From a virus (Duplodnaviria > Heunggongvirae > Uroviricota > Caudoviricetes), in the IMG/VR virus record IMGVR_UViG_3300012007_000007, positions 99,434 to 163,433 of that record: a stretch of DNA of 64,000 nt. One strand, given 5' to 3'. How positions within the stretch are numbered: position 1 is the first letter of the stretch; each line of letters begins with the position of its first letter. The notes beneath the pieces were generated by a model. The model did no database searches. It saw only the letters and a list, made by a program, of their open reading frames with translations, and was not told the DNA's origin. A program made the translations under genes and the position numbers. This document shows positions 1 through 64,000 of this stretch, piece after piece.

Positions 1-4
1 CCAG

Positions 5-40
5 CCCTCCCGTGGAACCACGGGAGGAATTCTTTTTTTC
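5..40 (+). terminator. intrinsic terminator (hairpin CCTCCCGTGGAACCACGGGAGG + T-run)
   Basis: GC hairpin followed by aattcttttttt; same architecture recurs after most early genes. Confidence 0.5.
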
Positions 41-80
41 TGAAGGCGGAGCAGCGGCACCTCCGCGGGGACTTCCCGGT

Positions 81-118
81 GTCTATCGGGTCAGGGATGG
101 GATGGCGGGTTATCCGAG
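81..118 (+). promoter_or_regulatory. class-I repeated early promoter/operator-like element (degenerate copy)
   Basis: GTCTATCGGG-tcag-GGATGGGATGG; ~40 nt upstream of RBS of CDS 155. Confidence 0.5.
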
Positions 119-154
119 AGATAGCCATATAGGGAGTGGATAAAGGAGGTTATT

Positions 155-511
155 ATGTTAGGTATTATGAAGACTATTCGGGACGATTTCCTGGACTTTG
201 TCCGTGTGATGTTCCCCGATGGACGGATTGTAAAGCCGTCCAACGACTCACTGTATGAAGCGGACGCAGAAGCCATCGGCCTTGCCGTCAGTTCCAACTG
301 TGTAGATGTGTTCGCAAGAGTGTTGGTGGGCACTACCCCCATCTACATTGAACGGAGCTACAGCCTGGGGCAGGAGAGCAAGGTTCTGTATTTCGCAAAG
401 CTCTACGAGAGTTCCGATGAGTCCGGGGATGTGTTCGGGAGTTACATTGCCGAGACCGAGAGCGAGGATGTCCGGGAGTTCCTGCGTGCCGTGCGTGCGT
501 GGGTGAAGTAG
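155..511 (+). CDS. hypothetical early protein (118 aa)
   Basis: ORF track; AAAGGAGG RBS 8 nt upstream; own upstream element and terminator. Confidence 0.6.
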   Translation: MLGIMKTIRDDFLDFVRVMFPDGRIVKPSNDSLYEADAEAIGLAVSSNCVDVFARVLVGTTPIYIERSYSLGQESKVLYFAKLYESSDESGDVFGSYIAETESEDVREFLRAVRAWVK

Positions 512-550
512 CCATAGACCCCATACCCTGCGGGGTCAGCCCGATGAGAA

Positions 551-586
551 CCTCCCGTGGGAACACGGGAGGGATTCTTTTTTCTC
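551..586 (+). terminator. intrinsic terminator
   Basis: CCTCCCGTGGGAACACGGGAGG hairpin + ttcttttttct. Confidence 0.55.
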
Positions 587-626
587 CGGAGGCCCGGGCA
601 GCGGCGTCCCCGCGGGACTTCCCGTC

Positions 627-668
627 ATCTAACGGGTGCGGGATGGGATGCCCGGGAGGTGCGGGAGT
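627..668 (+). promoter_or_regulatory. class-I element
   Basis: TCTAACGGGtgcGGGATGGGATGCCCGGGAggtgCGGGAG. Confidence 0.55.
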
Positions 669-714
669 TGCCTATCGGTGTATATGGCGAAATTGCCATA
701 AAAGGAGGTATGCT

Positions 715-1062
715 ATGGGATTGCGTGCGACTGTAATAAAGAAGTATGAGGTTTCCTACGGGGACACCCAGGGATTCAACTACGATTCGGAGGTCTTGGC
801 TGACCTGCTGAACCATTTCTGCGATTCGGCATATTGTGGCGGGGGCTATCACTCCACAAATGCCATCTGGGAAGTCCCCAGGGGGGAAATTCAGGGAATG
901 GTGGACAGGATTTCCTCTATGACCGACACCGAATTTGCCGAGGCTTGCGAGAAGGCCACGGGAACAGACAACTACACCCGGGAGGAAGTCCTGGACGTGT
1001 TCCGGGGCTGGCTTGCGGAAACGCCCGCCGACAGCCCGTATGTGCGATTCGGCTGGCTGTAA
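715..1062 (+). CDS. hypothetical early protein (115 aa)
   Basis: in-frame ATG (residue 73 of ORF 499..1062) 8 nt after AAAGGAGG. Confidence 0.6.
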   Translation: MGLRATVIKKYEVSYGDTQGFNYDSEVLADLLNHFCDSAYCGGGYHSTNAIWEVPRGEIQGMVDRISSMTDTEFAEACEKATGTDNYTREEVLDVFRGWLAETPADSPYVRFGWL

Positions 1063-1163
1063 GAGGCCTCCTGGCCTGGCGGAAGCTCCCGGTGAATGCC
1101 GGGGGCGTTCCTTTTTGCCCGGGTGGCGGGGCGACGGAGCCCTTCCCGGCGGGAACTCCCGGT

Positions 1164-1205
1164 GTCTATCGGGTTCGGGATGGGATTCCCGGGAGGGCGG
1201 GGCCG
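1164..1205 (+). promoter_or_regulatory. class-I element
   Basis: GTCTATCGGGttcGGGATGGGATTCCCGGGAGGGCGGGG. Confidence 0.55.
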
Positions 1206-1238
1206 TAGCCATTTTTTCTTTGGAAAAAGGAGGCCATT

Positions 1239-1637
1239 ATGCTGATAAGGATAGACCAGGATGTATTCAATGCACTGAAGGCAAAGCTTGACGGCAGCCG
1301 TGCGGCCGATGAATACGTGCAGGCGAAGGCTGCGGAGAGCGGCGAGGTCATCGGCTTGCCAATCCGAGCTGCCGAGGTTGCCGAAGCTGAAGGGCTAGTC
1401 GGGCATATCAAGACCACCGGGGAAATAGACCCGTGGCACGGCCCGAGAGACCCATACATTGTCGTGACCTACGACAGCGGGGACACCGAGCTGGACGCCG
1501 AGAGGTGCGAAACCCTGGCGGACGCCGTATGCTATATGGTGAACACGGTAAAGGCCGGGGGTTGTTCCTATGCGGAACTGTGCGTGGACAACAACACGGG
1601 CGAAGCCATATATGACGTTATGAAGTGGAGTAATTGA
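1239..1637 (+). CDS. hypothetical early protein (132 aa)
   Basis: ORF track; AAAAAGGAGG RBS. Confidence 0.6.
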   Translation: MLIRIDQDVFNALKAKLDGSRAADEYVQAKAAESGEVIGLPIRAAEVAEAEGLVGHIKTTGEIDPWHGPRDPYIVVTYDSGDTELDAERCETLADAVCYMVNTVKAGGCSYAELCVDNNTGEAIYDVMKWSN

Positions 1638-1653
1638 CCCTGCCGAGCACCTC

Positions 1654-1690
1654 CCGGGAATTCCCCGGGAGGCCTTCTTGTTTCCTGGCG
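1654..1690 (+). terminator. intrinsic terminator
   Basis: CCTCCCGGGAATTCCCCGGGAGG hairpin + ccttcttgtttcc. Confidence 0.55.
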
Positions 1691-1742
1691 GCCTGAAGCT
1701 CCAGATGGCGGCTTCCTGAGTCTTCCGCCGGGAGCTCCCGGT

Positions 1743-1775
1743 ATCTATCGGGTGCCGGATGGGATGCCCGGGAGG
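1743..1775 (+). promoter_or_regulatory. class-I element (truncated, palindrome missing)
   Basis: ATCTATCGGGtgccGGATGGGATGCCCGGGAGG with no gene directly downstream. Confidence 0.4.
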
Positions 1776-1807
1776 AGAGTTGTAAACAAACTTTTACAGA
1801 AATGGTA

Positions 1808-1836
1808 TTGACAATTACACAATTTTTATCTATATT
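1808..1836 (+). promoter_or_regulatory. near-consensus sigma70 promoter (TTGACA-17-TATATT)
   Basis: exact -35 TTGACA, 17-nt AT-rich spacer, TATATT; AT island in GC-rich DNA. Confidence 0.55.
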
Positions 1837-1937
1837 TATAAATACCTTCCCGGAGTCTCCCGTCAAATCCAATCCCGATACTTGGGAACTCCCGGGAAGA
1901 ATTCTTTACCGCGTATCGCCGCCCGTGTGGTATGCCA

Positions 1938-1975
1938 TCTATCGGGTCGGGGATGGGATAAGCGGCGGTTCGGGG
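1938..1975 (+). promoter_or_regulatory. class-I element (degenerate)
   Basis: TCTATCGGGtcgGGGATGGGATAAGCGGCGG. Confidence 0.45.
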
Positions 1976-2013
1976 GTATAGACCATATTATGGGTGAACT
2001 TATGGAGGTATCT

Positions 2014-2253
2014 ATGATAAAGGTTGCAGTAAGGGATTGGTTCGGGACTCCGTATCTCGTAAAGCTGAATTCCGTCCCCTCGGTCGGGGAGGACTTCCAG
2101 GTCGGGGGGAAGGGTGACAAGCACGTCCGTGGAATCGTTTCCCGCGTGGAGAGGACGGTTACGCGGGAGGGCGACTCCATCGAGGTGTACCTGAACGACG
2201 ACCGGAACGAGGTCAACGACGAATCCGACTTCAGGAGCGTGGATTGGTGGTAG
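2014..2253 (+). CDS. hypothetical early protein (79 aa)
   Basis: ATG 6 nt after GGAGGT (residue 45 of ORF 1882..2253). Confidence 0.55.
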   Translation: MIKVAVRDWFGTPYLVKLNSVPSVGEDFQVGGKGDKHVRGIVSRVERTVTREGDSIEVYLNDDRNEVNDESDFRSVDWW

Positions 2254-2301
2254 TCTAACGGTAACAGGATGGGTTTCCCGGGTGTTCCCGGGAGTTTCCC
2301 A
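2254..2301 (+). promoter_or_regulatory. class-I element (degenerate)
   Basis: TCTAACGGtaacaGGATGGGTTTCCCGGGtgTTCCCGGGAGTTTCCCA. Confidence 0.5.
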
Positions 2302-2332
2302 TTTTTCAATGGCAACAATAGGAGGTTACGAT

Positions 2333-2626
2333 ATGCCGGAAGCTGGATTTTCCACCACGTTCCGTATGGACTTCACGATAGCAGACCGCTTCGGGGTATC
2401 CGCCGTTAAGGATACCTTCAACCGGGCGTTTGCCGAATGGAAGGGCGACTACAGGTACCTGACCGACCTGGTGATTACCCTGAACCACAAGATTTGGGAG
2501 CACTACGAGGCTGGCCACGAGTCCCTGGCAGCTTTGTACGACAGCCTCTGGAAGCAGGCTGACGGATACGCCTGCGAGCACTTGACGGGTGACGAGCTGG
2601 CCTACTTCTACCGGGAAACCGACTAG
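2333..2626 (+). CDS. hypothetical early protein (97 aa)
   Basis: ATG after ATAGGAGGTTACGAT; residue 18 of ORF 2282..2626. Confidence 0.55.
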   Translation: MPEAGFSTTFRMDFTIADRFGVSAVKDTFNRAFAEWKGDYRYLTDLVITLNHKIWEHYEAGHESLAALYDSLWKQADGYACEHLTGDELAYFYRETD

Positions 2627-2720
2627 CTGTATGGCGATGGATTGCGGAGGGCCTCCCGGGAACCACCGGGAGGCCCTGCCGTATCTGCCGGGAGGCGGCT
2701 GCGGAAACCGGGCCCGAGTC

Positions 2721-2750
2721 CCAGCGGCCCGCTGGAAATTTTTTTATTCG
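2721..2750 (+). terminator. intrinsic terminator
   Basis: CCAGCGGCCCGCTGG hairpin + aaatttttttatt. Confidence 0.5.
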
Positions 2751-2795
2751 TCTATCGGGCCGGGGATGGGATGCCCGGGAGAACCGGGGGTATGC
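2751..2795 (+). promoter_or_regulatory. class-I element
   Basis: TCTATCGGGccgGGGATGGGATGCCCGGGAGAACCGGGGG. Confidence 0.55.
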
Positions 2796-2866
2796 CATAG
2801 GTTGAGTGTAAACGGGCGGCCCGTCTGGCCCTGGATAGGCGGAGATAGTTACCTAGGGGGTAAGCT

Positions 2867-3067
2867 ATGATTAGGACACTGATTGTCACCATCCTGGTGG
2901 CCTTTGTCGCAGGTCTCGTTGCCGAGACCGCAGTGGTTGCCGTCGGCCTGGCCGGTGGCGTTGTTCCCGCCATTCACACGGGTGTTGAACTCGTGGTATG
3001 CTGGGCGGTCTGCCTGGCCGGGTTCGTGGGGAGCGTGCTCCACACGGTGCTCGGCAGGCGGTTCTGA
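2867..3067 (+). CDS. small hydrophobic membrane protein (66 aa)
   Basis: ORF track; two predicted TM helices; GGGGGTAAGCT upstream. Confidence 0.5.
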   Translation: MIRTLIVTILVAFVAGLVAETAVVAVGLAGGVVPAIHTGVELVVCWAVCLAGFVGSVLHTVLGRRF

Positions 3068-3221
3068 CGCAGTAGCGTTTACCCGTGCCACAGGGAGCCC
3101 CGGTCACCCCGACCGGGGCTTTCCCGTATCCTCCCTGGGATACGCCTGGGAACTCCCTGGGAACTCCCGGGAGCAGTCCCAGATGGCGTCAGGCGAAGCC
3201 TTCCGGCCGGAACTCCCGGTG

Positions 3222-3268
3222 TCTAACGGGACGGGGATGGGATGCCCGGGAGAACCGGGAGTGTCCTA
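3222..3268 (+). promoter_or_regulatory. class-I element
   Basis: TCTAACGGGacgGGGATGGGATGCCCGGGAGAACCGGGAGtgTCCtATATT. Confidence 0.55.
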
Positions 3269-3295
3269 TATTGTAGGTAGCTTATGGAGGCTATT

Positions 3296-3694
3296 ATGGA
3301 AATGGTGGAAATGTGCGGTATGTTCAATGTCGTGGCTACAACAATGCCCGTTGACGATTTTTCAATGGATGACCCGGAAATCAGGTTCGTCCAGGCCGGG
3401 TGCGAGGTCATCCTGAAAGACCTCGGGAGTCTCGGCCCGAAGGCCGTTGTCACCGAGCAGGGCCCGAACGAATGCGACTTCGGCGAATGGGATTGCGACT
3501 TCCGCGTGGATGGGGACACAGATACCATCTACCGCCTCGTGGTAGTCCATACGGACGATACCGTAGGCATAGGTATCCAGGCCACCGTGAGCGAATGGGA
3601 TACCTGCTCCACCATTCATTCCCTGGGTGACGTGACGGAACTGGATGCCTCCCTCCCGGTGGTGAAGGCCGAGGCTGTGAAGGCGAGCCTCTAG
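3296..3694 (+). CDS. hypothetical early protein (132 aa)
   Basis: ATG 8 nt after conserved cTATGGAGG leader. Confidence 0.6.
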   Translation: MEMVEMCGMFNVVATTMPVDDFSMDDPEIRFVQAGCEVILKDLGSLGPKAVVTEQGPNECDFGEWDCDFRVDGDTDTIYRLVVVHTDDTVGIGIQATVSEWDTCSTIHSLGDVTELDASLPVVKAEAVKASL

Positions 3695-3711
3695 CCCGGG
3701 AGGCCCTCCCG

Positions 3712-3740
3712 GGGAACTCCCGGGAGTTTTCTTTTTCTAA
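3712..3740 (+). terminator. intrinsic terminator
   Basis: CTCCCGGGGAACTCCCGGGAG + ttttctttttct. Confidence 0.55.
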
Positions 3741-3785
3741 CGGGACGGGGATGGGATGCCCGGGAGAACCGGGAGTGTCCCATAT
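3736..3785 (+). promoter_or_regulatory. class-I element
   Basis: near-identical to copy at 3222 (tandem paralogous cassettes). Confidence 0.55.
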
Positions 3786-3809
3786 TGTAGGTAGCTTATG
3801 GAGGCTAAT

Positions 3810-4340
3810 ATGGCTATGAAATACCATTACAACGTTCACGTCATTCCTACTACCCCGGGGACTGACGCAACAATCTGGGTCGGGGTCACCATCAGCGAGA
3901 AGTATGTGTCCGATGACAGCTTCGTCACCCGGGACAGCGTGCTGTGGAACGCGGCCATCGCCCGTGCCAATGAGCTGTGCCCGGACATTGGCGAATGCGT
4001 CTGCGAGGAATGGAACGGCGGCGAGCCGGTGTATCCCTACACCCGCATTACCGAGGAACAGCGACTTCTCGCCCAGCGTCTGTGGAACGAATACAACGCA
4101 ACACTTGCCAAGAACGGGATGAAGCTCCACTATGACGTGGCTAACGGTGGCTTTTTCGTGGCAAGCACTGACCTTGAGAACGGTATGCTAAAGGACGGAA
4201 AGGGTGCTACTCCCGATGACCTTGATGCCGATGAGCTGGAACGTGTCGTAAACGATGGGGGTTTTGATGACGGTGCTGTAAATAACCCCCCTTGGTTCGT
4301 GGATTTCTACTCTTACACCCTAAAGGTGAAGAGGGCATAA
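3810..4340 (+). CDS. hypothetical early protein (176 aa)
   Basis: ATG after cTATGGAGGctaat; ORF track. Confidence 0.6.
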   Translation: MAMKYHYNVHVIPTTPGTDATIWVGVTISEKYVSDDSFVTRDSVLWNAAIARANELCPDIGECVCEEWNGGEPVYPYTRITEEQRLLAQRLWNEYNATLAKNGMKLHYDVANGGFFVASTDLENGMLKDGKGATPDDLDADELERVVNDGGFDDGAVNNPPWFVDFYSYTLKVKRA

Positions 4341-4348
4341 TTCAAGAA

Positions 4349-4385
4349 CCTCCCGGGGAACTCCCCGGGAATTTTTTCCTTTCCC
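4349..4385 (+). terminator. intrinsic terminator
   Basis: ACCTCCCGGGGAACTCCCCGGGAAT + tttttcctttcc. Confidence 0.55.
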
Positions 4386-4421
4386 GGGAGCTCCCGGGGC
4401 TGTTCCGGCCGGACTCCGGTG

Positions 4422-4468
4422 TCTATCGGAGCCGGGATGGGATGCCCGGGAGAACCGGGGGTCACCCA
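4422..4468 (+). promoter_or_regulatory. class-I element
   Basis: GTCTATCGGagccGGGATGGGATGCCCGGGAGAACCGGGGG. Confidence 0.55.
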
Positions 4469-4509
4469 GGAATATGACAGGACAACAACATTAACCTATG
4501 GAGGAAAGT

Positions 4510-4824
4510 ATGAAGAAGTTTTTTATCGCCCTTGCCGTAGCCGGGATTCTCGTCGGCTGTGGTGAACAGACCAAGGATGCGGCCAAGGAAACGGCACGCA
4601 GTGCGGGAAAGCTGGCCGTCACCGCGGTATCCGAGGCAGCCAGGGGCGTTGCCGATGTCACCGCTGACGCCGCGAAGGCGACCGCTGACGCCGCGAAGGC
4701 GAAAGCCGCCGAGCTGAAGGACTCCGCTGTCGCCAAGGCAACCGAAGCGAAGGACTCCGCTGTCGCCAAGGCCAAGGAAACGGTAAAGGCCGTGGCCGAC
4801 TCCGTTTCCAAGGGGGTGAAGTAA
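4510..4824 (+). CDS. putative lipoprotein with Ala/Lys-rich tandem repeats (104 aa)
   Basis: signal peptide + LVGC lipobox; repeated AKATADAAKAKAAELKDSAVAKA units. Confidence 0.55.
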   Translation: MKKFFIALAVAGILVGCGEQTKDAAKETARSAGKLAVTAVSEAARGVADVTADAAKATADAAKAKAAELKDSAVAKATEAKDSAVAKAKETVKAVADSVSKGVK

Positions 4825-4851
4825 TATGGGACGTATCGGAGGATACCACGG

Positions 4852-5016
4852 ATGACCATTGAGCAGATTATGGAAGCCCAGCGTCTCCTGAGACGCTCCC
4901 GGAAGTCCCTCCCGGCACTGAAGGGAAAGGTAAAGGAAGCCTGCCTCGCGTGGGCGGAAACCTCCCGCAAGTACGGGGTGATTCCGCTGAGTTCAACGTT
5001 CAGCCTCGGGAGGTAG
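4852..5016 (+). CDS. small basic protein (54 aa)
   Basis: ORF below track threshold; GGAGGA RBS 9 nt upstream of ATG. Confidence 0.3.
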   Translation: MTIEQIMEAQRLLRRSRKSLPALKGKVKEACLAWAETSRKYGVIPLSSTFSLGR

Positions 5017-5167
5017 GATATGCCGATTGAATGCTACAAGAGACCTTTCTAAAACAAAATTTTACAATATCCGCACTTGACTGCGGATATTTTTTTATCT
5101 ATCCGGTTTTGTGGAGTTGTCACTGGCAGCCTGGCGGAATTCCCGGGGAAGGCTGTTATGCCCGTTA

Positions 5168-5215
5168 TCTAACGGGTCCTGGATGGGAGAACCGGGAGAA
5201 CCGGGATACCCGCAT
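5168..5215 (+). promoter_or_regulatory. class-I element (degenerate)
   Basis: TCTAACGGGtcctGGATGGGAGAACCGGGAGAACCGGGATACCC. Confidence 0.45.
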
Positions 5216-5257
5216 TGGGACGATACACAGATACACATAAAAATGGAGGCAAATACT

Positions 5258-5614
5258 ATGGCACAGAACAACGAAATTTCCACCCTCGCAAAGGTCACCA
5301 TCGGACGCTACGATGTCTCCGAGGGGAGCAGCGGCCGCTTCTGCATTGAAGTGGAGTTCCCCGGCGAACCTTCCCTCGTCGTGACCGAGGAAGACCCCGT
5401 GGCTTCCCTGGAATCCCCGGACGATACCTTCGTCACCCCCGACCTCTGCGACGAGGTGTACGACGTCCTGGAAAAGTCCGGGCTGGCAACCTACCTGGGC
5501 GGGGAATACTGCGACCCGAACCAGAACGGGGGCTTCTCGTGTGCGGTGTACCGGGTGAAGGCGGGAGAGGGCACTTTCATCGTCCGCACGGACTACGGCG
5601 TAACCGCCGAATAG
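5258..5614 (+). CDS. hypothetical early protein (118 aa)
   Basis: ATG after aaaATGGAGGcaaatact. Confidence 0.6.
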   Translation: MAQNNEISTLAKVTIGRYDVSEGSSGRFCIEVEFPGEPSLVVTEEDPVASLESPDDTFVTPDLCDEVYDVLEKSGLATYLGGEYCDPNQNGGFSCAVYRVKAGEGTFIVRTDYGVTAE

Positions 5615-5630
5615 CCATTCGGCAACTCCA

Positions 5631-5668
5631 GGGCCTCCCGGGAAATCCCGGGAGGCTTTCTGTTTCCG
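5631..5668 (+). terminator. intrinsic terminator
   Basis: GGCCTCCCGGGAAATCCCGGGAGGC + tttctgtttcc. Confidence 0.55.
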
Positions 5669-5696
5669 GCCCGGGTTCTTTCGGGAGTTCCCGGTG

Positions 5697-5745
5697 TCTA
5701 TCGGGGCGGGGATGGGTTGTCCGGGAATACCGGGCATCCTTCATT
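5697..5745 (+). promoter_or_regulatory. class-I element
   Basis: TCTATCGGGgcgGGGATGGGTTGTCCGGGAATACCGGGCATCC. Confidence 0.5.
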
Positions 5746-5773
5746 GTATAACTGCGAACCATAGGAGGACATT

Positions 5774-6343
5774 ATGCAAGAATTCCGTGTAACTGCTACC
5801 ATTGACACCCGCAGGGCGACCGGAGACCGCACCACACAAATTCTCGGTGTCGTAGTCACGCTCGACTACCCGCAATCCGGCCACCACTTGACCGTCCATC
5901 TTTCCGGGGTGAGGCTGGAGAATTTCCACGCCTGCAACCCCTCGGTGAAGCTTCCGCCCGACATCATCTTTGAAGGCGAAGGCATACACGAGGCCATCTG
6001 CACTGCCATTCTGGAAGAGGTGGTGAAGGCTGCCAATTGGAGCATCCCGGAGGTTGACGTGGTGAACGAGGCACGTGCCCGCATGAAGGGGCTGATTGAC
6101 TTCCTTGCCGCCAACGGTCAGAGCCTCGGCTTTGACGATGACAGCGACACGCTGTTCATCGCCCCGAAGGGACTGCAATGGGATAACCAGGGTAAGGGCG
6201 GAAATGATTTAATCCCGGTAACGGCTGAGGAACTGGAATACCGTTCTGAACACTGCGACATCTGCTCGGAAAAGATTTGCTTCTGCCGTCCGAATGACGG
6301 GAGCGAATTCCTTGAGAAGAACGGCCTCCGCAAGGCAAGATAA
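5774..6343 (+). CDS. hypothetical early protein (189 aa)
   Basis: ORF track; ATAGGAGGACATT RBS. Confidence 0.6.
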   Translation: MQEFRVTATIDTRRATGDRTTQILGVVVTLDYPQSGHHLTVHLSGVRLENFHACNPSVKLPPDIIFEGEGIHEAICTAILEEVVKAANWSIPEVDVVNEARARMKGLIDFLAANGQSLGFDDDSDTLFIAPKGLQWDNQGKGGNDLIPVTAEELEYRSEHCDICSEKICFCRPNDGSEFLEKNGLRKAR

Positions 6344-6365
6344 TCTTTAACCCTCCCCACGGAGA

Positions 6366-6400
6366 CTCCCGGGAAACTCCCGGGGGTCTTTCTTTTTTCC
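6366..6400 (+). terminator. intrinsic terminator
   Basis: CTCCCGGGAAACTCCCGGGGG + tctttcttttttcc. Confidence 0.55.
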
Positions 6401-6461
6401 TCCCGGACTGTACCTGCCGACTCTGAAGCTTCTGGCGGCCGCCCGCGGGAACCTCCCGGTG

Positions 6462-6510
6462 TCTAACGGGTTACGGATGGGATGCCCGGGTTTCCCGGGA
6501 GTGGACCATA
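6462..6510 (+). promoter_or_regulatory. class-I element
   Basis: TCTAACGGGttacGGATGGGATGCCCGGGTTTCCCGGGAG. Confidence 0.55.
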
Positions 6511-6552
6511 TGCGAAGCAGGAATTCAACTTGAACCTATGGAGGATTGAACT

Positions 6553-7014
6553 ATGAGTATGGGATATGGTGCTAACTTTGCCGAAGTGGTAACTAAGGAA
6601 AGTCTGGCGAAGGTTATTGGCGACCGTGGCTGCCGCAGGGTAAACGCTTTCATTAAGGCGTTCAAGAACTATGAACTGGATGAAGGCGAATACGGCTGTC
6701 GGGATGAGCTGTGCGATGCCATTATGGGTATTGGCTGTACTCCGGCAGGTATTGACACTGACCGGAAGGAGTTTAAGGCACTGAAGGCAAAGTGGGATGC
6801 TATCGCCACGAAGTTTAAGGAAGCGACAAAGATTGCCCTCTGGTGCAACTGGCATTCCATTGATGAGGATGGCGACCGATACGATGAGGTGGACGGACTC
6901 TACTTTGATGTCGGCCTGAAGTCCATCTGGCAGCCAACGAAGGCTTACCGGGAGGCGATGGCAAAGTTCGGAAAGAACTTCATCACTCGTAAGTTTTTCG
7001 TAACATTTGGCTAA
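6553..7014 (+). CDS. hypothetical early protein (153 aa)
   Basis: ORF track; cTATGGAGGattgaact leader. Confidence 0.6.
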   Translation: MSMGYGANFAEVVTKESLAKVIGDRGCRRVNAFIKAFKNYELDEGEYGCRDELCDAIMGIGCTPAGIDTDRKEFKALKAKWDAIATKFKEATKIALWCNWHSIDEDGDRYDEVDGLYFDVGLKSIWQPTKAYREAMAKFGKNFITRKFFVTFG

Positions 7015-7023
7015 AAAAGTAAG

Positions 7024-7062
7024 GAAATCCCTCCCGCTACCCTCCGGGAGGGATTTTTTGTA
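7024..7062 (+). terminator. intrinsic terminator
   Basis: AATCCCTCCCGCTACCCTCCGGGAGGGATT + ttttgtat. Confidence 0.55.
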
Positions 7063-7099
7063 TAAACTGCGGAAAACAACCAGGAACATAGGTTACGAT

Positions 7100-7666
7100 A
7101 TGATGGGCGACATTATCCAGTTCCCGAACGCATACCAGGGGAACAACCAATACGCAATGCAGAAACGGCAGGAACTTGCCTGGCTGAGGGAACGCCTGGA
7201 CAACATCAAGCAGAAGCTGGCAATGGCGAATATTTCCGGGACAAGGGATGACATCTACGACCTGGAACTCCAGGCCCGCAACCTCCTGCGACGCAGGCGA
7301 TTTCTGCTGGGCGGGGGAGACCCTGCGGACAATTCCGTCCAGGAAGATAACCATTACCCGGACGAGCTCGTCATGCTGGACGATATGCTTGAGCTGAAGA
7401 TGGAGGAATACGAGGAATGCGAGGGGGACGAGAATACCAACCCCGAGAAGGCGAGGATTGGCCGGGAATACGAGGAGATTGACGGCCTCAAGAGCTCAAT
7501 GAAGAAGGCTTGGTTTGCGGACGAGGAGTTTTCCGATGCCGACCTTGACAAATACTACAAGCTCCTGGCGAAGTACGTCGTACCTCCCGGGTTCAATAAC
7601 GGGAACAGCGAAGGCCTCACCAACGAAGAATTCATCGCCAAGTACGGCAAGGACCTCCAGGACTAG
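7100..7666 (+). CDS. hypothetical acidic protein (188 aa), no class-I element of its own
   Basis: first ATG after terminator (residue 32 of ORF 7007..7666); weak RBS AGGTTACGAT. Confidence 0.5.
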   Translation: MMGDIIQFPNAYQGNNQYAMQKRQELAWLRERLDNIKQKLAMANISGTRDDIYDLELQARNLLRRRRFLLGGGDPADNSVQEDNHYPDELVMLDDMLELKMEEYEECEGDENTNPEKARIGREYEEIDGLKSSMKKAWFADEEFSDADLDKYYKLLAKYVVPPGFNNGNSEGLTNEEFIAKYGKDLQD

Positions 7667-7674
7667 CCCGGCTC

Positions 7675-7735
7675 TCTAACGGGTTACGGATGGCTTCCCC
7701 GGGATTTCCCGGGGATTTCCCATATATTGGGCGAG
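7675..7735 (+). promoter_or_regulatory. class-I element (variant with duplicated palindrome)
   Basis: TCTAACGGGttacGGATGGCTTCCCCGGGATTTCCCGGGGATTTCCCATATATT. Confidence 0.5.
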
Positions 7736-7792
7736 GGCTTTCCCAGGGCCCTACCGGGGGTTTCCCGGGAAACCGTAATATGGAGGTTAGAT

Positions 7793-8113
7793 ATGTTCGT
7801 TCTTATGTTCTCGAGTTCCGACCCGAACGAGATTGACTGCCAGCGGCCGAGCGTAATCGCCCACGGGGATACCGTGGATGACCTCATCCAGGCACTGACC
7901 GACGAGGTGGCGTCCGAGGCCTGCATCCACGACGGTGCGAAGCTGTACGCCTGGGGCTACAGTGCCGGGGACGAGATTGACGCGAATGACATCGCTGGGC
8001 TCTGCGACGCGGTGTCCGAGGGAGTCACCCACATCACACTGAAGATTCCCGAAGGCCCGTTCAACGCGGAATACTGCAACAACTGGGCCATTGACGAGAT
8101 TGACCTGGACTAG
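7793..8113 (+). CDS. hypothetical early protein (106 aa)
   Basis: ATG after aATATGGAGGttagat. Confidence 0.6.
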   Translation: MFVLMFSSSDPNEIDCQRPSVIAHGDTVDDLIQALTDEVASEACIHDGAKLYAWGYSAGDEIDANDIAGLCDAVSEGVTHITLKIPEGPFNAEYCNNWAIDEIDLD

Positions 8114-8261
8114 GCAAGACTTCTGCATAGCAACCTCCTAACACCTCCCGTAGCGATACGGGAGGTTCGTCGTATGGAGGAGGATTTTTTATTATATTTC
8201 CTGAAGCTTCCCCGCCGAGCAGTTCAGGAATTCCCCGGAGGCTTCCCGGTGTCTAACGGGA

Positions 8262-8300
8262 CGGGGATGGGATGCCCGGGAACTCCACGAGATAACCACC
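8262..8300 (+). promoter_or_regulatory. class-I element (palindrome half lost)
   Basis: TCTAACGGGacgGGGATGGGATGCCCGGGAACTCCACG. Confidence 0.5.
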
Positions 8301-8334
8301 TGACAGACAACGGATAATTAACCGAGGAGGCAAA

Positions 8335-8715
8335 ATGATTACCATTCCCAAGAACACATTACCGCAGGAACTCGCAGAGAAGGATTCCCGTTGCGATGAA
8401 AAGGTTGTCCAGCGTATCGTGGACGCATTCCTGCATGGCGGTGCGTGGAAGACTTTCCACCCGTTTTCCGACGGCCCGTACCGCAGGGTGAACAACTTTG
8501 TCGCCAAGGACTACTTCTGGGATGACTCGGACGACGGAAAGTGCGTGAAGTTCACCAACACAGAACTCGACCGTGCGGTAGAACTGCTGAAGGATGCGGG
8601 CTACTTCTTCTACCGCAAGTATGAATACGGCACTTGGCTCGCCTACTTCTGCTCCCCGCGTCCCTCGTGCGAGAACGCAGTGAGGGTGGACATCGTGGAG
8701 CACTTCAACCCGTAA
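8335..8715 (+). CDS. hypothetical early protein (126 aa)
   Basis: ORF track; GAGGAGG RBS. Confidence 0.6.
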   Translation: MITIPKNTLPQELAEKDSRCDEKVVQRIVDAFLHGGAWKTFHPFSDGPYRRVNNFVAKDYFWDDSDDGKCVKFTNTELDRAVELLKDAGYFFYRKYEYGTWLAYFCSPRPSCENAVRVDIVEHFNP

Positions 8716-8760
8716 CCCAACTACCTGTCCACCGTATCCCGCATCCCACCGCCCGTTATG

Positions 8761-8808
8761 TCTAACGGGCTACGGATGGGATGCCCGGGAGAACCGGGAA
8801 TCCTTCAT
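8761..8808 (+). promoter_or_regulatory. class-I element
   Basis: TCTAACGGGctacGGATGGGATGCCCGGGAGAACCGGGAATCC. Confidence 0.55.
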
Positions 8809-8895
8809 TGATACTATGCAACAAAAAATGTAGATTTACGCTATAAACCGTCATATAGCGAGACCATCAAAAGAACCTTTAATCGGAGAACAGAT

Positions 8896-9912
8896 ATGCC
8901 CAACGCAAACCTCAACAAGGCCAAGGCCGCCAAGAACGATGAATTTTATACCGTAATCGCGGACATTGAACGCGAAATGAACGCCTACTACGACCGCGAC
9001 CCGGATGTTTTCCGTGGCAAGACCATCCTCTGCCCGTGCGACGACCCGACTTGGAGCAACTTCACCAAGCACTTTACGCAGAACTTCGTCCGCTACGGCC
9101 TGAAGAAGCTCATCTGCACCGGCTACCACAAGGGCGGCAAGGGCATGAAGTATGTCCTTGAAGGCGACACGGACGGCAACGGCAAGGTCGAAGCAGCCGA
9201 CATCGTTGCTACCGAAATGGAAGGTGACGGCGATTTCCGTAGCGAGGAAGTCCAGGAACTGCTCGGAGAAGTGGACTTCATCATCACGAATCCCCCCTTC
9301 TCGCTCTTCCGCGAATTTATCGCTTGGATTATGGAACACGGGAAAAAGTTTGCAATTATCGGAACACAGAACGCCGTTTCTTGTTCCGAAGTGTTCAGTC
9401 TCATTAAGAGCAACCAAGTGTGGCTCGGTGCTACCGGGAACAACACCGACATGGTGTTCCGCGTTCCCGAAGGTGCCGAAATCAAGCCTTCCGACCGTGC
9501 CAAGGCAGAACGCCTGGGCTACAAGGGCAGCTATACCCGTCTCGGGAACAGCTGCTGGTTTACCAACATCGAACACGGCAAGCGTCATGAGTTCCTTGAC
9601 CTCTGCACCAAGGCACAGCTGAAGAAGCGCGGGGTGGAGTTCCCGAAGTATGACAACTACAGGGCCATCGAAGTGTCCAAGGGGGCATACATCCCCAAGG
9701 ACTACAAGGGGGTGATGGGCGTGCCCGTCACATGGCTGGACAAGTATAACCCGGAGCAGTTTGAAATTGTGGGCCTTGACGAAGCCCACGGCACCGGGAA
9801 CTCCAACGGGTTGTGGACGGGCGGCAACAAGAAGGCAACCATCAATGGAGAAGAAAAGTACGCCCGCCTCTTCATCAGGCACAAGCCCGCCACCGAAGAG
9901 GCCGACGCATAG
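8896..9912 (+). CDS. DNA N6-adenine (amino) methyltransferase, NPPF motif IV (338 aa)
   Basis: VDFIITNPPFSLFREF catalytic motif; paralog of CDS 12150..13115 (about 55-60% identity over the N-terminal 60 aa). Confidence 0.75.
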   Translation: MPNANLNKAKAAKNDEFYTVIADIEREMNAYYDRDPDVFRGKTILCPCDDPTWSNFTKHFTQNFVRYGLKKLICTGYHKGGKGMKYVLEGDTDGNGKVEAADIVATEMEGDGDFRSEEVQELLGEVDFIITNPPFSLFREFIAWIMEHGKKFAIIGTQNAVSCSEVFSLIKSNQVWLGATGNNTDMVFRVPEGAEIKPSDRAKAERLGYKGSYTRLGNSCWFTNIEHGKRHEFLDLCTKAQLKKRGVEFPKYDNYRAIEVSKGAYIPKDYKGVMGVPVTWLDKYNPEQFEIVGLDEAHGTGNSNGLWTGGNKKATINGEEKYARLFIRHKPATEEADA

Positions 9913-9986
9913 GAATCACGGAAAATTTTCTTAATTTTCCAAAACTATCACATAGAAGGACTATCAAACGGAAAGGAGACCCGACG

Positions 9987-11237
9987 ATGGAACCGACAAA
10001 ACTTTTTGAAATTTTTGAAGAAGTGGCCCACGCAGAACAGCGCCCGGGCGAAATGGTGTCCCGCTACGCCACAGTCAAAATCCGCGACCTCGTGGACGGG
10101 GCCATCTTCGATGCAGCCGAAAACAAGGGCCTCTATGCCCTTGACGGCCACATCATCGTTCAACCCAAATATCAGCGTTTCTACATCTACGGGGACGGCA
10201 AGCGCGATGTCAAGGTCATTGACTCCATCCTCAAGGGCCTCCCCATCGGCATGATTAGCCTCTATCTCCCCGGCGACCTCGCCCGTGACGGCAAGCCGAT
10301 GGCCGAAGTTTTGGATGGTCAACAGCGCCTCACCACAATCATCCGCTTCTGCACGGAGAAGTTCTCCGTGGATATTGACGGCAATCCGTTCAATTTCTAC
10401 GCCCTCCCGGAAGAAATCAAGGCCAAGATTCTTGACACGGAAATCCCGGTGAGCATCTGCGCCGGGGGCGAAAAGATGCGTAACGATTGGTTCAAGACCA
10501 TCAATATGCAGGGTGTCGCCCTCACGGACATGGAAATCCTCAACTGCGTCTATTCCGGCGAACAGGTGGAAGCCCTCAAGGAAAAGTTCTCCCATGTCAC
10601 CCCTTACCTTTCCAATGTTGCCCTGCAATACATCAAGGGCGACCCGATGCGCCAGGAAATCGAGGAAACCGCTATCAAGATGGTCTGCCCCGATGTGGAA
10701 GCCTACCTTGCCGAACACCGCCACGATGCCGATGTCTCCAAGGTGGAAGCCAAGTTCCACGCCGTCATTGACTGGGTGGACAGCATCTTCCCGGAATACT
10801 ACAAGGAAATGAAGGGATTGGAATGGGGTCGCCTCTATGACGAATACCACGAAAAATTCTTCAATTCCGAAGAATTGGGAAAGATTGTGGCCGACCTCAT
10901 GGCGGACGAGCATGTGACCGCCAAGAAGGGCGCATTTGAATACGCCTTGCAGAAGGCATCCGGGGCTGACCCCGACCTCTCCCTGCTCCATATCCGTCTG
11001 TTCGAGGAATCAACCAAGCGCACGGTATTCTCCCGCCAGACCCAAGAAGCCAAGGAAAAGGGCGAATCCAACTGCCCGATGTGCGTATTGGAGAACGGTG
11101 CTAACCGTGCCAAGCTCTACGGCATCAAGGAAATGGATGCCGACCACGCCTCCGCATGGTCGAAGGGTGGCGCTACGGACATTTCCAATTGCGTGATGCT
11201 TTGTGCCCATCACAACCGAATGAAGGGAAACCGCTAA
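9987..11237 (+). CDS. DUF262 (ParB-like nuclease N-domain) + C-terminal HNH endonuclease, GmrSD-like architecture (416 aa)
   Basis: DGQQRLTT motif; C-terminal CPMC...DHASAWSKGG...NCVMLCAHHN HNH motif; AAAGGAGA RBS. Confidence 0.7.
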   Translation: MEPTKLFEIFEEVAHAEQRPGEMVSRYATVKIRDLVDGAIFDAAENKGLYALDGHIIVQPKYQRFYIYGDGKRDVKVIDSILKGLPIGMISLYLPGDLARDGKPMAEVLDGQQRLTTIIRFCTEKFSVDIDGNPFNFYALPEEIKAKILDTEIPVSICAGGEKMRNDWFKTINMQGVALTDMEILNCVYSGEQVEALKEKFSHVTPYLSNVALQYIKGDPMRQEIEETAIKMVCPDVEAYLAEHRHDADVSKVEAKFHAVIDWVDSIFPEYYKEMKGLEWGRLYDEYHEKFFNSEELGKIVADLMADEHVTAKKGAFEYALQKASGADPDLSLLHIRLFEESTKRTVFSRQTQEAKEKGESNCPMCVLENGANRAKLYGIKEMDADHASAWSKGGATDISNCVMLCAHHNRMKGNR

Positions 11238-11285
11238 CATCAAATTGGGCTTCCTCAACAAGTAACAGCCAATGCCTCCACAGAG

Positions 11286-11322
11286 AACCTCCCGGGAAAT
11301 CCCGGGAGGCTTTCGTTTTCCC
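11286..11322 (+). terminator. intrinsic terminator
   Basis: GAACCTCCCGGGAAATCCCGGGAGGC + tttcgttttcc. Confidence 0.55.
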
Positions 11323-11373
11323 CTGAAGCTTCCAGACGACTTCCGACACTGAGCCCGCGGGCATCGCCCGTCC

Positions 11374-11420
11374 TCTAACGGGACGGGGATGGGATGCCCG
11401 GGAACTCCCGGGGTTCACCA
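11374..11420 (+). promoter_or_regulatory. class-I element
   Basis: TCTAACGGGacgGGGATGGGATGCCCGGGAACTCCCGGGG. Confidence 0.55.
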
Positions 11421-11451
11421 TCAGTCCAATACGCTTATGGAGGAAAAGACT

Positions 11452-12009
11452 ATGGCACACGAAACTATCCCCACCGATTCCTATGACGAGAAGGGCGAAT
11501 TTGTCATCCTCGACAGTATGGCCAGCCCGGACTACGACCGTATAAAGGAGGACTGCGAGGCCAACGACTGGGACATCCCGGAGGTTGACTCGGAGGAATA
11601 CTGGGAACACTGGCACTGTATTCTGGATAGCGACCTGGAGCTTTTCCGGGATTCCTTCGCAGACCTCGGCCTCGTGGTGATGCGCGGAAAGTCTGGGCTT
11701 TGGTACGGCGACCGCGACTGCGGCAACGTGGCCAGGGTGGAGAACGGCGACCAGTTCCTGGCCATCGCCATGCACGGGGACGGGGTGGACGACTGCCGGG
11801 TCTACTTCACGAAGGAACAGGGGCTTTGTTCCGACGGATACCACCACGACGGGACGAACTCCTACGCCTACCGCCAGCTCACCGAGAAGGGAAAGGAACT
11901 CTATACCGCGTGGGACAACTATGAAATTGAGATGAGTGAACGGGAACTCCACGAGAAGCTGTGGGAACCCGAATACTCCACGAAGATTGACTGGTTCCTC
12001 GACACATAA
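11452..12009 (+). CDS. hypothetical protein (185 aa)
   Basis: ATG after cTTATGGAGGaaaagact. Confidence 0.6.
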   Translation: MAHETIPTDSYDEKGEFVILDSMASPDYDRIKEDCEANDWDIPEVDSEEYWEHWHCILDSDLELFRDSFADLGLVVMRGKSGLWYGDRDCGNVARVENGDQFLAIAMHGDGVDDCRVYFTKEQGLCSDGYHHDGTNSYAYRQLTEKGKELYTAWDNYEIEMSERELHEKLWEPEYSTKIDWFLDT

Positions 12010-12062
12010 ATTTTCCGATTGCCTCCCAGCTCCTCCCGGGAAACCCCCGGGAGGTTGCCTGT

Positions 12063-12095
12063 ATCTAACGGGGCCTGGATGGCTACCCCGGCCCG
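12063..12095 (+). promoter_or_regulatory. class-I element (heavily degenerate)
   Basis: ATCTAACGGGgcctGGATGGCTACCCCGGCCC. Confidence 0.35.
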
Positions 12096-12124
12096 TTGAC
12101 CCGGAAATTATTTTTTATTATAAT
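12096..12124 (+). promoter_or_regulatory. consensus sigma70 promoter (TTGACC-17-TATAAT)
   Basis: -35 TTGACC, exact 17-nt spacer, perfect TATAAT; 26 nt upstream of methyltransferase ATG. Confidence 0.6.
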
Positions 12125-12149
12125 TTTTTCATAAAAAAGGAAACCCCGA

Positions 12150-13115
12150 ATGCCCAACGCAAACCTCAACCGGGCGAAATCAGCCAAGAACGACGAATTC
12201 TACACGCTTCCAGCCGATGTTTCCCTGGAAGTATCGGCATACCTCCGCAGGAACCCCGACCTTTTCCGGGGAAAGTCCGTGCTCTGCCCCTGCGACGACC
12301 CGGACGACAGCGCGTTCGCGAGCCACTTCGCGGAACACCTGGGCGAATACGGGATAACCCGCCTGGTCTGCTCCTGCTACAACCGGGAATCCCACGGGAA
12401 GGTACGGGTCATAGAGAACGGTACTACCGTAGACTCCGAGCTCGAGGGCGACGGGGACTTCCGGGGGGAGGAGGTGGGACGGCTCATCGACGGCGCGGAC
12501 TTCGTGGTGACCAACCCCCCGTTCAGCCTGTTCAGGGACATCGTGGCCGTCCTGACGGCGAAAAATAAATTCTTTTCCCTGATAGGGAACCTCAACGCGA
12601 TAGGGTACAGCGAGATTTTCCCCCTTATAATGGAGAACCGCCTCTGGACGGGGGCCACCCACTTCAACACCGGGATGTACTTCCGCGTTCCCGGGGACTA
12701 CGAGTACGCACCCACCTACAAGTTCGACCGGGAGCGGGACGGCGTGAAGGTGATGCGCGTCCCGGCGACCTGCTGGTTCACCAACATAGACTTCGACTCA
12801 AGGCACGACACCCTGGAGCTCTCCTCCCGGGAAGCCCTGGAGAAGAAGGGGGTGTCGTTCCCGGTATATGACGACTACGACGCGATAGAGGTGTCGAAGG
12901 CGGTCAACATCCCGGGCGACTTCCCGGGGATAATGGGAGTTCCCATATCCTGGCTGGGCAAGTACAACCCGGAACAGTTCGAGATAGTGGGCATAGCCAA
13001 CCACGGCAAGGACAGCGAGTACGACCTGTTCGCCCCGAGCGTCCACGGGGAGACCGTGTACAAGCGGCTGCTCATCAGGCACCGGCATGCGCCCCAGGAT
13101 TCCCCCGTCCTCTAA
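12150..13115 (+). CDS. DNA N6-adenine methyltransferase paralog (321 aa)
   Basis: FVVTNPPFSLFRDI motif; N-terminus near-identical to CDS 8896. Confidence 0.75.
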   Translation: MPNANLNRAKSAKNDEFYTLPADVSLEVSAYLRRNPDLFRGKSVLCPCDDPDDSAFASHFAEHLGEYGITRLVCSCYNRESHGKVRVIENGTTVDSELEGDGDFRGEEVGRLIDGADFVVTNPPFSLFRDIVAVLTAKNKFFSLIGNLNAIGYSEIFPLIMENRLWTGATHFNTGMYFRVPGDYEYAPTYKFDRERDGVKVMRVPATCWFTNIDFDSRHDTLELSSREALEKKGVSFPVYDDYDAIEVSKAVNIPGDFPGIMGVPISWLGKYNPEQFEIVGIANHGKDSEYDLFAPSVHGETVYKRLLIRHRHAPQDSPVL

Positions 13116-13158
13116 CGGGTACGGGATGGGATGCCCGGGAACTCCCGGGGATAACCAC
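13111..13158 (+). promoter_or_regulatory. class-I element
   Basis: TCTAACGGGtacGGGATGGGATGCCCGGGAACTCCCGGGG; overlaps the methyltransferase stop codon. Confidence 0.55.
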
Positions 13159-13184
13159 ACCAATGTAAAAATGGAGGACATTAA

Positions 13185-13403
13185 ATGCTAGCATTTCCCG
13201 AATCCAACCCGAAGCCGGTAATTTCCCGCGACGGGGGGAACGTCCCCTGCCGTCGCCCGGACAAGACGGGTACGAAGCCGCCCTGCATCAACTGCGGCCG
13301 CCCGACCTACCGCTACATCGGGTCCTACCCGGTATGTTCCTACTGCACGAAGCTCGTAAAGCTGGACAGGTACGGCCAGCCGATAAAGGAGGCGAAACAA
13401 TGA
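13185..13403 (+). CDS. zinc-ribbon protein (72 aa)
   Basis: CINCGRPTYRYIGSYPVCSYCTK (4 Cys); aaaATGGAGGacattaa leader. Confidence 0.55.
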   Translation: MLAFPESNPKPVISRDGGNVPCRRPDKTGTKPPCINCGRPTYRYIGSYPVCSYCTKLVKLDRYGQPIKEAKQ

Positions 13404-13579
13404 CAGCCAAGAAGTTCTGCTACGAAGTACACGCCGACACTCCCGCAGGGAGGAAGGTGACATTCCCGGTAGCCGATACCGACGAGGAGGCCGTGGACAC
13501 GGCGCTCGCCGTGTTCCCGAGGGGCTCCCGGGTGACCAAGGTGGTAAACCAGGATACCGGGAAGGTCTGGGTACCCTAA
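13400..13579 (+). CDS. hypothetical protein (59 aa), translationally coupled (ATGA overlap)
   Basis: AAGGAGG RBS inside the upstream gene's end; in-frame ATG of ORF 13334..13579. Confidence 0.5.
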   Translation: MTAKKFCYEVHADTPAGRKVTFPVADTDEEAVDTALAVFPRGSRVTKVVNQDTGKVWVP

Positions 13580-13622
13580 CGGGGCCGGGATGGGATGCCC
13601 GGGAGTTCCCGGGAATTTCCCA
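13575..13622 (+). promoter_or_regulatory. class-I element
   Basis: CCTAACGGGgccGGGATGGGATGCCCGGGAGTTCCCGGGAATTTCCCA. Confidence 0.55.
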
Positions 13623-13653
13623 CGTCATAACCAGTCAAACAATGGAGGAAACA

Positions 13654-13929
13654 ATGAGAAAGACAATCTACATCGTCCACACCGCGCAGTTCTACGAATC
13701 TTCCGGCGAACTGATAACCTTCGCCCGGGCATTCCCGACACTGAAGGCTGCGGCGAAGTTCGTCGTGGCTGACTACAACGCACAGTGCCGTATCTTCGGG
13801 GACCCCAACACCCTCTCCGATACCGCCTGGAAGGGAATCTCTCAAACCCGTCAAATCGAATCTCCCGGTGAAATCTGGTCTGGCTGGCTCATCTGGAACA
13901 TCACGAAGCAGGTGCTGTCTATCGGGTAA
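13654..13929 (+). CDS. hypothetical protein (91 aa)
   Basis: ATG after cAATGGAGGaaaca. Confidence 0.6.
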   Translation: MRKTIYIVHTAQFYESSGELITFARAFPTLKAAAKFVVADYNAQCRIFGDPNTLSDTAWKGISQTRQIESPGEIWSGWLIWNITKQVLSIG

Positions 13930-13965
13930 CGGATGGGATGCCCGGGAACTCCCGGGGTTTCCCAT
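13918..13965 (+). promoter_or_regulatory. class-I element (overlaps the upstream gene's 3' end)
   Basis: TCTATCGGGtaacGGATGGGATGCCCGGGAACTCCCGGGGTTTCCCA. Confidence 0.55.
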
Positions 13966-13998
13966 TGGAACAACAGATAGCACAACAACGGAGGCAAT

Positions 13999-14247
13999 AT
14001 GTATATTCTCAACGTAGACGGAAACGCAGTATCTACCCACAGCACCCTGGAGGAGGCTTTCAAGGCACGCAACGACAAGGTGCGGGAAATCTGTCTCGAA
14101 CTGTACGACAACGACATCATCGACAAGTACGCCGTAGAGGACTGGTGCTTTGACCTCGGCAACAACAAGGATATGTCCTTCTGCATCGACGAGGGTTGCG
14201 GTTACACCATCGACATCGTGAAATCCAAGGACGAAAGAGTAGCATAG
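13999..14247 (+). CDS. hypothetical protein (82 aa)
   Basis: ORF track; ACGGAGGCAAT RBS. Confidence 0.6.
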   Translation: MYILNVDGNAVSTHSTLEEAFKARNDKVREICLELYDNDIIDKYAVEDWCFDLGNNKDMSFCIDEGCGYTIDIVKSKDERVA

Positions 14248-14273
14248 TCAGTTTTTAGTTAAATGGGGGAATA

Positions 14274-14321
14274 TCTAACGGGCCCGGGATGGGATGCCCG
14301 GGATTCCCGGGAGTTTCCCAG
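14274..14321 (+). promoter_or_regulatory. class-I element
   Basis: TCTAACGGGcccGGGATGGGATGCCCGGGATTCCCGGGAGTTTCCCA. Confidence 0.55.
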
Positions 14322-14352
14322 CGGAACCGCATAACCTATGGAGGAAAGCATT

Positions 14353-14775
14353 ATGGCAAGAGAAGCAATCAGCAAGATTACCCACGAATGGCTGGCTGAC
14401 GTAATCGCCCGTCTCGACCGGGAGAACCCGGACGGAACCAAGAGCAACGCCGTATACTGGCACAAGGTCGCCGAGACGGAAATGGGAACCGGCCTCTACA
14501 TCGTGGTGGGCTGGGGAAACGGCTTCGACGAGGCCCCGGAGCACACCAAGTTCGCCGACGGCACTTGGCGTATCTGCGCGAAGATAGGGTACGCCAGCGG
14601 GACTGCCGGGATTACCGGGTACGAGGATTTCTACATGCCATACGACCTTGAGGACGGGGAGGTGTGCGATACCGACTCCGAGGTAAGACCGTACAAGTAC
14701 TGTGCCGTCCGCCTGAACCGGGAAGCCCGGGATGTGTGGAACGAATACAAGGACACGCTGGACGAGCTCGGGTAA
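14353..14775 (+). CDS. hypothetical protein (140 aa)
   Basis: ATG after cTATGGAGGaaagcatt. Confidence 0.6.
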   Translation: MAREAISKITHEWLADVIARLDRENPDGTKSNAVYWHKVAETEMGTGLYIVVGWGNGFDEAPEHTKFADGTWRICAKIGYASGTAGITGYEDFYMPYDLEDGEVCDTDSEVRPYKYCAVRLNREARDVWNEYKDTLDELG

Positions 14776-14805
14776 AAAATTTTTTATTAAATGGGGGATA
14801 GCATT

Positions 14806-15171
14806 ATGGCAGGACGGAAGGACGCAAGCCGGGCAAAAATCTACATCACCATCGTTCCCGTAGATGGCGAAATCTGCGACGCTGGCGTGGACATCTTCAC
14901 CGACCGCAAGGCCGCCGAGGACTACGCCAGCATGTTCGATGGGATGAAGGTAATCGAGAAGCGGATTTCCGTGGAACCCCCGGAACCGAAGAAGGTGCCC
15001 GTTACAGTAACCTGCTACGGCAACACGGAAAACTGGCCCTGCGCGGAGGACGCGATACGCTACTACCGAGAAGCCGCGAATTGCAGCGACGGCTGCGAGC
15101 GCGACCGCTACCTGACCATCGTCTCGAAGCTCCTCGACGGCCAGACCGTCGTTGACGACCAGTGGGGCTAG
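14806..15171 (+). CDS. hypothetical protein (121 aa), no element of its own
   Basis: ATG after AAATGGGGGATAGCATT; follows 14775 directly. Confidence 0.55.
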   Translation: MAGRKDASRAKIYITIVPVDGEICDAGVDIFTDRKAAEDYASMFDGMKVIEKRISVEPPEPKKVPVTVTCYGNTENWPCAEDAIRYYREAANCSDGCERDRYLTIVSKLLDGQTVVDDQWG

Positions 15172-15174
15172 CTG

Positions 15175-15222
15175 TCTATCGGGACAGGGATGGGATGCCC
15201 GGGATTCCCGGGAGTTCCGCAT
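15175..15222 (+). promoter_or_regulatory. class-I element
   Basis: TCTATCGGGacaGGGATGGGATGCCCGGGATTCCCGGGAGTTCCGCATAT. Confidence 0.55.
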
Positions 15223-15250
15223 ATACCCAATGTAACAAGTGGAGGAAACC

Positions 15251-15682
15251 ATGATACACACGGGAAAGCTGGGACTGTCCAGCGATGAAATCAGGGCCGA
15301 ACTCGAGGAAATCAACTCGGCCATCTGCCGCCGGAACCCCTCCGTCTGCCGTTCCGGCATAGGCTTCGCCCACCTGGCGACTCCCGGGGAAACCCACCGC
15401 CGCAACGTCCTCCGGGCGATGCAGATGGCGATTTCCTGCATCGCCTACAACGACAAGGAAGGATGGGCCAACTACTCCCTCAGCTTCCAGCAACCCATGC
15501 CCCAGGCGAACAACCCGGAATACGAATGCTCACCCGAGCAGAAGGCCGCATACCCCCTCTCCGACGCGGAACTCGCCGCCGTGTACGCCGCGCAGAAGCT
15601 CCGTATCTCCCAGGGAACCGTGGTCAGGAACCTGGCTGAAGATGACGACGGAAGCTTCAGGTACGCCGGTGTGCGCTGGTAG
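15251..15682 (+). CDS. hypothetical protein (143 aa)
   Basis: ATG after AGTGGAGGaaacc. Confidence 0.6.
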   Translation: MIHTGKLGLSSDEIRAELEEINSAICRRNPSVCRSGIGFAHLATPGETHRRNVLRAMQMAISCIAYNDKEGWANYSLSFQQPMPQANNPEYECSPEQKAAYPLSDAELAAVYAAQKLRISQGTVVRNLAEDDDGSFRYAGVRW

Positions 15683-15730
15683 TCTATCGGGGCCAGGATG
15701 GGATGCCCGGGAGAACCGGGAGTTTACCAC
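15683..15730 (+). promoter_or_regulatory. class-I element
   Basis: TCTATCGGGgccaGGATGGGATGCCCGGGAGAACCGGGAGTTTACCA. Confidence 0.55.
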
Positions 15731-15761
15731 CTATCGGCTATAACCTATGGAGGAAAGGACT

Positions 15762-16232
15762 ATGAACTATCAGACGGTAAAGAACATACTCACATGTGCA
15801 CGGGAGAACGGCGTGGCCGAAATCATCTACACGGGAACCAACAGCGGCGGACTCTATTCCAGCAGCTCGGCCCGTGTCTACGTATTCCTGACCCGCTACC
15901 CCGACCTCGGGGAAAGGGAGGCGAAGGACTTCGCCGAATGCCTGAAGAGCGTGGGAAAGGAGCCCGAGGACTTCCTCGACACCGTGGAAGTCATGGACGG
16001 GTACATCAAGGTGACCATCAACCACCTCGAGAACCAGCGCTCCGAGAACCAGCGCGCAGACGACCTCGACTGCACCTTCTCTACTTACGGCGGCCATGCC
16101 GCACACCGTCACTACCGCCGCGGCTGCGTATCGCGAAACACCTACGGATACACGGGCTACACCGAGCGCAACGGGGAGGAACTCCACACAATCATGATTC
16201 CCTTCGAGAACATCGTGGCCATCGTCTGCTAA
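15762..16232 (+). CDS. hypothetical protein (156 aa)
   Basis: ATG after cTATGGAGGaaaggact. Confidence 0.6.
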   Translation: MNYQTVKNILTCARENGVAEIIYTGTNSGGLYSSSSARVYVFLTRYPDLGEREAKDFAECLKSVGKEPEDFLDTVEVMDGYIKVTINHLENQRSENQRADDLDCTFSTYGGHAAHRHYRRGCVSRNTYGYTGYTERNGEELHTIMIPFENIVAIVC

Positions 16233-16235
16233 TCA

Positions 16236-16283
16236 CCTATCGGGGCCAGGATGGGATGCCCGGGAGAACCGGGGAATTCCCAC
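16236..16283 (+). promoter_or_regulatory. class-I element
   Basis: CCTATCGGGgccaGGATGGGATGCCCGGGAGAACCGGGGAATTCCCA. Confidence 0.55.
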
Positions 16284-16314
16284 CCGGCCTGCATAACCTA
16301 TGGAGGACATCGTT

Positions 16315-16875
16315 ATGGGCCAGTATTTCCGAATCATTACCCGCAACGCCAGCGGAACCACCGTCTACAACCGCGCCATCAAGGGAGAAGGCGAATACGT
16401 CGCCGCGAAGCTCATGGAACATTCCTGGTGGGAGAACTCCACCTGCAAGGCGCTCGCCGCTTCCATCGTGGACAACCCGACGAAGGTCTGCTGGTGCGGA
16501 GACTACGCCGAGGACGAAGAGTGCAAGGCGCTCGGATTCTCCTATGGGGAGGTCTGTGGCGACGACGCGGATGACAGGGAAATCGACCCGGCGCCAGCCG
16601 ACTTCTCCCTGGACAACTACAAGTACCTGGTGAACCACGACAAGAACCAGTTCGTGGACCTCGCCAAGTACCGCACGGCTTCCACCGACGGCGACGGCGA
16701 TTGCGTATTCCCGGTGTCAATCCTGACCGCCCTCGGCAACGGCCGTGGCGGTGGCGACTACCACGGGGATGACCCCCTCGTCGGCTCCTGGGCCTTCGAT
16801 ACCGTCGAAATCACCAACGACGCCGCAAAAATCGATGGATTCGAGGAAATCGAACCCGTGTTCGTGGACCGTTAA
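16315..16875 (+). CDS. hypothetical Cys/Asp-rich protein (186 aa)
   Basis: ATG after cTATGGAGGacatcgtt. Confidence 0.6.
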   Translation: MGQYFRIITRNASGTTVYNRAIKGEGEYVAAKLMEHSWWENSTCKALAASIVDNPTKVCWCGDYAEDEECKALGFSYGEVCGDDADDREIDPAPADFSLDNYKYLVNHDKNQFVDLAKYRTASTDGDGDCVFPVSILTALGNGRGGGDYHGDDPLVGSWAFDTVEITNDAAKIDGFEEIEPVFVDR

Positions 16876-16937
16876 CCCCGGCTTCCCGGGAAACTCCCGA
16901 AAAATTTTTTGTTTTCCCGTCCGGACCCCGGACGTAA

Positions 16938-16985
16938 CCTATCGGGGCTGGGATGGGATGCCCGGGAACCCCGGGGAATTCCCAA
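16938..16985 (+). promoter_or_regulatory. class-I element
   Basis: CCTATCGGGgctGGGATGGGATGCCCGGGAACCCCGGGGAATTCCCA. Confidence 0.55.
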
Positions 16986-17016
16986 GTAGGCAACAGACAA
17001 GCAAATGGAGACAAGC

Positions 17017-17598
17017 ATGAACCTCAACTACATCACCGAACCGCTGCCCCAGTACGTCACCCGGACCAAGGGAGAGGGCATGAAGCACACCCGCACATCC
17101 TACCACTGCCCCCTGTGCCGGACCGTAATCCCGAAGCGCAACTTCGAGGACCACGTCCTCACCGAGCACGCCGTGCGCGCCCAGGAATGCTTCGCCATGC
17201 TCTACGGCGTACCCTGGCCCGCCAAGTGCAAGGTCTGCAACCGCGACCTCCATTACTCCCCCGCCCACAAGGGCTTCCAGAGGGTCTGTGGGACGTGCAT
17301 CATGGGCAGCGCCGTTCCGACCGGCACCGAATACAAGAACGCAGACGACGCCAGGCAGCACATCGCCAAGCTGGAAGCGCTGCTCGCCAACGCCAAGGAA
17401 GAGGCCAAGAGGCTCGACCGCGAGGCCGAACTCGACAGGATTCCCCTCAAGGAACTCCCGTTCCCCTCCCGGAAGGACCCGAGATTCCTGATGCGGGTAT
17501 CCAAGCTGATGCGCATGTACGCCATCAACAGCGAGAAGGAACGCCTCGTGGACCTCGCGAACACCATCGACGCCAAGCTGAAGGAAGTCACCGCATAA
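17017..17598 (+). CDS. zinc-finger protein with C-terminal coiled-coil (193 aa)
   Basis: CPLCRT...HVLTEH and CKVCNRDLHY C2H2/C4-like motifs. Confidence 0.6.
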   Translation: MNLNYITEPLPQYVTRTKGEGMKHTRTSYHCPLCRTVIPKRNFEDHVLTEHAVRAQECFAMLYGVPWPAKCKVCNRDLHYSPAHKGFQRVCGTCIMGSAVPTGTEYKNADDARQHIAKLEALLANAKEEAKRLDREAELDRIPLKELPFPSRKDPRFLMRVSKLMRMYAINSEKERLVDLANTIDAKLKEVTA

Positions 17599-17609
17599 TT
17601 TTTTCCATA

Positions 17610-17655
17610 GGTCCAAGGGGCCTCCCGGGGTAACCCGGGGGGTCCTTTTTTTCCG
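17610..17655 (+). terminator. intrinsic terminator
   Basis: GGCCTCCCGGGGTAACCCGGGGGGTCC + tttttttcc. Confidence 0.55.
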
Positions 17656-17706
17656 CAAGGTGAGGACATACCCGGACCGAGGTACCTCCCGCAAGGTTCC
17701 CCGCCA

Positions 17707-17753
17707 TCTAACGGGTACAGGATGGGATGCCCGGGAGAACCGGGGAATTCCCA
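17707..17753 (+). promoter_or_regulatory. class-I element
   Basis: TCTAACGGGtacaGGATGGGATGCCCGGGAGAACCGGGGAATTCCCA. Confidence 0.55.
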
Positions 17754-17783
17754 ACAGGAAAGCGTAACCTATGGAGGAAACCT

Positions 17784-18470
17784 ATGAAGATTGAAACCTA
17801 CCTTGAGACCCTGGTCCAGGTCCCAGGACGCAGCAACTTCGACACGACGGAACTGAACCGCCAGCTCGATATCGTCAAGGAATGCGTCCTTGAAGCCTCC
17901 CGGCCCTACCGCATGGGAACTTGCTGGGCAAACTGTTCAGCAGAATGGATTGACTTCCGCTTCACCCTCGTGAGCGACGACATCCGTTCAGAGGACACCT
18001 TCCGTCTGGACATTTCCGTGGACGCTACCGACCCCAAGTGGTATGTCCACCTGTTCGTCGAGGACAGGAACGGAAACCAGGCCCTCCCGGTGGAAGCCGA
18101 GTTCAAGTCCTCCGACGGCTCGTTCAAGTCCCTTGAGCAGTGCCTCGCCGATTTCCGTGCAGAGTACGACCTGAAGGTAGCCGACCTTGCCCGGGAACTG
18201 ATTGAAAACAATTTTTCCGACAAGGAGGAAGCAATCGAACAGATTCGGGCTTACCTGAAGGTAGCGACCGACCTCGCCAGGGAAAACGGGTTCAGGCTCG
18301 CCCTGGACACATCAATCGCAAGCGTCTGCGTCTACATCGTACCCGCATCGGCCACAATCCGTGAAATCGGTACTCCCGGGGAAATCGACCGCGAATCCCT
18401 GCCTACACTGGACTTCGACTCCGTAAAGTTCAACTCCGACCACGACGCCTTCTGCCTCGAAAAGGAATAA
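17784..18470 (+). CDS. hypothetical protein (228 aa)
   Basis: ATG after cTATGGAGGaaacct. Confidence 0.6.
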   Translation: MKIETYLETLVQVPGRSNFDTTELNRQLDIVKECVLEASRPYRMGTCWANCSAEWIDFRFTLVSDDIRSEDTFRLDISVDATDPKWYVHLFVEDRNGNQALPVEAEFKSSDGSFKSLEQCLADFRAEYDLKVADLARELIENNFSDKEEAIEQIRAYLKVATDLARENGFRLALDTSIASVCVYIVPASATIREIGTPGEIDRESLPTLDFDSVKFNSDHDAFCLEKE

Positions 18471-18598
18471 CTCCCGGCACTCCCTGGCCGGGACCCGGGA
18501 GCCCCCGTACCACGACACAATGACACGCGGGGGTTCCCGGGAATTATTTTTTTATTTTTTGAATTTGGCCCCAGGCGGCATTCCGATAAACTGCTTGC

Positions 18599-18709
18599 AT
18601 GAAGAAAGACGGATACAACCCCTTCGCAATCACATGCACCGACATACTGGTCATGGTCGGCGTGCTGTTCGTACTGGGGGTACTAGCCGCCGCGCTCGTC
18701 CTGGAATAG
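18599..18709 (+). CDS. possible small membrane protein (36 aa)
   Basis: short hydrophobic ORF in an AT-rich gap; no SD. Confidence 0.2.
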   Translation: MKKDGYNPFAITCTDILVMVGVLFVLGVLAAALVLE

Positions 18710-18728
18710 ATTTTTTGCCTCCGTAATG

Positions 18729-18770
18729 AACCTCCCGGAATTTCCCGGGAGGTTTTCTTGTCTTTCCCGG
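18729..18770 (+). terminator. intrinsic terminator
   Basis: AACCTCCCGGAATTTCCCGGGAGGTT + ttcttgtctttcc. Confidence 0.55.
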
Positions 18771-18816
18771 GTTTTTTCCAACGTCAGCCCCCGGGCCCGG
18801 GGCACGGCTCCCGTCC

Positions 18817-18863
18817 TCTATCGGGACCGGGATGGGATGCCCGGGATTCCCGGGAGATTCCCA
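18817..18863 (+). promoter_or_regulatory. class-I element
   Basis: TCTATCGGGaccGGGATGGGATGCCCGGGATTCCCGGGAGATTCCCA. Confidence 0.55.
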
Positions 18864-18892
18864 GCATATCCCGGCAAATACGGAGGAACCCT

Positions 18893-19285
18893 ATGGACAG
18901 GCAAGTATACGTACTGTACGGGACGCTGTGGACGGCGACCTCGTGCACCCCGTGGGTTCCCGTGCTGTTCGACGACTACGGCAGGGCGCGGGAATACATG
19001 GTGGGGGAGTTCAGGAACTACCTGAAGTCATGCGGATACCTGGGCAAGGACGGTGATACCGTCGTCCCGACCCGGGAGGTCGACTCCATCACCGTGAACG
19101 GCGTGAGCGTGACCGACCCCATATTCGGCAGGTTCCGCGTGTCGGAGCTGCTCGACGTCCAGCTGGAGACCCTGCGCGCGGCGGAGGAGTTCTCCGGCAT
19201 CGAATGGAGGCTCCGCAGCCTCCCGGTACACGCCGGGTCCGAAAGCACCGAAGGCGCCCCCGGGAGGTTCCGCATCGACGCCTGA
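18893..19285 (+). CDS. hypothetical protein (130 aa)
   Basis: ATG after ACGGAGGaaccct. Confidence 0.6.
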   Translation: MDRQVYVLYGTLWTATSCTPWVPVLFDDYGRAREYMVGEFRNYLKSCGYLGKDGDTVVPTREVDSITVNGVSVTDPIFGRFRVSELLDVQLETLRAAEEFSGIEWRLRSLPVHAGSESTEGAPGRFRIDA

Positions 19286-19287
19286 CG

Positions 19288-19335
19288 TCTATCGGGTCCG
19301 GGATGGGATGCCCGGGAACCCCGGGAGATTCCCAT
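19288..19335 (+). promoter_or_regulatory. class-I element
   Basis: TCTATCGGGtccGGGATGGGATGCCCGGGAACCCCGGGAGATTCCCA. Confidence 0.55.
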
Positions 19336-19370
19336 AGCAAAATTACGTGATTCAACCTATGGAGGAAACC

Positions 19371-19805
19371 ATGTCATACGAGAACATCATCATTTCCAAG
19401 CTCACCCCGGCCCAGAAGGACGAGGTAATCGCCGAGCTCATCGCCGAGCTGAAGGCGAAGGACAGCCTGCTCGGCGACACCGGCGAGGCCGCCACCGCCA
19501 CCGCCGACATGCGCCCGAGCGACTTCGACTGCCTCGCGGTCACCAGGGTGTCCGTGTTCCCGTTCACCCAGTCAGGAACCTGCTCCCGCACCAAGGGCAT
19601 CGCCACCGTCACCCTGAACGACCAGCTGGTACTCCGCGGCGTGCGAATCGTCGAGAACGGCAATGAACTCTCCGTCGAAATGCCGCCCGACCCGTTCTTC
19701 AAGGGGGAAGGAATCCGCAGTATCGTAGCGCCAGTCACACGCCAGCTCCGCGAACATATCGAGAACTGTGTGCTGGAAATGTACCGCCACCAGAAGGAGA
19801 TTTAA
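19371..19805 (+). CDS. hypothetical protein (144 aa)
   Basis: ATG after cTATGGAGGaaacc. Confidence 0.6.
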   Translation: MSYENIIISKLTPAQKDEVIAELIAELKAKDSLLGDTGEAATATADMRPSDFDCLAVTRVSVFPFTQSGTCSRTKGIATVTLNDQLVLRGVRIVENGNELSVEMPPDPFFKGEGIRSIVAPVTRQLREHIENCVLEMYRHQKEI

Positions 19806-19907
19806 TATATGATGTACCAGGACTATTACTCCGCCCCGATGCTCGTCATCGTGGACGGCAAGCTCGTCGTAGCGAAGGTCCAGCGGGAATACCGATAGCG
19901 GGAGCCT

Positions 19908-19955
19908 TCTATCGGGCCCGGGATGGGATGCCCGGGATTCCCGGGAGATTCCCAT
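19908..19955 (+). promoter_or_regulatory. class-I element
   Basis: TCTATCGGGcccGGGATGGGATGCCCGGGATTCCCGGGAGATTCCCA. Confidence 0.55.
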
Positions 19956-19994
19956 TGCTGCCATACGAAATACAATTAGATGGAGGATAACACA

Positions 19995-20483
19995 ATGTCT
20001 TTTTCTACCACTACCCGGGTTTCGGACCACTACAGCCTCGCAGACCTGCTGAACGCAGACTGCCTCGACTCGGCCTACCACCCGGAGGTCCTGGAACTGC
20101 TCCGCCGCTACTACCCGGACCCGGACCTCGAAGACGAAATTGACGCGGACCTGTCCCTGTCCGACCCCGAATACGTAATCAAGACCTGCGAGAACCTCTC
20201 CTACGACGACGCTGTATGCGTGGTCAACTACTTCCACGTCCACCTCCCTGGCGACGAGGTCGCCGAGGAACTCGCCGCAATCATCAACGGGGACGTGGTG
20301 GAAGGACTCCACGACACCGGAACCAGGTCCTTCGTCGTCAGCTTCGTCGGGAGGGTCACCATCCAGGCCGACTCGGAAAACGACGCGGTCACCAAGCTCT
20401 CCGGCCTCGACCTCTTCACGAGGGAAGCGCAGGACCACGGGGCGGAATTCGTCGCAGTCGACCAGGTAACTGAAGACAACTAA
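19995..20483 (+). CDS. hypothetical acidic protein (162 aa)
   Basis: ATG after AGATGGAGGataacaca. Confidence 0.6.
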   Translation: MSFSTTTRVSDHYSLADLLNADCLDSAYHPEVLELLRRYYPDPDLEDEIDADLSLSDPEYVIKTCENLSYDDAVCVVNYFHVHLPGDEVAEELAAIINGDVVEGLHDTGTRSFVVSFVGRVTIQADSENDAVTKLSGLDLFTREAQDHGAEFVAVDQVTEDN

Positions 20484-20509
20484 TTTTTTAATTAACTGGA
20501 GGAAACATC

Positions 20510-20743
20510 ATGGCAAAAAACAAGGAAAAGACCGACGGCCAGGAACTTGACGAAATCCTGTTCGACACACTGGGTGAGTTCATCAGTCCCAACAGATGGA
20601 AAATCATGGAACGCCCCGACGGCCACTATAATGTCCTCTGTAACGAAACGCCCGAATGCAACGCGTTCCTGGAAGATGTGACCCGCGGCCTCCGTGGAAC
20701 CAAGTTCGAGAACAAGGTCCATCTATATTATCTCACCAAGTGA
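20510..20743 (+). CDS. hypothetical protein (77 aa)
   Basis: ORF track; CTGGAGGAAACATC RBS. Confidence 0.55.
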   Translation: MAKNKEKTDGQELDEILFDTLGEFISPNRWKIMERPDGHYNVLCNETPECNAFLEDVTRGLRGTKFENKVHLYYLTK

Positions 20744-21017
20744 AAAACTTTCCTTGACCTCACGAAATAATTTTTTATTTTATTTCCCATGGCTACGGGT
20801 GTAGCCACGGGAATTCCCGGGAAAACACATCTCTTTCCCATGTTGTTTGCTGGCACAGCCCGGGAATTCCCTCATCTCTTATACCACATATTTTTACTTC
20901 CTCCAAGCAGGGCCCTTCCCGGTATCTCCCGGGAGGGGCCTCTTGCTTTCCCGGGTTCCTTCCGGGAGTTCCCCCAAGTTCTCCCGGGAGGTACCTTCGC
21001 GTAACCGGGTCCCTCCC

Positions 21018-21065
21018 TCTATCGGGACAGGGATGGGATGCCCGGGATTCCCGGGGATTTCCCAT
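21018..21065 (+). promoter_or_regulatory. class-I element
   Basis: TCTATCGGGacaGGGATGGGATGCCCGGGATTCCCGGGGATTTCCCA. Confidence 0.55.
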
Positions 21066-21095
21066 GCCGACAGTACACTTGCAGGAGACATACCC

Positions 21096-21368
21096 ATGAA
21101 ATTCGTACACAGCGCAAACCCCAGGATGTCCAACCCCACCGAAGCACAGCTCGACACGCTCGAGAAGGCCGTCCAGACCGTGGACAGGAACCTCTTCGTT
21201 TCCGAGGTCGACTTCGAGAAGGGAACCGTGTCCCTGGGAATGGTCTACAACCCGGGAGAACCCTCCCAGTGGAAGCAGGAGGACTTCCTCGTCGTCAACG
21301 TCGCGTGCGACTCCGTAGCCGCGCTCTTCCACGACGTCTACTCCGCCGCATACGACCGCTGCATCTGA
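21096..21368 (+). CDS. hypothetical protein (90 aa)
   Basis: in-frame ATG (residue 84 of ORF 20847..21368) after CAGGAGACATACCC. Confidence 0.55.
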   Translation: MKFVHSANPRMSNPTEAQLDTLEKAVQTVDRNLFVSEVDFEKGTVSLGMVYNPGEPSQWKQEDFLVVNVACDSVAALFHDVYSAAYDRCI

Positions 21369-21393
21369 CACTCCCGGATACTCCCGGGCCTAT

Positions 21394-21440
21394 CCTATCG
21401 GGACCCGGATGGGATGCCCGGGAAACCCCGGGAATTCCCA
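21394..21440 (+). promoter_or_regulatory. class-I element
   Basis: CCTATCGGGaccCGGATGGGATGCCCGGGAAACCCCGGGAATTCCCA. Confidence 0.55.
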
Positions 21441-21529
21441 CCAGGGAACCACACAGCCCGGCCCCGGGAACTCCCGGGAAACCGAACGGAAACTTTTTTT
21501 CTTACAAGAAACTTACAGGAGATACCACC

Positions 21530-21919
21530 ATGGCAAAGACAGCAAAGACAGCCAAGACAGCCAAGACAACCGCACCCAAGTACACCGCCAAGGAAACCAA
21601 CCTGGTCCTCGAAAAGATGTCGGACTTCGCCGGATACTTCAACAGGATGGCGAAGCTCCTCGCCACCGGGGTCGACGCGGTTATCGCATCCGCGACGAAA
21701 TGCCGCCTCCGCGTCAACACCGAGCACGTGTCCTTCAGGTCCTTCCCGGACAACGCCGTCAGGTTCTCCCTCACGGTCCACAAGGACTCCTCCGTACCCG
21801 TTCTGGTATATGCCCACCTCCCCGTCGGGAAGAAGGCGTTCTTTACCGGGAACGGGACCGAATACCCCATGACCTCCGCGGGTATCCGCCGCATGGCAAA
21901 GGACATCCTCGCCCTGTAG
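21530..21919 (+). CDS. hypothetical protein with basic AKTAK-repeat N-terminus (129 aa), possibly DNA-binding
   Basis: MAKTAKTAKTAKTTAPKYTAKE N-terminus; CAGGAGATACCACC RBS. Confidence 0.55.
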   Translation: MAKTAKTAKTAKTTAPKYTAKETNLVLEKMSDFAGYFNRMAKLLATGVDAVIASATKCRLRVNTEHVSFRSFPDNAVRFSLTVHKDSSVPVLVYAHLPVGKKAFFTGNGTEYPMTSAGIRRMAKDILAL

Positions 21920-21920
21920 C

Positions 21921-21967
21921 CTAACGGGTCCAGGATGGGATGCCCGGGAACCCCGGGGATTTCCCAT
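21921..21967 (+). promoter_or_regulatory. class-I element
   Basis: CTAACGGGtccaGGATGGGATGCCCGGGAACCCCGGGGATTTCCCA. Confidence 0.55.
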
Positions 21968-22009
21968 GGGTCCAACAAGAACTTTAAAACTTCAACAGGA
22001 GACATTCCC

Positions 22010-22522
22010 ATGAACAAGCTGCTCATCTACATCGTGGCAACCGCCATCGTCATCCTCCTCGGCTTCGACGCGTACCTCGCGCTCACCGGGCAGGCAACCG
22101 CAACCTCCCTCGTCGAGCTCGCCGTAGGCGCCGGGGCAATCATCGCGTTCTCCGCGGCCGCCCTCGTGCGTACCGTCGGCGGGTTCCGAATCGGGACCGG
22201 CCGCACCAACCCCGTCGAATGCAAGCTCGACGAAATACTGGAAGAACTCTCGGCATGCCGCGACACCATCGGCGAAACAAACACCGCCGTCGAGAACGCA
22301 CGCGAGGACTTCGACTCCCGTCTCGGACTGAAGCCCGACGCATGGGAAGCGACAGTCAACACCGTCGACGAACACGGGAAGCTCGTCCCGGTATACGCCC
22401 TCGCCCCAGAGGATTCCCAGGAAGAGGCCGTCTGCGCCGCCCGTACCTCCCTCGAGGCGCGTGACGCGGAAGGCAACCCCGTCGAGAACGCCCGAATCAC
22501 GCTCCGTCCCGTATTCTACTGA
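22010..22522 (+). CDS. membrane protein (170 aa)
   Basis: two N-terminal TM helices; ATG after ACAGGAGACATTCCC. Confidence 0.55.
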   Translation: MNKLLIYIVATAIVILLGFDAYLALTGQATATSLVELAVGAGAIIAFSAAALVRTVGGFRIGTGRTNPVECKLDEILEELSACRDTIGETNTAVENAREDFDSRLGLKPDAWEATVNTVDEHGKLVPVYALAPEDSQEEAVCAARTSLEARDAEGNPVENARITLRPVFY

Positions 22523-22537
22523 TTTCCTCCATAACCC

Positions 22538-22580
22538 CCCATTGGGGAACCTCCCGGTACCTGCCGGGAGGTTTTTGTTT
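22538..22580 (+). terminator. intrinsic terminator
   Basis: AACCTCCCGGTACCTGCCGGGAGGTT + tttgtttttc. Confidence 0.55.
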
Positions 22581-22800
22581 TTCTCCCGGGAAACCTCCCC
22601 GGAACCTCCCGGGAATTCCCGGGATTTTTTTCTTGTTCCCCCCGGGAACCTCCCACGGAATTCCTGCTTTCCCCCCGGGAACATCTCACGTAATTCCTGC
22701 TTTCCCCCCGGGAATCTCCCACGGAATTCCCGGGGTTTCCACCGGGAAACTCCCGGAAACCTCCCCGGGGCTTCCCGGGAATCCCGCGAAAAAATATTTT
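22560..22800. repeat. GC-rich tandem repeat tract (~38-bp units TTCCCCCCGGGAAnnTCCCACGGAATTCCTGCT, ~3 copies plus CCCGGGAA-type simple repeats)
   Basis: visible direct repetition; no credible ORF. Confidence 0.6.
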
Positions 22801-22858
22801 ATTTTTAACCCCGTGAGCCCAGCTCGGGAACGGTACCGGAAGGAAATGCCCCGCCGTC

Positions 22859-22905
22859 CTCTATCGGGACCGGGATGGGATGTCCAGGATTTTCCAGGTT
22901 TCCGG
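22859..22905 (+). promoter_or_regulatory. class-I element (palindrome mutated, CCCGGG to TCCAGG on both arms)
   Basis: CTATCGGGaccGGGATGGGATGTCCAGGATTTTCCAGG; no gene downstream. Confidence 0.4.
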
Positions 22906-22988
22906 CCCGTTTTCGCCATTTCCACATACCGGTCAGAGCAGTGTCCCCCGGGAGGTCCAGATGCTGGGAAGAACTGACCCCCGCCGCC

Positions 22989-23040
22989 CTCTATCGGGAC
23001 CGGGATGGGATGCCCGGGAGGACCTCCCGGATTCCCCCGG
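22989..23040 (+). promoter_or_regulatory. class-I element followed by a repeat tract instead of a gene
   Basis: CTATCGGGaccGGGATGGGATGCCCGGGAGGACCTCCCGG. Confidence 0.5.
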
Positions 23041-23340
23041 GTTCTCCAGGATGTTCCCGGGTTGCTCCCGGAGGCTCCCAGGTTGCTCCCGGAGCATTCG
23101 GGTTGCCTCCCAGGTTCCCCCAGGTTGCTCCCGGATTCCCCCGGGTTGCTCCCGGAGGCTCCCGGATTCCCCGGGTTGCTCCCGGGTTGCTCCCGGGAGG
23201 TTCCCAGGTTGCCCCCGGGGCATTCGGGTTGCCCGACATCGGGCTCCCCAGGTTCCCCCGGGTTGCTCCCGGGAGGTTCCGGGGAGGTTCCGGGAGTTAT
23301 CCGGGGGGTTCCTGGGAGGTTTCACGGAGTCCCGGGATGT
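23030..23340. repeat. degenerate 12-bp tandem repeat tract (GGTTGCTCCCGG-like, >15 units)
   Basis: read directly; the Pro/Gly-rich ORFs here (22875..23538) are judged spurious. Confidence 0.6.
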
Positions 23341-23420
23341 TCCACGGGAGGTACGGGTGCCGTTTTTCGCGAAATTTCGGGGGTGCCTGCCGGGAAAAGT
23401 GGCGGAAAGTGGGGAATTTT

Positions 23421-23520
23421 CCCCGATTTTTATTACTTTCCGCTTACAGGATACTTACAGAATACTTATGGAAATATTATTGAAATATTAAATTTTACTT
23501 GGAAAATACTTGCAGAATCC
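23421..23520. repeat. AT-rich island with iteron-like direct repeats (ATACTTACAG / ATACTTATGG / ATACTTGCAG, plus GAAATATTA x2); candidate replication origin
   Basis: about 75% AT in a ~62% GC context; 4-5 direct ~10-bp repeats; FtsK-like and RadC genes immediately downstream. Confidence 0.4.
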
Positions 23521-23743
23521 GGGAAGTGCTGTTTTTGAGCGAAAAACGCCATTTTTGCCTCTCGTTGAACGAGGGTTTGACCTCCCGGGGAACCCTGTTT
23601 CTCCCGTGGAATCCGGGGCATCCCGGCGGGCCCGTCCGTTCCGGGGCCGCATCCCGCGGGTCGGGGGCTGGCGCCGGGGTACCAAGTTGGTTTCCGGTTC
23701 CCGTTTCCTTCCCCGTTCCCGGGGGAGGCGGGGCTGTCCGCCA

Positions 23744-23790
23744 CCTATCGGGTCGTGGATGGGATGCCCGGGAGGACCGGGGGATTCCCA
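23744..23790 (+). promoter_or_regulatory. class-I element
   Basis: CCTATCGGGtcgtGGATGGGATGCCCGGGAGGACCGGGGGATTCCCA. Confidence 0.55.
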
Positions 23791-23852
23791 TGTGCATGGC
23801 GGGAATGAAACATTTACGTGCGCGGGGCATGGCCTCGCGGGAGGATAGCCGC

Positions 23853-24488
23853 ATGATGGCGAGGGAATTTGCTTTGGGCGTACTGGTCCTGGCGGGGAGC
23901 GCCGTGTTCGGGGTGGAGCCGGGGCTTCCGGCGGGTTTCGACCTGAGCTGGAGGCCTATGGGAGCCAACACCGGGAAGCTGGTGGAGGACGTGGAGGCGG
24001 TATACGAGGACGGTGATGGCAAGGTGCGCTGCCAGTACATCAGGGGGGTGGACCTCCCGGCGGTCCGGGAGTACGGGGAGTGGGTGTGCCCGGCGGTGAC
24101 GCTGTGGCACATCCGGGAGGTGGACATAGAGCGTTTCGGGGGGAAGTGCGGCGGTCTGCTGTGCATGTACGACTACACGATGCCCGGGGACCTCCCGACC
24201 GCGACCACGGTGAAGCGGGTGGCGTGGTGCCCGGACGTGGTTGTGACCCGTCGGGAGGGGGGCTACCTGCGTATCCGTGGCGGGCTCCGATTCGGACGGG
24301 GTGACAGGCCCGAGCCGTACTACAACAGCGGGGTGATACCTATGAGTTTCCCCCTGGACCCGGAGCTTGCGGAGTGCGGCGGGGAGAACTACCGGGAGCA
24401 GCGGAGGTTCTGGCTGGAGGAGTTCAGCGCGCCGGGGTACGGCGTGAGGGAGGAGGCCGGGGAGACGGACAGCTGGGACGGGACCTAA
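23853..24488 (+). CDS. membrane-anchored protein (211 aa)
   Basis: ATGATG after GGGAGGATAGCCGC; N-terminal hydrophobic helix FALGVLVLAGSAVFG. Confidence 0.5.
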   Translation: MMAREFALGVLVLAGSAVFGVEPGLPAGFDLSWRPMGANTGKLVEDVEAVYEDGDGKVRCQYIRGVDLPAVREYGEWVCPAVTLWHIREVDIERFGGKCGGLLCMYDYTMPGDLPTATTVKRVAWCPDVVVTRREGGYLRIRGGLRFGRGDRPEPYYNSGVIPMSFPLDPELAECGGENYREQRRFWLEEFSAPGYGVREEAGETDSWDGT

Positions 24489-24530
24489 CGGGTCCGGGAT
24501 GGGATGCCCGGGAGGTCCGGGGAATTCCCA
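24483..24530 (+). promoter_or_regulatory. class-I element (last copy)
   Basis: CCTAACGGGtccGGGATGGGATGCCCGGGAGGTCCGGGGAATTCCCA. Confidence 0.55.
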
Positions 24531-24568
24531 GGGGTATGGGCGTGAACAGTAACAAGATGGAGGACATC

Positions 24569-25720
24569 ATGGTCAAGGAGATGGAAAGGCGTTACTTCCG
24601 GGGACTCGGCGGAGACAGCGTGTCCGTCCCCTCCGGGAGCGACCGCGGGGAGCGGATAGAGGGCTTCTTCGCCGAGAACGGTGTCTCCCTCCGCGTGGAC
24701 GGGGTGGAGCGCGGCCCGGTGGTGACGAAGTACGTGGTGTCGCTGGGAAGCGACCGTGACCACGTGGCTAGGGTGGAGAACCTCCGCAGGGACCTGGGCA
24801 TCCGTCTCGGGGTCGGCGCGGGGAGGGTCTACATCGGCGAGACCCCGTGGAAGGGCGGCGTATCGCTGGCGATAGAGGTCCCGAACGCGGAGAGGGCGGG
24901 CGTGCCGGCGGGAGCCGTGATTCCGTCCGTGAGCGGGGACATTGCCAGGGACGGGCTGCGCGTGTGCCTGGGGGTGGACACCTCGGGCCGTCCGTATTCG
25001 GTGGACCTGTCCGTCGCCCCGCACGTGCTGGTCGCGGGCCAGAGCGGGAGCGGGAAGAGCGTGTTCCTGGACAGCCTGATATGCGGCCTCCTGGACAACT
25101 ACGGGCTTGGGGACTGCGAGGTGTCGGTGGTTGACCCGAAGGGCACGGAATTTATTTCGTTTTCCGGGCATCCCGGGGTTGTCCGGTACGGTCTGGGGAT
25201 TCCCGAGGAGGGCGCGGTGGTGAGGTCCGAGGAGGCCGCGGAGCACCTGGAGGCCCTGGTCCGCGTCATGCGTTCCCGCATGGCGGCGTTCGCGGGCGTG
25301 GGTGCGGGGAACATCCGGGAGTACCGGGAGGTGACGGGGTCGGCGATGCCGTACCACGTTGCGGTGGTGGACGAGTTCTACGACCTGCTGGTTAACTACC
25401 CGGAGGCGGAGGGCCCGATGGGCATCCTGGCGGCGAAGGCGAGGAGCGCGGGCATCCACCTGGTGCTCGCCACGCAGCGTCCGTCGGCGGACGTGGTGCG
25501 CGGTGCGCTGAAGGCGAACCTGTCCACTAGGATAGCGCTGAAGGTCGCGTCGAGGACGGACTCCCAGGTCATCCTGGACCGCGGCGGGGCGGAGACCCTG
25601 TGCGGCCGAGGGGACATGCTCTACATGGGCCCGGACGGGGATGCCCCGGTGCGCCTGCACGGGTGCTACGTGAGCAACGCGGACATCAGGGGCTTCGTCG
25701 CGAGCTGCGCGGGCCGGTAA
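24569..25720 (+). CDS. FtsK/SpoIIIE-family P-loop DNA translocase-like ATPase (383 aa)
   Basis: Walker A VAGQSGSGKSVF, Walker B VAVVDEFYDL, LVLATQRPSADVV motif. Confidence 0.7.
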   Translation: MVKEMERRYFRGLGGDSVSVPSGSDRGERIEGFFAENGVSLRVDGVERGPVVTKYVVSLGSDRDHVARVENLRRDLGIRLGVGAGRVYIGETPWKGGVSLAIEVPNAERAGVPAGAVIPSVSGDIARDGLRVCLGVDTSGRPYSVDLSVAPHVLVAGQSGSGKSVFLDSLICGLLDNYGLGDCEVSVVDPKGTEFISFSGHPGVVRYGLGIPEEGAVVRSEEAAEHLEALVRVMRSRMAAFAGVGAGNIREYREVTGSAMPYHVAVVDEFYDLLVNYPEAEGPMGILAAKARSAGIHLVLATQRPSADVVRGALKANLSTRIALKVASRTDSQVILDRGGAETLCGRGDMLYMGPDGDAPVRLHGCYVSNADIRGFVASCAGR

Positions 25721-25781
25721 CGGATTTATTTTTTTGATTTTTCGGATTTTCGAATTTCTACCCTCAAAAAGGAGAACTACC

Positions 25782-26396
25782 ATGGACAAGGAAACCTTAG
25801 CACAAATCAGTACAATCGTCGGCTCCAAGCGCATCGCGGAGGGGGCAGTGGCCTACCTCAGCATGTGCCGGGAGATACCGGACGAGGGGAAGGTGTGCAG
25901 GGCCCTCCACGTGAGCCCCCTCACAGCGAGGAAGATATGCGCCGTCGCCGCTCTCTCGGGCAAGTTCCTGCTCGACACGGTCCCGGTGCACGTGAACAAC
26001 CCGGCCCTGGTGGCGGGCTACCTGAGCGACCTGAAGTTCGCCCCCACGGAGCACGTGGTCGTCCTCAGCGTCGCTTCCGACAACACGCTCATCAAGCGCC
26101 ACGAGTGCTCGTCCGGCGCGAGCAACCGGGCCACGGTCGACCCCTGCACGGTGTTCAGCGGCCCGGTCCAGGACAAGGCGCGCTCCATCATCGTGGCCCA
26201 CAACCACCCGAGCGGAAGCGTCGAGTTCAGCAACTCCGACTACGACTTCACGGAACAGCTCGTGAAGGCCGGCCGCCTGCTGAACATCAGGGTCCTCGAC
26301 AGCATCGTAATCAGCCACCGCGGAATCAAGTCGATGCGTGCCGAACGCCCCGAGATGTTCGCCGAGCCGAAGCCCTCCCAGGAACCCAAGGCGTAG
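25782..26396 (+). CDS. RadC-like JAB/MPN-domain protein (204 aa)
   Basis: IIVAHNHPSGSVEFSNSDYDFTEQL (JAMM motif HxH...S...D); AAAAGGAGAA RBS. Confidence 0.7.
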   Translation: MDKETLAQISTIVGSKRIAEGAVAYLSMCREIPDEGKVCRALHVSPLTARKICAVAALSGKFLLDTVPVHVNNPALVAGYLSDLKFAPTEHVVVLSVASDNTLIKRHECSSGASNRATVDPCTVFSGPVQDKARSIIVAHNHPSGSVEFSNSDYDFTEQLVKAGRLLNIRVLDSIVISHRGIKSMRAERPEMFAEPKPSQEPKA

Positions 26397-26440
26397 TCCT
26401 TGGAATTCCCGGGAAACCGGGGCTGCCCATCTCGAATCCT

Positions 26441-26469
26441 GTTGACGGAGTTTTCAATTTTTATATTTT
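26441..26469 (+). promoter_or_regulatory. possible sigma70-like promoter upstream of the sigma-factor gene (TTGACG-16/17-TATTTT)
   Basis: good -35, weak -10 inside an AT-rich gap. Confidence 0.3.
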
Positions 26470-26557
26470 ATTTTTTGATTTTTCAAACAAACGGACAACT
26501 GACAACAATACAATAAGCCCTCCCGGGTACGGGAGGCGAGAACGGAGGAAATGGACC

Positions 26558-27334
26558 ATGGAGTTCGCCAAGGAGATATTCAAGAACGAGGTTCGGGCGG
26601 CATACCTAAGGGCATGCGGGATAATCACGAGCCCGGAAGTCGAGAACGCGCTCATAGCGAGGGCGAAGAGGGGGGACAGGGCGGCCAGGAACCTGCTTTT
26701 CGAGAAGCAGCTCCCTGCGCTGCTGGACATGGCGAACCACAGCAAGTACGGGGTGTACGGCGGGAACGCGTCGGAGCTGGTGTCCTCCGTGATGGGGATA
26801 ATGGACCGTGCTATAGAGCTGTTCGACCCGACGAGGGGTCTGCGGTTCTGGACGTTCCTGAGGAACCACGCGTTCAACGCGATGAACAAGGAGTCCTACG
26901 AGGACAGCCTCATCCACGTCCCGGAGAACTACGTGAAGGCCAACCGCCGCGGCGAGGTCGCCTCGGTGGAGTCCGGGGATACCGCCGTGGGCAAGAAGGA
27001 CGGGGTGACCGTGACCAGGTTCGACCTGATGGCCGGGGACGACGGCAACGAGACGGTCTTCGGCCGCCTGGTCGAGCGGGAGCAGGAGGGCATCGCCGGT
27101 AGGCTCCTGACCGCACTCGACAGGGACGAGCAGTACGTGGTGGAGAAGTGCTACCTGGAGGACGAGCCGGACGAAGCCGGGAATCCCGGGAGCAGGCCGT
27201 GGAGCGCCGCGTCGGTGGCGCGGTTCACCGGGAGTTCGAAGGAATGCATCAACCGTATCCGGAAGGCCGCCCTGGCGAAGATGCGGAAGGCACTGGACGC
27301 GGACAGGGACTGGTGCATCGACCAGAGCGTATAG
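26558..27334 (+). CDS. sigma-70 family RNA polymerase sigma factor (258 aa; regions 2 and 4 only)
   Basis: region 2 (RGDRAARNLLFEKQLPALLDMANHSKYGVY) and region 4 HTH (SVARFTGSSKECINRIRKAALAKMRK); ACGGAGGAAATGGACC RBS. Confidence 0.65.
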   Translation: MEFAKEIFKNEVRAAYLRACGIITSPEVENALIARAKRGDRAARNLLFEKQLPALLDMANHSKYGVYGGNASELVSSVMGIMDRAIELFDPTRGLRFWTFLRNHAFNAMNKESYEDSLIHVPENYVKANRRGEVASVESGDTAVGKKDGVTVTRFDLMAGDDGNETVFGRLVEREQEGIAGRLLTALDRDEQYVVEKCYLEDEPDEAGNPGSRPWSAASVARFTGSSKECINRIRKAALAKMRKALDADRDWCIDQSV

Positions 27335-27356
27335 GCGGGATTTAATTTTTATTTTT

Positions 27357-27374
27357 GGTTTTAACCGTGCTTCC
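27357..27374 (+). promoter_or_regulatory. class-II motif GTTTTAACCGTGCTTCC
   Basis: 4 copies (27357, 27641, 28100, 29584), each 30-120 nt upstream of a plus-strand gene start. Confidence 0.45.
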
Positions 27375-27414
27375 AAAACGAGGACTTAAAACTTAACAGC
27401 TATGGAGCAACATC

Positions 27415-27612
27415 ATGCCAAACATTGCAAGGAAACGCGAGCGTAAGCGCGTGAAGAAGCTGCGCAGTATTGAAAAGGCCAGGAAGGCCCGGAACCGCCT
27501 GCTTAATTGCCGCGCCAAGTGGCCGGAAGGGATGGATGCGCTGATGTCCGCCGCGTGGGACCCGCAGGTGTCCCTGCTGTATCATCACATCCCGGAGGAT
27601 ATTAGGGAATGA
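27415..27612 (+). CDS. small basic protein (65 aa)
   Basis: ORF track; ATGGAGC leader. Confidence 0.5.
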   Translation: MPNIARKRERKRVKKLRSIEKARKARNRLLNCRAKWPEGMDALMSAAWDPQVSLLYHHIPEDIRE

Positions 27613-27640
27613 GCCAGTTCGACCTGGACAATAAGATTAA

Positions 27641-27656
27641 GGTTTAACCGGGCTTC
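27641..27656 (+). promoter_or_regulatory. class-II motif (GGTTTAACCGGGCTTCC)
   Basis: variant copy. Confidence 0.4.
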
Positions 27657-27797
27657 CAATGAGACGAGGTAAAGCCGAATACCCGGACCTTCCGCGGTTC
27701 GACCGCATCGCCAACTTTGAACCGGAAATCTTCGACAATGCAGAAACTCTTTACAACCTGAAAGGTGCACAGGAAGCACTTAAAAAGGAGCCCACCA

Positions 27798-28106
27798 ATG
27801 AAGACATTTAAGTTCATAAAAGCGCTATATATCGCCGCATACCTCGGAATCATCGCGCTTGCAATTTTCAAGATTGTAAGCAAGGTCAATGGTTGTCTCT
27901 GCGACAAGTGCAAGGAGAAGCGTCCGCTGTTCGAGTCTGCCGAGAAGAGCAATGAAGCTGACCGCATGCTGACTATACGTGGTGGCTCCGGTATACAATA
28001 TGACCACTCCGTCATCTTGACCTCGGAAAATTCAGGCTGGCGCCGCAAAGAATTGAACTTCTTCGTCGGCGAGCCCAACATCGGCAAGAAGGTGCTGGCG
28101 GTTTAA
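27798..28106 (+). CDS. membrane protein with CxxC pair (102 aa)
   Basis: AAAAAGGAGCCCACC RBS; TM helix; CDKCKEK. Confidence 0.5.
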   Translation: MKTFKFIKALYIAAYLGIIALAIFKIVSKVNGCLCDKCKEKRPLFESAEKSNEADRMLTIRGGSGIQYDHSVILTSENSGWRRKELNFFVGEPNIGKKVLAV

Positions 28107-28116
28107 CCGTGCTTCC
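28100..28116 (+). promoter_or_regulatory. class-II motif
   Basis: GGTTTAACCGTGCTTCC, overlaps the stop codon of the previous gene. Confidence 0.45.
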
Positions 28117-28146
28117 GGCACAATAATTTAAAAGGAGAAATGCCAT

Positions 28147-28404
28147 ATGACGTTCTTTGAGATGGAAGGATATAAAGAGGGCGAACGCTATCCAGAATGC
28201 ACCGTTCGTTATACCACGTTCAAGGGAGCTGTCGAACATTTGTCCCGCTCCGTTGGGGGTCTCGGACACCTGTCCAGAGTGGTTGTATACTACGTTGGCC
28301 AGGCGCATCCTAGCGCCAAGCTCATCAGGCTTTCTAAATGGATGGTGTCATCCCGAAAGCTGTGTAAATTTATCTTGAACAATTGCCCGTTTATTGAGGA
28401 ATAA
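28147..28404 (+). CDS. hypothetical protein (85 aa)
   Basis: AAAAGGAGAAATGCCAT RBS. Confidence 0.5.
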   Translation: MTFFEMEGYKEGERYPECTVRYTTFKGAVEHLSRSVGGLGHLSRVVVYYVGQAHPSAKLIRLSKWMVSSRKLCKFILNNCPFIEE

Positions 28405-28416
28405 GGAAAAATCCGT

Positions 28417-28776
28417 ATGTTAAAAGACGGCAGATTTGGTAATAATCACGAATTTCTCGATGCATTGGCCGAGTTGGACCCGACTACGAAAATCCGCAGT
28501 GAATGCGATTCGCTTCATTATGACTATGTGTTCAAGTTGAAATCTGGAAGGACGTATCTAGCGGGAGACTTCAACTTTACACCGGGATTGTCCGTGTGCG
28601 AAGTACAAAATCTGTGGGGTGACAGGAAGATTGGCGAACCTGTACCGTGTACCCTCGAAACCCTTAAAAAGATTACTTCCGAACCAGCAAATACCGTCAA
28701 ATATTATGGTCCTAAGATTGGTACGGTTATAACCCAGTTTGACCGCGACCAAGACAAGAATATTGCTGGATACTGA
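28417..28776 (+). CDS. hypothetical protein (119 aa)
   Basis: ORF track. Confidence 0.5.
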   Translation: MLKDGRFGNNHEFLDALAELDPTTKIRSECDSLHYDYVFKLKSGRTYLAGDFNFTPGLSVCEVQNLWGDRKIGEPVPCTLETLKKITSEPANTVKYYGPKIGTVITQFDRDQDKNIAGY

Positions 28777-28818
28777 TATGACCGAGAAGGAAATCCCAGA
28801 AACACAAGGAAATTAAAA

Positions 28819-29088
28819 ATGCTATTGGAAGCCGTGCGTCATGAAACATTTGAAAAAGAAGGCCTGGTCAAGTACTATGACCGCCAGGACCGCATCGTGG
28901 AAATTTCATTCGTTCAATCGGGAAACGGCTGTACTATCCAGTACATTGAGCCACCCGTGCACGTAGGGGCGCAAACAAAGGAACGAGTGGTTCGATGGAG
29001 TAACGGGCAAGTGTATCGAACCTGGGTTGATGACGAAGGCAAAACAAAGTTCGTGAGGCTGAAGGATGAACAAGACTGGCACTATTGA
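28819..29088 (+). CDS. hypothetical protein (89 aa)
   Basis: ORF track. Confidence 0.5.
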   Translation: MLLEAVRHETFEKEGLVKYYDRQDRIVEISFVQSGNGCTIQYIEPPVHVGAQTKERVVRWSNGQVYRTWVDDEGKTKFVRLKDEQDWHY

Positions 29089-29314
29089 TGACAACACCAA
29101 TTCGAGCTGGAACGCATTCGTGACATATAACATGGCCGATGTGATGATGCTGAAACGATTGGAAGAATTTGCATACATGCAATGGCTGGCCGAACTGAAG
29201 CGTCGCTGGGGTATCTTCTGGCGCATCCCGTACTGGTGGCACCACGGCAGACATCCCGTACAACATATAACAAAAATTAATATTGGGTTAAAAGAAAGAA
29301 GGGAAGTTATATGA
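29066..29314 (+). CDS. hypothetical Trp-rich protein (82 aa)
   Basis: ORF track; overlaps neighbours by a few codons. Confidence 0.4.
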   Translation: MNKTGTIDDNTNSSWNAFVTYNMADVMMLKRLEEFAYMQWLAELKRRWGIFWRIPYWWHHGRHPVQHITKINIGLKERREVI

Positions 29315-29589
29315 TTATTCGGGACAAGAATGGCACTGAGCGCATCGCGATGGCGTCCGATTTCCAGGATGCTACCATTACATTCACTCCAGCCGAATGG
29401 AATGAACTGCATGACATATTCTGCTTCTATAAAAAGAAAATAAAACCGAACGAGTTCGCCAAGATTAACCAGCCAATCCTGGAAAAACTGGAAGCCAACC
29501 AACCGGTGCTTAAAGACGGCTACGAAAAGGTCCGGGACGGATGGCCTTCAATATCAAACGAACAAATATCAAACGAACAGGATGTTTAA
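29311..29589 (+). CDS. hypothetical protein (92 aa)
   Basis: ORF track; AGAAGGGAAG RBS. Confidence 0.5.
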   Translation: MIIRDKNGTERIAMASDFQDATITFTPAEWNELHDIFCFYKKKIKPNEFAKINQPILEKLEANQPVLKDGYEKVRDGWPSISNEQISNEQDV

Positions 29590-29599
29590 CCGTGCTTCC
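29584..29599 (+). promoter_or_regulatory. class-II motif
   Basis: TGTTTAACCGTGCTTCC. Confidence 0.45.
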
Positions 29600-29640
29600 G
29601 AAACAATGCGTTAAAAGCAACAATAAATACAGGAGTAGAT

Positions 29641-29916
29641 ATGATTAAACTGAGAGAATGGACAGCCAGCGAGATTGAAGAATATGATGACGCAAGGCTA
29701 GAACGTGCGGAAGACGGCAAGATTGCCTGCACCAGAGTGTATATCAAACCCGAAGTAGATGAATTAATATCGACTATTATGGCAGAGAAAGACAAGGCGA
29801 TTGCGGACTTGAAAGAAAGTCACAGGCAGAAAGTCAATCAACTTCTTGTGCAGATTGAAGACCTTGAACGGCGAGTGTATCGGGCAAATCGCGATGCACG
29901 GCGTACCCGCTACTAG
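29641..29916 (+). CDS. hypothetical coiled-coil protein (91 aa)
   Basis: ACAGGAGTAGAT RBS. Confidence 0.5.
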   Translation: MIKLREWTASEIEEYDDARLERAEDGKIACTRVYIKPEVDELISTIMAEKDKAIADLKESHRQKVNQLLVQIEDLERRVYRANRDARRTRY

Positions 29917-29990
29917 AGTACGTGGGCCGAACACATGAAACTTATAATATAATTTTCCAAAGAGCCAAGATAAAACAAAGGTTAATCATC

Positions 29991-30212
29991 ATGGCAGAAA
30001 GAGAACATTTCACCAAGGAACAGCTCCTTGAACAGTGCAAGAACGCGAAGCCCACTCCGGGAAGCAACCTAATGGGCTGTAGCGAATCGTGGTACGACCC
30101 GTTCTTCTGCTTGCAGCAAATCTTTACCGAGGGCGAACTCGGCGCCATGACAGAACAGGAACTGAACAACCTGTACCGTCTGGCCGACGAATTGACCCGC
30201 ACATTTTACTAG
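29991..30212 (+). CDS. hypothetical protein (73 aa)
   Basis: in-frame ATG of ORF 29922..30212. Confidence 0.45.
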   Translation: MAEREHFTKEQLLEQCKNAKPTPGSNLMGCSESWYDPFFCLQQIFTEGELGAMTEQELNNLYRLADELTRTFY

Positions 30213-30220
30213 GAGGAAAT

Positions 30221-30511
30221 ATGGAAACCCGTGAACAGAACGTTGATTGTCCGCTGTGCAAAGGTGAAACAATTCAGCCGTACGAAACCGTGTATGACCA
30301 CCATGGGCATTCAATTGGATTGAGGTCTGAAGTGAAATGGCGGCTAGACGGAACTACCCTCAATCAACTGGTTCATGCCGAATATATAACCAACAATGAT
30401 TTGCACTATGATGAAGACTTCACGCCTGAGCTGAGCTATTGCATTCCGGTTCAGGTAAGCCATTGCCCATACTGCCAACGCAAGTTGACCGAGACACCGG
30501 GAGATAACTAA
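30221..30511 (+). CDS. zinc-ribbon protein (96 aa)
   Basis: CPLCKG ... CPYCQRK; AGGAGG RBS. Confidence 0.5.
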   Translation: METREQNVDCPLCKGETIQPYETVYDHHGHSIGLRSEVKWRLDGTTLNQLVHAEYITNNDLHYDEDFTPELSYCIPVQVSHCPYCQRKLTETPGDN

Positions 30512-31035
30512 TGACTGAGCCGTTCTCATTCAAGCAGAAACAGCTGATATGCGTCAACAAGCGGGACTTCGAGCGAATTTGCCGGGACGAGGGGTGGTCG
30601 GACGACAACCCGCCCACGGATGCCGCGCTCATCTCGATATGCTGCAACGCGGAGGTCGCGAAGTGGGTCCTGTCCGACGGCGACAGGCACTTCTTCTCGT
30701 CGGACCACGACAACGTCCTCAACGTCGAGTTCGACGACGTCACCGAGGACGTCAAGGTGTTCGACGGAGACGAGTACGGGTTTCCCGGGAAAATCACCGC
30801 TAGGGGGATAACCCCGGAGACTGCCGAGAAGGTGGTCAGGTTCATCGAAGGGCACAGGGGGATGGATTTCCTCATCCACTGCCGGGCGGGCAAGTCGAGG
30901 TCCCAGGCAGTGGTCCGGTACGTGCTGGACTTCTACGAAGGCCCATTCCAGACTAACCAGAGCAATCCGTGCCGGTTCTACAACACCCACACCTACACTG
31001 CGCTGAGGAAGGCCCGGGAGAGGCTCGGTCTGTAG
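30511..31035 (+). CDS. dual-specificity / protein-tyrosine phosphatase (CX5R P-loop) (174 aa)
   Basis: HCRAGKSRSQAVV signature (HC-X5-R-S). Confidence 0.65.
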   Translation: MTEPFSFKQKQLICVNKRDFERICRDEGWSDDNPPTDAALISICCNAEVAKWVLSDGDRHFFSSDHDNVLNVEFDDVTEDVKVFDGDEYGFPGKITARGITPETAEKVVRFIEGHRGMDFLIHCRAGKSRSQAVVRYVLDFYEGPFQTNQSNPCRFYNTHTYTALRKARERLGL

Positions 31036-31080
31036 CTGGCGTATAAACTGTCGTTGGCTGAAACATTCCGGGTGGAACAC

Positions 31081-31494
31081 ATGAAACTCACAGACTACTT
31101 GAAGACATTCATCGGGCGTCCCTACATCTGGGGAGGCAACGGGAGCGGCAAGACTTCCGGCGGATTCGACTGCAGCGGCCTTGTCCTGGAGGGCCTGTGG
31201 GCCTTCGGGCTGTACAGCGGGACCGACACGACGGCCCAGGTCCTCTACGACCATCTCACGAAGACCGCCCTGTGGAAGGATGGCCGCATCGACCACGCCG
31301 GCGACGGCGACCTCCTGTTCTTCGGCAAGTCCACCTCCAAGATTACCCATGTGGCTGTAGCGCTGGGCGACGGGCTGATGCTCGAGGCCGGCGGTGGCGG
31401 TTCCTCCTGCAAGACGGCCGCGACATCAACCGGGTTCGTGCGCATACGCCCCATCCGCAAGGACGTCGTAGCCTGCGTGTACCAGGCGAAATAA
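31081..31494 (+). CDS. NlpC/P60-family cell-wall peptidase (137 aa)
   Basis: YIWGG...GFDCSGLV (catalytic Cys) and ITHVAVALGDGLMLEA (His). Confidence 0.65.
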   Translation: MKLTDYLKTFIGRPYIWGGNGSGKTSGGFDCSGLVLEGLWAFGLYSGTDTTAQVLYDHLTKTALWKDGRIDHAGDGDLLFFGKSTSKITHVAVALGDGLMLEAGGGGSSCKTAATSTGFVRIRPIRKDVVACVYQAK

Positions 31495-31585
31495 TCTCCA
31501 CCTCCGTGCAAATTTGCTATATTTGGTGTACGGGCAATTCCGCCCGTACATTTACATTTACATTATACACACAAAGGAATACCGC

Positions 31586-32533
31586 ATGAACAGCAACATC
31601 AAGATATTCGGCATCAGCGCCGCCATCGTGGCAATATTCGCACTCGCCCTCGGTTCCTTCACCATCGTGGAACCGACCGAAGTCGGTGTCGTCAAGACGG
31701 CAGGAAGCATCTCTGGCACGATTCCTCGTGGCAACGGTTACACATTGAAAATTCCGTTCATCCAGTCAATCACCACCATCGAACTGGCTCCGCAGAAGGA
31801 CGACTTTACTTACAAAGTTGGCGATGACGGTGCAATCACGAAGGACATGCAGACGGTCGGTGTTTCCACCTCCATCATCTACGTATTCAATGAAGATGAA
31901 GCCGAAAACTTCGTCCGCAACTACACCAAGAACGCCTTGGACAACTTCTTCAAGTCAAACATGAAGACTTCATTGAAGGTTGTCATCGGCAAGTATTCCA
32001 TCTATGACCTGACCAAGGAAACCGACAAGATTGCAGAAGAAGTTAAGAAGTTGATGGAAAAGAAGTGTGCCAATATGCCTATCACAATCCAGGATGTCAA
32101 CATCACCAACTGGGACTGGACTGACGACTTTGACAGCCAGATTAAGGAAACGATGATTAAGACCCAGAAGGAAAAGACCGCAAAGGCTGACGTGGAAATC
32201 GAACGTGCTATCAACGAGAAGAAGGTTGTTGCCGCACAGGCCCAGTTGCAGGCTGACTCAGCCACCTACCGAAATGAACTCAACAAGGCTCAAAACGAAC
32301 TCGAAATAGCCAAGAAGAAGGCAGAGGCACTCATCGTGGCAGCAGAGGCAGAAGCCAAGGCCATTACTGCAAAGAACAAGGCTATCGCGGCCAACTACGC
32401 AATCCAGCAGAGCGCATGGAAGCACGAAGAGACGATGGCCCGTCTCGAAAAGTGGAACGGCAAGATGCCTGGTGCAGAAGCCAGCACAATCACCCCGAAC
32501 TTCTCGGGAATCAACTTGAGCAAGGTGGAGTAA
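31586..32533 (+). CDS. SPFH/band-7 (prohibitin/HflK-like) membrane protein (315 aa)
   Basis: N-terminal TM; TIVEPTEVGVV ... band-7 core; C-terminal coiled-coil. Confidence 0.7.
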   Translation: MNSNIKIFGISAAIVAIFALALGSFTIVEPTEVGVVKTAGSISGTIPRGNGYTLKIPFIQSITTIELAPQKDDFTYKVGDDGAITKDMQTVGVSTSIIYVFNEDEAENFVRNYTKNALDNFFKSNMKTSLKVVIGKYSIYDLTKETDKIAEEVKKLMEKKCANMPITIQDVNITNWDWTDDFDSQIKETMIKTQKEKTAKADVEIERAINEKKVVAAQAQLQADSATYRNELNKAQNELEIAKKKAEALIVAAEAEAKAITAKNKAIAANYAIQQSAWKHEETMARLEKWNGKMPGAEASTITPNFSGINLSKVE

Positions 32534-32535
32534 CA

Positions 32536-32658
32536 TGGTTCTACTTTTCGGTATCTGCCTGGGGTTCGCGTGCGGGGTGCTCACCTGCACGCTGGTCGGC
32601 ATCCTCAAGGAAAACAGCCGGCTCAAGAAAGAGAAGAAGATTTCGGAGGACACATGAG
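32536..32658 (+). CDS. small membrane protein (40 aa)
   Basis: hydrophobic ORF between two genes; start overlaps the upstream stop. Confidence 0.3.
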
Positions 32659-33346
32659 CGAACTGAAACTGAAGGACATACTGGAACTGCTGACGAAAGT
32701 TCCTGCGCAAGAGCTGGGCAAGTACACCGAGCTCATCAAGGGCTCGCTGGTGGACGGGAATAGCTGCCGTGTTAGGGGCACCCACAGGGTCGACGTGCGG
32801 CCGTTTGGGTACTGTTCACAGGTCAGCTGCAGCACCTACCACAAGTGGATATTCAGTGGCTCCATTGACACGGACCGCATCGTGGACATCAGTATCACCG
32901 TCGGAAAGCCGAACGACGTGACCCGCAGCCAGTACAATGTGGTGGTGGAACTTGTCCCGGCCTTTACCCCGGGCCGCGGCCGCCTGTACGTCATGGAGGA
33001 CGATGACGACCCTTGCGACGTAATCGACATGATGTTCGCTCTCGCCAAGAAGCTCCCGGAGAAGTCCGTGAAGAAGTTCACCCTGGACGAGAAGAAGCGG
33101 GAGAAGGTAGTCGCCTCGCTGAAGGACCTGCAGAAAGTCCTGAAGGAGACCGGCACCAGGCTGGTCCGCACGAGCGAGGGGACCGTCACCGTCGTGCCGA
33201 AGAAGGTCACCGTGGAAGATACTGACAAGACCGGCGAGTTCGACTTCGTTGACAGCGACTTCTATCCCGAATTCAAGATTCAGGAAATCCCGGAGCTTGG
33301 CTGGGGGTTCTCCTACGCCATAGCCAAGCGGAAGGAGGGAAGATGA
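32654..33346 (+). CDS. hypothetical protein (230 aa)
   Basis: in-frame ATG (residue 29 of ORF 32570..33346). Confidence 0.55.
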   Translation: MSELKLKDILELLTKVPAQELGKYTELIKGSLVDGNSCRVRGTHRVDVRPFGYCSQVSCSTYHKWIFSGSIDTDRIVDISITVGKPNDVTRSQYNVVVELVPAFTPGRGRLYVMEDDDDPCDVIDMMFALAKKLPEKSVKKFTLDEKKREKVVASLKDLQKVLKETGTRLVRTSEGTVTVVPKKVTVEDTDKTGEFDFVDSDFYPEFKIQEIPELGWGFSYAIAKRKEGR

Positions 33347-33624
33347 CTTTCGAAGAATACGCAGAAATGAACGAGCGCTGCATCCTGTACAAGATGGGCG
33401 CAATCCGGGCAATATGCGGGATTACCGGGCAGGGAGACTTCGAGTCGGCCGTCCATGGCCAGTCCTGGCTGAACCGCGTGGCCGACGACAAGCTGAGCTA
33501 CCACATCCACTTCTGCAACGGGTACAACCTGGAAGGCGAGATGGAAACAAGGATTCTCGAACTTGCCATGGAAGGCAACATGTACCTGGCGAAGCTGGAA
33601 TACGCCGAAAAGGAGGGAAAATGA
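33343..33624 (+). CDS. hypothetical protein (93 aa)
   Basis: ORF track; ATGA overlap coupling. Confidence 0.5.
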   Translation: MTFEEYAEMNERCILYKMGAIRAICGITGQGDFESAVHGQSWLNRVADDKLSYHIHFCNGYNLEGEMETRILELAMEGNMYLAKLEYAEKEGK

Positions 33625-33923
33625 ACAAGCGGCATTACTACATCGCAGTGAAGAACCAATTCGACGCGCCATGCACCGTCTACGAGGGGACGAACCTCCC
33701 GAAGATGGCCAAGGCATATTCCGAGCTCCAGGATGTTCTCGCCCCGCACATCGAGGTGATTCTGGACATAGACGAGAACTACGACCCGGACCTGGGCGCA
33801 TTCCCTACCGTAAGCCAGCTCTTCGACGGCGAGGCGCTGCGGCCATGGATGGAGCGCCTGCTCCCGGCTGCCGACCGCACGCTGGAGAGGATAAGGGAAC
33901 GCTACGGCAATACTGCCGAGTAG
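33621..33923 (+). CDS. hypothetical protein (100 aa)
   Basis: AAGGAGGGAAA RBS. Confidence 0.5.
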   Translation: MNKRHYYIAVKNQFDAPCTVYEGTNLPKMAKAYSELQDVLAPHIEVILDIDENYDPDLGAFPTVSQLFDGEALRPWMERLLPAADRTLERIRERYGNTAE

Positions 33924-33931
33924 GGGGAACC

Positions 33932-34183
33932 ATGGCGAAGAGCGAATCGATGGAAGAGATAGCCGCCGGAGTCGTCTGCGGGCTTGTCAGGCTGAAGTAC
34001 GGGGAGAACCTCCCGGTAAAGGAAGTGCTTCCCCTGGTGAATATTTTAGAGGACGACAGGAAGGCCGCGGTAAACCTCCTGGAGATTTCCAGGAAGCTCG
34101 GGGTGTCTCCCGGGGAACTGAAGGAAAGTCTCGACAGTGCGCTGGTGATGTACTGGCGGGAGGATGAACGACATGCTGAGTAG
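33932..34183 (+). CDS. hypothetical protein (83 aa)
   Basis: in-frame ATG after TAGGGGGAACC. Confidence 0.5.
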   Translation: MAKSESMEEIAAGVVCGLVRLKYGENLPVKEVLPLVNILEDDRKAAVNLLEISRKLGVSPGELKESLDSALVMYWREDERHAE

Positions 34184-34565
34184 GAAGACCCTGGACAAGT
34201 TCTCTTCGCTTCTGGCGGAGATTTACAGGCAGGAGGACTGCAAGGACTTCACCCGGTGCCTGGCACCCGAGGTCGTGGACCAGGCCCGCGTGCTAGAGAA
34301 GTGCCTGTACGGGCTCCTGGACCGCGTGGCCTACTGCCATACCGGGAAGGACGGGAAGCCCCTGCACATCGACGGGAGGACATACCGGTCCTACCGGGCG
34401 GTCGTCCGCAGCATCCGGGAGAACGAGGGGGAGGACGGCAATTCCGAGACCCGCTGGTTCAACCTGCTGGACAGGCACCCGGAGGGGACCCTGGACGGAA
34501 TCCTGAGGGTGGAGAAGGCGATGGCGAATGCCGTATCCGCGGGGAAGGATGGCCTTCCTGGTTGA
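34164..34565 (+). CDS. hypothetical protein (133 aa)
   Basis: ORF track. Confidence 0.5.
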   Translation: MNDMLSRKTLDKFSSLLAEIYRQEDCKDFTRCLAPEVVDQARVLEKCLYGLLDRVAYCHTGKDGKPLHIDGRTYRSYRAVVRSIRENEGEDGNSETRWFNLLDRHPEGTLDGILRVEKAMANAVSAGKDGLPG

Positions 34566-34744
34566 TTGCGCACTGAAGGCCGCATGTGCCGCGGTGGCGC
34601 TCGTGTGTGCCTGGGTTGTCGTCTCGGCAGCGGTTGCCACCTTCACGTGGGCCTGCGACAGTCCTCCCCGGGACAGCTGGTGGAGGCACTTCAAGGACGC
34701 TTTCCTGCTGGCCTTCGACCTGTGACTCGAACATTCACCGAAAA

Positions 34745-34790
34745 AAAAGGAGCCGTTCCTGGGGAACGGCTCCTTTGTTTTCCCGTTTCC
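34745..34790 (+). terminator. intrinsic terminator
   Basis: GGAGCCGTTCC-tgggg-GGAACGGCTCC + tttgttttcc. Confidence 0.6.
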
Positions 34791-34876
34791 GGTGCCTACC
34801 GGTGCAAAGATAGCCTTTTTCACCAGCTGCCGATGCTATAAACTAGATGCAAACGACTTTAGACTTGGAGTATCCA

Positions 34877-35887
34877 ATGAACAAGATGTTCGACACGTAT
34901 CTGGCCATGCTGGAAAGCAAGGCCCCCGCCTCCCAGAAGGCTGACTTCCATGCCGCCAGGGAACTCTACCGTAAGGAAGGACTTCCTAAATTCGAGGGTA
35001 TCTGGGATATGGTCACCGGCAAGTTCGGAAAGGCACCCTCGCAGAGCACGTTCGGCGACCACAAGGACCAGAACAATGCGAAGCGCACACCCGAACAGGT
35101 TGCTCAGGACAAGGAAAACGCGACCAAAATTAAAACGGCTATTGAAAACTTCCCAAAGGCGGCCGAAACAATCAATACAGTTGCCGCCCACGACCCGGGT
35201 AAGGTGCATGCATGGGTAGACTTCAGGCTTACACCAGCAATCAAGCGTGCAATGAACACGCCGACCCAATTCAACACCGTCGATGAAATCAAGGCCGGTG
35301 CCAAGGAAGCCTACAAGGAATCGGCTAGGCAGTTCAAGGATGAAGATGCCGAGGCAAAGGCCGCAGAAAAGCAGAAGATGCAGGACAGTCTAGCCAAGGC
35401 CGACGAGTTCGAGAAGGAAAAGAAGGCGAAGGAGCTCGCCGCCAATTCAGAGAAGAAACTTGACGAAGTTGGAAAGAATCGTGACTACAAGTGGGACAAC
35501 AGCATGTCTGTGGGTGCCACTGATACCGACGTTAACCAGAAGATTGCCACCCGTCGCTCCGAAGACATGCAGAACAAGGAAAAGGCCGATGCCGACATTG
35601 CTGCCGCCCAGAAGTGGTGGGATGAGCACGGGGAGACACCCGCATTCCACAAGGCAATGACCGGCGAAGAAATGAAGAAGAATGAGGATTCACGCCAGAA
35701 GGCCGAAGCCGCGAAGCAGGCCGACGATGTCAATGACTGGATTAACGGCTGGGGACTCGACGAGTCCGTGAGCATCAAGGGACTCCGCGCCGCGTTCGAA
35801 AGTGTGTACGGTGACTCCAAGGAATTCAGCGACAGCGAAATCCGCGCCATCTGCGCATCCTGCTACGCCCGCAGGAATGCACAATAG
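34877..35887 (+). CDS. Lys/Ala/Glu-rich hypothetical protein (336 aa)
   Basis: ATG after GGAGTATCCA; ORF track. Confidence 0.55.
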   Translation: MNKMFDTYLAMLESKAPASQKADFHAARELYRKEGLPKFEGIWDMVTGKFGKAPSQSTFGDHKDQNNAKRTPEQVAQDKENATKIKTAIENFPKAAETINTVAAHDPGKVHAWVDFRLTPAIKRAMNTPTQFNTVDEIKAGAKEAYKESARQFKDEDAEAKAAEKQKMQDSLAKADEFEKEKKAKELAANSEKKLDEVGKNRDYKWDNSMSVGATDTDVNQKIATRRSEDMQNKEKADADIAAAQKWWDEHGETPAFHKAMTGEEMKKNEDSRQKAEAAKQADDVNDWINGWGLDESVSIKGLRAAFESVYGDSKEFSDSEIRAICASCYARRNAQ

Positions 35888-35909
35888 CCATATCGATTCA
35901 TGAAACAAC

Positions 35910-35943
35910 AAGCGCCACCAAAAGGTGGCGCTTTTTCTTTGGC
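35910..35943 (+). terminator. intrinsic terminator
   Basis: AGCGCCACCaaaaGGTGGCGCT + ttttcttt. Confidence 0.6.
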
Positions 35944-35968
35944 TATGTCCACCCAAAGTGTTGCTAGT
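35941..35968 (+). repeat. 28-bp repeat GGCTATGTCCACCCAAAGTGTTGCTAGTT (copy A, direct)
   Basis: inverted partner at 36719..36747; third copy at 54508..54533. Confidence 0.6.
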
Positions 35969-36083
35969 TTGAAAAATCGCTGAAGTTAGTCCAATTTCGA
36001 CATCATTCCACTGTTCCTTCTTGATGGCAACCCGGTTTGTTCCTTCTTCGTCACCAAACACTTCGGCCATCTTCGCCTGGGCA

Positions 36084-36602
36084 TTAAGGTAAGCCAGGTT
36101 GCCCATATTGCCTAGACTTCGGGCAGGACGCGAGATATTCGTCCTGTGCCTTGACACGGGAATACTTGGTGTTCAGCTCCAGGGAGAGCCACGGTGCCGT
36201 CCCGCCATTCGCGTCGATTGCGCGTTCGAGAAACCTTTTTGCCTGCATAACGAGATGGTGCCTGGTCTGCATCATCCGTTCGGATGACTGGCGGCAGTCG
36301 ATTATGAGCTGTTGCCCGCGGACCCGTCTTTCCACCAAGGTCGTCCCGGTGCATTCGTCATACTGCTTCCCGTCCTTCAACTGATAATTGTACAACGCGC
36401 ACTGCATTGCTGTCATCTTCGCTATACCGCACATGTGAGCAGCAGTCTGTTCCCATAATCTAGCGCGTTCATTTGCGACGAGCGCCATGAGATATAGTTC
36501 CCTGGCCGAGAACCCGTGGTGTTTCTTCCTCATTTTCGCTCCGTCACAAGCGTTCTTCATTTTCGGGTGTGGTGTCGCGACTATTTCTTTCATGCCAGCC
36601 AT
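36084..36602 (-). CDS. hypothetical Cys/His-containing protein inside the inverted-repeat-flanked cassette (172 aa)
   Basis: AAGGAG RBS 8 nt upstream of ATG (residue 17 of ORF 36084..36650). Confidence 0.5.
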   Translation of the reverse strand: MAGMKEIVATPHPKMKNACDGAKMRKKHHGFSARELYLMALVANERARLWEQTAAHMCGIAKMTAMQCALYNYQLKDGKQYDECTGTTLVERRVRGQQLIIDCRQSSERMMQTRHHLVMQAKRFLERAIDANGGTAPWLSLELNTKYSRVKAQDEYLASCPKSRQYGQPGLP

Positions 36603-36652
36603 ACTTATCTCCTTGGCTAATTTACTCACCCAATAAATTATATTTTTCAATA

Positions 36653-36664
36653 CAAATATAGCAA
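36653..36664 (-). promoter_or_regulatory. class-III motif (minus strand TTGCTATATTTG)
   Basis: ~45 nt upstream of ATG 36602. Confidence 0.45.
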
Positions 36665-36718
36665 TTTATGGGGGCTGCTGGTTAAATGCTGTTTTAGCCA
36701 ATTTTGGACGTTTATATC

Positions 36719-36747
36719 AACCAGCAACACTTTGGGTGGACATAGCC
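36719..36747 (-). repeat. 28-bp repeat copy B (inverted)
   Basis: reverse complement reads GGCTATGTCCACCCAAAGTGTTGCTGGTT. Confidence 0.6.
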
Positions 36748-36753
36748 TTTTCT

Positions 36754-37008
36754 TTAGTCGAGCATACCAAGCTCAACTATTTCCGGAACAGTCAGTTCGT
36801 GGTAGGAGAGCATACCTGCAGCGGAAAGTTCCTGTTCCTCGAAGATGCATTCCGAATCCCTGTACCTGTCGCAGCAGTCCGGGCCCCACGTTATTTCCAG
36901 TATAAGCCTTTTGCGGCCATCGGGTACCTGCCTTACCTTGACGGCCTTACCCAAGTTAAGCATCGTTTTGTCGTTCTTGTTTTTCTTCTTAGTTAGTCGC
37001 AGATTCAT
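36754..37008 (-). CDS. hypothetical protein (84 aa)
   Basis: ORF track. Confidence 0.45.
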   Translation of the reverse strand: MNLRLTKKKNKNDKTMLNLGKAVKVRQVPDGRKRLILEITWGPDCCDRYRDSECIFEEQELSAAGMLSYHELTVPEIVELGMLD

Positions 37009-37025
37009 GTCCGCTACCCCCTTCG

Positions 37026-37556
37026 CTATCCTGCGAGCGCCTTGTACGCTTTCATGAGCTTTTCGACTTTCTTATCGTCGACACGCTTCTCCGGTTTCGT
37101 TTCGGCGCGGTACCTCTTCACGCGAGCGTATACGCACTGCTTCGACACCCCTATCCTGGCGGCAATCTCGTCGTAGGTCAGACCCTCGGCGTGCATCTGG
37201 AACAGCAGCGCATCGCGTGCCATGACCTTTTCATGCCTGAAAGTTCCCTTCTCCATCGGAACGCACCGGATATTCCCGGAATCATCCCGCATAACCCGGA
37301 TACCCATCATGTATCCACGGTGGAAACAGGCCGCGAAAGAGCGTCCTTCCGGGAGCTTCCCGCTGCGCAGGGTGTCCATTTCCTTCTTCGTCCATTTCTT
37401 CCTCCCGGTCGGCGGGTCCGGTGGCTCGATGCCGAGTGCATGCGCCTTCAGGTAGCACTGCCCGTACGTACGCTTTGCGGGTATCTTGCCGCGGCCGAGA
37501 AGTTCAAGTTCCTTGTCCGTCCAGCGACGGTACTTGCGTTTAGTGAATGTTGACAT
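37026..37556 (-). CDS. HTH DNA-binding protein with two SANT/Myb-like repeats (176 aa); putative transcription regulator
   Basis: duplicated W-x-(K/D)-E..L/R units; C-terminal LTYDEIAARIGVSKQCVYARVKRY (sigma region-4-like HTH). Confidence 0.5.
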   Translation of the reverse strand: MSTFTKRKYRRWTDKELELLGRGKIPAKRTYGQCYLKAHALGIEPPDPPTGRKKWTKKEMDTLRSGKLPEGRSFAACFHRGYMMGIRVMRDDSGNIRCVPMEKGTFRHEKVMARDALLFQMHAEGLTYDEIAARIGVSKQCVYARVKRYRAETKPEKRVDDKKVEKLMKAYKALAG

Positions 37557-37575
37557 AGTTAATTGTCTCCTGTTT

Positions 37576-37812
37576 TTAACATTGCCTGTTGCACTGTATC
37601 TCGTTTGAGTGTTCCGGGTAGTCGTAACCGAAACGGTCCTTCAAGTACTTAACCATCTGTTCGCGGAAACCGAGGTACTTCCCGGCATCAAGACGAGAGA
37701 TGACCTGTTCCTTTGTCGCGGGGGTGTAGTAATCATCACCATGTCCCGCGATGCACCCGCCACCGCAGCCACATACGCAGCAGTCGCCGCTGCAGTCGCT
37801 ACACATCTTCAT
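37576..37812 (-). CDS. Cys-rich small protein (78 aa)
   Basis: MKMCSDCSGDCCVCGCGGGC N-terminus; internal start of ORF 37576..37983. Confidence 0.4.
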   Translation of the reverse strand: MKMCSDCSGDCCVCGCGGGCIAGHGDDYYTPATKEQVISRLDAGKYLGFREQMVKYLKDRFGYDYPEHSNEIQCNRQC

Positions 37813-38467
37813 TCTCGGCCTCCTCGGAAATTGCCATAACCTCATCCAGGTCGCCAAATTCCATCTCGGTATCGAGCCTCTGGAGCTGGTCGATTGTGGC
37901 CACGTCGAATCGGACTTCGACAACGGTAGGCACGCCGTCGTGGTCGATACGCTCGATGAGACGGGTAATCTTGCCACGGTCACTCGGCTTGAAGGAGTTC
38001 ACCGGGATATACACGGGAGCGTCCGGCTGCTTGCCGGCTTCCCAGTCGATGCCGCTCATCTGCATGTAGTGAATGAATTTCTCGCGGACATCCCTGCGCA
38101 TTTTCTTGATTTCATCGGGGTCGTCGTTGCGGGTCTGTGGCCATACCTTGCGGTCCTTGCAGCGTGATGCGAAGTGGGCCTCGTGGTCGTCACTGCACAG
38201 GAAGTAGGCGAGGTCGAACTTTTTTCCAATGTAATGGTAATACGGCTCGGGGTCCGGCTTTCCGGTGCCGTCCTTGTATGAAAACATGATACTTTTGATG
38301 TTGGTTTCGCTGCCGTCACAGTCGCGAAGGGGCATATCGGACTTGTTGTCGCTGAACACCACGGAAACGTCGAAGTCCGTCTCGGGATACTTCTTCAGGA
38401 TGACGTCGATGTCGCTCTTGTCAATCCACTTGGCTCCGAACACCGAGAAGATGTTTCTGTAAGACAT
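37799..38467 (-). CDS. hypothetical acidic protein (222 aa)
   Basis: ORF track. Confidence 0.55.
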   Translation of the reverse strand: MSYRNIFSVFGAKWIDKSDIDVILKKYPETDFDVSVVFSDNKSDMPLRDCDGSETNIKSIMFSYKDGTGKPDPEPYYHYIGKKFDLAYFLCSDDHEAHFASRCKDRKVWPQTRNDDPDEIKKMRRDVREKFIHYMQMSGIDWEAGKQPDAPVYIPVNSFKPSDRGKITRLIERIDHDGVPTVVEVRFDVATIDQLQRLDTEMEFGDLDEVMAISEEAENEDV

Positions 38468-38604
38468 GGTAAGTTCTCCTTTAATTGTATTGTTCTTGTC
38501 TCTTATACCCTAAATATACATTAATTTCGGCAAAAAGTCAATACTTTTATTGTAAAATTTAGTTTACTTACCATTTCCGCATCATATTTATGGGATTCAT
38601 AATT

Positions 38605-38619
38605 AAATATAGCAAAAAA
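38605..38619 (-). promoter_or_regulatory. class-III motif
   Basis: TTTTTTGCTATATTT immediately after the terminator hairpin. Confidence 0.45.
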
Positions 38620-38643
38620 CTCCTGTTGCGGTCAACAGGAGTT
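38611..38643 (-). terminator. intrinsic terminator (minus strand)
   Basis: AACTCCTGTTGACCGCAACAGGAGTT + TTTTTT. Confidence 0.6.
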
Positions 38644-38665
38644 ACGAACATTTAATTGCGAAACG

Positions 38666-39082
38666 TTACTTGATTAGTTCGAACACGAGGTTCCTGAATA
38701 TTTCCCAGTTATTGTCCAGCTGCGTGTACACGTCTATCTTTTTCTCGACTTCCATGTCCGGCCATCCCGTAACTACGACCTCGTACTCGCATTTTGCCCA
38801 GAAATAATACTGGCACTTGTGGCGGAGTTCCATCTCTACAAGTTCATCGACAGTATATTTGCGCTTGCGCTTGCGCTCGGCCCATACCACGGTGTCTACA
38901 ATTTGCCGGTACTTGTCAGGGTCCTTTCCGTAGGCGGCATCAAGACGTTTCTTGAGTTTTTTAAGCCCTTTCAGTACGACGCCCATCTGGCTGAATTCGA
39001 ATATGTTTTCGAACACGATGCCACGGCCGAATGCGTTGTGTATGACAAAAAATTCAGGCTTCTTTTTTCCCTTTCGTTTCAT
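38666..39082 (-). CDS. hypothetical basic protein (138 aa)
   Basis: AAGGAGG RBS 5 nt upstream of ATG. Confidence 0.55.
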   Translation of the reverse strand: MKRKGKKKPEFFVIHNAFGRGIVFENIFEFSQMGVVLKGLKKLKKRLDAAYGKDPDKYRQIVDTVVWAERKRKRKYTVDELVEMELRHKCQYYFWAKCEYEVVVTGWPDMEVEKKIDVYTQLDNNWEIFRNLVFELIK

Positions 39083-39135
39083 AATGCCTCCTTGGCTCGG
39101 TTCAAAAAATACCACCACCTACCGGCGGTGGCCTA

Positions 39136-39876
39136 TCAAGGATAGTATCTCAACCCGTCGTAGTTGAACTTGGTCGTCGGGTAGTCCATGTTCCCCACGT
39201 CGACCAGGCGGTCAATCCACTCGGAAAGCGGTACGTCGTTCTTCAGGAGGACGTTCGCGTCACGCCAGAACTTGCATGTCTCGTCCACGATGGTCTGGTT
39301 CGGGACTCCCGGGAAACCGCACGCCCTCGCCTCGCCACTGTTCGAGATGAACATGGAGGACCAGAACCCGTACAGGTGGTTCGCCTCGGCGAACTCGGAT
39401 GCGTGGCACCATACAGCTATGACGCGCCTGGCGTGGATATCCTTTGTCATTGAGGAATTGACGACTGTATCCATGACGTGCCGCGTATATTTCCTTGGCT
39501 TGGGTTCTTCGGCCTTCTTTTCCGCCATCGGGCCGATTTCACCGGGCAAGGCCTCGTTCTGCTTCAGCTTGGCGTATTCCTCCGCCATGCTTAGCACCTT
39601 GCCGCCGCGCTTCATGCCGTAGTCGAACCCCCATGAGCTGTAGGGCCTTTCCTCGTATTCCTGCACGACGAAACCGAGCAAACCGCGCGGCGTCCCGTGG
39701 CCGCACATGATGAGCGTGTCGTCGGCTTCCTTGATTGCGTTGTGCACGTCTTCCTTGGTGTAGTTCGTGTCATCGGCCAGACGAAGTACGTCCACGTCCG
39801 GGATTCCTTTCCACAGAAGCGGGATGCTGGCACAGTCCACGTCACCCAGGTCAGAATATATAACTTTGATTGACAT
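39136..39876 (-). CDS. hypothetical protein (246 aa)
   Basis: ORF track. Confidence 0.55.
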   Translation of the reverse strand: MSIKVIYSDLGDVDCASIPLLWKGIPDVDVLRLADDTNYTKEDVHNAIKEADDTLIMCGHGTPRGLLGFVVQEYEERPYSSWGFDYGMKRGGKVLSMAEEYAKLKQNEALPGEIGPMAEKKAEEPKPRKYTRHVMDTVVNSSMTKDIHARRVIAVWCHASEFAEANHLYGFWSSMFISNSGEARACGFPGVPNQTIVDETCKFWRDANVLLKNDVPLSEWIDRLVDVGNMDYPTTKFNYDGLRYYP

Positions 39877-39908
39877 CGTGTCCTCCGATTCAATAGTTTA
39901 TGGCATAT

Positions 39909-40121
39909 TCAGTTGAATTCTTCGGCCAGATAGACACGTTGCTCGGCCGGAATCCACTTGACGAAGCCAGTTTCCACCTTCTCCAGTTTCACTATAAGCA
40001 GCCCGGTTTTTGTGGATACCACCGGATTGGCAACTTTCATATAGGTCCACTTGGACTTAGGAGTAAGCTTGATGTAAGTTCCGCATAATAGGTCGCCGAT
40101 TAGTGCTGTTCGGTGCGGCAT
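39909..40121 (-). CDS. hypothetical protein (70 aa)
   Basis: ORF track. Confidence 0.45.
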   Translation of the reverse strand: MPHRTALIGDLLCGTYIKLTPKSKWTYMKVANPVVSTKTGLLIVKLEKVETGFVKWIPAEQRVYLAEEFN

Positions 40122-40140
40122 GAAGTCATCCTCGAATATA

Positions 40141-40167
40141 AATTAAAAAGCAGCGGTTCCCGCTGCC
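40141..40167 (-). terminator. intrinsic terminator (minus strand)
   Basis: GCAGCGGGAACCGCTGC + TTTTTAATTT. Confidence 0.55.
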
Positions 40168-40173
40168 GGTAAT

Positions 40174-40314
40174 TCAGGTTTTCCTGGGAAGGTCCGCCAG
40201 GTCCGCCCGGAGCTTGTACATGATTTTGCGTTCCCGGGCAACCAGGGCCGACACTATGCCAACCCCGAACAGGGCGAGCAGCTTCCACAGTATCTTGCGT
40301 TTCTTTCCGCTCAT
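40174..40314 (-). CDS. small membrane protein (46 aa)
   Basis: MSGKKRKILWKLLALFGVGIVSAL; ATGA overlap with the upstream gene. Confidence 0.3.
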   Translation of the reverse strand: MSGKKRKILWKLLALFGVGIVSALVARERKIMYKLRADLADLPRKT

Positions 40315-40544
40315 CGGGTGGTAGCCCTCATGGCGCAGTCGCAGGCGCAGTCGCTGACTTCCTGTTTGCAGGCGTCCTGTTCGACGTGTCGAAAGCCGTG
40401 GTTCAGGTCGATGGACTGCTCGGAGCCGCAGTCCTTCTTCTGGTCGGGCTCCTTGGCCGTGATAAGTGTACGAATCTTGCGGAAAGCGAATACGCTCCCG
40501 GCTACTGCCAGTGCCGCGATGGCTACTTTTGTCTTTGTTGTCAT
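40311..40544 (-). CDS. small membrane/Cys protein (77 aa)
   Basis: AGAGAGG RBS; TM helix then DCGS...CACDC. Confidence 0.45.
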   Translation of the reverse strand: MTTKTKVAIAALAVAGSVFAFRKIRTLITAKEPDQKKDCGSEQSIDLNHGFRHVEQDACKQEVSDCACDCAMRATTR

Positions 40545-40574
40545 GTTGTGACCTCTCTTTTGGAATGTTTGACA

Positions 40575-40590
40575 CAAATATAGCAAAAAA
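40575..40590 (-). promoter_or_regulatory. class-III motif
   Basis: TTTTTTGCTATATTTG ~30 nt upstream of ATG 40544. Confidence 0.45.
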
Positions 40591-40641
40591 CTTCCGAAAC
40601 GATGCATAAACTGTTTGAAAATTACCGCCAGGAAACCGGAC

Positions 40642-41067
40642 ATGGACCAGAATCTTGAAACTACGCTCGCCGAGGGATATTCACGAATCGCAGGCAGGCC
40701 ACTCAGCGAGGGCATTTTCAGCTGGCTGTTCGGCAAGAAACTGAGCCCGTCGGACGAGCTATTCAACCGGGTGAGCGACCTCTTCGAGCGGTTCTACGAC
40801 CGCGAGGTAGCCCGTGACGGGCGCACCTACCGGGGAACGCCGGGGGAATACAGCACGCAGGCCCTGCTAGACCGCGTGGACACCCTGAAGAACTCCGTCC
40901 TGTCGGAAATCCGCAGATTTAGCAGCAAGTGCGACAAGGCGTTCAAGGAACGCGACAGGGCGTTCAAGATGCGCGACAGCTACAACGAAAAGCTGAACTA
41001 CATGCGCGACGCCCGGGACGACTACAGGAGCCGCCTGTACGAGCAGCGGAGGAACCGAAACAAGTAG
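40642..41067 (+). CDS. hypothetical basic coiled-coil protein (141 aa)
   Basis: in-frame ATG of ORF 40615..41067; the only plus-strand gene in this block. Confidence 0.5.
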   Translation: MDQNLETTLAEGYSRIAGRPLSEGIFSWLFGKKLSPSDELFNRVSDLFERFYDREVARDGRTYRGTPGEYSTQALLDRVDTLKNSVLSEIRRFSSKCDKAFKERDRAFKMRDSYNEKLNYMRDARDDYRSRLYEQRRNRNK

Positions 41068-41388
41068 CTACAGAAGGTCAAGGTTGCCTTCTATGTCGGC
41101 ATCGCCTATCCTTTCCGCCGTGCTGTCCGCCGGTTTTCCGTCCGCCACCCTCCCGGCGCACTTCAGGAACGTCTCCTTGGCCTCGCCGGAAACAGTCGCC
41201 GGCCCGGTGGACACCAGCACGGCCCCGACCAGGGCTTTGATGTCATCCGGCACCAGGGTGTAGTCCGGCCCTCCCGGCATATCCGGCGGCTGGATTCCCA
41301 TCGCAGCAATGACGTTGATTATCGGTGCCTCGCTGCCGTTGTCCTGGCAAGCGGACACCAGCTCGCTAAAAGCCTCGTTCGTAGTCAT
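41068..41388 (-). CDS. hypothetical protein (106 aa)
   Basis: ORF track. Confidence 0.5.
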   Translation of the reverse strand: MTTNEAFSELVSACQDNGSEAPIINVIAAMGIQPPDMPGGPDYTLVPDDIKALVGAVLVSTGPATVSGEAKETFLKCAGRVADGKPADSTAERIGDADIEGNLDLL

Positions 41389-41656
41389 ATCTCGCCCCCG
41401 TTTCCACTATCTTGGCGGACACCACTTCCCCGGGAACCCCGACGCCGTAGGAGTCTACCTTCCAGTCATGTACCAGCTCGATTACGTCGGCATTCTCGTG
41501 GTGGCCGCGTACGAACTTCACCTTGCGGTTCTTCTTCCCGTCGGCACGCACCGTCATCATGCGTCCGCGGATGAACCCGTCCTTTATTAACTCGCTCTCC
41601 ACGAACCCGTACGGTCTTCCCGGGAGGTGGTCGACGTAGTATTCGACATCAATCAT
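41366..41656 (-). CDS. hypothetical protein (96 aa)
   Basis: ORF track. Confidence 0.5.
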   Translation of the reverse strand: MIDVEYYVDHLPGRPYGFVESELIKDGFIRGRMMTVRADGKKNRKVKFVRGHHENADVIELVHDWKVDSYGVGVPGEVVSAKIVETGARYDYERGF

Positions 41657-41988
41657 CTTATCTCCTTCTTCAGCCTGCGTCTGTATCCTTTCAGCAGTTT
41701 AAGTTTTTCCCGGCTGGCGGCAACCCGTACCATCCTGGCCGTGGCCTCGGCAACCGTCAGGTAGTCCTCGTACCCGTCATCCGTCTCGGCCCGCTTGTCC
41801 CGGAGCCTCACCGGCAGTTCCCTTTCCTCCAGTTCCCTCTCGACTTCGCCAATCTGGCCGTCCACCCATTCTACAGCTCCATCAAGCTGTCCAGTTCCCT
41901 TCCGGTTTTCCGGTCGTCTATCTGGTCTATCTGACCCGTTATGCTGAGGGTGTACTTCATTAGGTTTCTTAAATCTGTGTATGCCCAC
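41653..41988 (-). CDS. hypothetical protein (111 aa as drawn; true start probably nearer 41880)
   Basis: ORF track; 5' third overlaps the next gene. Confidence 0.3.
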   Translation of the reverse strand: MGIHRFKKPNEVHPQHNGSDRPDRRPENRKGTGQLDGAVEWVDGQIGEVERELEERELPVRLRDKRAETDDGYEDYLTVAEATARMVRVAASREKLKLLKGYRRRLKKEIR

Positions 41989-42473
41989 GTTCCGCTCCTT
42001 GTCCTGTCGGAATACTTGACCACCTTGCAGTACTTGATTTCCGACGTGGTGACTTCTATCCTGCCGTACTCGCCCTTGTCGACCATGAGGCGCAGGTTGC
42101 CCGCCGAATCGGTAAGCACGGTAGGCCAGGTCCTCACCAGCGATTCCAGGTAGGCGACCTCCCCGCAGAACTTCCCGTACTTTTGCTGGCCCCTTTCCTC
42201 GTCCAGCATGCTGACCCCGGTCAGCCTAATCGTCGGGGGGTTTATCTCCCTGTTGTACGTGATGGCCACTTCCTTCACCCCTAGGGTAAGCGTGGCCATG
42301 CTGAACCCCCTCCACATCAGCACGGTGTTCCATTCGTCGCCCGCGGGGACCTCCGCGGTGCATACCGGGGAAATGTCCCGCCACATCTTCAGCGCGTCGT
42401 CAAGTATCTTCCTGGCCCCGTCGGTGGAACCCTTGGGTTCGCGCTTGTTTTCCTTTTTCTTCCTGCCGAACAT
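41871..42473 (-). CDS. hypothetical protein (200 aa)
   Basis: internal ATG (residue 33) of ORF 41871..42569, tightly packed with the neighbour. Confidence 0.5.
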   Translation of the reverse strand: MFGRKKKENKREPKGSTDGARKILDDALKMWRDISPVCTAEVPAGDEWNTVLMWRGFSMATLTLGVKEVAITYNREINPPTIRLTGVSMLDEERGQQKYGKFCGEVAYLESLVRTWPTVLTDSAGNLRLMVDKGEYGRIEVTTSEIKYCKVVKYSDRTRSGTWAYTDLRNLMKYTLSITGQIDQIDDRKTGRELDSLMEL

Positions 42474-42477
42474 CAGC

Positions 42478-42780
42478 CTACCTGTCGTGATTGTACCAGG
42501 CGAAATACTCTTCCCTGTCGGGTGACTTGGCGAAGGAATTGTACTCGCCGTACACCTTCTCCATGTCATTGAACGACGCTCCTATGTCCTCGAGCATGTC
42601 CAGGAAGATTTCCCTGGATATGGTAACGAGCCTTTCCTGCATACGGTTCCTGATTGCGGAAATGTGCTCGTTCTTGACTGTGTTTCCCGAGACATGCATG
42701 AACACGGACGTGCCGTGTATCCCGTCGCACATCTGCATCATCGCGTCGCCCAGTACCATGTCGGAATGTTCTACTGGCAT
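42478..42780 (-). CDS. hypothetical protein (100 aa)
   Basis: internal ATG (residue 74) of ORF 42478..42999; the N-terminal extension is Pro/Gln junk. Confidence 0.45.
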   Translation of the reverse strand: MPVEHSDMVLGDAMMQMCDGIHGTSVFMHVSGNTVKNEHISAIRNRMQERLVTISREIFLDMLEDIGASFNDMEKVYGEYNSFAKSPDREEYFAWYNHDR

Positions 42781-43322
42781 GGCTGGGCCTCGTCGATATC
42801 CAGCTCGTCGAGCTTCACTAGTTCGTACTTTTTCGGACGCGCGAAGCCGTACGGGATGAGACGGTCCGTTACGAGTTCCGGCTCGGATGTTTCCGGTATC
42901 GGCAGGAAACCCGTTACTAGGTTGTACGTAAGGTTGGGGCTGTTGCGGCGGTTGTAACGGTCGACACGGGCAAGCAAAGGCACTCCCAGGAAGTCGCATT
43001 CGTCGAACACGCCGTCCTTGAAGTACTCATTGCGTTCCAGCCACTTGTACAGTTCGTCGCAGTCATTGCTCTCGGTGAGCCCGCACAGCAGCTTGCACAG
43101 CGGGCTGCCCTCGTTGATTGACACGTCGAACGGCTTGGTGCTGACGTAGCACACGCTGTCACCGCGGTGCACCTGCAGCAGGTACTCGCCGTACGTCCGG
43201 CGGGAAACCCCGCCCGATTCCTTCGGGTACACCATGCCTACGATGTGGGCGGGATATACGCCCGGGGCGAGGTCCAGCCTGGGAGTACCCAGCTTTTTAA
43301 GTCTTGAAATTGATACTGGCAT
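42771..43322 (-). CDS. hypothetical protein (183 aa)
   Basis: ORF track. Confidence 0.55.
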   Translation of the reverse strand: MPVSISRLKKLGTPRLDLAPGVYPAHIVGMVYPKESGGVSRRTYGEYLLQVHRGDSVCYVSTKPFDVSINEGSPLCKLLCGLTESNDCDELYKWLERNEYFKDGVFDECDFLGVPLLARVDRYNRRNSPNLTYNLVTGFLPIPETSEPELVTDRLIPYGFARPKKYELVKLDELDIDEAQPCQ

Positions 43323-43333
43323 TGAATTTTCTC

Positions 43334-43708
43334 CTATACAACCTTGATTCTTGTCACGAGGCCGCTGAAAGTGGCCCCGTCGTTCCTAGTATGGGTAAGC
43401 TCGACGGTTCCAGGGCTCAGCTGCACCTGCCGCGCCGATTGCTTGCCCTTCACCGTCTGGTCCCCGGTCTCGGCGAAGAATTGCTCCATGCTCCAGTTGA
43501 GGTCGTGCACCGCGTCCTTCTTGGAATGGTAGAAAGTTCGAGTGGTACTGGCAAGGGTCGACATGTCGTCGCTCCTGTATGTCGTCACGGTGAGCATGTA
43601 TATGTCGTTGTTCTTGCGCACGGCGGACAGGGAGGACTCAAGCTCGCGCACCTTCTTGCGGAGCTCATCCACTTCCTTGGTTTTCTTGTTAGTTACTGTT
43701 CTTGTCAT
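43334..43708 (-). CDS. hypothetical protein (124 aa)
   Basis: ORF track. Confidence 0.5.
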   Translation of the reverse strand: MTRTVTNKKTKEVDELRKKVRELESSLSAVRKNNDIYMLTVTTYRSDDMSTLASTTRTFYHSKKDAVHDLNWSMEQFFAETGDQTVKGKQSARQVQLSPGTVELTHTRNDGATFSGLVTRIKVV

Positions 43709-44670
43709 TATGCGGCAATCCTGGAGAATGCGAGGTCGAACGCGGGAGTGCTGGTCTTCTCGTAGCCACGGTCGACCATGTCCACGATATTGTTGAGGGC
43801 CATGCGGCTGCGACCGGCGATGTTGCCACAGAGAACGGAGCGTGGCTTGTTGGCAGTGTTCCGCGTGTCGTGCTGGTAGGTTCCCTGGATTGCGTTGTAC
43901 AGGTTCCAGGCAGTCATCTTCTCGGAATTGCCGTGGTCGGCGGACTCGAAGCGGTTGACCATTCCGGTGAGCAGGTTGACAAAGTGAGTACTCGGCTCCT
44001 GCGGGTCGTCATCGGAAGCCTTGTATGTCAGGCAACGGGCAATACCCTCGCGGACGAAGTCCATGTCGATTACATTGTCGGCAAGCCGGCTATAGATTTC
44101 GGAAGTCTTCTTGAACACGCCGTCGCAGATTCGCATCGTCTCGCCGAGGATGCGGAGGCGGCTTTCGGCCATGGAATCGTGGCGCACACGGAAAAGGCTG
44201 GCCTGGTCAGCATGGCTGAGCGCGGGTGCAATCTGGTTCTCGCACCAGAAACGGTACGGGGTGATGAGGATGGCGCAACCGCGTGTCCCGTCGTGGGAAT
44301 TGACCACCGAGATGTACCTACCCACGTGGTCGTCGCCACCGCCTACGACCATGTCGTCACCGATTGCAATCTGGGCGAACACGCCGGCACCGTTTCCCCA
44401 GCTGCCCACGTTGCGGAACTCGATATCGGCAACGTTGGCAATGTCGGCAATCACCTTGAAAGCGTCGCGGTTCTGTATTGGCCGGTAAGCCCTTGTGAAC
44501 GTATGCTCGGAAATGATTGTCCCGTCGTCGCTACGGACGGGGGCGAACATCTTGGTGCCGTGGAATTCCCCGTCGGCTCCCATGAAGGACACGGGTCTCA
44601 TCTCGGTGTCGAAGTCGAGGCGGTTGGCGCGGAGCGCGTCCATTACGGATTCATAGGCTGTATTGGGCAT
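43708..44670 (-). CDS. conserved phage/plasmid-type protein of unknown function (320 aa)
   Basis: long, well-formed ORF; AAAGGAACAATCACC upstream; no motif recognised with confidence. Confidence 0.55.
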   Translation of the reverse strand: MPNTAYESVMDALRANRLDFDTEMRPVSFMGADGEFHGTKMFAPVRSDDGTIISEHTFTRAYRPIQNRDAFKVIADIANVADIEFRNVGSWGNGAGVFAQIAIGDDMVVGGGDDHVGRYISVVNSHDGTRGCAILITPYRFWCENQIAPALSHADQASLFRVRHDSMAESRLRILGETMRICDGVFKKTSEIYSRLADNVIDMDFVREGIARCLTYKASDDDPQEPSTHFVNLLTGMVNRFESADHGNSEKMTAWNLYNAIQGTYQHDTRNTANKPRSVLCGNIAGRSRMALNNIVDMVDRGYEKTSTPAFDLAFSRIAA

Positions 44671-44717
44671 GGTGATTGTTCCTTTTATTAAGTTTTAATT
44701 GTATTGAAATTGTATTC

Positions 44718-44733
44718 CAAATATAGCAAAAAA
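44718..44733 (-). promoter_or_regulatory. class-III motif
   Basis: TTTTTTGCTATATTTGG right after terminator 44726..44754. Confidence 0.45.
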
Positions 44734-44754
44734 CCGCGCCGGTGACGCGGTTTC
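44726..44754 (-). terminator. intrinsic terminator (minus strand)
   Basis: AAACCGCGTCACCGGCGCGGTTT + TTTT. Confidence 0.55.
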
Positions 44755-44776
44755 CTGGAAAATGCACAATTTTGGA

Positions 44777-45274
44777 CTAAATTTGGGTATTCTTTCCCGC
44801 GCCGGCCACCTTTTCCAGCTTCCTGTCCATCAGCCAGAGGTATATCTTCCACCACAGCCAGGAGAACGTGCTGTTCACCCGGAACGGAACCGAATGGTCG
44901 TCCAGGTACACGTCGGCGCATATTTTCCTCCCGAACCTCCCGGAGCCTTCCTGGTATTCCCCGGGAGTCTCCCCTATGTTCCGGTTGACCGCGTCGAAGA
45001 ACATCTGGTGCCGGGTGCAGTACTGTACCGCCATGTTCAGGTATTCCCGGTCCTCGTAATCCCTCCCGCCGTAGTTCTCCCGGCATGTCCAGAGCACTAT
45101 GCGGTCGCCCATGAGCCTGCGCTTCCTGAGCCACCCGGCCACGACCTGGTTCCAGACTGCGTCATCCCCTATGTCGGGCCACGTGCCGGTTGCCAGCGTG
45201 CCGTCGAAATCAACGGCTATGGTGAGCGGCCTTCCGCCCTTTTGGATTCTTACCGCGTTTCCTCTTTTGGCCAT
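44777..45274 (-). CDS. HAD-superfamily phosphatase (165 aa)
   Basis: motif I IAVDFDGTL near the N-terminus. Confidence 0.6.
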   Translation of the reverse strand: MAKRGNAVRIQKGGRPLTIAVDFDGTLATGTWPDIGDDAVWNQVVAGWLRKRRLMGDRIVLWTCRENYGGRDYEDREYLNMAVQYCTRHQMFFDAVNRNIGETPGEYQEGSGRFGRKICADVYLDDHSVPFRVNSTFSWLWWKIYLWLMDRKLEKVAGAGKNTQI

Positions 45275-45803
45275 TCTTGCCCCCTGAGTGCATTACGCCT
45301 ACGACGGCCTCGCCGGATGCGAGCCTAATCTGCGATATCTCGTGTTCGGCCGTCTCCTTGAACGTGGCGAGGAGTTCGCCGAGCTTGTCCATTGTGGCCT
45401 TCCCGGTACATACCAGGCTGGCGATGTAGTCGTGGTCTACGCCGAACAGCGCGGAGCCGTCCACGACGTAGTAGAACTTCTTGTCCTGCTCGTCGTATGT
45501 CATGCCGAACTTGGCGCATGCCTCGTTTATCTTCCTGATGTTCGACTCGTCCTTCAGGAACCTGTACACCTGCTCGTCCATCCTGGCGGACTTCATCATC
45601 GCATTGAGCTGGTTACCGACCTGGTCGGCCGGGTATACGCCGTCCCGGTTGAGCCATGGCAGTGAAAACTCCATCGAGAACCCCACCGGAGAAGCGTACA
45701 CTAGCGACTCGCCGCCCACCTTATTCTTCTCGTACCGGAAGCCCATGCGGGTCGCCGCGGCTATTACTCCTTCGTAATCAATTAGCGGCTGGCTACTCAT
45801 CAA
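45210..45803 (-). CDS. hypothetical protein with basic C-terminal tail (197 aa)
   Basis: ORF track; C-terminal 20 codons overlap the HAD gene. Confidence 0.5.
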   Translation of the reverse strand: MMSSQPLIDYEGVIAAATRMGFRYEKNKVGGESLVYASPVGFSMEFSLPWLNRDGVYPADQVGNQLNAMMKSARMDEQVYRFLKDESNIRKINEACAKFGMTYDEQDKKFYYVVDGSALFGVDHDYIASLVCTGKATMDKLGELLATFKETAEHEISQIRLASGEAVVGVMHSGGKNGQKRKRGKNPKGRKAAHHSR

Positions 45804-46257
45804 GGAACCCCCTCCACCTGTCGCTGTCCACCATGAACCCGCTGATAATCACGGGGGCGTTCTTCCCTATGTACGGGAGAGTCCGCAGAGTGTTGTACTC
45901 GAACCACTCCAGGGCGGCCTCGTAGGCCTCGTCGTAGTCCTTGTACTCGTCGCTCTTGACGAACCTGTTGGCTATCGCCTTTACGCACAGTTCCCTCTCG
46001 TATACCGCCACGACGATGCCGTCCGCGTTCTCCATGGTCCCGACCATCGCATCCTCCATGTCGTGGAGCATCACTATGTTGGCACCCCGTTCATCGTCAG
46101 TGTCGCACGCCTCGTCGTAGCGCTCCTTCACAGTGTCGCTGTAGTCCGCCTTTATCCTCTCGCGGTCGGCGAGGATTTCGGCGTCGGTCATGCTACTCCC
46201 TGGAGATACGGTATTCTCCTCCTCAGACACCCCTCCTGACAGGTTCTCGTTTTCCAT
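45793..46257 (-). CDS. acidic hypothetical protein (154 aa)
   Basis: ORF track. Confidence 0.5.
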   Translation of the reverse strand: MENENLSGGVSEEENTVSPGSSMTDAEILADRERIKADYSDTVKERYDEACDTDDERGANIVMLHDMEDAMVGTMENADGIVVAVYERELCVKAIANRFVKSDEYKDYDEAYEAALEWFEYNTLRTLPYIGKNAPVIISGFMVDSDRWRGFLDE

Positions 46258-46302
46258 AGTTCCTTCCTAGTTAATAGATTTTCCCTTCCGTGGCTAGCTT
46301 CG

Positions 46303-47562
46303 TTAATCTGTCCTCACGGTATTGTCGAACAGTTCCTTTATCTTCGGTACGGCCAGGCACATGAGTTTTTCCCATTTCGGCCCGTCGTCCTTCCCGAATC
46401 CCTTCTTCGCCTGTTCCTTCCTGCGCTCCGCCTCGGCATTGGCCGGGCGCACCTTCGTGTAGTACAGGCTGCTCACAACCTCTTCCGGACACAGGTACAG
46501 GAACTTGTAGATGTTCAGCCCGTATGCCTTCGCCTTGTCCGACGGCCCGCTGTGGAACTCGTTCCACATGACATCCTCGTTCCTCGCCGTCAGGTCCATC
46601 AGTTCCTCGCCCAGGGCGGTCAGGCCGGGTATGTCCACCTTCGCCATGCGTTTCAGCTCGGCGACCATCTTCCCCTTGGTGGACCAGTCGGCATCGGAGC
46701 CGAACAACAACTTGTCGGCAGTAATACCGCTCAGGTTGTTCTTGAAGTTATAGTAGAAACGCACGAACCTCCCGGCGACCCCGACTCCCACCCGTCCGGC
46801 GACCAGCGCGTACAGGAAGTTCTCGGCATCGTCGTACAGCCTCATGTCGAACCGGGACTTGCCGGTCCCGCGGAAGTTCTCCCCGCGGGTGATGTGTTTC
46901 CCGAGAATATGGAACTGCCTGCGGCATGGCAGGACGTGGTGGTAGTACTGTCCCTTGGCCTCGTTAACGTTCGACTCGTTCTTGAAGGTATCGAGGTCAT
47001 CCGGGTGCTGCCTGATGTATTCGCGTATCACCGCGGGAACTCCTTCCTCGGCGGCATACGCAAGCCATTCGTCCACGGTGGGCTCCAGCTGCATCACCTG
47101 GAACCTGGCCCGGTGGGCCGGGTCCATCTCGATTACCTGGTAGAGGTTTCCGAACTCCGGGTTTATCGCAGCCATCACGTAGCTGCCGTCCGGGAGAACC
47201 AGGTCGCCCACGCGGTGGTCGGTCGCGAGTCGCATCAGCCCCTTCATCACGGTCTTGTTCCTGTTCACCTCGTCGAGAAGCAGGACGCACTTCGTATCCG
47301 GCCCGAGATACCAGGATGGCGGCTTGTACACCGTCCTCCCGCTGTCGAAGTCGGGAAGCCCGAACACGTCGACCATGTCCGTGTTCTCGGACACCTGTAT
47401 CACGCAGAACGGCAGCTTCACTATGTCGTCCGCGAAGTGCCTGGATATCGTAGTCTTTCCTATGCCGGTGTCGCCCTCGAGCAGCACCGCCGATTCCGAC
47501 CCGCACACTTCCATCATGTCATAGAACTGTGCGAAACTGATTCCCTTTCTTTCAGTAATCAT
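46303..47562 (-). CDS. MoxR/CobS-like AAA+ ATPase (419 aa)
   Basis: Walker A LLEGDTGIGKTT, Walker B CVLLLDEVNR, sensor AAINP. Confidence 0.7.
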   Translation of the reverse strand: MITERKGISFAQFYDMMEVCGSESAVLLEGDTGIGKTTISRHFADDIVKLPFCVIQVSENTDMVDVFGLPDFDSGRTVYKPPSWYLGPDTKCVLLLDEVNRNKTVMKGLMRLATDHRVGDLVLPDGSYVMAAINPEFGNLYQVIEMDPAHRARFQVMQLEPTVDEWLAYAAEEGVPAVIREYIRQHPDDLDTFKNESNVNEAKGQYYHHVLPCRRQFHILGKHITRGENFRGTGKSRFDMRLYDDAENFLYALVAGRVGVGVAGRFVRFYYNFKNNLSGITADKLLFGSDADWSTKGKMVAELKRMAKVDIPGLTALGEELMDLTARNEDVMWNEFHSGPSDKAKAYGLNIYKFLYLCPEEVVSSLYYTKVRPANAEAERRKEQAKKGFGKDDGPKWEKLMCLAVPKIKELFDNTVRTD

Positions 47563-47570
47563 ACCAAAAA

Positions 47571-47586
47571 CAAATGTAGCAAAATG
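47571..47586 (-). promoter_or_regulatory. class-III motif variant (TTTTGCTACATTTG)
   Basis: only ~10 nt upstream of ATG 47562. Confidence 0.35.
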
Positions 47587-47622
47587 AAGATGCCCCGGAA
47601 CCGGTCCGGGGCGTTTTCGCCG

Positions 47623-47907
47623 CTATTTCTTGTATATCCGTCGCATCACCAGCAGCCCCGTCGTCAGTATCGTCGCTACCGTGTAGTTGAAGTACAGCGG
47701 CCACTGCCATTCCCCGGTCACGCAGTTGGTGTACAGGACGAAAGCGCAGCTTCCGAGGTTACCTACGTAGGCCAGCGCGAAGAACCCGTACGATAGCCCG
47801 GTATCCTTCTTCTTCCACGCCTTGCGGACCTGAGGGGCCAGGTTGAATGCGAATGCCACCGCACCCGCACCTCCCAGAAGCCAGAACAGAATCCCTACCG
47901 CGTCCAT
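47623..47907 (-). CDS. PQ-loop / SemiSWEET-like small membrane protein (94 aa)
   Basis: 3 TM helices; PQVRKAWKKKDTGLS motif. Confidence 0.4.
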   Translation of the reverse strand: MDAVGILFWLLGGAGAVAFAFNLAPQVRKAWKKKDTGLSYGFFALAYVGNLGSCAFVLYTNCVTGEWQWPLYFNYTVATILTTGLLVMRRIYKK

Positions 47908-49154
47908 CAGCCCGCCTTGATTTCCCCCACGAGTTTATCGAACCACTCCCGCGTCATCTGCCGCCTGTCCTTGCGATGGCGGTACACGGCCAGCCGGAGC
48001 TTTCTGAGCGTATGTCCAAACTCCTTGCCCTGCTTCACGCCGGCATCGAGCAACGCCCTCGTCATGTCCTTCATTGTGGGCCACTCGGTCGCGTGCTCCC
48101 GCAGCTTTATCTCGTCCGTCCGAGAAATTACCAGGTAGCCCTGTCTCGAGAACACGTAGGCCCTGAACAGTTCCCATCGGTCGTCGGTAACCAGGTCGAC
48201 AAGGTCTACAAGGTCGAGCGTACCGGCGAGGTACTTCTTGAATCTTTCGGTAATATACTCGACGTTCCTCGCGTCCTCCCTGGTGCACTTCAGGGCCTGC
48301 ATCGAGTACTTGTCCGGGAGTATCAGCGGGAACAGGTATTCGGGCTTCCACTGCACGTCACTACCCAATGTCGCGCACGCCGTAGCCAATCTTGCAATGC
48401 ACTGTCTGGCAAAGTCCCAGTCGATATTCAGGCCAGTTCCCTTCCCGATGTCCCATGACGCCATCCAGCCGAGCATCGCGGCGACCTGCTGCACTCCGTA
48501 CTCGGCACACTTGGCAAGCTCGTCGTGAATCCTTTCCTTCGATATGTTGGCCAGCCTCGGCGCAAGCACCCTCGCGGCATTCAGCGTGGCAACATCTATC
48601 TTCATGCCGAAACGAGCGGCGAACCGGCACATCCTCACTATCCTTAGCGCGTCCTCGGTGAACCGCTCGGTAGCATCGCCGACGGTCCGCAGGTGGTTCT
48701 TCGTAATTGATTCAACGCCGCCGTGGTAGTCGACCACACGGTAATCGCCGTCCAGTCCCATTGCATTGGCGGTGAAGTCCCTTCTCGCCGAATCCTCCTC
48801 AAAGCTCCCGGCCCACTCTACGCTATCCGGGTGCCGTCCGTCGGTATAGTCCCCGTCCTTCCTGAACTGGGTCACCTCGAACATCGTGTCCTTCCACTCG
48901 ACCAGCACGGTACCGTGCGCCTCGCCGTTGTTGCTCTCGCACCTGAACGCCTTCTTCAGCTCCTCGATTGGCATGTTGGTCGCTATGTCCACGTCGTGTA
49001 TGCCGGGATGCTTCTCCAGCCCCAGCTCCCAGCGGACAAGGTCCCTCACGCAGCCCCCGGCAAGGAGTGCGTCATATCCGTGTTTACCAATCTCCCTGAC
49101 TAAACCGAGCCCCTTCTCGACGAGGGGGATGGTCCTTGCGTTCAATATAATCAT
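47907..49154 (-). CDS. tRNA nucleotidyltransferase (CCA-adding enzyme / poly(A) polymerase head + HD domain) (415 aa)
   Basis: GGCVRDLV ... HDVDIAT nucleotidyltransferase motif; C-terminal HD-like LRIVRMCRFAARFG. Confidence 0.7.
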   Translation of the reverse strand: MIILNARTIPLVEKGLGLVREIGKHGYDALLAGGCVRDLVRWELGLEKHPGIHDVDIATNMPIEELKKAFRCESNNGEAHGTVLVEWKDTMFEVTQFRKDGDYTDGRHPDSVEWAGSFEEDSARRDFTANAMGLDGDYRVVDYHGGVESITKNHLRTVGDATERFTEDALRIVRMCRFAARFGMKIDVATLNAARVLAPRLANISKERIHDELAKCAEYGVQQVAAMLGWMASWDIGKGTGLNIDWDFARQCIARLATACATLGSDVQWKPEYLFPLILPDKYSMQALKCTREDARNVEYITERFKKYLAGTLDLVDLVDLVTDDRWELFRAYVFSRQGYLVISRTDEIKLREHATEWPTMKDMTRALLDAGVKQGKEFGHTLRKLRLAVYRHRKDRRQMTREWFDKLVGEIKAG

Positions 49155-49168
49155 TTGGCCAGAATCCT

Positions 49169-49184
49169 TTCGAGTTGCGCAAAT
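49169..49184 (-). promoter_or_regulatory. class-III motif variant (TAAGCTAGATTTGCGC)
   Basis: ~30 nt upstream of ATG 49154. Confidence 0.35.
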
Positions 49185-49189
49185 CTAGC

Positions 49190-50974
49190 TTATTTCCCGA
49201 TAAAAGTGTCAAGGTCCTCCTTGAACACGCACCAGTCGGGGAACGCGTAATCCCCGTGCGACCGAAGTATCATTATCTGCCTCGGCCTCGGAGGCTCCGG
49301 CCAGTTGAATATGCAGTCCGTCAGGTATATCAGACCGTCATACTTGTAGCGCTCCGGACCCAGCTTCCGCAGGACGCAGTCGGGGTCGGTCCGGCCGCCA
49401 CCGTATATCGCCATGTCCCTTATCGACCTCGGGGTGTCGAATACCGGGCTGCACACGGCGTCCCAGTACACTATGTCTACCGAGAGCCCGTTCACGATGT
49501 TCTCCATCACCGTCAGACAGTTGAGTATCGCGTCGCCCTGGTACATCGAGCCGCTCACGTCTATGCAGAACAGTATCCTCTGCGTCTCCTCGTACAGGTT
49601 TCCCGGGGCAATCATCCCGTACCTCAGGTACTTCCTGTTGCGGCGGCTCCAGCTCGGGTTGAACTCCTCGTCCTGCACGCTCGTCATGAACCGGCGGAAC
49701 ATGGCCTCCCGGTCGACCTTCACACGGTTCGCGTTCCTCAGCATCAGTGGCAGGGGGCCGCGCATCCTGTCGAACATTCCCTTGTCCAGCGCATCCAGCA
49801 CCTTCGCCGTGGTGTTGTCGCTCGCCACCGAGTCGTTGTCCCACCTGGCCAGGTCGCCCGCCGCGTTGGACAGCGAGAAGTACTGCGACATTCTCTCCAT
49901 GTCGTCCTTTGGAGAATCTCCCCGTCCTTCGCCGGAAGACCCGTCGTCGACCGGCTCGCCGCCTTCACCCTCCTCGGTACCGCCGTCGGAATCGCCACCT
50001 TCCGTAGAGTCGCTGCCGCCGTCCGAATCACCCTCGCCGGAATCTCCCGGGGAACCGTCGGGAACCGAGCCACCGTCCTGGCCCTCGCCGGATGAACCGT
50101 CCGCGTCTTCACCGGGAGAACCTTCGCCGCCATCGTCGAATGGTTCGCTGCCGGACTCTTCACCGGGTTCTTCCTGGCTTTCACCGCCTTCATCGGGTGA
50201 ACCTTCGCCGTCGCCATCGCCGCCGGACTCCCCTTCGCCGGAATCACCCTCGTCGCCTCCCTTGCCCTTCTCCTCCCGGCTCTTGCCCTCTCCGCCGGGC
50301 TCGTCGCCGGTTTCCTCTGAGTCGTCCCCGTGCTCGCCGGATTCGCCATGGCTTCCGCCCGACTCTTCCTGCTTCTGCTCGGTCTTCTTCCCGGATTTCC
50401 CCGGGCTGTCCGAGGTTTCCTTCCGGGTTTCCCGGGAGGTTTCCCGGGAATTCTCCTCCCGCTCCTCGTCGTCGGACTCCTCGGGTTCCTGGGAGGCGTA
50501 CTCCTCCTTCAGAATCTCGAACAGCTTTTCCAGCGTAAGGTCGGTTTCCGGGTGGAACCCGTGCTTCTTCAGCACCGGCCAGTGGTTCCAGTAGCTCGGG
50601 AATATGCGGTTGACTATCTCCAGGTTGTTTCCTATCGAAGTATCGACTACCTTCCTGGCATACTCGGCGACGACTATGTCGCTGGCCAGCTTCAGCATGG
50701 ACAGCGGTTCCTGCTTGCGCTTGTCGCAGTGGTGCAGCGCAATCTTCAGGCACTGCATGTACACCACCGCCCCGAGCAGGGAAGGTTCCAGGCGGGTGAC
50801 GAAGTCCACGTTGTACTCGAGCACCGGCATTCCGCCGTCAACGCCGGTACGGACGGTAACGGAAGTGTCCTCGGTAGGTATGCAGTTCGCCGACATGTAC
50901 ACCGGGAGAAGCCCCGGTGCCGTCTTCGACATCAGCAGCACTGCCTGTCTCATCGCGGCGTTGGCCGCTTCCAT
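49190..50974 (-). CDS. CobT-like von Willebrand factor A domain protein with long acidic linker (594 aa)
   Basis: C-terminal vWA MIDAS motif FCIDVSGSMY; ~200-aa D/E/G/S-rich linker; start set at MEAANAAM, since the upstream 87 codons are Arg/Gly junk. Confidence 0.6.
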   Translation of the reverse strand: MEAANAAMRQAVLLMSKTAPGLLPVYMSANCIPTEDTSVTVRTGVDGGMPVLEYNVDFVTRLEPSLLGAVVYMQCLKIALHHCDKRKQEPLSMLKLASDIVVAEYARKVVDTSIGNNLEIVNRIFPSYWNHWPVLKKHGFHPETDLTLEKLFEILKEEYASQEPEESDDEEREENSRETSRETRKETSDSPGKSGKKTEQKQEESGGSHGESGEHGDDSEETGDEPGGEGKSREEKGKGGDEGDSGEGESGGDGDGEGSPDEGGESQEEPGEESGSEPFDDGGEGSPGEDADGSSGEGQDGGSVPDGSPGDSGEGDSDGGSDSTEGGDSDGGTEEGEGGEPVDDGSSGEGRGDSPKDDMERMSQYFSLSNAAGDLARWDNDSVASDNTTAKVLDALDKGMFDRMRGPLPLMLRNANRVKVDREAMFRRFMTSVQDEEFNPSWSRRNRKYLRYGMIAPGNLYEETQRILFCIDVSGSMYQGDAILNCLTVMENIVNGLSVDIVYWDAVCSPVFDTPRSIRDMAIYGGGRTDPDCVLRKLGPERYKYDGLIYLTDCIFNWPEPPRPRQIMILRSHGDYAFPDWCVFKEDLDTFIGK

Positions 50975-50988
50975 TCTGCGGGAATCAA

Positions 50989-51306
50989 TCAAAACACTTT
51001 CCTGTATGGCTGAATTGTGTACTGCACCCTGCGTGTTCCGATTCCCGGCCGTCCGCCGGAATAGTATACCTCGCTCTCGATTGCGGCCACCCTTCCCGGA
51101 TACAATTTCTTGTTTCCCCTGACGGCCCTCACGGCGCGCTCGAACATCGGCTCGTAGTCGTAATCCTTGTATCCCGGGTATGTCTTGACCGGCTGGTACC
51201 AGATTGTAACCCCGCGCCTGCGGTGGCATTTCCATCCGAAAGTAATCTGGCGCAGCCTATTGCTTATAGCATTATGGAAAAGTATTCTCTTTATCTTGTT
51301 CAGCAT
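50989..51306 (-). CDS. hypothetical protein (105 aa)
   Basis: AAGGAAAGACTAT RBS; internal ATG (residue 20) of ORF 50989..51363. Confidence 0.45.
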   Translation of the reverse strand: MLNKIKRILFHNAISNRLRQITFGWKCHRRRGVTIWYQPVKTYPGYKDYDYEPMFERAVRAVRGNKKLYPGRVAAIESEVYYSGGRPGIGTRRVQYTIQPYRKVF

Positions 51307-51351
51307 ATAGTCTTTCCTTGCAACAAAAAATGTGGCCTCGGTGGCCACATT

Positions 51352-51364
51352 CAAATATAGCAAA
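51352..51364 (-). promoter_or_regulatory. class-III motif
   Basis: TTTGCTATATTTGAA; here the hairpin TGTGGCCACCGAGGCCACA follows the motif. Confidence 0.4.
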
Positions 51365-51378
51365 TTTGCAAGGTTCCG

Positions 51379-51678
51379 TTAGAATATGTATGCCTTGCTG
51401 AGTCCGAGCTTGTCGCAGCCTTTCGCCACGTATTCCTTCATGAAGAGCACGTCGCCCAGGTAGACCTTCTCGCCCAGGTACTTGCGGAGCATGTGCTCGA
51501 TGCACTCGTCGACGGTTCCTATCTGTCTCACGCGTGGACCGGTGAAGCCCCACTCGGCGAACTCGCTCACGCCCAGCTGGACAAGCCCTTCCTTCAGGCA
51601 GTCCGACATTGTCATTATTTCACCTACGCTCGCATTTCTTCCGATAATGCAGGCTGCCGCTTCTTCTACGCACATCAT
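51379..51678 (-). CDS. hypothetical protein (99 aa)
   Basis: ORF track. Confidence 0.5.
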   Translation of the reverse strand: MMCVEEAAACIIGRNASVGEIMTMSDCLKEGLVQLGVSEFAEWGFTGPRVRQIGTVDECIEHMLRKYLGEKVYLGDVLFMKEYVAKGCDKLGLSKAYIF

Positions 51679-51682
51679 ATCT

Positions 51683-52042
51683 CTACCCCTTTATATAGTC
51701 TGCTGGAACAGCACCCGCTTTCTCTGGCGGCCATTCAGTTGTTCTTGTTGCCGTAACCACCGGCGTGTCCACCGACCAGTGGTCTCCTAGCCAGACAGGG
51801 TTCTGCGCCGGTTTCCCGGTACCGCCGTCTCCTGATGGAATCACCCTGGTAAAATCCACCACGCCCCCATTGCTCGCCTGCTTACCGGAAAGCTCATCGA
51901 GAACGGCCAGCTTCGCCTTTGCCTCGATTAGTCCATTGGTGAAAGAGTCAGGACAAGTCCCAATCCTGGTCATCGGCTCGGCAACCGCTATCAAGTCCTC
52001 CAGCGCATCCCTGGCGCACTTGAACATCAAATTGTATTCCAT
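51683..52042 (-). CDS. hypothetical protein (119 aa)
   Basis: ORF track. Confidence 0.5.
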   Translation of the reverse strand: MEYNLMFKCARDALEDLIAVAEPMTRIGTCPDSFTNGLIEAKAKLAVLDELSGKQASNGGVVDFTRVIPSGDGGTGKPAQNPVWLGDHWSVDTPVVTATRTTEWPPEKAGAVPADYIKG

Positions 52043-52073
52043 ATGTCCAAATATCCCATGTTAAGTTATGCCA

Positions 52074-52088
52074 CAAATATAGCAAAAA
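52074..52088 (-). promoter_or_regulatory. class-III motif
   Basis: TTTTTGCTATATTTG ~30 nt upstream of ATG 52042. Confidence 0.45.
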
Positions 52089-52178
52089 CCACCTACCGTG
52101 AATTGCCAGATGCAACCTGTCAGAAGAAGGAGCATGAGCACCATCCCCGCTACCAGTATCGCATACGCTATCTTACTT

Positions 52179-53024
52179 TCAGGCATCCGGCACCTCCACC
52201 AAGTAAGTTCCCGCTTCCCTGTTCAGCATGAACGCGTTCCTTTCCTCGGGATAGCCGAGCGGGTTGCACACTATCCTGACGCGGTTCCCGGTAGGAGCGG
52301 TGTACACCGTGTCGAACTGGTTGTGCGTGTGGCCACACTGCCATACCGTACCGTCGTCCAGCATGTCGAGGAACCTCTGCGCGTCGAAATAGAACATCGC
52401 CGTCACCGGGTCATCCCGGTACACCTCGGCAACCCCCATCTGCAACGGGCAGAAGTGCGTCATGACTATCCGGGGCCTCGCCTTGCATACAACCTCGAGA
52501 TTCTCCAGCTCCCTCGCCAGGATGTCCGGGAACACCTGGTTCCTGTAGTTCCACAGCCTGCCGTCGAACCACCGGTTGCTCCAGAAGTCGAGCGCGTTGA
52601 ACGGCTCTCCGTTGTCTACGCGGTAGCCCAGGTCGCATACGCCCATCGTTCCTCCGAACAGCCCTGACTCATCGACCTGTCCGTCAAGGATATGGACGTT
52701 GGGGCAGCTTTCCGAGATGCTCTCCCGGACATACTCCATCCTCTCCTCGCTGGTGTCGAACAGCCTTCCCGGGAAATCCCGCTTCACCACCAGGTCATGA
52801 TTGCCGAACACCACGTAGACCTCCCGGTACTTCCGGGAGATGAACCGCAGGAACGAAAGCTGTACCCCCTCGTAGTTGGCGACATCGCCGGCTATGCATA
52901 CCGCGTCGGCAGGGGTGAAGTAGTTGCCGTACAGTGCTTCGAACATAGGGTGGAGAACGGCATCGCTGTCGCTCAGTGCCGAATAGAAATCTACATGTAT
53001 ATCCGAAATGAGGAATACTTTCAT
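52179..53024 (-). CDS. calcineurin-like metallophosphoesterase (281 aa)
   Basis: ISDIHVD, GDVANY, GNHD, GHTH motifs; GGAGG RBS 9 nt upstream. Confidence 0.7.
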   Translation of the reverse strand: MKVFLISDIHVDFYSALSDSDAVLHPMFEALYGNYFTPADAVCIAGDVANYEGVQLSFLRFISRKYREVYVVFGNHDLVVKRDFPGRLFDTSEERMEYVRESISESCPNVHILDGQVDESGLFGGTMGVCDLGYRVDNGEPFNALDFWSNRWFDGRLWNYRNQVFPDILARELENLEVVCKARPRIVMTHFCPLQMGVAEVYRDDPVTAMFYFDAQRFLDMLDDGTVWQCGHTHNQFDTVYTAPTGNRVRIVCNPLGYPEERNAFMLNREAGTYLVEVPDA

Positions 53025-53060
53025 GGATGCGCCTCCGGGAACATTGCTTGCCCCAGGATG

Positions 53061-53076
53061 CAAATATAGCATTTTT
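53061..53076 (-). promoter_or_regulatory. class-III motif
   Basis: AAAAATGCTATATTTG ~40 nt upstream of ATG 53024. Confidence 0.45.
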
Positions 53077-53080
53077 CTGG

Positions 53081-54184
53081 CTAGAGGCTCTTCAAGGGAG
53101 TCAAAATTCCGTCCTGGACCCAGTCGTTCAGGTAATTGGCATCGATGACATTGTACGGGAGGCTCCCGGATACGGAATTGACTGCCGGCTTTCCCCAGTC
53201 AGGGAAGTATTTCACGATGTTGTATACGGCGATATCGGAATCGAGCGACATGCTCTCCAGCTTCCAGGAAATCACCTCGGTGGCATCGGGAATTGCGTTG
53301 TCCGATACCAGACAGTATCCAATCTTGTTTCCCGGTAGGTGCCAGGCGAGTAGCTTGCCGGCCTGCGGAGTGCGGGCCTCTTCGACCAGTCCGTTGTCCT
53401 CCACGAGTATGCCGCCCTCCAGCATGTCCTCTATCATGGAGTTGGGGAACAGCTGCGCACTGAGCCTGCTCCTGTTCAAGGTCAGTCTGCGCTTGAAGTT
53501 GGCGTCGTTGCACTTGCAGCACTTCGGCTCTATGCCGAACCACCGGGAGAACCCGTAAAGCGCCCACTGGAGGTTGTCCTTGTGTACACGGGATACCGCG
53601 GTAACTCCCGGCTTGGCGTTCGGTGCAAGCAGCAGGACGGAACCGTCGTTGTCGATACGGTTCTTCATGCCGTTGTTCAGTGTCAGCGGAGTGTCGTTAA
53701 CGACGGTAATCTTGTAGTTGGAACTCGAGTTGATGCGGTCGCACCACCTGGTGAACCTCGGGCCGTGTGTCTCCTCGTTGTCCTCCCGCTCGGGGGAGTA
53801 GGCGAGGTAGGCGTGAATCATCTCGTGGATGAGCACCTCGTCGAGTGTCTTCGGAGTATAGTCGAAGGCGTTGGACAGCTTGATGCCGCAATCCACCAGT
53901 GATGACTGGTTGAATGGCCCACGCCTCCAGGTGGTGGCACAGTATCCGAGCTTCTTGGTGGAATTGCAGAATCCTATCGGCATTGTCCTGGGAAGATACC
54001 CCTGGTCGCCCCCGAAGAATTGATTGCGGAACTCGGTATACTTCCGGTCCAGGTAGTCCTTGCCGTACTCGGCGGGTGTCTTGGCAATTTCGGGTTCAGC
54101 CATTTCGAGCAGGGTAAATTCCCTGCATTCCATGTAGCCCTTCCTGAGGGCCTCCATCAGCGATGTGTCGATTGTATTGGCCAT
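53081..54184 (-). CDS. SprT-like zinc metalloprotease domain protein (367 aa)
   Basis: LIHEMIHAY (HExxH) followed by ETHGPRF, typical SprT spacing. Confidence 0.6.
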   Translation of the reverse strand: MANTIDTSLMEALRKGYMECREFTLLEMAEPEIAKTPAEYGKDYLDRKYTEFRNQFFGGDQGYLPRTMPIGFCNSTKKLGYCATTWRRGPFNQSSLVDCGIKLSNAFDYTPKTLDEVLIHEMIHAYLAYSPEREDNEETHGPRFTRWCDRINSSSNYKITVVNDTPLTLNNGMKNRIDNDGSVLLLAPNAKPGVTAVSRVHKDNLQWALYGFSRWFGIEPKCCKCNDANFKRRLTLNRSRLSAQLFPNSMIEDMLEGGILVEDNGLVEEARTPQAGKLLAWHLPGNKIGYCLVSDNAIPDATEVISWKLESMSLDSDIAVYNIVKYFPDWGKPAVNSVSGSLPYNVIDANYLNDWVQDGILTPLKSL

Positions 54185-54223
54185 TTCTAGCCAGTTTATC
54201 TGTATGCACCATACGTATGGTAC

Positions 54224-54481
54224 TTACACGTCGATTATTGTGCCGTATGCACCTACGGCCTGCATACGCTGCTCGGGACAGCGAGTATTTACTGTCTTGT
54301 CGCAGGAATAGCCGCAATGCGGGCACCTGCATGTATAGTTCACATAGTCAAACGAGCCGTGACCTTGACGGGTGACCTTGGCCTCCCCGAGGTCGGCATC
54401 GAAAATGCAGTCGCATTCCATGCACACGAAACGAATTTTCTTGGTAATACCTTCGCGAACGATTTCCATGTGTTGTTTCAT
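54224..54481 (-). CDS. zinc-ribbon protein (85 aa)
   Basis: CMECDC ... CRCPHCGYSC; internal ATG of ORF 54224..54523. Confidence 0.45.
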   Translation of the reverse strand: MKQHMEIVREGITKKIRFVCMECDCIFDADLGEAKVTRQGHGSFDYVNYTCRCPHCGYSCDKTVNTRCPEQRMQAVGAYGTIIDV

Positions 54482-54507
54482 CCTTTTGGACACACCGTTA
54501 AACAATA

Positions 54508-54533
54508 GGCTATGTCCACCCAAAGAGTTGCTT
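54508..54533 (+). repeat. 28-bp repeat copy C (GGCTATGTCCACCCAAAGAGTTGCT)
   Basis: 24/25 identical to 35941 copy; direct orientation. Confidence 0.55.
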
Positions 54534-54561
54534 GCAGGATTATTGCAGCCCCGTTACACCT

Positions 54562-54852
54562 TTATTTCTTTTTCCAATGGTCTTGACCTACTTCATGATA
54601 TCCAAGAGATTCCAAAACCTGTCTGTGTTCGGGGCTACTAACGTGCATAATAATACCATTGACATGTCCCCTGCGTGAAGCATTAGTAATAGTCTCCGAT
54701 GCTTCCCTAACACACTGCAATATACTTTTCTTCTTCACTGCATCTACAATGGCATTAACGATGCCATCATACTTGAAATTGGACTTGTCTACACGCTTTC
54801 CAGATTTCAATTCCTCTAAGATTTCATTATCAACGGCATCTGCGCTAGTCAT
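54562..54852 (-). CDS. hypothetical protein (96 aa)
   Basis: ORF track. Confidence 0.5.
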   Translation of the reverse strand: MTSADAVDNEILEELKSGKRVDKSNFKYDGIVNAIVDAVKKKSILQCVREASETITNASRRGHVNGIIMHVSSPEHRQVLESLGYHEVGQDHWKKK

Positions 54853-54946
54853 TTGTTACTCCGATGTATTGAAGTTGATAGATTTCATTTTTCAGCAGCA
54901 CGTTGGGTTAACATACCCAAACAATATCTATTCCGGATGCGTGTAG

Positions 54947-55029
54947 CGGAAGGCGAGGGACTCGAACCCCCAAGCGTTTTACCGCGGCGGATTTCAAGTC
55001 CGCTGACTTACCAGTTAGCCTAGCCTTCC
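54947..55029 (-). tRNA. tRNA-Ser (anticodon UGA), long variable arm
   Basis: hand-folded cloverleaf; acceptor GGAAGGC/GCCTTCC; anticodon loop CTTGAAA; T-loop GGTTCGAGTCC. Confidence 0.65.
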
Positions 55030-55036
55030 TGTTTCC

Positions 55037-55225
55037 CTAGTAGTGGGCGTGCGAAGAGAGAAGTTCAGCCTTCTCCCTCTCCATGCGCTCCCTCTGCCGG
55101 GCAAGCTTCTTGATGTCTATTCCGCAGGACTTGGCCATGCTCCTGGCCTTCTTCTGCTGCTTGGCCCAGCGGGCCTGCTTCTGCTCCTCGGTTTCCTCCG
55201 GGAGCTCTTCCCTGTGCTTCTTCAT
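55037..55225 (-). CDS. small Lys/Glu-rich protein (62 aa)
   Basis: ORF track. Confidence 0.4.
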   Translation of the reverse strand: MKKHREELPEETEEQKQARWAKQQKKARSMAKSCGIDIKKLARQRERMEREKAELLSSHAHY

Positions 55226-55233
55226 ATGTCCCC

Positions 55234-55701
55234 CTAGTCGTTCACCCCGACGACCACAATCTCGTCTTCGGTAAAATACTCGTTAAGTTTGTCCCTGTTG
55301 GCCTGCATAGTGTTCCACATGCGCTCGACCACGTCAATAGGAACCTTGCGCTCCCTGCCTTCCATTCTCCGCATGGCGACCTCGGGCGGAATGTCGAACC
55401 AGTAGGCCCTGGACATTGAGCCGGCCGGGCAAAGGCCCAGGTAGGTCCTCCAGTCCCTCACGTGGATATTGGTGGCGTCGCACACCACGTCGCCGCGCAG
55501 CATGCCCTCCGATACCCTAGAACGGAATATGGCGAATACCTTGGAATCCAGCTCCGGGTAGAGGTATTCCTCCGTACCGGTCAGTTCCTTCCGGATTCCA
55601 TCGGACGACACTACGGTAGCCCCGGTAGATTCCGCGAGCTTCCTCCCGTACGTAGACTTGCCGCACCCGGGAATGCCTATGAGAAGATGCAGAGTATTCA
55701 T
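55234..55701 (-). CDS. polynucleotide 5'-kinase (T4 Pnk kinase-domain-like P-loop kinase) (155 aa)
   Basis: GIPGCGKST Walker A; RKVPIDVVERMWNTM closely resembles T4 Pnk KAVPIDVLRSMYKSM. Confidence 0.65.
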   Translation of the reverse strand: MNTLHLLIGIPGCGKSTYGRKLAESTGATVVSSDGIRKELTGTEEYLYPELDSKVFAIFRSRVSEGMLRGDVVCDATNIHVRDWRTYLGLCPAGSMSRAYWFDIPPEVAMRRMEGRERKVPIDVVERMWNTMQANRDKLNEYFTEDEIVVVGVND

Positions 55702-55719
55702 CTGATTGTTCCTTTTTAG

Positions 55720-55792
55720 TAGTCCTACCCGGATTCGAACCGGAGTTACCGGAATGAGAATCCGGCGTCCTGGGCCTCTAGACGATAGGACC
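55720..55792 (-). tRNA. tRNA-Glu (anticodon CUC)
   Basis: hand-folded; strong similarity to bacterial tRNA-Glu backbone; loop TTCTCAT. Confidence 0.6.
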
Positions 55793-55807
55793 GTGTGTTA
55801 AATTTAG

Positions 55808-55881
55808 CTCCGGTGGACAGACTCGAACTGCCGAATCTCCTGATTACAAATCAGGCGCTCTACCAACTGAGCTACACCGGA
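55808..55881 (-). tRNA. tRNA-Thr (anticodon UGU)
   Basis: hand-folded; loop TTTGTAA; T-loop TTCGAGT. Confidence 0.6.
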
Positions 55882-55887
55882 ATGGAA

Positions 55888-55961
55888 TCGGGGTAGCCGG
55901 ATTCGAACCGACGACATCCTGCTCCCAAAGCAGACGCTCTACCAGGCTGAGCTACACCCCG
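55888..55961 (-). tRNA. tRNA-Pro (anticodon UGG)
   Basis: hand-folded; loop TTTGGGA. Confidence 0.6.
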
Positions 55962-55967
55962 GGAACC

Positions 55968-56228
55968 CTAGTCTTCTTCGACTGGTTCCGTCAGCTTGGT
56001 AGCGATTACCTTCGCGTAGTCGGCCACCGTGCGGATACGTTCGAGCTCGGAATCGAGAATCTCAATCTCGAACTCGTCTTCCATCGCCATCACGATTTCC
56101 ACGATGTCGAGAGAGTCCGCGCCGAGGTCGGCAGCGATTTCGGAATCGTCGTCGATGTCGGAAACGTCAAGTTCCAGCTTGGCGGAAATTACGTTCTTCA
56201 CGCGTCCGAGAAGTTCATTGCTTGTCAT
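55968..56228 (-). CDS. acyl carrier protein (86 aa)
   Basis: GADSLDIVEIVMAMEDEF phosphopantetheine-attachment motif; AGGAGA RBS. Confidence 0.65.
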   Translation of the reverse strand: MTSNELLGRVKNVISAKLELDVSDIDDDSEIAADLGADSLDIVEIVMAMEDEFEIEILDSELERIRTVADYAKVIATKLTEPVEED

Positions 56229-56244
56229 ATACTCTCCTTGTAAA

Positions 56245-56541
56245 TCACTTGACTTCTTCGACTTTCTGCGGTCCGGCCAGGCGGTGCATGTCCGCATACA
56301 GTCTTTCCCGGTATAGTCCGAGGTCCTTCAATGTCTTTTCCAGTTCGTCGAACCTGCATTCGACGACACGGTCTCCGGATTCGATGCGGGCCTTCTCCTT
56401 ATCCATGTCGTACCGTATCCATGTTACGGCCAGGTCCTTCGGGTTGACGTACTTGGTCGTCGTAACGTCGTACGAGTGCATGTTTTGGAGGTAACCTTCG
56501 ATGAACCGGAATTTCCAAAGAGCAAAGTTTGTCAAGTCCAT
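56245..56541 (-). CDS. hypothetical protein (98 aa)
   Basis: ORF track. Confidence 0.5.
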   Translation of the reverse strand: MDLTNFALWKFRFIEGYLQNMHSYDVTTTKYVNPKDLAVTWIRYDMDKEKARIESGDRVVECRFDELEKTLKDLGLYRERLYADMHRLAGPQKVEEVK

Positions 56542-56562
56542 TGTTCATTATCCCCAAATTGC

Positions 56563-56651
56563 CAGTTTATGTAGAAGAGGGAGCAGGATTCGAACCTGCG
56601 AGGGCCCGTGAGGGCCCCACCGGCTTAGCAAGCCGGCGCCTTTAGCCTCTC
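56563..56651 (-). tRNA. tRNA-Ser (anticodon GCU), long variable arm
   Basis: hand-folded; loop TTGCTAA; 89 nt. Confidence 0.6.
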
Positions 56652-56670
56652 GGCCACCCCTCCGATGAAA

Positions 56671-57450
56671 TTAGTTCAGCGACAGGTCGGGAACTACCCT
56701 TTCCACGGAGCGGCTGTCGTTGAACTCGCTGCCACGATAGCGGTGAGTGTCGTACTTCGGGTCCTGCCCTATGATGCCGTAAGTCATGGAATCGGCCATG
56801 CCGGATGTCTTGCACACGCTGAACAGCGCGTCGCTCATGAACGGGTACCGCTTCAGCTCGTTGAGGAGACCGTCGAGTATGAAGTCGGCGAACCTGGTGT
56901 AAGCGCCGCTGTAGCACAGCAGACCCTTGTTCAGCCCGACCAGGAACAGCTTCATCTCGGAATGGTGGGCGAGGTACTCGTAAACTCCCTCCGTAATCTG
57001 CGGATAGGTCGGGGAATACATGTCGTCGAGCACCACTACACCGTCCGGCTGCAGTACCTTCGACGCGATGTCGAGGTCGCACTTCACCCCTTCCAGGGAA
57101 TGGGCCCCGTCGATGTGGATGAACTGCATGCACTTTCCGTATTCGCGGGTGAACGGGGTGTAGCATGAAAGGTTGAGGTATCCCTTCACGTGCTCCCCGT
57201 CCAGCGTGGTATGCGAAAGCACGTTCTCCCTGGTGGTCTGGTAGTGTCCGGCGTCGCATTCGACGTAGTGGAACGTGTCGGAAGTGCTGCTCGCTATGAT
57301 GACGGCCGTCTTCCCGTCCCACGTCCCTATCTCCATCGTGTTCGCCGGCTCGATGAAGCGTAGAAAACAGTCCATCAGGACCATGGCCTCGTAGTTGTTG
57401 AAGCCCTCTATGTCCGCGACAGTGTACATGTTGAATATATCGTTCTTCAT
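56671..57450 (-). CDS. class I SAM-dependent methyltransferase (TylF/MycF-like fold) (259 aa)
   Basis: EIGTWDGKTAVIIA (motif I-like), IHIDGAHSLEG, DGVVVLDDM. Confidence 0.5.
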   Translation of the reverse strand: MKNDIFNMYTVADIEGFNNYEAMVLMDCFLRFIEPANTMEIGTWDGKTAVIIASSTSDTFHYVECDAGHYQTTRENVLSHTTLDGEHVKGYLNLSCYTPFTREYGKCMQFIHIDGAHSLEGVKCDLDIASKVLQPDGVVVLDDMYSPTYPQITEGVYEYLAHHSEMKLFLVGLNKGLLCYSGAYTRFADFILDGLLNELKRYPFMSDALFSVCKTSGMADSMTYGIIGQDPKYDTHRYRGSEFNDSRSVERVVPDLSLN

Positions 57451-57484
57451 CGGGAATCTCCGGGAGATTGGTTGTTTTTGCTAG

Positions 57485-57557
57485 TATCCCCACCAAGACT
57501 CGAACTTGAATCGGCGGTTTAGGAAACCGTGGCTCTATCCTGTTGAGCTATGGGGAC
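57485..57557 (-). tRNA. tRNA-Arg (anticodon CCU)
   Basis: hand-folded; loop TTCCTAA. Confidence 0.55.
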
Positions 57558-57582
57558 TCATACTCGTACTTACGGAAGTGGA

Positions 57583-57666
57583 GGGACTCGAACCCCCAAG
57601 CCGGTAAAGGCTCGCGGTTTTCGAAACCGCTCCGCCACCACTTGCGGGACACTTCCTGTATAGGGT
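57583..57666 (-). tRNA. tRNA-Ser (anticodon CGA), long variable arm
   Basis: hand-folded; perfect acceptor GGAAGTG/CACTTCC; loop TTCGAAA. Confidence 0.6.
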
Positions 57667-57673
57667 GGAAGAC

Positions 57674-57747
57674 AGGGCTTGAACCTGCAACAGCCGGCTC
57701 CACAAGCCGGGGCTCTACCAGTTGAGCTACTTCCACCGTAAATGGCC
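57674..57747 (-). tRNA. tRNA-His (anticodon GUG) with genomically encoded G-1
   Basis: hand-folded; loop TTGTGGA; extra 5' G pairing with C73. Confidence 0.6.
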
Positions 57748-57864
57748 ATGCGGCCCGGGAGCGCCGGGATATCCCGCGGCGTTTTCCCGGTTGCCCCGGG
57801 AGCATACCGCCGGCATGCTGAGCATCCCGGGTATTGGCCGGGACTCACTTACATCACCGCATAG

Positions 57865-57939
57865 TGCCCCTGGATGGGCTCGAACCACCGACCACTCCCA
57901 CCAATGGCGGGAGATGCTCTACCGCTGAGCTACAAGGAC
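57865..57939 (-). tRNA. tRNA-like gene with non-canonical anticodon arm (8-bp stem / 3-nt loop, or 9-nt loop)
   Basis: acceptor, D-arm and T-arm (GGTGG-TTCGAGC-CCATC) fold; anticodon region CTCCCGCCATTGGTGGGAG does not give a 7-nt loop. Confidence 0.4.
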
Positions 57940-58184
57940 ATGGACCGGGGTACTAGCTAGCTCTCCCCCGGCGATTGAAGCAGCCGGCTGCCATGCAGGC
58001 TGACGGGCCCACATGGCCCGCCTTCACGATTTCCCTCCAATCAATTGGAAACCGGGAACGGTAGGCGGGCGCAGTCCGGTATCCCGGATGGCTGGCCCCT
58101 GGGCTGTTCCATGCCCGCCATGACTTTGTGCCTCATGGTGGCGACCATCGCATTTCCCGCGGTCGACGGGGCATGCGGTAGTAG

Positions 58185-58260
58185 TGGACGGTCTGGGGCT
58201 CGAACCCAGGGCCTAGTGGTTATGAGTCACCTGCTCGCATACCAACCGAGCTCACCGTCC
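58185..58260 (-). tRNA. tRNA-Met (anticodon CAU; elongator, or Ile2 lysidine type)
   Basis: hand-folded; perfect acceptor GGACGGT/ACCGTCC; loop CTCATAA. Confidence 0.55.
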
Positions 58261-58266
58261 GTAAAC

Positions 58267-59025
58267 TTATGCTTCAATTAACACATCATCTGATTCAATA
58301 TATCGATAGAACGTGCAACCTAGCAGCTCTTTGATGATACGTGTTCGTTCGATATCCTTGTCCTGACATACGCCATTAGTGTAATGGTGCCTGTGTTCAT
58401 CGTATTCAACGACTATATTACGTTCTTTATCATAAGCATCCAATGAATAACGGCCAACTCGAATCTCACCACCATTCATTGCATGCTGTAAATTCCAGCC
58501 ACGCTCAGCATTGAGCCTATCGAAATATTCACACGCTTTGATGCTGTATCGCGGACCAGCATTGGTTGCGTTTATATATTGCCGCGTCGATTCGCTAATT
58601 TTCTTCTTGGTTTCATCAGAATGGGTTCTTCCAGTGAATGTTCCCTTCAACTCTCCGCTAGCATATCGGTTTTCTAATGTAGTCACATACTGTTTGACCC
58701 TGGCATCAGTGAATTGTGTCAATCCCTTGTTCCATGCACTTCCAATCAGCTTTCGCTTTCCATCAACTACAACGAATCTAATCGCCTTATCGGGGTGAAC
58801 ACTCTTCTTATGTGCATCGAGAAGCCGTCTGGTTTCCATTACGCAATCACAGAATGGACACTTCCAGTCATTAGACCTGCGCCGACGAGTTGCTGGAGGA
58901 TGTCCTGTCAGTTTACCGTTCTTGTTTGATTGCTTGCCAATATTGCGATATTGGCAAGCTCTCGAGCAGAACCTCCCAGACCCGTACGAACCATCATGCT
59001 CAGCACCACATTCTTCGCATATCAT
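58267..59025 (-). CDS. putative freestanding homing endonuclease (N-terminal zinc fingers + NUMOD3-like motif) (252 aa)
   Basis: CEECG...CSRAC and CPFCDC...H..H fingers; FTGRTHSDETKKKISESTRQY NUMOD3-like; embedded in the tRNA cluster like T4 segB. Confidence 0.45.
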   Translation of the reverse strand: MICEECGAEHDGSYGSGRFCSRACQYRNIGKQSNKNGKLTGHPPATRRRRSNDWKCPFCDCVMETRRLLDAHKKSVHPDKAIRFVVVDGKRKLIGSAWNKGLTQFTDARVKQYVTTLENRYASGELKGTFTGRTHSDETKKKISESTRQYINATNAGPRYSIKACEYFDRLNAERGWNLQHAMNGGEIRVGRYSLDAYDKERNIVVEYDEHRHHYTNGVCQDKDIERTRIIKELLGCTFYRYIESDDVLIEA

Positions 59026-59042
59026 ATCTTTTATCCTTTTAG

Positions 59043-59119
59043 TGCCACGGGGTGGATTCGAACCACCATCTCACCTGGTCGCGAACCAAGGATGCGCTCT
59101 GCCGTTAAACTACCGCGAC
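59043..59119 (-). tRNA. tRNA-like gene with insertion between D- and anticodon stems
   Basis: T-arm GGTGG-TTCGAAT-CCACC and acceptor fold (2 G-U pairs); the standard anticodon stem does not pair. Confidence 0.35.
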
Positions 59120-59120
59120 A

Positions 59121-59774
59121 TGGTGGGAACAGCGGTATCCTAGCTTCTAGAAAGCGTCACCGCCCGGTTCCCTCTCGGTGTCCTTGCAGGGACTGTACTC
59201 ATTCCGCCGATGCGGAAACCATCCGGCTATCTGCCAACCGGCTAGGCCACTGTAACCAGTGTGGCCAACGGGCCCTTAATGCTCCACGTTACCAGGACGT
59301 GGCCGCACTCTGTCTTGTTTTACGTCGTTTCGACGGGCGCACCCGACGGCCGGACTTGCGAGAGCATACCTCGCTCGTCCATATTTGGCTTCCCCGCAAT
59401 TTACACCTAGGCTAATCACGGTTACCCAAAATCATAATCTCGCTGGCGCATTACCGGGCTTCCCCGAACGGTACCCCGGCCATTATTCCGCCACTTATGC
59501 TACGGCACAGCCCCATAGGATATACCTGCGGGCATCTTCCATCATCTCCGTCGAGACTTTTCAAACACACTGGGCCTATTAGCGGGCCCTTACCGCTTTA
59601 CGCTCGCGTGGCCGGTACGCGGCTGCACGCATGCAACCTTTCCCTGAACGGGATTGGCATTATGGCACTTGGCCAAGCTCATCAAATGCATGACCCCAGA
59701 TTCCTGTCGGGCCAAGAAACTTACCGCACGAATATCCAGGAATCTCAGTCGGGCGGCAGCAATCCAATGTCCTA
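59121..59774 (-). ncRNA. candidate structured ncRNA (GC-rich, ORF-free, ~650 nt) with RNase P RNA P3/P4-like motifs
   Basis: minus-strand hairpin GCGAG-guaugcu-CUCGC followed by AAGUCCGGCC; later ACAGAGUGCGGCC, CCUGGUAACG; near the 3' end GGGAACCGGGCGG complementary to GUCCGG; ends ...CCCACCA. Confidence 0.3.
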
Positions 59775-59847
59775 CTCCGGCTGCCGGACTCGAACCAGCG
59801 ACCCCGTCATTACGAATGACGCGCTCTACCAGCTGAGCTAAGCCGGA
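59775..59847 (-). tRNA. tRNA-Thr (anticodon CGU)
   Basis: hand-folded; perfect acceptor TCCGGCT/AGCCGGA; loop TTCGTAA. Confidence 0.6.
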
Positions 59848-60135
59848 AAAATGGTGGAACGCCCCGGTCTCGATTGTTCACAGGAAGTACCAGAGCCTTG
59901 ATAATGCCGAGCGGCCTTGCGTCCACCAAATGGTTTCCCGGCGGGGCGTAATATCTTCAATGTAAAAATAGGAACGCCGTTTGCCGGGAATAAAGGGGGC
60001 ACCTCCCGGGGAGTAATAATTTAACCCGTAAGAAGGAACTCCGTATGGGAGGTGCTAATGTCTTGGCGCGGGCCCAACCGGAGGAGAAAGGGCCCGCGCC
60101 GTCGCCGCGGCATGGAGGGACCGCGGACTTGTTCG

Positions 60136-60208
60136 TAGCGGGAGGCGGATTCGAACCGCCGACCTCGAGGTTATGGGCCTCGCGAGCTACCAACTGCTCC
60201 ATCCCGCG
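60136..60208 (-). tRNA. initiator tRNA-fMet (anticodon CAU)
   Basis: C1 x U72 mismatch, A11:U24, GGAGCAGTTGGTAGCTCG closely matches bacterial tRNA-fMet; loop CCCATAA. Confidence 0.6.
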
Positions 60209-60439
60209 TCGTAAAAAGGTTGGTACGGGACTGGCAAGGAGTTTTCGTCGAATCAACCAAATAAGGAGTATCATGGCAATGAATGAACCATGATGTATGG
60301 CACCTCGCCCGTCCCGTACCGAAAAGGTATTGCCTGGATATCGTATCCAGGAACGCACGGCTTAACCTGAGCCGTGTGAGAAAAAACGCATCCGGACTGT
60401 CAATCTGCTTGGGAAACTCTGGGATTTCCCGGTATGCCA

Positions 60440-60455
60440 TAAATATAGCAAAAAA
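60440..60455 (-). promoter_or_regulatory. class-III motif, likely promoter of the tRNA operon
   Basis: TTTTTTGCTATATTTA ~230 nt upstream of tRNA-fMet on the minus strand. Confidence 0.4.
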
Positions 60456-60604
60456 TGACGAGCGTGACAATAAATTGAGTAATATTTCAGAAAAATATGG
60501 CTCAAACACTTGTCAATACGCTCATTACGCAGAGTGAGCTTGGTGAATCAGCACTGTTTAATGAATGCGGAATCACCTTGCTCGTGCTGTTGACGATTAC
60601 TTAA

Positions 60605-61565
60605 ATGTCACATGTCCACTGAATGGGGCACGGTTCATCCCGGTAATGTTCACTTTTAACTACCCTGAAGTGTTGCCATTCCTCTGAATGGGAACGGGTC
60701 CACTAACATATTGCCCGTATCGGGGGCCGGACTGGTGTTGCTACCTCACAAAATGGAGGTAGGACCACCTATTTAATGTTGCTGGCTCAATCTTGTGCTG
60801 GTGTAGTCACCCCTCAAAATGGGGGTGGGTCCACCCTGGGCTTTCTCGCCGCTGGCGCCCTTGTCGGTGTAGCCACCCCTCAAAATGGGGGTGGGTCCAC
60901 CAGAGAGAGTAATTGCCGTATGAATTTGTACGGTGTAGTCACCCCTCAAAATGGGGGTGGGTCCACCAACATCGGTACGCTGAACGTAACGAGCGAGGGG
61001 TGTAGTCACCCCTCAAAATGGGGGTGGGTCCACCATCCTACAATAACGGGGCAATTACCGTCAAGGTGTAGTCACCCCTCAAAATGGGGGTGGGTCCACC
61101 GGTTATCCAGCCATTTATCCATGCCCTTCTGGTGTAGTCACCCCTCAAAATGGGGGTGGGTCCACCCGCAGGTGAAATAGTATTCTTTTCCTGGTTGGTG
61201 TAGTCACCCCTCAAAATGGGGGTGGGTCCACCCGACACAGCAGCCGTTGTAGGCGCCGTCATGGTGTAGTCACCCCTCAAAATGGGGGTGGGTCCACCAA
61301 GCCGGGGGTCATTAAAAACCTTACTAGAGGTGTAGTCACCCCTCAAAATGGGGGTGGGTCCACCTATGACTTCCTTGGTATAGTCTTCGATGCCGGTGTA
61401 GTCACCCCTCAAAATGGGGGTGGGTCCACCACTTACACGAGAAGATGCGTTCAAGCTCCTGGTGTAGTCACCCCTCAAAATGGGGGTGGGTCCACCCGGG
61501 GGCGAGTACAATTACTATGGCCTCTAGGTGTAGTCACCCCTCAAAATGGGGGTGGGTCCACCTTG
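60605..61565 (-). CRISPR. CRISPR array: 12 intact 36-bp repeats (GGTGTAGTCACCCCTCAAAATGGGGGTGGGTCCACC as read on the plus strand) + ~3 decayed repeats at the low-coordinate end; 11 spacers of 30-31 bp
   Basis: exact 66-bp periodicity from 60803 to 61565; repeat 2 has a T-to-C variant; decayed units at ~60611, 60677, 60743 keep the 66-bp phase; internal hairpin CACCCC-TCAAAAT-GGGGGTG in the repeat. Confidence 0.9.
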
Positions 61566-61575
61566 GTTTTCATAA

Positions 61576-64000
61576 TTACTTGCACTTCAATGCGTTAACG
61601 AACTCTGTGTCCTTAAATTTTACCCTATTCCTGATACAAAAGGCTGCATTGACATCGGCATTTTGAAGCTTACCATGCAAGGAACATTCCGGATTTCCAC
61701 ATACAAACTTTCGTCCGTCACGGAAATTCACCTTCTTAGTTAGGCACTGTTCCTGGGTCAGTTTTACATCCTTCTTTGCACATTTACCATATCCACATGC
61801 ATGACATGTTTGAGATGTCTTTTTAGCGGATACTTCCTTGTACAGGGTTCCTCGACGAGTTACGATACGTTCGACATCATGCTTTAATAGGGCAAGGTGC
61901 ATAGCGTTCTTGGTATAATGGTCGGACCATTCGCTGTCGCGTCGACGCAAACCTTCCTTAGTCGGTTCACAGTACAATGTAACGATTGAGCCGTTAATAG
62001 AGATTTCCTTTGGAGCATGCCAATCAGTCGTATCCTTGCAATTCGACATGATTTCCTGCTTCGTTACCGTTCGACCAAAGTCAATGACAGCCGTATTGCT
62101 GTTCTTGGAAGCAGTTAACTTGTAACCTTCATTAGGACCCATGTGCCATGTCTTAGAAACCGTTGTATACAGCGTTGTGAACTTCCCGGTCTTCTCCAAT
62201 TCATTGAGGTTAAGATTTTCCATGGAAACAATATCGGCCTTGGAGAATGTCTTGGTGTTGAGCAACTCGCATGACAGGATGAAGGTGCTTTCCGAGCGAA
62301 TCTTTTTGGTCAGTTTAGCGTATTCATCATTCAGTTCAGCCGCAATCTTGGACCGCTTTGCGAAGATTTCCGTCATGGTATCGTGCTTGCGGTCCCACCT
62401 GGCCTGCTCATAGAAATAATGTCGACGATTCGCAATGAGCTGACGGTGGAACTTGCGCCACAGCTTGGTGTGACCGATAATGGCAATCTGCCGGTCCGTA
62501 TAGAAAGGAGTGCCGTCGGCATTGGTCCTGTGGATAAGCCAGGCGAACATGGGGGCACATGGGTCGCTTACCGGAATCCAGTCGTGCTTCGCATCAGTCG
62601 GGGAGCCATCACGCATAGCAATAGACAGCATGGCGATAAAGTTGTAATCACCACTCTCGTATTCGTCTACGAGACGCTTCAGGTCATCCCGGGTCGACAC
62701 AGTTGATGTCGTGGTGAACAGTTTCGTCTCCGAATGGTCCTGATAGTAGGCGTGCACTGCTTCGTGCCAGTCTACCATGTCTGGCCCGATGTCCTTAGCC
62801 TTGATTGTAGTAATGAGGCCAGCGACTGCGATGCCGGCGTCAATGCCTACCGTCTTGGCCAGGTCAATATCCTGGATATGTTCCTTGTCGAGCGAAGGTA
62901 CCTTGCGAGGTACATCGTATGGTATGTTCAGTGTCATCGGAGGAATCCCCGGATGGTGCATATCAGTGCACACCATTTTAGACACATTCACGTCACCATT
63001 GAACACGATAGTGCCTTTCGGACACACTTTCGATAGGGCGAACAGATTTTCGGGGTAATAGTTGGTACCCTTATCCGAATGAGCCCTGATTAGAATGTCA
63101 ACAGTTCCTCCCGGTAAACCGCGGGCAGTCACTTTCCAGTCGAAGTAGGTACTGTCAAGCGTGGAGCCACGGTCGACCACAAGTTCAGGGAGGGTGATGG
63201 GAATGACTTTGTTCGGGTTTGGTACGTTCTCGATTACTGCCTTCTTGAATTCGGAATAGGCATCGAGATAGATTTCGAGCGCCTTGTCAGCTAGCTTTTC
63301 GAATTCGTCAAACGTAATATCGAGTGCTTCACCTTCAACCTTAGTTTTTAGTGTTTTCTTGTTGTCCTTCCCGAACGCCTTCTTCAATTCCGGCATCTCG
63401 CCATTGATTGCTTTCAGTGTCTGCGGACCGCATACAGTCAATACTTTAACTATCTTTCCGTAGTTAAAAACATCCAGGCAACTTTTCTTGGCTACAGACC
63501 GTACAGCAAACGCCCACTTCGTATCGGCATGACCGTTGACTGCCTTGGACAGCATGGAAACTCGCTGAGTATAGCCCTTCATCATGCCGTCGACCTTGGC
63601 ACAGACACATTCATTCCAGTATGTGGCAGGTGTTTCTACCGTGATTCCGGTCTCTTCGGAAATAGCATTGTCAATCATGGAGATGAATTCGGCGCGGTCA
63701 CCGAGTATAGGGGAATTCGGGTTGAACAATTCCCTGGTCGGGCGTGCATTGGGACCGTTTCCGATAGAAGCATTCACCGTATATTCAGTGGTACCGCGAA
63801 TAATAGTATATTTTTTCTCGGCATTCAGGTATTCTTCGGGAATGCCCTCACAGTAGATATCGAACACGGTCATATTCACTGTGCCGTCGTTTGTAATGAC
63901 GGTGAGCTGGTCGAAGAGTCTTTCCTTGATGCGTTCGAATGCAGCCTTGATTGCCTTGTTTGCACCGATAACACAGGATGCCAGACGCTTGGCTCCCCGT
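61576..64000 (-). CDS. cas12: type V CRISPR effector, Cas12/TnpB-like RuvC nuclease (at least 807 aa; 5' end beyond window)
   Basis: RuvC-I TVGIDAGIAVAG, RuvC-II IVSMENLNLNEL, zinc finger CHACGYGKC...CGNPEC, RuvC-III NADVNAAFCIRNR (D-x-NAA-x-N-I class); reading frame stays open to the window edge (no stop upstream of the GTG at 63879); the array starts 10 bp after the stop. Confidence 0.8.
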   Translation of the reverse strand, partial: RGAKRLASCVIGANKAIKAAFERIKERLFDQLTVITNDGTVNMTVFDIYCEGIPEEYLNAEKKYTIIRGTTEYTVNASIGNGPNARPTRELFNPNSPILGDRAEFISMIDNAISEETGITVETPATYWNECVCAKVDGMMKGYTQRVSMLSKAVNGHADTKWAFAVRSVAKKSCLDVFNYGKIVKVLTVCGPQTLKAINGEMPELKKAFGKDNKKTLKTKVEGEALDITFDEFEKLADKALEIYLDAYSEFKKAVIENVPNPNKVIPITLPELVVDRGSTLDSTYFDWKVTARGLPGGTVDILIRAHSDKGTNYYPENLFALSKVCPKGTIVFNGDVNVSKMVCTDMHHPGIPPMTLNIPYDVPRKVPSLDKEHIQDIDLAKTVGIDAGIAVAGLITTIKAKDIGPDMVDWHEAVHAYYQDHSETKLFTTTSTVSTRDDLKRLVDEYESGDYNFIAMLSIAMRDGSPTDAKHDWIPVSDPCAPMFAWLIHRTNADGTPFYTDRQIAIIGHTKLWRKFHRQLIANRRHYFYEQARWDRKHDTMTEIFAKRSKIAAELNDEYAKLTKKIRSESTFILSCELLNTKTFSKADIVSMENLNLNELEKTGKFTTLYTTVSKTWHMGPNEGYKLTASKNSNTAVIDFGRTVTKQEIMSNCKDTTDWHAPKEISINGSIVTLYCEPTKEGLRRRDSEWSDHYTKNAMHLALLKHDVERIVTRRGTLYKEVSAKKTSQTCHACGYGKCAKKDVKLTQEQCLTKKVNFRDGRKFVCGNPECSLHGKLQNADVNAAFCIRNRVKFKDTEFVNALKCK

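Follow-up and report, generated by a model that had tools for sequence, protein, structure and literature searches.

A very divergent phage-encoded sigma-70-family factor and its candidate promoters on a huge phage contig

Introduction

Sigma factors encoded by phages are a classic switch of phage expression programmes. In SPO1 and phiEco32, the host RNA polymerase (RNAP) makes an early phage sigma factor, gp28 and gp36, respectively, which directs the core RNAP to two-part phage promoters, and T4 gp55 and SPO1 gp34 switch on the late genes. T4 gp55 is a minimal sigma factor that lacks sigma4 and requires gp33 and the sliding clamp. In hosts of the Bacteroidota type, promoters carry TAnnTTTG and the translation signals do without a Shine-Dalgarno sequence. 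Sigma factors are also encoded by large and jumbo phages, including the 'group 2' jumbo phages (PMC7824862), so that a sigma factor on a large phage genome is in itself of an ordinary kind.

Here we describe a sigma-factor gene in a 64,000-nt stretch of a Caudoviricetes genome (hereafter, the window). Like the sigma factors of jumbo phages (PHROG_351; PMC7824862), its product is near-complete and sigma-70-like and is presumed to recruit the host core RNAP, and, as in the 'group 2' jumbo phages (PMC7824862), no RNAP gene has been seen so far in the genome. The best sequence and fold matches are group-3-type sigma factors (RpoS, RpoH, SigK/SigE), which are similar in size (about 230-290 aa) and likewise have regions 1.2, 2.1-2.4, 3.0 and 4.1-4.2 and lack region 1.1. 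In contrast to these, the phage protein has a linker of ~50 aa in place of sigma3, an insertion in sigma4 and a C-terminal tail, has the QE..N and WW residues replaced, is missed at the curated cut-offs and has no copy in a bacterial genome. By analogy, SPO1 gp28 and phiEco32 gp36 would follow the same logic as the one proposed here, where the timing is a prediction; however, they share no detectable sequence similarity with the window protein, and the promoters considered here are far longer and GC-rich. T4 gp55 would be the functional analogue if the motif TATAAACT, similar to the late promoter TATAAATA of T4, is the target, although the window protein, unlike gp55, has a complete sigma4.

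Results

A real gene under purifying selection

The coding sequence, identified by ORF call, homology, fold and coding signal, spans 26558..27334 (+) from its ATG start codon through the stop codon and encodes 258 aa. A Shine-Dalgarno sequence, GGAGG (26544-26548, +), lies 9 nt 5' of the ATG, and the coding signal is strong (GC1/2/3 of 0.59/0.42/0.90 at the three codon positions). With these signals and 25 full-length homologues (48-100% identity, on phage contigs of 117-472 kb), the 258-aa reading frame reported in an earlier note on this DNA proved to be real. Compared with the 95%-identical orthologue in the relative L014, pN/pS was 0.30, and the gene is conserved within its family under purifying selection.

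The family forms 13 clusters at 50% identity (E<=1e-30), with one sigma gene only per locus. No copy was found in 185,579 bacterial or archaeal genomes, and tblastn against 50,697 GenBank phage records returned no match at E<=1e-3, nor any detectable similarity to SPO1 gp28/gp34, T4 gp55 or phiEco32 gp36 at that threshold. It is thus a small family, separate from the sigma factors of GenBank phages and so far seen only on huge rumen/gut phage contigs. Synteny is conserved: the sigma gene always stands at the distal end of a block of small genes on one strand, behind an FtsK-like ATPase gene and usually a RadC gene. A PHROGs search of the large genes adjoining the sigma gene, in the window and in L002, gave nothing informative, and we found nothing specific in the literature on the motifs discussed below or on this phage group. 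Elsewhere, a Cas12-like ORF extends past the window end, and the loci near the end of L009 are IS elements. The host probably belongs to the Bacteroidota or an allied phylum.

A predicted sigma-70 fold and domain layout

As a single sequence, the window protein reached none of the curated Pfam or NCBIfam cut-offs: Sigma70_r2 scored 17.4 bits over aa 64-102 (cut-off 24), Sigma70_r4 14.3 bits over aa 184-244 (cut-off 24.1) and TIGR02937 24.6 bits (cut-off 42.9). A few homologues have precomputed matches to PF04542 or PF04545. PHROG_351 'RNA polymerase sigma factor' matched aa 25-246 (E=2.8e-14), the RpoS, SigK and RpoH models of NCBIfam matched aa 12-248 (the SigK models aa 25-248), and a family profile searched against the PDB matched sigma2 as well as sigma4 of RpoS, SigA and RpoD (best whole-sequence E of 5.6e-8). 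In the profile alignments, aa 25-129 corresponded to RpoS 81-184 (i-E=1.9e-4 for that stretch alone), and sigma2 was also found by single-sequence search (E=8.7e-5); for sigma4, aa 148-246 corresponded to RpoS 238-328, a match that is weak when taken alone (9 bits), and full-length Foldseek alignments and AF2 helices agreed with the assignment. The AF2 model has a pLDDT of 76 and a pTM of only 0.45. All 50 Foldseek matches listed for it in the PDB were sigma factors (best 2e-7), and none of these 50 was an anti-sigma fold, the outcome of structure prediction that the earlier note had named beforehand as contrary to its proposal. Its sigma70-family assignment is therefore borne out by PHROG_351, the profile against the PDB and AF2/Foldseek; regions 2 and 4, which it had also recognized, are supported by PHROG_351, the family profile and Foldseek, while the single-sequence Pfam scores stay below threshold. 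Judged by these profile matches and the predicted fold, the gene product is a very divergent phage-encoded sigma-70-family factor. Assignment to the ECF (group 4) class was rejected, as TIGR02937 is below its cut-off, the region-1.2-like and region-3.0 helices are kept and the best matches are of group 2/3.

In the protein, region 1.2 and sigma2 are followed by a helix corresponding to region 3.0, a short linker, sigma4 and a tail that is conserved; region 1.1 and the sigma3 domain are lacking. The N-terminal region-1.2-like helix (aa 2-23; 26561..26626, +), an AF2 helix from 2 to 22, has conserved K9, R13, Y16 and A19, and the succession of VR..YL.. and GD..AR..L is, by inspection, what we take to be the layout of regions 1.2/2.1. 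Sigma2 with regions 2.1-2.4 (aa 25-115; 26630..26902, +), delimited by the alignment to RpoS 81-184, the Pfam r2 match and invariant columns, carries the -11A pocket-like motif RG.RFWTF (RG.RF.TF in the family) and an invariant AMNKE. The region-3.0-like helix (aa 118-128, L.H.PEN..K; 26909..26941, +), aligned to IRLPIHVVKE of RpoS, is invariant even in a clade at 30% overall identity. The linker that replaces sigma3 (aa 129-180, ~50 aa; 26942..27097, +) is poorly conserved, with variable columns and low pLDDT, and is predicted by AF2 to form a beta-hairpin (strands at 143-153). Sigma4 with regions 4.1-4.2 (aa 184-246; 27107..27295, +), delimited by Pfam r4, the profile match to RpoS 238-328 and AF2 helices at 167-250, has an insertion of ~10 aa ahead of the helix-turn-helix (HTH), the recognition helix of which is SSKECINRIRKAAL. 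Conserved columns define the C-terminal tail DRDWCIDQSV (27296..27331, +), and two cysteines, C253 and C198, are almost invariant in the family. In region 2.2, which reads ELVSSVMGIM, the canonical QE..N residues are replaced by S/A, and in region 2.3 (E. coli numbering) F100 stands for Y430 while N103 and H104 replace W433/W434. From sequence and predicted fold, we infer that the protein binds core RNAP and directs promoter-specific initiation, with the replacements of QE..N and WW lessening the certainty about the mode of core binding and DNA melting.

A host-type promoter in front of the sigma gene

The earlier note had let the sigma gene follow the last class-I element, one of the recurrent motifs to which we return below. 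The last of the 36 copies (24482..24545, +) does precede the gene; however, it lies 2 kb away and drives the FtsK-like and RadC genes in between. Directly 5' of the sigma gene is a separate AT-rich stretch of 160 nt. A promoter-like site, TTGACG and TATTTT separated by 16 nt (26442..26469, +), overlaps a TATATT core (26462-26467) that is found 5' of the gene in all close relatives, preceded in three of them by a terminator hairpin. Since this own, predicted host-type promoter is shared by all close relatives, the host RNAP probably transcribes the sigma gene early. Its 5' leader (26518..26548, +) contains the hairpin CCCTCCCG-GGTA-CGGGAGG (26518-26536, +), then the GGAGG; the hairpin folds no better than shuffled sequences (z = -0.56). 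In the distant clade at 30% identity, the sigma gene stands directly behind a class-I-like promoter.

Class I is the best candidate target

The earlier note had called the protein the obvious reader of one of three motif families, classes I, II and III, among which class I stays plausible, although covariation tests gave it no confirmation. Class I occurs in 36 copies in the window and in at least 16 in a relative. Its spacing is rigid: box B starts 31 nt before the CCA, implying a spacer of ~17-18 nt. It has an invariant A, with the start codon ~30 nt downstream. The multi-box layout, with diverged boxes, was present in every sigma-carrying relative that has upstream sequence in the locus, and a layout of this type was found in the 30%-identity clade too. 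A two-part promoter of this kind would be a better match for a full sigma2-plus-sigma4 factor than one with a -10 only. The sigma4 recognition helix (equivalents of R586, R588 and Q589) showed no covariation with box B: L143 and L007 share Y-R-N and differ in box B, and L143 and L005 share box B. An S/N difference between L005 and L007 was considered as covariation and is contradicted by L143, which has N with the L005-type box B. The block of regions 2.4-3.0 is invariant across the family whereas the -10-like box of class I varies between genomes, which is mild evidence against class I. Its ~35 or more conserved nucleotides also go far beyond the needs of a sigma factor alone, and a distant-clade sigma gene behind a class-I-like promoter would require self-activation with no visible trigger. 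Since the structural (late) genes and their promoters lie outside the window, the target may still be a late one. On balance, we regard class I as a lineage-specific multi-box promoter and as the best candidate target of the phage sigma factor, an assignment that is tentative and somewhat short of an even chance.

Two further readings of class I were rejected, one as a sigma-54-type promoter (by consensus inspection, the GG-to-GC spacing is 9-10 nt and not 11-12) and one as an RNA element (no compensatory changes at the variable positions of the 36 inspected copies). Rfam found only tRNAs within the window. Shine-Dalgarno use, considered as a possible hint at timing, did not differ between class-I and class-III genes (GGAG-type site in 62% vs 59%).

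Class III resembles the host promoter consensus

Class III consists of 11 invariant nt, among them a TGC resembling that of an extended -10, and TGCTA[TC]ATTT has ten sites in the window; the nearest to the sigma gene is the host-type promoter TTGCTATATTTG (31514..31525, +). The motif is an exact instance of TAnnTTTG, the -7 element of the Bacteroidota primary sigma (PMC7366714, PMC6847099). The class-III 14-mer is found immediately 5' of start codons in genomes of Alistipes, Rikenellaceae and rumen Bacteroidales; ~33 of the 80 matches listed in a GTDB search with it were Bacteroidota, and the motif stood shortly 5' of an ATG in 21/21 inspected GTDB matches. In the phages, it sits before tRNA and nucleic-acid-metabolism genes and is unchanged in relatives with a 45-60% identical sigma. 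No -35 box was enriched (16% vs 10% background). A phage contig without similarity to the window (12.5 kb compared) also has class III, there with a -35-like TTGACT. The matches listed in an IMG/VR scan for class III were mostly single and probably due to chance, L051 and L089 being the useful ones. Because the motif is the exact Bacteroidota consensus and the same 14-mer precedes Bacteroidota genes, the host sigma is the most likely reader of class III.

Alternative targets and roles

Class III as a target of the phage sigma factor, one of the options in the earlier note, thus gives way to the host sigma, which explains the motif best. The phage factor could in principle replace the host primary sigma on class III, for instance after inactivation of the latter, and activate its own class-III-like promoter: the motif is conserved across relatives, as is the region 2.4-3.0 block (AMNKE...PEN..K), the TATATT core recurs in the promoter of the sigma gene itself, and there is a report of huge phages with a sigma of their own that target the sigma-70 gene of the host (PMC7162821). 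We consider this improbable, as the phage factor would be redundant with a host sigma already able to read a motif that is the host consensus and precedes ordinary genes in many Bacteroidota; moreover, the motif is present on a phage contig unlike the window, and is rare in the 30%-identity clade, which has nevertheless retained the region 2.4-3.0 block. Class II (GTTTAACCGTGCTTCC), the remaining family, owes its appeal to its position, with four copies (27359, 27642, 28101 and 29584) directly after the sigma gene, five matches against 0.6 expected and single class-II-like copies 0.6-0.8 kb 3' of sigma in L014 and the distant-clade contig L015. It is nevertheless confined to a low-GC variable island (27359..29599, +), which is largely replaced in the relative with a 95%-identical sigma, and is absent from most relatives, including nine with a conserved sigma (L002, L003, L005, L007, L008, L009, L011, L143 and L144); two of its copies overlap stop codons, and one to four small cassette genes would be too small a regulon for a conserved sigma factor. 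Class II is not the main target, and that the phage factor reads it in this island is extremely improbable.

A further motif, (T)ATAAACT ('class IV'), absent from the motif list of the earlier note, is an equally legitimate candidate. TATAAACT (34837..34844, +) precedes a conserved 336-aa gene that adjoins sigma in relatives, and other copies lie at 7061, 31042 (before an NlpC/P60 hydrolase gene) and 39901 (-). The motif is found 20-45 nt 5' of orthologous genes in the window and in eight relatives (L002, L003, L005, L007, L008, L009, L141 and L143), conserved although the flanking DNA is not, and does not resemble the host consensus. The phage sigma factor would then be an early product that turns on a later class of genes (mostly outside the window, such as capsid, tail and lysis genes) from -10-only promoters, in the manner of T4 gp55 or SPO1 gp34. 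This would agree with TAAACT fitting the TAnnnT expected of a sigma2 with the -11A pocket motif, with an invariance of the motif that parallels that of regions 2.4-3.0, and with the distant-clade sigma under a class-I-like promoter, the layout expected if class I precedes sigma. The exact copies are few, however (3 in 64 kb vs 0.58 expected, a number reached by 3/100 shuffles), the structural genes lie outside the window, a -10-only promoter leaves the complete sigma4 with its conserved HTH unexplained, and class I would need another reader, e.g. a virion-delivered polymerase or factor; we think this reading somewhat unlikely. Quite improbable in our view is a sigma fold with no role in initiation, with the protein titrating core RNAP or a host factor as a decoy, or serving as a plain DNA-binding regulator. 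Neither the core-binding residues of region 2.2 nor the two tryptophans of region 2.3 are conserved, all Pfam and NCBIfam scores are under the curated cut-offs and the pTM is only 0.45, but the full sigma layout (1.2, 2.1-2.4, 3.0, 4.1-4.2) is retained, homologues at 30-100% identity share both the HTH and the -11A pocket motif, and the listed structural neighbours are all bona fide sigma factors.

Discussion

As a whole, the best explanation is a genuine phage sigma factor that is transcribed by the host and redirects the core RNAP, with class I as its main target and class III left to the host sigma; we hold this to be not quite an even bet. With one factor from the phage and one from the host, both main promoter classes would be accounted for in the most economical way. 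Unmodified host RNAP would transcribe the sigma gene from its host-type promoter with the TATATT core, and the product would bind the host core RNAP and bring it to promoters of the phage that are beyond the reach of the host primary sigma. On class I, the G-rich box (GGGATGCC / GGGGGAT) would occupy the position near -35 and the box containing the invariant A (CCCAT / GGATAC / nATAnn) that near -10, and a third box, farther upstream near -50, may be bound by another factor. This sigma2 may also read the TATAAACT promoters, which have a -10 only, or these may be the target in place of class I. The earlier note had placed the sigma gene at an early/middle boundary, a timing that would need revision. 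To judge by promoter sequence, the early set would more likely consist of the sigma gene together with the class-III genes, all on host-type promoters, and the class-I block, instead of being early, would depend on a phage factor.

The sigma factor and class I, a three-box element of ~65 bp, may form a private, fast-evolving pair that turns on at least 25-35 kb of single-gene units as one regulon in a Bacteroidota-type host with quite different promoters and translation signals of its own, a reading that we offer with considerable reserve. The value of the locus lies in its setting: beside a divergent sigma family stand a host-type promoter class, a lineage-specific composite promoter in 36 copies and a -10-only motif that is conserved. 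How an uncultivated huge phage programmes its transcription thereby becomes open to direct testing in vitro and, if the link to class I is true, the pair would provide an orthogonal sigma/promoter expression system for Bacteroidota-type hosts.

Identity and domain layout of the sigma factor

The sigma gene of the window runs on the plus strand from an ATG at 26558 to a stop codon at 27332-27334 and encodes 258 aa, with a Shine-Dalgarno sequence (GGAGG, 26544-26548, +) 9 nt 5' of the ATG. The surrounding DNA is ~60% G+C with many spurious ORFs. The gene is nevertheless real: its G+C content at codon positions 1/2/3 is 0.59/0.42/0.90, its pN/pS is 0.30 against the 95%-identical orthologue in the relative L014, and 25 full-length homologues (48-100% identity) align without frame breaks.

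Single-sequence Pfam searches gave Sigma70_r2 (17.4 bits, aa 64-102) and Sigma70_r4 (14.3 bits, aa 184-244), both under the gathering score, and the NCBIfam matches (RpoS, SigK, RpoH, TIGR02937) were all far under their cut-offs. PHROG_351, 'RNA polymerase sigma factor', matched aa 25-246 with E=2.8e-14, and a profile of the 25 homologues matched 47 distinct sigma sequences in the PDB with RpoS at the top (E=5.6e-8), aligning aa 25-129 with regions 2.1-3.0 and aa 148-246 with region 4. The AlphaFold2 model has a mean pLDDT of 76, with both domains above 80, and all 50 Foldseek PDB matches listed are sigma factors, in the order sigmaS (2e-7), sigma32, SigA and SigB. The TM-scores are low (0.3-0.4), probably reflecting that the relative placing of the two modeled domains is not fixed. 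The family profile, PHROG_351 and Foldseek thus concur with the sigma70-family identity and regions 2 and 4 proposed in the earlier note, and the anti-sigma-like fold that it had raised as the counter-case did not appear among the 50 Foldseek PDB matches listed for the AlphaFold2 model.

The layout was assigned via alignment to RpoS and sigma-70, using E. coli residue numbering. Region 1.1 is absent, and a region-1.2-like helix (aa 2-22) is followed by sigma2 (aa 25-115), which retains the -11A pocket motif RG.RFWTF, and by a region-3.0 helix (aa 118-128, L.H.PEN..K). A weakly conserved linker of ~50 aa with low model confidence replaces the sigma3 domain and leads to sigma4 (aa 184-246), which has a ~10-aa insertion ahead of the HTH, and to a conserved C-terminal tail (aa 247-258, DRDWCIDQ). 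Two nearly invariant cysteines, C198 (codon 27149-27151; region 4.1, KC[YF]) and C253 (codon 27314-27316; tail, DWC), may be joined in a disulfide or bind a metal. Region 2.2 has S/A residues where QE..N is usual, and the W433/W434 pair is N-H; chiefly because of these departures, the mode of core RNAP binding is in some doubt. The protein is very probably a bona fide, though very divergent, phage sigma factor, and we consider it distinctly improbable that it is not an initiation factor.

Distribution and gene order

Homologues come from rumen and gut metagenomes, where their contigs measure 117-472 kb, and from viral contigs in IMG/VR. The family was absent from the 185,579 bacterial and archaeal species genomes searched and had no match in 50,697 GenBank phage records. 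Among 1.84 billion representatives, it is a small family of 13 clusters at E<=1e-30 and 67 clusters at 1e-10; at looser thresholds it blends into the general sigma-70 superfamily. A second clade at ~30% identity (L010, L016, L019) keeps the block NAMNKE.Y.D.....PEN..K unaltered. Each locus, like the 64-kb window, has a single sigma paralogue. Gene order is kept: sigma closes a one-strand block of small genes, behind an FtsK-like ATPase and, usually, RadC, and downstream of it the coding strand usually flips. IS605/TnpB-type and serine-recombinase elements lie near the sigma region in several relatives (L005 1-1104, L141 3389-4660, L142 2623-3951, L009 18978-19562).

The 64-kb window has no structural genes; it carries 13 tRNA genes, methylase and GmrSD-like genes, and a CRISPR array accompanied by a gene of Cas12 type. 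The array (60735-61562) has 13 repeats of 35-36 nt (GTGTAGTCACCCCTCAAAATGGGGGTGGGTCCACC) with spacers of ~31 nt, and an extra degenerate repeat copy lies near 60670. The adjacent ORF (61576 to beyond 64000, minus strand, >767 aa, open at the window end) contains a Cas12f1-like TNB domain (Pfam 1.5e-8), and by sequence the two make up a putative compact phage-carried Cas12-type system.

The control region of the sigma gene

The sigma gene had been described as following the last class-I element; this holds only loosely, as that copy (24482-24545) belongs to the FtsK-like and RadC genes and no class-I element directly precedes sigma. The AT-rich RadC-sigma gap of 160 nt contains TTGACG-N16-TATTTT overlapping TATATT. 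TATATT recurs at the equivalent place in all close relatives, preceded by a terminator-like hairpin in L002, L003 and L011; the L141 sequence ahead of sigma is TTTTTGTATATTTAA. Because of these TATATT sites, we assign the predicted sigma promoter to the class-III family, and the gene appears to be uncoupled from class-I transcription. The distant clade differs in having a class-I-like promoter directly ahead of sigma. In several genomes, AT-rich repeats of the TTTTAATTTTTGAWTTTTC type, which may be leader or translation elements, lie just 5' of the ribosome-binding sites that serve sigma, RadC, the FtsK-like gene and neighbouring genes (window 25734-25790, 26450-26490 and 27340-27358; L002 8022, 9224 and 10784; L010 11111).

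Promoter-like motif classes

Class I comprises 36 plus-strand copies of ~65 nt from 95 to 24497, each ahead of a gene. The consensus is TCTAWCGGG (box A), N4, GGATGGGATGCCCGGGA (box B), a CCCGG palindrome and TTTCCCAt (box C, with an invariant A), rigidly spaced and with the start codon ~30 nt further downstream. Placing the invariant A at -11 puts box B at -44 to -28 and box A at -57 to -49, and the geometry would be sigma-70-like with an extra upstream site. Elements of this kind, though with diverged boxes, are present in all relatives whose loci include upstream sequence: CCACCGGG - CCGGGGGATGC - ~19 nt - GGATAC in L005, L009 and L143; CCACCTGGT - CGACGGGGGGAG - nATAnn in L007; CCACCGTGT - CAGGGRGGT / AGGGCGGGACGG - third box in L002, L003 and L011; CCCCCGGACGGTCCGGGGGATGG... 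in L144; and ACCGTGTA - ~21 nt - GGACCTGGGGGAT..ATCGTA in L010 and L016. A G-rich core, GGGGGA(T), is common to nearly all. The 260-kb contig of L008 has at least 16 exact copies on one strand in five stretches totalling ~35 kb, with small ORFs of unknown function behind the copies examined. Class I is therefore a promoter-like class that is specific to the lineage and evolves fast, and its reader has to be phage-specific.

Many class-I copies are preceded by a GC hairpin and T-run terminator. Dense CCCGG-rich short-period repeats lie inside the class-I block at 22580-23310 (10-11-nt units such as CCCGGGTTGCTCCCGG; three 33-nt units at 22636-22734), with similar tracts in L005 (3007-3511). The class-I-driven genes include a GmrSD_N+HNH protein (type-IV-restriction-like; 9813-11237, +) and an EcoRI-type adenine methyltransferase (12150-13115, +) also present in L143.

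Class III (TGCTATATTTG) occurs 9-10 times in the window against 0.1 expected, and 1-5 times, unchanged, in each close relative. It exactly matches the -7 element TAnnTTTG (T-12, A-11, T-8, T-7, T-6, G-5) of the Bacteroidota primary sigma factor, whose -33 element is weak or absent (PMC7366714, PMC6847099). In a scan of GTDB genomes for TTTTGCTATATTTG, ~33 of the 80 matches listed were Bacteroidota (Alistipes, Rikenellaceae, Cryptobacteroides and rumen Bacteroidales MAGs, several of high G+C), and the motif lay a short way 5' of ATG in the 21 matches inspected, several at just 4-5 nt. The IMG/VR phage contig L051 has it three times, each at a fixed 5 nt from ATG, and no similarity to the window within the 12.5 kb of it that were compared. 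Genes behind class III in the window and in L089 are tRNAs and genes of nucleic-acid metabolism. Most simply, class III and the sigma promoter would both be read by the host holoenzyme; the class-III genes and sigma would then form the early set.

A class-III-like site, TTGCTATATTTA (60440), lies just 5' of the first of the 13 clustered tRNAs (54946-60208, -). A class-III-driven group (46303-51235, -) encodes an AAA_5 (MoxR-like) ATPase, also in L008, a poly(A)-polymerase/CCA-adding-type nucleotidyltransferase and a DUF2201 metallopeptidase; in L089, two proteins of like kinds are encoded, a nucleotidyltransferase and a phosphoesterase. Promoters of host type suggest that the host is Bacteroidota-like. 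Bacteroidota mRNAs are without Shine-Dalgarno sequences (PMC6847099), whereas ~60% of the phage genes behind class-I/class-III sites have GGAG or GAGG 4-18 nt 5' of ATG, and such sites occur window-wide (e.g., 14330-14350, 26544-26548). Two explanations offer themselves: a host from an allied phylum in which Shine-Dalgarno sequences are used, or a phage that alters ribosomal start-site choice.

All four class-II copies fall inside a low-GC island (GC 0.44-0.47 at 28-30 kb) of small ORFs directly 3' of sigma (27340-30540), and two overlap the preceding gene's stop codon. In L014, the island is largely swapped for a different ~1.15-kb insert, which marks it as a hypervariable cassette site. One class-II-like copy each was found in L014 and the distant-clade L015, and none in all other relatives compared. 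Class II was ruled out as the cause of sigma conservation, given the largely replaced island and the motif's absence from most relatives.

A fourth motif, (T)ATAAACT, lies 20-45 nt 5' of start codons at 7061 (+), 31042 (+; NlpC/P60 hydrolase), 34837 (+; 336-aa charged, helical protein) and 39901 (-; 246-aa protein). It precedes orthologous genes in L002, L003, L005, L007, L008, L009, L141 and L143. The 336-aa gene adjoins sigma, or is separated from it by one small gene, in L005, L007, L141 and L143; in most relatives its promoter is followed by a possible operator, the palindrome AATCATGATT or AATCGCGATT.

Which promoters the sigma factor may read

The sigma factor had been proposed as the reader of class I, II or III. 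Class I remains plausible, and we tentatively hold it as the target, at somewhat less than even confidence. It would be economical for the host sigma to read the host-type class and the phage sigma the phage-type class; the two-part promoter suits a complete sigma2+sigma4 protein; sigma and class I occur together in all examined genomes with upstream sequence; and a host-type signal promotes the sigma gene separately. Against this, covariation failed: box C varies while the region 2.4-3.0 block is invariant, and box B differs between L143 and L007 although both have Y-R-N in the recognition helix. Self-activation would be needed in the distant clade. The information content of class I is also far above a sigma's need, so at least one further protein or another polymerase probably acts there.

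A role at TATAAACT or other late promoters is doubtful but deserves attention. (T)ATAAACT is not host-like, contains TAAACT, which fits TAnnnT, and, unlike its flanks, is kept ahead of the orthologues in at least eight relatives; these features make it a serious candidate as an alternative or additional target, possibly a late class. Class III, being host-type, is an unlikely target despite its unchanged sequence in close relatives, and class II, for all its position next to the gene, is hardly credible given its scarcity.

Sigma factors of large phages are established (PMC7824862; PMC7162821), and the gene therefore adds a member to an already known kind. Its chief value is that it opens the way to testing how this uncultivated phage group programmes its transcription.

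Follow-up and report, generated by a model that had tools for sequence, protein, structure and literature searches.

The 25-bp sequence GGCTATGTCCACCCAAAGTGTTGCT, which recurs in a 64,000-nucleotide stretch of a large phage genome (the window, meaning the whole stretch that was analyzed), is, judged from sequence comparison, the terminal inverted repeat (TIR) of an IS1595-family insertion sequence (IS). This identity, combined with the insertion by transposition of two transposase-less cassettes into the phage, offers the best explanation overall and is very probably correct.

Searching the window located the 25-mer GGCTATGTCCACCCAAAGWGTTGCT at 35941 to 35965 (+ strand), 36723 to 36747 (−), and 54508 to 54532 (+), with no extra copy at up to 3 mismatches. 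None was expected by chance (0 matches across 100 dinucleotide-preserving shuffles), and the three copies listed in a sequence-only reading of this DNA are therefore real and lie where that reading placed them. The first two form longer arms of 29 nt that are 97% complementary, with 749 nt between them. A fourth, degenerate copy at 54894 to 54918 (−), overlooked in the sequence-only reading, has 5 mismatches; a shuffled window is expected to yield at most 0.05 matches with up to 6 mismatches. This copy pairs with the one at 54508, so that the window contains two inverted pairs, elements A and B (Table 1), both bordered by perfect 8-bp direct repeats that were also overlooked. The third copy had been described as preceding gene 54224. 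Its position stands, but because it is paired with the fourth copy and has 8-bp repeats of its own, it is not simply 5′ of that gene and instead forms the end of a 411-bp element with its own open reading frame (ORF).

Table 1. Features of elements A and B and their insertion sites in the window
Feature	Position	Strand	Description
Bidirectional intrinsic terminator between convergent + and − gene blocks	35910..35933	both	Stem of 10 pairs, 7 G-C
Element A	35941-36747		807 bp; cargo ORF pA
Left target-site duplication (TSD), element A	35933..35940		TTTTCTTT; identical to 36748-36755
Left TIR, element A	35941..35969	+	Family-conserved core 35941-35965
Left subterminal IS sequence, element A	35966..36011	+	Upstream of transposase gene in autonomous copies
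IS-internal remnant, element A	36041..36109	−	C-terminal tail of a resident cargo gene, out of frame
Cargo ORF pA	36084..36602	−	172 aa, chimeric
Right subterminal IS module, element A	36600..36722	−	Promoter, 5′UTR, AAGGAGA, ATG
Right TIR, element A	36719..36747	−	
Right TSD, element A	36748..36755		TTTTCTTT
Element B	54508-54918		411 bp; cargo ORF pB
Left TSD, element B	54500..54507		AAACAATA
TIR, element B	54508..54532	+	1 mismatch to consensus
Cargo ORF pB	54562..54852	−	96 aa; 94% identical to P0011, 92% to P0012
Degenerate second TIR, element B	54894..54918	−	5 mismatches
Right TSD, element B	54919..54926		AAACAATA; 20 nt from tRNA-Ser 54946..55029

More than 15 other elements end in the same 25-mer; they come from MAGs of Fibrobacter and Hallerella and from viral contigs of the rumen and gut. 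Its 23-mer core was matched exactly in 8 other IMG/VR contigs; bacterial MAGs (Fibrobacter, Fibrobacteraceae, and Hallerella) contributed 6 more contigs, and most matches formed inverted pairs. Among 34 ends compared, conservation stayed at about 100% through position 25 and collapsed at position 26. Thirteen of 15 further pairs had their own 8-bp duplications, all of them different and 87.5% A+T, and the pairs in contigs L010 and L030 had no matching 8-bp repeats. In one nested case, an element lies inside another element, each with its own duplication; in L005, once the inner element and one duplication are removed, the outer element regains a TTGCTATATTTG promoter motif with 12 of 12 positions matching. 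Another element, 2.9 kb long, was found in both L013 and L014, in different MAGs, at 98% identity and with different duplications. Judged by these shared ends, the IS lineage is in circulation both among Fibrobacter/Fibrobacteraceae and among viral contigs.

Relatives of 1.75 to 6 kb encode a 344- to 353-aa transposase. Proteins from L008, L002, and L010 scored 173 to 181 bits against NF033547, “IS1595 family transposase” (cutoff, 75), and 43 to 48 bits against the N-terminal IS1/IS1595 Zn domain NF050000 (cutoff, 28), and the transposase of the relatives matched PF12762 (DDE_Tnp_IS1595) at 7e-10. Transposase homologs were detected by tblastn inside the TIR pairs of L002, L008, L010 to L014, and L016, and none was detected in the whole 64-kb window at an E value of ≤1e-3. 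Passenger genes occur in L008, L011, L013, L014, L016, and L002. Nearly all elements carry an ORF, down to a 62-aa ORF in the 285-bp element of L007; the smallest relative, the 132-bp outer shell in L005, has no ORF of its own. Among the other cargo ORFs, one in L011 has a methyltransferase domain, and the remaining matches were weak or of unknown function, so that none received a functional assignment.

These observations bear on the proposal that the first inverted pair consists of invertase sites flipping a 750-bp promoter-plus-gene segment (phase variation), with the third copy allowing a 17.8-kb inversion between 36.7 and 54.5 kb. The geometry fits, in that inverted repeats surround a promoter and one gene, and an adjacent 176-aa helix-turn-helix ORF (37026..37556) has a weak PHROG match to the HTH part of a DNA invertase (E = 0.002). 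However, Pfam and PHROG searches of pA and the neighboring genes revealed no resolvase, invertase, tyrosine recombinase, or integrase catalytic domain. Direct repeats of 8 bp outside the inverted repeats, present at both elements and at 13 further pairs, are a signature of transposition and are not made by invertase systems, and the same inverted repeats border transposase genes. Nothing speaks for the larger inversion: the copies belong to two separate elements, the partner of the third copy being 411 bp away. Comparing orientations, as had been suggested for gene flipping, also went against the idea: the interior keeps the same orientation relative to the two subterminal regions in the window, L027, and L002/L004. 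Independent assemblies of the same sample (L019 to L023) show the orientation of the window. A switch of this kind is very improbable.

Equally hard to credit is the suggestion that a late-gene regulator of the phage uses the 25-mers as operators or activator sites. Upstream of two − strand genes (36602 and 54481) there is indeed a copy, and a promoter motif with 10 occurrences in the window lies about 60 nt downstream of one of these copies, but there are just 4 copies per 64 kb, the promoter motif occurs at 10 sites without the 25-mer, the copies differ in orientation relative to the downstream gene, and copy 1 is placed beyond the 3′ ends of both convergent gene blocks. Moreover, in bacterial MAGs the 25-mer forms the outermost 25 bp of transposase-bearing, target-duplicated elements. 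Least credible of all, and rejected as chance, is kinship with the phage's own CRISPR repeat (as a solitary repeat, an anti-repeat, or a mini-array remnant): the 25-mer has GTCCACC in common with the 3′ end of the repeat in the array at 60664 to 61571 and GTGTTGCT in common with a degenerate repeat at 60737, but the longest common words are 7 to 8 nt (shuffle P of ~0.03 to 0.04, noticed post hoc), the hairpin part of the repeat is missing from the 25-mer, and the motif surrounds transposases in many contigs and MAGs without CRISPR context. The reading that held up among those first offered was the footprint of a mobile cassette, given TIRs with 8-bp TSDs, the same ends around IS1595 transposase genes, and cassettes in unrelated contexts.

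The probable insertion target of element A is the T-tract of the bidirectional terminator, with TTTTCTTT starting at the last base of the stem, and the right TSD and the stop codon of gene 36754..37008 (−) have 2 nt in common. Overall, the ends and promoter module of element A are 88 to 91% identical to those of L002, L004, L010, L001, and L027. On the left, positions 35932 to 36011 share 90% identity with L002 (2019 to 2097) and 91% with L027 (2451 to 2526). The IS-internal remnant is 91% identical to L002 (3664 to 3732), and a single inserted base relative to L027, a T, puts it out of frame; the C-terminal tail that it encodes is also present in proteins P0005 and P0010. On the right, the module has the promoter TTGCTA-16 nt-TATAAT (36664 to 36637), is 88 to 90% identical to relatives across 124 to 154 nt, and is conserved up to the start codon in alignments with L004, L010, and L001. 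One of the independent assemblies, L019, breaks precisely at the inner edge of the right TIR. The cassette in L027, which is related to element A but has another site and another TSD, corresponds to the L002 element lacking 934 bp of its transposase gene.

The cargo ORF pA begins with 23 codons of the IS module, continues with a 419-bp core (36117 to 36535), and finishes with an 11-codon frameshifted end. The core is 95% identical to a sequence in L025, 90% in L024, and 86% in L026, and the L025 match is an ordinary operon gene without TIRs on an otherwise unrelated contig. Element A is, on these alignments, a mosaic in which IS ends, including the promoter/RBS/ATG module, surround a captured core. 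Because pA is frameshifted relative to its homologs, this cargo may be decaying. An AlphaFold model of pA (pLDDT, 74) is a two-helix hairpin with two 44-residue helices, for which Foldseek returned no matches at an E value of ≤0.001 in PDB or BFVD. Neither pA nor pB had a match in Pfam, PHROGs, NCBIfam, or PADLOC.

Sequences in L030, L031, and L032 match element B at 97% identity; the alignment spans 413 bp and coincides exactly with the element, and these contigs show no other DNA similarity to the window. The degenerate end of element B, mismatched at 5 of 25 positions, may have lost recognition by the transposase; its counterpart in L030 is mismatched at 4 positions. Rfam matches in the window were limited to tRNAs, with none inside element A or B.

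Exact-junction searches gave 0 matches for empty site A in metagenome contigs and viral contigs, for empty site B in metagenome contigs, and for the empty L005-outer and L007 sites in viral contigs. By exact-protein look-ups, the phage was found only in assemblies of one sample (SRR948090). Positions 35000 to 38000 had no megablast match among 50,697 GenBank phages, a flanking 346-aa protein had no relative in IMG/VR, and the SprT-like neighbor had only relatives at 46 to 47% identity (L017 and L018), both without a TIR. Because no empty site was found and the phage was detected in one sample only, we infer the insertions of A and B from their signatures.

In the proposed mechanism, a cognate transposase would bind the 25-bp ends and insert the element into A+T-rich DNA via 8-bp staggered cuts. 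Possible sources of the enzyme, acting in trans, are a copy in the host chromosome, one in a coinfecting phage, or one elsewhere in the 222-kb genome. Element A would go back to a larger IS with cargo, of the L002/L027 type, that lost its transposase gene and gained the 419-bp gene core through recombinational capture. Element A would have landed in the terminator T-tract and element B between the tRNA-Ser gene and the next ORF, both sites being intergenic and the neighboring genes left intact. Transcription of pA would start from the promoter/RBS/ATG module built into the right end of the IS. A bolder suggestion, possible although we lean against it, is that the lineage acts as a gene shuttle between Fibrobacter and large phages and among phages, with cargo exchanged behind the right-end “expression socket.” If so, transposase-less cassettes of 0.3 to 2 kb would carry small phage genes, possibly with host-takeover or antidefense roles, into unrelated phage genomes, and the arrangement would resemble that of integron cassettes, with a DDE transposon as its basis.

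To our knowledge, IS elements and their nonautonomous derivatives have rarely been documented inside lytic or large phage genomes. One identifiable IS1595-family lineage connects the rumen genus Fibrobacter to several large phage contigs, and it provides a clue to the host of the phage. DNA identity of 95 to 97% in unrelated contexts suggests that single small genes were moved as TIR-bounded cassettes. The elements also account for assembly breaks at their sites, their recognition removes a tempting phase-variable switch or operator reading from the annotation, and the 25-bp sequence can serve as a probe for more cassettes and their cargo genes.

Comparison with known systems places the lineage in the IS1595 family, with a DDE transposase domain, a Zn domain, TIRs, and 8-bp TSDs. 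The TIR starts with GGCTATG, in keeping with the GGCnnTG ends that, along with a DDNK catalytic signature, would mark the ISPna2 subgroup, to which the lineage may belong. One difference from the family is that one end has a conserved promoter/RBS/ATG module with variable cargo ORFs behind it, an arrangement for which we know of no description in IS1595 elements. Family members have TIRs and an 8-bp TSD, with an N-terminal Zn-binding domain in the transposases of all groups except IS1016 (PMC8101967), and include “transporter ISs” with passenger genes (Siguier, Gagnevin, and Chandler 2009, cited in PMC8101967 and PMC3129680). The relatives share with the family a DDE_Tnp_IS1595 transposase and Zn domain between 25-bp TIRs with 8-bp TSDs, whereas elements A and B lack a transposase and are located in a phage genome.

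Transporter ISs, MITEs, solo IRs, and mobile insertion cassettes (MICs) are recognized IS derivatives mobilizable by a cognate transposase, MICs being defined by TSD-flanked ends of a cognate IS around nontransposition genes and no transposase (PMC3129680). Elements A and B hold only pA and pB, neither matching a transposase family, and each combines cognate IS ends, a nontransposition gene, and a TSD; by this structure, they are nonautonomous MICs that would need a transposase in trans. MIC231 of the Bacillus cereus group derives from IS231 (De Palmenaer et al. 2004, cited in PMC3129680). Like the cassettes in the window, MIC231 has IS ends around one or more nontransposition genes, no transposase, presumed mobilization in trans, and modular content. 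It differs in IS family (IS4 rather than IS1595), host phylum, and TSD length, and the window cassettes reside in a phage, one of them with a gene core captured from an unrelated contig. MITEs are likewise nonautonomous, TIR-bounded, TSD-flanked, and short, but are normally noncoding, whereas nearly every element here has an ORF. For MPME1 and MPME2 of mycobacteriophages we know of no cognate transposase or autonomous partner, whereas both an autonomous IS and its transposase were identified for this lineage. The MPMEs resemble the cassettes in being ~440 bp, bounded by inverted repeats, and equipped with a small ORF; their location varies between phage genomes that are otherwise alike, and a 6-bp sequence is added next to IR-L, in contrast to the 8-bp TSD found here (PMC3029335).

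A pattern search of the window with GGCTATGTCCACCCAAAGWGTTGCT returned three matches, and no match was found across 100 shuffles of the window, confirming the three copies, two of them an inverted pair, described in the sequence-only reading. Each of the first two copies forms the core of a 29-nt arm, the arms being inverted and 749 nt apart. A window search allowing up to 6 substitutions found a fourth, degenerate site, at a level where shuffled windows gave 0 hits with ≤5 mismatches and 0.05 with ≤6. The third copy, previously taken as solitary, is therefore present as described but has an inverted partner 411 bp off. Flanks read directly show that an 8-bp direct repeat abuts each pair outside both ends, TTTTCTTT at element A (35941-36747, carrying open reading frame pA) and AAACAATA at element B (54508-54918, carrying pB). 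Below, the 25-mer ends are called terminal inverted repeats (TIRs) and the 8-bp repeats target-site duplications (TSDs).

Positions of features in the window and, where named, in comparison loci
Feature	Position (strand)	Detail
25-mer, pattern matches	35941-35965 (+), 36723-36747 (-), 54508-54532 (+)	
25-mer, fourth site	54894-54918 (-)	5 mismatches
TSD of element A	35933-35940, 36748-36755	
TSD of element B	54500-54507, 54919-54926	
Element A, right end	36747-36600	88-90% to L004, L010, L001, L027
Element A, captured core	36535-36117	95% to L025, 90% to L024, 86% to L026
Element A, IS-internal remnant	36109-36041	91% to L002 3664-3732
Element A, left end	36011-35941	90-91% to L002, L027
TTGCTATATTTG sites	31514, 36653, 38604, 40575, 44718, 47571, 51352, 52074, 53061, 60440	
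Bidirectional terminator	35910-35933	
176-aa protein	37026-37556 (-)	
tRNA gene cluster	54946-60208 (-)	
tRNA-Asn	57864-57939	
CRISPR array	60664-61571	14 units, 66-nt period
767-aa Cas12-like ORF	61576-63879 (-)	
40-70-nt motif, ~36 copies	60-24550 (+)	
G+C-rich region	22540-23310	up to 67% GC
33-nt tandem units	22636-22734	n = 3
GGTGCTTYCAAAACGAGGAMTWAAAAC leader motif	27360-27392; L024 3722-3754; L005 about 3300-3340	
Solo TIR	L024 3757-3781	1 mismatch
TnpB-type ORF	L025 4291-5421 (-)	

Outside the window, the exact 23-base core of the repeat occurs in 9 stretches from 8 IMG/VR contigs (15 to 248 kb) and in 7 stretches from MAGs of Fibrobacter succinogenes, Fibrobacter sp., Fibrobacteraceae, and Hallerella. 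Flanks of these occurrences are unrelated, and the majority are inverted pairs 0.28 to 6 kb apart. A perfect 8-bp direct repeat lies directly outside the ends in 13 of 15 further pairs (L003, L005 inner, L005 outer, L007, L008, L011, L013, L014, L016, L012/L015, L002/L004, and L027 with its partial copy L028), and a matching repeat is absent at the other two, L010 and L030. The 8-bp repeats all differ between pairs, and the 14 distinct TSDs tabulated, including the window's two, are 87.5% A+T. Across 34 aligned ends, sequence is essentially invariant over exactly 25 bp, with conservation collapsing at position 26. One 2.9-kb element is present in two MAGs (L013 and L014) at 98% identity with different TSDs.

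Elements of 1.75 to 6 kb contain an ORF of 344 to 353 aa. Representatives from L008, L002, and L010 scored 173 to 181 bits against NF033547, "IS1595 family transposase" (cutoff, 75), and matched NF050000, the IS1/IS1595 N-terminal zinc-binding domain; the L008 protein, the one scored against PF12762 (DDE_Tnp_IS1595), matched it. Using the L008 protein as query, tblastn placed homologs of 64 to 70% identity inside the TIR pairs of L002, L010, L011, L012, L013, L014, and L016 and found no homolog in the window. Several element copies carry extra genes; "transporter IS" members with extra genes are recognized for the IS1595 family (PMC3129680, citing Siguier et al. 2009).

In two loci, L005 and L009, one element lies within another, and each has a separate TSD. 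In this nested arrangement (L005 3210-3797, equivalent to L009 2272-2859), the inner element is a 456-bp cassette with a 115-aa ORF and the TSD ATTGCTAT, and the outer shell is a 132-bp MITE-like member of the same family with the TSD AACGTAGA. The inner element splits the shell's TTGCTATATTTG, and removing it together with one ATTGCTAT copy restores the motif. The window has 10 sites of this 12-mer (0.18 expected), all oriented toward a downstream gene. Because the right end of the IS in Fibrobacter MAGs contains it as well, TTGCTATATTTG is probably a host-type promoter (-35 TTGCTA) used by the phage for one class of genes.

BLAST against the collected loci, together with alignment, split element A into four modules (see table). 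The right end reads TIR, subterminal region, promoter, RBS (AAGGAGA), and ATG, the predicted promoter (36664-36637) being TTGCTA, 16 nt, TATAAT, with 10/12 positions matching. In alignments, right-end homology of relatives ends directly after the start codon, and a different ORF lies beyond it in each element. Homologs of the captured core in L025, L024, and L026 are genes of tightly packed operons, and these 6.4- to 6.7-kb stretches contain no other similarity to the window of comparable level. The native start of pA is M24, preceded by 23 in-frame codons of the IS module. The IS-internal remnant encodes a C-terminal tail present in the pA homologs P0005 and P0010, and one extra T in the window's copy leaves this tail frameshifted and truncated. 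In autonomous copies, the transposase gene is downstream of the left-end region. The 4,059-nt contig L027 holds a 1,974-bp cassette without transposase (TSD, ATATAAAT; four ORFs, including the pA homolog P0010) that equals the L002 element less 934 bp of the transposase gene; element A seems to have arisen from an L027-type cassette by further deletion. A separate assembly of the same sample stops precisely where the right TIR begins on its inner side, as assemblies do at repeats.

No TIR is present in L025 or L026. The 425-kb contig L024 has a solo TIR 30 nt downstream of the pA homolog P0003, with no partner within 3 kb, which may be what is left of an earlier cassette with the same gene. 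About 0.9 kb from the pA homolog in L025 (36-kb contig), a TnpB-type ORF (OrfB_IS605 plus Cas12f1-like_TNB) is another mobile element adjoining the pA gene family.

Element B comprises one good and one degenerate TIR and the ORF for pB (96 aa), which is preceded by a short leader and GGAG. The element lacks the promoter motif, and pB would therefore be transcribed by readthrough from the tRNA cluster. The same element was found in three other samples (L030, L031, and L032) at 97% identity over 413 bp; homology stops ≤2 nt from the TIRs, and these loci share nothing else with the window.

The window derives from a large phage-like genome, recorded from one sample only in exact-protein look-ups; an identical pA copy is on a 222-kb contig. 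The host is presumably Fibrobacter, given the IS and promoter motif in common. Window gene blocks converge (plus strand up to 35887, minus strand from 36084 on), and element A sits at their exact junction, inside the T-tract of a bidirectional terminator. Its right TSD covers 2 stop-codon bases of gene 36754..37008, which remains intact. Element B lies between tRNA-Ser (54946..55029) and an ORF ending at 54224. Exact junction searches returned no empty site for site A (metagenome and viral contigs), site B (metagenome contigs), or L005 outer and L007 (viral contigs). The window's 13 tRNA genes are clustered with small ORFs interleaved, and ARAGORN assigns one, tRNA-Asn, the unusual anticodon ATT. 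The 176-aa protein encoded beside element A may regulate phage transcription; its C-terminal part holds an HTH_23/sigma-70 region-4-like domain, and its N-terminal part has two repeats (…WT.KE…L..GK.P…).

Other features of the window include a CRISPR array (repeat, GGTGTAGTCACCCCTCAAAATGGGGGTGGGTCCACC; spacers of ~30 nt) whose repeats degenerate toward the 60.66-kb end. It directly adjoins a 767-aa ORF with weak C-terminal matches to TnpB, Cas12f, and Cas12u (NF040570, 2e-6; PADLOC Cas12f, 2.5e-4), and the two probably make up a compact type V system encoded by the phage. A 40- to 70-nt motif, TCTAWCGGGnnnnGGATGGGATGCCCGGGAnnnCCCGGGnnnTCCCA, lies upstream of nearly all plus-strand genes in its region, often follows CCTCCCGGG...CCCGGGAGG hairpins with T-runs, and looks like a phage-specific promoter/leader class with paired terminators. 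The G+C-rich region contains imperfect periodic repeats of 10 to 11 nt (CCCGGGTTGCTCCCGG...) and the 33-nt tandem units. Just 5' of start codons, GGTGCTTYCAAAACGAGGAMTWAAAAC is common to three otherwise unrelated contigs and may represent a further conserved promoter/RBS class in phages of Fibrobacter.

Relatives of the window elements have TIRs, TSDs, and a cognate transposase, occur as the same elements at different sites and in different genomes, nest, and include modular deletion derivatives, which bears out the mobile-cassette footprint among the earlier proposals. The transposase would bind the 25-bp ends and integrate the element into A+T-rich DNA by 8-bp staggered cuts; the window elements, lacking its gene, would rely on enzyme made elsewhere, candidate sources being the host chromosome, a coinfecting phage (for example, the 160-kb contig of L002/L004), or an unseen part of this genome. 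The degenerate end of element B and the pA frameshift suggest that both window copies may be ageing.

The inverted pair was also proposed to be sites at which an invertase flips the enclosed segment. This is not supported: no recombinase domain lies nearby, inversion does not make the TSD-like direct repeats found outside the inverted repeats, and the interior keeps one orientation relative to the two distinguishable subterminal regions in the window, L027, and L002/L004. It is highly improbable that the 25-mers are operators for a late regulator, since window copies are too few, their orientation to genes is inconsistent, and in bacteria they form the tips of transposase-bearing elements. Relation of the 25-mer to the CRISPR repeat has a still more negligible chance, the longest common words being 7 to 8 nt (p ~0.03, post hoc). 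There is no evidence that the large segment from 36.7 to 54.5 kb inverts, and the two copies are parts of separate elements.

The lineage of these mobile cassettes belongs to the IS1595 family, having the transposase domain, zinc domain, TIRs, and 8-bp TSD. Its ends fit the GGCnnTG form of the ISPna2-like subgroup, to which it may belong. The window elements encode no transposase and match mobile insertion cassettes as PMC3129680 defines them. Less ordinary aspects are that the elements reside in a phage, that variable cargo follows a conserved expression module, and that there is evidence of single genes traveling between otherwise unrelated genome contexts at 95 to 97% identity. The window elements resemble the MPMEs of mycobacteriophages in size and phage setting, but the insertion signature of MPMEs is different (PMC3029335). 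The window elements also differ from MPMEs in that an autonomous partner has been identified.

Follow-up and report, generated by a model that had tools for sequence, protein, structure and literature searches.

What is the short sequence that recurs ahead of genes in this phage DNA, and which factor would read it? The window, by which we mean the whole 64,000-nt stretch that was analysed (positions 99,434 to 163,433 of IMG/VR record IMGVR_UViG_3300012007_000007), carries a motif of 12-16 bases, TTTT-TTGCTATATTTG, ahead of genes, a tRNA operon and non-coding RNAs. A literature search did not find this motif in any relevant context. We are almost certain that it is a promoter and that this promoter does not depend on a -35 box. 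Our whole explanation, a -35-less extended -10 promoter with the host primary sigma factor as its most likely reader, has in our judgment a little better than an even chance of being right.

Recurrence and position of the motif

When the window was searched with the 16-mer TTTTTTGCTATATTTG at three mismatches or fewer, 11 matches were found against 0.17 expected, and 11 was reached in none of 100 shuffles. A scan with a weight matrix, which was derived from the motif copies themselves, gave 10 sites at 25-33 bits; everything else scored 13.7 bits or less. Nine of these clean sites are on the minus strand and one (31514) is on the plus strand. All nine had been listed in a preliminary description, which proposed a family ahead of at least ten minus-strand genes. 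The family is real for these nine, which score cleanly and far above chance, but not for the copy listed at 49169. This copy, the minus-strand look-alike AAGCTAGATTTG (49180-49191), which lies within the 35-nt gap ahead of the gene for the CCA-adding enzyme, scores below 10 bits, is missing at the orthologous place in the related contig L001 and is a weak member at best. Moreover, the restriction to the minus strand is contradicted by the site at 31514, by four further copies on the plus strand, immediately to the left of the window (L223 1809, 1889, 2537 and 4034), and by a motif variant ahead of a Cas12-like gene just right of it.

According to the independent gene calls of the source assemblies, all motif sites are intergenic and have the same direction as the next gene. 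The distances from the motif end to the ATG are 8, 30, 31, 36, 45, 47, 50 and 60 nt, and 136 nt at the site ending at 38615. A spacing of 10-45 nt to start codons or tRNAs had been suggested; this holds at 30, 31, 36 and 45 nt, but not at 8, 47, 50, 60 and 136 nt or at the tRNA array, where the distance is 231 nt.

Several minus-strand sites have a simple arrangement. The copy TAAATTGCTATATTTG (core 36653-36664, 16-mer 36653-36668; predicted +1 near 36648) precedes the gene at 36084-36602, the ATG of which is 50 nt past the motif and which has the RBS AAGGAG. An exact copy (core 40575-40586, 16-mer 40575-40590) is located in a divergent intergenic region, 30 nt before the ATG of the gene at 40311-40544, and this site is kept at the L001 ortholog (18034). 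The copy GTTTTTGCTATATTTG (core 52074-52085, 16-mer 52074-52089) is followed after 31 nt by the ATG of the gene at 51683-52042. The variant AAAAATGCTATATTTG (core 53061-53072, 16-mer 53061-53076) stands 36 nt before the ATG of a metallophosphoesterase gene (52179-53024), which has the RBS GGAGG. Finally, a copy TTTTTTGCTATATTTA (core 60440-60451, 16-mer 60440-60455) has a CRISPR array on one side and the tRNA array on the other, and the first tRNA (Met, 60135-60208, minus strand) begins 231 nt downstream.

Promoter geometry and the genes served

In sigma-70 coordinates, the motif consists of a T-run (-20 to -16), T-15 G-14 C-13, the hexamer TATATT (-12 to -7) and T-6 G-5. The hexamer is TATATT at nine of the ten window sites and TACATT at the other, and it is kept across 51 family sites. 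TTG-C-TATATT is likewise present at nine window sites; the site ending at 53072 has ATG-C, with T-15 and G-14 intact. G is at -14 in essentially all sites. C-13 is found in 10 of 10 window sites and in 51 of 51 family sites, the relatives having been gathered at one mismatch or fewer. In a logo of 39 sites, T is enriched immediately upstream of the core, and a -35 element was not found: counted from the core, each position between -5 and -45 has 0.3 bit or less, and the stretch from -30 to -40 carries no information. Thus, the motif combines T-12, A-11 and T-7 in the hexamer with TG at -15/-14 and no -35, as extended -10 promoters do; a TG at these two positions classically makes up for a missing -35 box.

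The strongest downstream position in the same logo is an A exactly 7 nt past TATATT. Transcription is predicted to start at about this distance past the hexamer, and in the cleaned family set, 29 of 51 sites have A where +1 is predicted. Host core RNA polymerase with a sigma-70-family sigma would bind via sigma domain 2 and helix 3.0 alone. At four sites (L223 4034, L070 6702, L038 1638 and the window site ending at 47582) the start codon is 4-8 nt past the motif, which would imply leaderless mRNAs and fits a start at the +1 A. In the window, this is the minus-strand variant CATTTTGCTACATTTG (core 47571-47582, 16-mer 47571-47586), 8 nt before the ATG of a MoxR-like ATPase gene (46303-47562, minus strand). 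The mRNA for this ATPase is predicted to have a leader of about 4 nt and hence to be near-leaderless. We also considered pairing of upstream sequence with the downstream RBS, for which T4 lysozyme, with translation of promoter-started mRNAs only, is the model. There was no excess of such pairing over shuffles among 28 sites (mean z +0.27).

In the window and its relatives, the motif is followed by genes for tRNAs, the CCA-adding enzyme, the MoxR ATPase, the phosphoesterase, a DnaB/gp41-like helicase, primase, SSB and a clamp-loader-like ATPase, by an omega RNA with IscB and by the Cas12-like gene. In L001, the HEARO/omega RNA is 19 nt past a motif copy. Because the motif precedes RNA genes (tRNA array and omega RNA) as well as ORFs, it is a transcription signal and not a translation signal, and the same promoter unit would be reused before protein genes, the tRNA operon and non-coding RNAs. 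Judging from the predicted products, we infer that the genes served have early or middle rather than late functions. No structural gene was seen behind the motif at the sampled sites, all of which are from outside the family's structural modules.

This bears on the earlier suggestion that the motif resembles a T4-type late promoter. The T4 late promoter TATAAATA, which is served by gp55, gp33 and the clamp, is also a single -10-region element without a -35 and is highly conserved within a large phage. However, TATATTTG matches TATAAATA at only five of eight positions, and the tRNA, replication and nucleotide genes downstream do not appear to be late genes. A gp55-like protein was not seen in the window. 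We do not accept as late-gene evidence a motif match 7 nt before the large terminase gene in L026; the match is considered to be chance, because this terminase belongs to a widespread group of small, unrelated marine phages.

Thermus phage P23-45 has a -35-less class of middle and late promoters, which is active when -35-dependent initiation is blocked (PMC3950348). As in these promoters and in extended -10 (TGn) promoters, TG in our motif is one base before a TATAAT-like hexamer and a recognisable -35 is absent. In contrast to P23-45, the motif is nearly invariant at 11-12 positions, including C-13, T-6 and the T-run from -16 to -20, and no gp39 or AsiA-like factor is known for the rumen phage. 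As in P23-45, a separate -35-less class might keep these genes on if -35-dependent initiation were shut off.

Conservation and terminator-promoter cassettes

Uncultivated gut and rumen phages of 220-470 kb, which form one family, share the motif without a letter changed, and exact copies are present in sigma-linked relatives on contigs of 430-470 kb. The motif is unchanged where the proteins are 50-70% identical and where flanking DNA and terminator stems diverge. When orthologous intergenic regions of the window and L001 (about 70% nucleotide identity) were compared, the motif was the sole long conserved block. A comparison of the region before the helicase gene among five distinct relatives (68-100% amino acid identity) showed that TT(G/A)CTATATTT stays and that the hairpin keeps its structure while its sequence changes. 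It should be mentioned that the near-invariance across the family is partly circular, because sites in relatives were gathered at one mismatch or fewer. IMG/VR was also scanned for exact matches to the 14-mer and the 16-mer; those listed were mostly chance matches in AT-rich phages, and among them only multi-copy loci at about 55-58% GC proved to be related. No close relative was found among GenBank phages. The best helicase match, LR756500 (462 kb), was set aside: it is a 24% GC phage without multiple exact motif copies and is therefore uninformative on the motif.

About half of the motif sites adjoin a terminator hairpin; in a lenient energy and distance test, approximately 30 of 51 family sites had a hairpin nearby. 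The T-tract of a hairpin had been described as running into the motif in three cases. We observed this at two sites only, those ending at 38615 and 44729. The minus-strand copy TTTTTTGCTATATTTA at the former (core 38604-38615, 16-mer 38604-38619) is joined to the T-run of the terminator hairpin 38618-38643; the next gene (37799-38467, minus strand) is 136 nt off and has its own TTGACT-N17-TATATT promoter at 38513-38541. The exact minus-strand copy at the latter (core 44718-44729, 16-mer 44718-44733) precedes the gene for a DUF932 protein (43708-44670), with the ATG 47 nt past the motif, and is also present in L001 (12710 and 13132) and L230 (20162). Its hairpin (44727-44757, minus strand) is intrinsic-terminator-like with 14 pairs, and the T-run is the 5' end of the motif; this site is the model of a terminator-promoter unit. 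At the site before the MoxR-like ATPase gene, a strong hairpin (47592-47612) stops 10 nt upstream of the motif and has no clean T-run. Nevertheless, the idea of a compact terminator-promoter unit is borne out: the motif behaves as a promoter and is often built into such a unit. Because it often comes right after the intrinsic terminator of the preceding unit, the cassette would end one transcript and start the next.

At two sites the hairpin is downstream of the motif. The minus-strand copy AAATTTGCTATATTTG (core 51352-51363, 16-mer 51352-51367) is directly followed by a hairpin with T6 (51328-51352), then by an ORF (50989-51306) and the gene for a DUF2201 protein (49190-50992); the same order of motif and hairpin, with a different stem sequence, is seen in L001 (4513). 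A copy AAATTTGCTATATTTG on the plus strand (core 31514-31525, 16-mer 31510-31525), which was absent from the earlier list, is followed by the hairpin 31526-31551 and the gene for an SPFH/Band-7 protein (31586-32533, plus strand). In RNAs that begin at the predicted +1, these two hairpins lose approximately half to two-thirds of their folding energy, a calculation that is suggestive for two cases; the hairpins could attenuate transcripts starting there. A 10-bp palindrome, GCAAATTTGC, also occurs at both sites and is too rare to tell from chance.

Similar units, small stem-loop terminators with promoters that are repeated between genes and associated with indels, are the PeSLs of T4-like phages, and the replication genes of the motif phages are also T4-like, one of them encoding a gp41-type helicase. 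PeSLs are concentrated at accessory ORFs, and each has an early promoter of the full sigma-70 -35/-10 type. The units described here differ in that they have no -35, their hairpin sequences are not conserved and they are also found before core replication genes.

These composite cassettes of T4-type phages mediate indels (PMC2839356, PMC4122927). A rival reading is that the motif is not primarily a promoter: it might be a repeated recombination site, a stretch of homology that shuffles gene cassettes, or an operator for a regulator such as the HTH protein at 37026-37556. Our check of indel boundaries, on a small sample, gave one clear case, in which L001 has an extra small ORF with a motif copy on either side (12710 and 13132) and the window has a single copy (44729) at the corresponding place, together with an IscB element inserted directly after a motif copy in L001. 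The presence of the motif also varies at some orthologous terminators. However, the motif is asymmetric and always has the same direction as the gene that follows, its distance from leaderless ATGs and from the +1 A suits initiation, and it precedes conserved core genes (helicase, SSB and primase), not accessory ORFs only. Nothing was found that links the HTH protein to the motif. We therefore regard this explanation as very unlikely; as with PeSLs, any recombination would be a by-product of having many copies of a promoter and would not replace the promoter role.

Candidate readers of the promoter

We favor the host primary sigma factor as the reader, because TATATT(T) also serves the canonical TTGACn-N17 promoters of the same genome, which share the TATATTT box with the motif, and because TG replaces the -35. 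This assignment is the most likely option, with roughly an even chance. On the other hand, C-13, T-10, A-9, T-8 and T-6, positions at which a primary sigma usually tolerates any base, are nearly invariant in more than 50 sites and across diverged phages, which is more than an ordinary host promoter would need. This counts against the host sigma and fits a dedicated factor.

The phage encodes a candidate for such a factor, a sigma-70-family protein of 258 aa (26558-27334, plus strand) with sigma2, a short helix 3.0 and sigma4. Its family has at least 25 members (44-100% identity) on contigs of 220-470 kb, the genes adjoin FtsK and RadC in conserved synteny, and the exact motif is present in every sigma-linked relative examined. 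The promoter ahead of the sigma gene is of another, -35/-10-like type. In what we consider the less probable assignment, the sigma would be made from an early host-type promoter and would then steer the host core polymerase to a private class of middle genes with replication, nucleotide and tRNA functions. SPO1 gp28 is a parallel for this scheme.

The sigma profile aligns best to RpoS and SigA. P122, E123, N124 and K127 are invariant, K127 across 24 homologs, and in the RpoS alignment Lys127 of helix 3.0 falls on the column of sigmaS K173. In sigmaS itself, this residue is in contact with C(-13), on which the selectivity of sigmaS mainly depends (PMC3367168). By analogy, Lys127 may read C-13, and neither K127 nor C-13 varies among the sigma homologs and motif sites. 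Like sigmaS promoters, the motif has an invariant C-13 beside the hexamer and a weak or absent -35. Unlike them, it has G at -14, where sigmaS prefers T. Moreover, the identity between the phage sigma and RpoS is only about 20%, and the phage protein is without most of domain 3. In comparison with the E. coli sequence, it also lacks the Trp dyad of the -10 melting region, with N103 H104 in the equivalent place, and a TATAAT-like box is consequently not its obvious target. Furthermore, sigma4 normally reads a -35 box, and the phage protein keeps a well-folded sigma4 although the motif has no -35. The co-occurrence of sigma and motif is found inside one phage family and is not independent evidence.

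A resemblance to the Bacteroidota -7 element TAnnTTTG had been taken as a hint to the host, and the motif could be a host-type promoter for the unusual Bacteroidota primary sigma. TATATTTG fits all six specified positions of TAnnTTTG at eight of the ten window sites (those ending at 38615 and 60451 end in A), at the same position relative to the predicted start. Promoters of B40-8, a Bacteroides fragilis phage that was used as a control, have TATATTTG and TAnnTTTG boxes. In addition, the only cellular matches of the sigma profile, with E-values of only about 1e-4, were "primary sigma factors" of about 290 aa, the N-termini of which we take to resemble the Bacteroidota type. However, B40-8 also has the -33 TTG/TTTG, which was not enriched 19-21 nt upstream of the -7 box in the 39-site logo; in our motif, TTTG is immediately upstream of the box instead. 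Among the 51 family sites, just 35 have the final G, and the others have A, C or T there. Shine-Dalgarno cores precede 40 of 56 source-called genes (71%, against 18% at internal ATGs) but only 5 of 46 genes (11%) in B40-8, and canonical TTGACn-N17 promoters are present in the same window. Because of the missing -33 box, the variable last G and the frequent Shine-Dalgarno sites, the hint is weak and a Bacteroidota promoter is improbable. A search for the host with the CRISPR repeat and the sigma family gave no matches in GTDB genomes.

Under the explanation that we favor, the motif adds a clean new case to a known kind of signal and reveals no new kind of mechanism. Tentatively, it may instead belong exclusively to a compact sigma that is encoded by the phages and defines their megaphage family; this sigma would bind the -35-less extended -10 element by a sigmaS-like contact of Lys to C(-13) in addition to TG, and the cassettes would double as recombination modules. 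If so, the 220-470 kb phages would have a self-contained middle-gene programme for replication, tRNAs, CRISPR-Cas12 and omega RNA. As a promoter, the motif provides a transcription map for uncultivated, very large gut and rumen phages, in which the starts of units and leaderless genes can be placed. It puts tRNA arrays, a Cas12-like gene and the IscB omega RNA under the same signal as replication genes, and it could be used as a key to search metagenomes for relatives of this family.

Copies and anatomy of the motif

The repeat comprises a T-run, TTGC, TATATT and TG. With up to three mismatches allowed, the 16-mer has 11 matches in the window against 0.17 expected. In a weight-matrix scan of the window, ten sites scored 25-33 bits and everything else 13.7 bits or less. 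Because of this gap, the family is discrete. The preliminary description had listed ten minus-strand copies: nine of these belong to the high-scoring group, and the tenth high-scoring site lies on the plus strand, at 31514. The remaining listed copy, 49169 (AAGCTAGATTTG), is at best a weak member: its score is under 10 bits, and one relative lacks it at the orthologous place. Two plus-strand near-matches were rejected: at 1823, the TATATTT belongs to a TTGACA-N17 promoter as its -10 box, and that at 8185, with no evident TTGAC, has only the T-run and the TATATTT box in common with the motif. According to independent gene calls, all sites are intergenic and directed toward the next gene. Four further plus-strand copies were found left of the window, in flanking sequence from the source assemblies.

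We aligned 39 motif sites from the window and its relatives; this set includes one phage (L026) later found to be unrelated. Outside the 12-mer, information was present only in the upstream-adjoining T-run and in an A exactly 7 nt past TATATT, and the 39 sites had no conservation at -35 or at the Bacteroidota -33 position. In the cleaned non-redundant family set, A occupies the predicted +1 at 29 of 51 sites and the final G is kept at 35 of 51. In sigma-70 numbering, the motif reads T-15 G-14 C-13 TATATT T-6 G-5, which is the geometry of a predicted extended -10 promoter. Start codons lie 4-8 nt past the motif at window site 47582 and at L223 4034, L070 6702 and L038 1638, in loci from related phages or flanking DNA; transcription from the predicted +1 would give leaderless or near-leaderless mRNAs at these ATGs. 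For other genes, a Shine-Dalgarno site follows the motif at a distance of 15-60 nt.

A second promoter class has a canonical TTGACn, a T-rich spacer of about 17 nt (AATTTTTTAT) and then TATATT or TATAAT. It occurs on the plus strand at 1808-1837, 12096-12125, 20754-20785 and 26442-26470, and on the minus strand at 38513-38541. Promoters of this class precede plus-strand genes, among them the phage sigma gene. Separately, the 14-mer TTAACCGTGCTTCC is repeated on the plus strand at 27361, 27644, 28103 and 29586, within a low-GC island at 27-30 kb (four copies against 0.39 expected), and may be a further regulatory family.

Hairpins and conservation among relatives

A fusion of the hairpin T-tract to the motif had been described for three cases. 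In our hairpin scan, such a fusion, in which the motif begins within the T-run, was found at 38615 and 44729; at 47582, a strong hairpin stops 10 nt short of the motif on its upstream side. By a lenient test, a hairpin is only a few bases away at about 30 of the 51 family sites. A hairpin and T6 directly follow the motif at 51363, and a hairpin is also downstream at 31514. At these same two sites, the six bases preceding the motif are GCAAAT (51364-51369 and 31508-31513) and create with it a 10-bp palindrome, GCAAATTTGC, spanning the extended -10 region. The PeSLs of T4-like phages are composite promoter/stem-loop cassettes that also mark indels (PMC2839356, PMC4122927). The combination of hairpin and promoter is similar here, and in one case an indel is likewise marked: L001, a locus from a relative, has an extra ORF between two copies where the window has one copy.

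Synteny of L001 with the window spans 55.9 to 37.8 kb of the latter, with a nucleotide identity of about 70%; L001 contains six exact and three near copies, every one co-oriented. Across three pairs of orthologous intergenic regions, no long block except the motif is identical. The exact 12-mer also follows hairpin T-runs in relatives with a sigma identity of no more than 50-59%. The DNA ahead of the helicase gene was compared in five distinct phages (68-100% protein identity): a hairpin, a T-run and TT(G/A)CTATATTT are kept at a distance of about 30 nt from the ATG, and the hairpin stems have unrelated sequences. Thus, the hairpin is kept in structure and the motif in sequence, as expected if a promoter comes after a terminator. 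At some orthologous terminators, the motif is present in only one of two phages; such gain and loss is normal promoter turnover.

Two further elements were observed in the relatives. A non-coding block of about 115 nt (L223 1852-1968, about 8 kb left of the window, and L070 10800-10925) is about 90% identical, far less diverged than the genes of the two phages. Within it, a long inverted repeat (ACCCAAAGTGTTGC / GCAACAnCTTGGGT) encloses a copy of the motif in its loop, and the block may be a small RNA or regulatory structure; Rfam at gathering thresholds gave no match for it. Upstream of the motif copy of the SSB gene, a small inverted repeat, GACAC-N3-5-GTGTC, is kept at L315 6760-6790, L317 6885-6912, L318 6855-6883 and L320 7130-7159 (perfect in L320, TTGACACTAAGTGTCAA), and may be an operator.

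Genes behind the motif and their setting

The window has a GC content of 57%; its genes are on the plus strand up to about 35.9 kb and on the minus strand from 64 kb down to 36 kb. Behind the motif are the tRNA array, genes for a metallophosphoesterase, a MoxR-type ATPase, a DUF932 protein and an SPFH protein, and small ORFs; one small ORF is followed by a DUF2201 protein, and farther downstream the 51363 unit includes a CCA-adding enzyme. In relatives, the motif precedes genes for a DnaB/gp41-like helicase, primase, SSB, a clamp-loader-like ATPase and a ParB-like protein. In L001, a variant copy is followed after 19 nt by a HEARO/omega RNA (8415-8644; Rfam RF02033, 122 bits) and, 3′ of it, by an IscB protein (RRXRR plus HNH; 8702-9970), both inserted between the motif copy and the MoxR ATPase gene and missing from the window. 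Because the motif precedes tRNA and non-coding RNA genes besides ORFs, it is a signal of transcription, not of translation. The functions served are early or middle, which gives no support to the late role first hinted at. Among the loci covered, which lie outside the structural modules of this family, the motif preceded no structural gene.

The 681-aa ORF of the raw list (49190-51235, minus strand) is probably two genes according to the source assemblies' gene calls: an ORF of 105-124 aa (50989-51306, or 50989-51363 in the source call) and the 600-aa DUF2201 protein starting at 50992, both on the minus strand. The 13 tRNA genes (54946-60208, in the minus-strand region) are interleaved with ORFs, including a methyltransferase (56671-57450) and a NUMOD3 homing-endonuclease-like ORF (58267-59025), and include an odd tRNA-Asn with anticodon ATT (57864-57939). 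Read by eye, a probable second tRNA array lies just past the right end of the window (L312 2300-3400). The minus-strand gene for an 835-aa Cas12-like protein with a Cas12f/TnpB-type TNB zinc-finger domain occupies 61576-64000 (complete at L312 4943-7450); in flanking source assembly sequence to the right, a motif variant (TTGCTATATTAC) lies 43 nt upstream of the complete gene. Directly downstream of the gene is a minus-strand CRISPR array (60600-61571) of 12 near-identical 36-nt repeats (GGTGTAGTCACCCCTCAAAATGGGGGTGGGTCCACC) with a 66-nt period, plus degenerate copies toward 60600. GTDB genomes gave no exact match to the repeat.

Candidate sigma factors, host and significance

The chances are about even that the motif is read by the host primary sigma. 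TG at -15/-14 is a standard substitute for the -35 box, and canonical TTGACn-N17 promoters of this genome likewise use TATATT(T) at -10. In Thermus phage P23-45, a -35-less class of the same TG type serves middle and late genes (PMC3950348). Reading by the phage's own sigma (26558-27334, plus strand) is a less likely possibility. This 258-aa protein, wrongly joined into a 489-aa ORF in the raw list, is a sigma-70-family member with sigma2, a short helix 3.0 and sigma4; its profile is closest to RpoS and SigA, and an AlphaFold2 model has sigma2 plus sigma4 (mean pLDDT 78). Its invariant Lys127 aligns with K173 of sigmaS, a residue in contact with C(-13) (PMC3367168), and the motif has an invariant C-13; moreover, the invariance of the 12-mer exceeds what a host promoter needs. 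However, the protein retains sigma4 although the motif has no -35 box, and it is without the Trp dyad of the melting region. The probability left by these two readings goes to another reader or to no promoter role.

The preliminary description had also seen a possible hint of a Bacteroidota host. TATATTTG does fit the -7 consensus, but the -33 element is missing and the last G is variable; in contrast, promoters of Bacteroides phage B40-8 show TTG-N19-TAnnTTTG. Shine-Dalgarno cores, which precede 40 of 56 source-called genes but 5 of 46 genes of B40-8, also count against this host. Host searches gave no assignment, and no similar phage was found in GenBank for the window. Its exact-protein matches are in sheep/gut metagenome assemblies (SRR948090, PRJNA214227). 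The sigma-like protein itself is on a 222 kb contig and homologs (44-59% identity) are on contigs up to 472 kb; more than 25 homologs, on 220-470 kb contigs, have conserved FtsK-RadC-sigma synteny. Because of these matches, the large sigma-bearing contigs and a helicase of T4 gp41 type, the phage is predicted to belong to a family of very large, uncultivated phages of the gut and rumen.

Judged from sequence, the motif is strongly supported as a real promoter family of known architecture with predicted starts. The kind of system is already known; what is new is the motif sequence and the phages that carry it. The motif is useful for annotating the genomes of these very large phages, and is suited to one clean question on sigma specificity.
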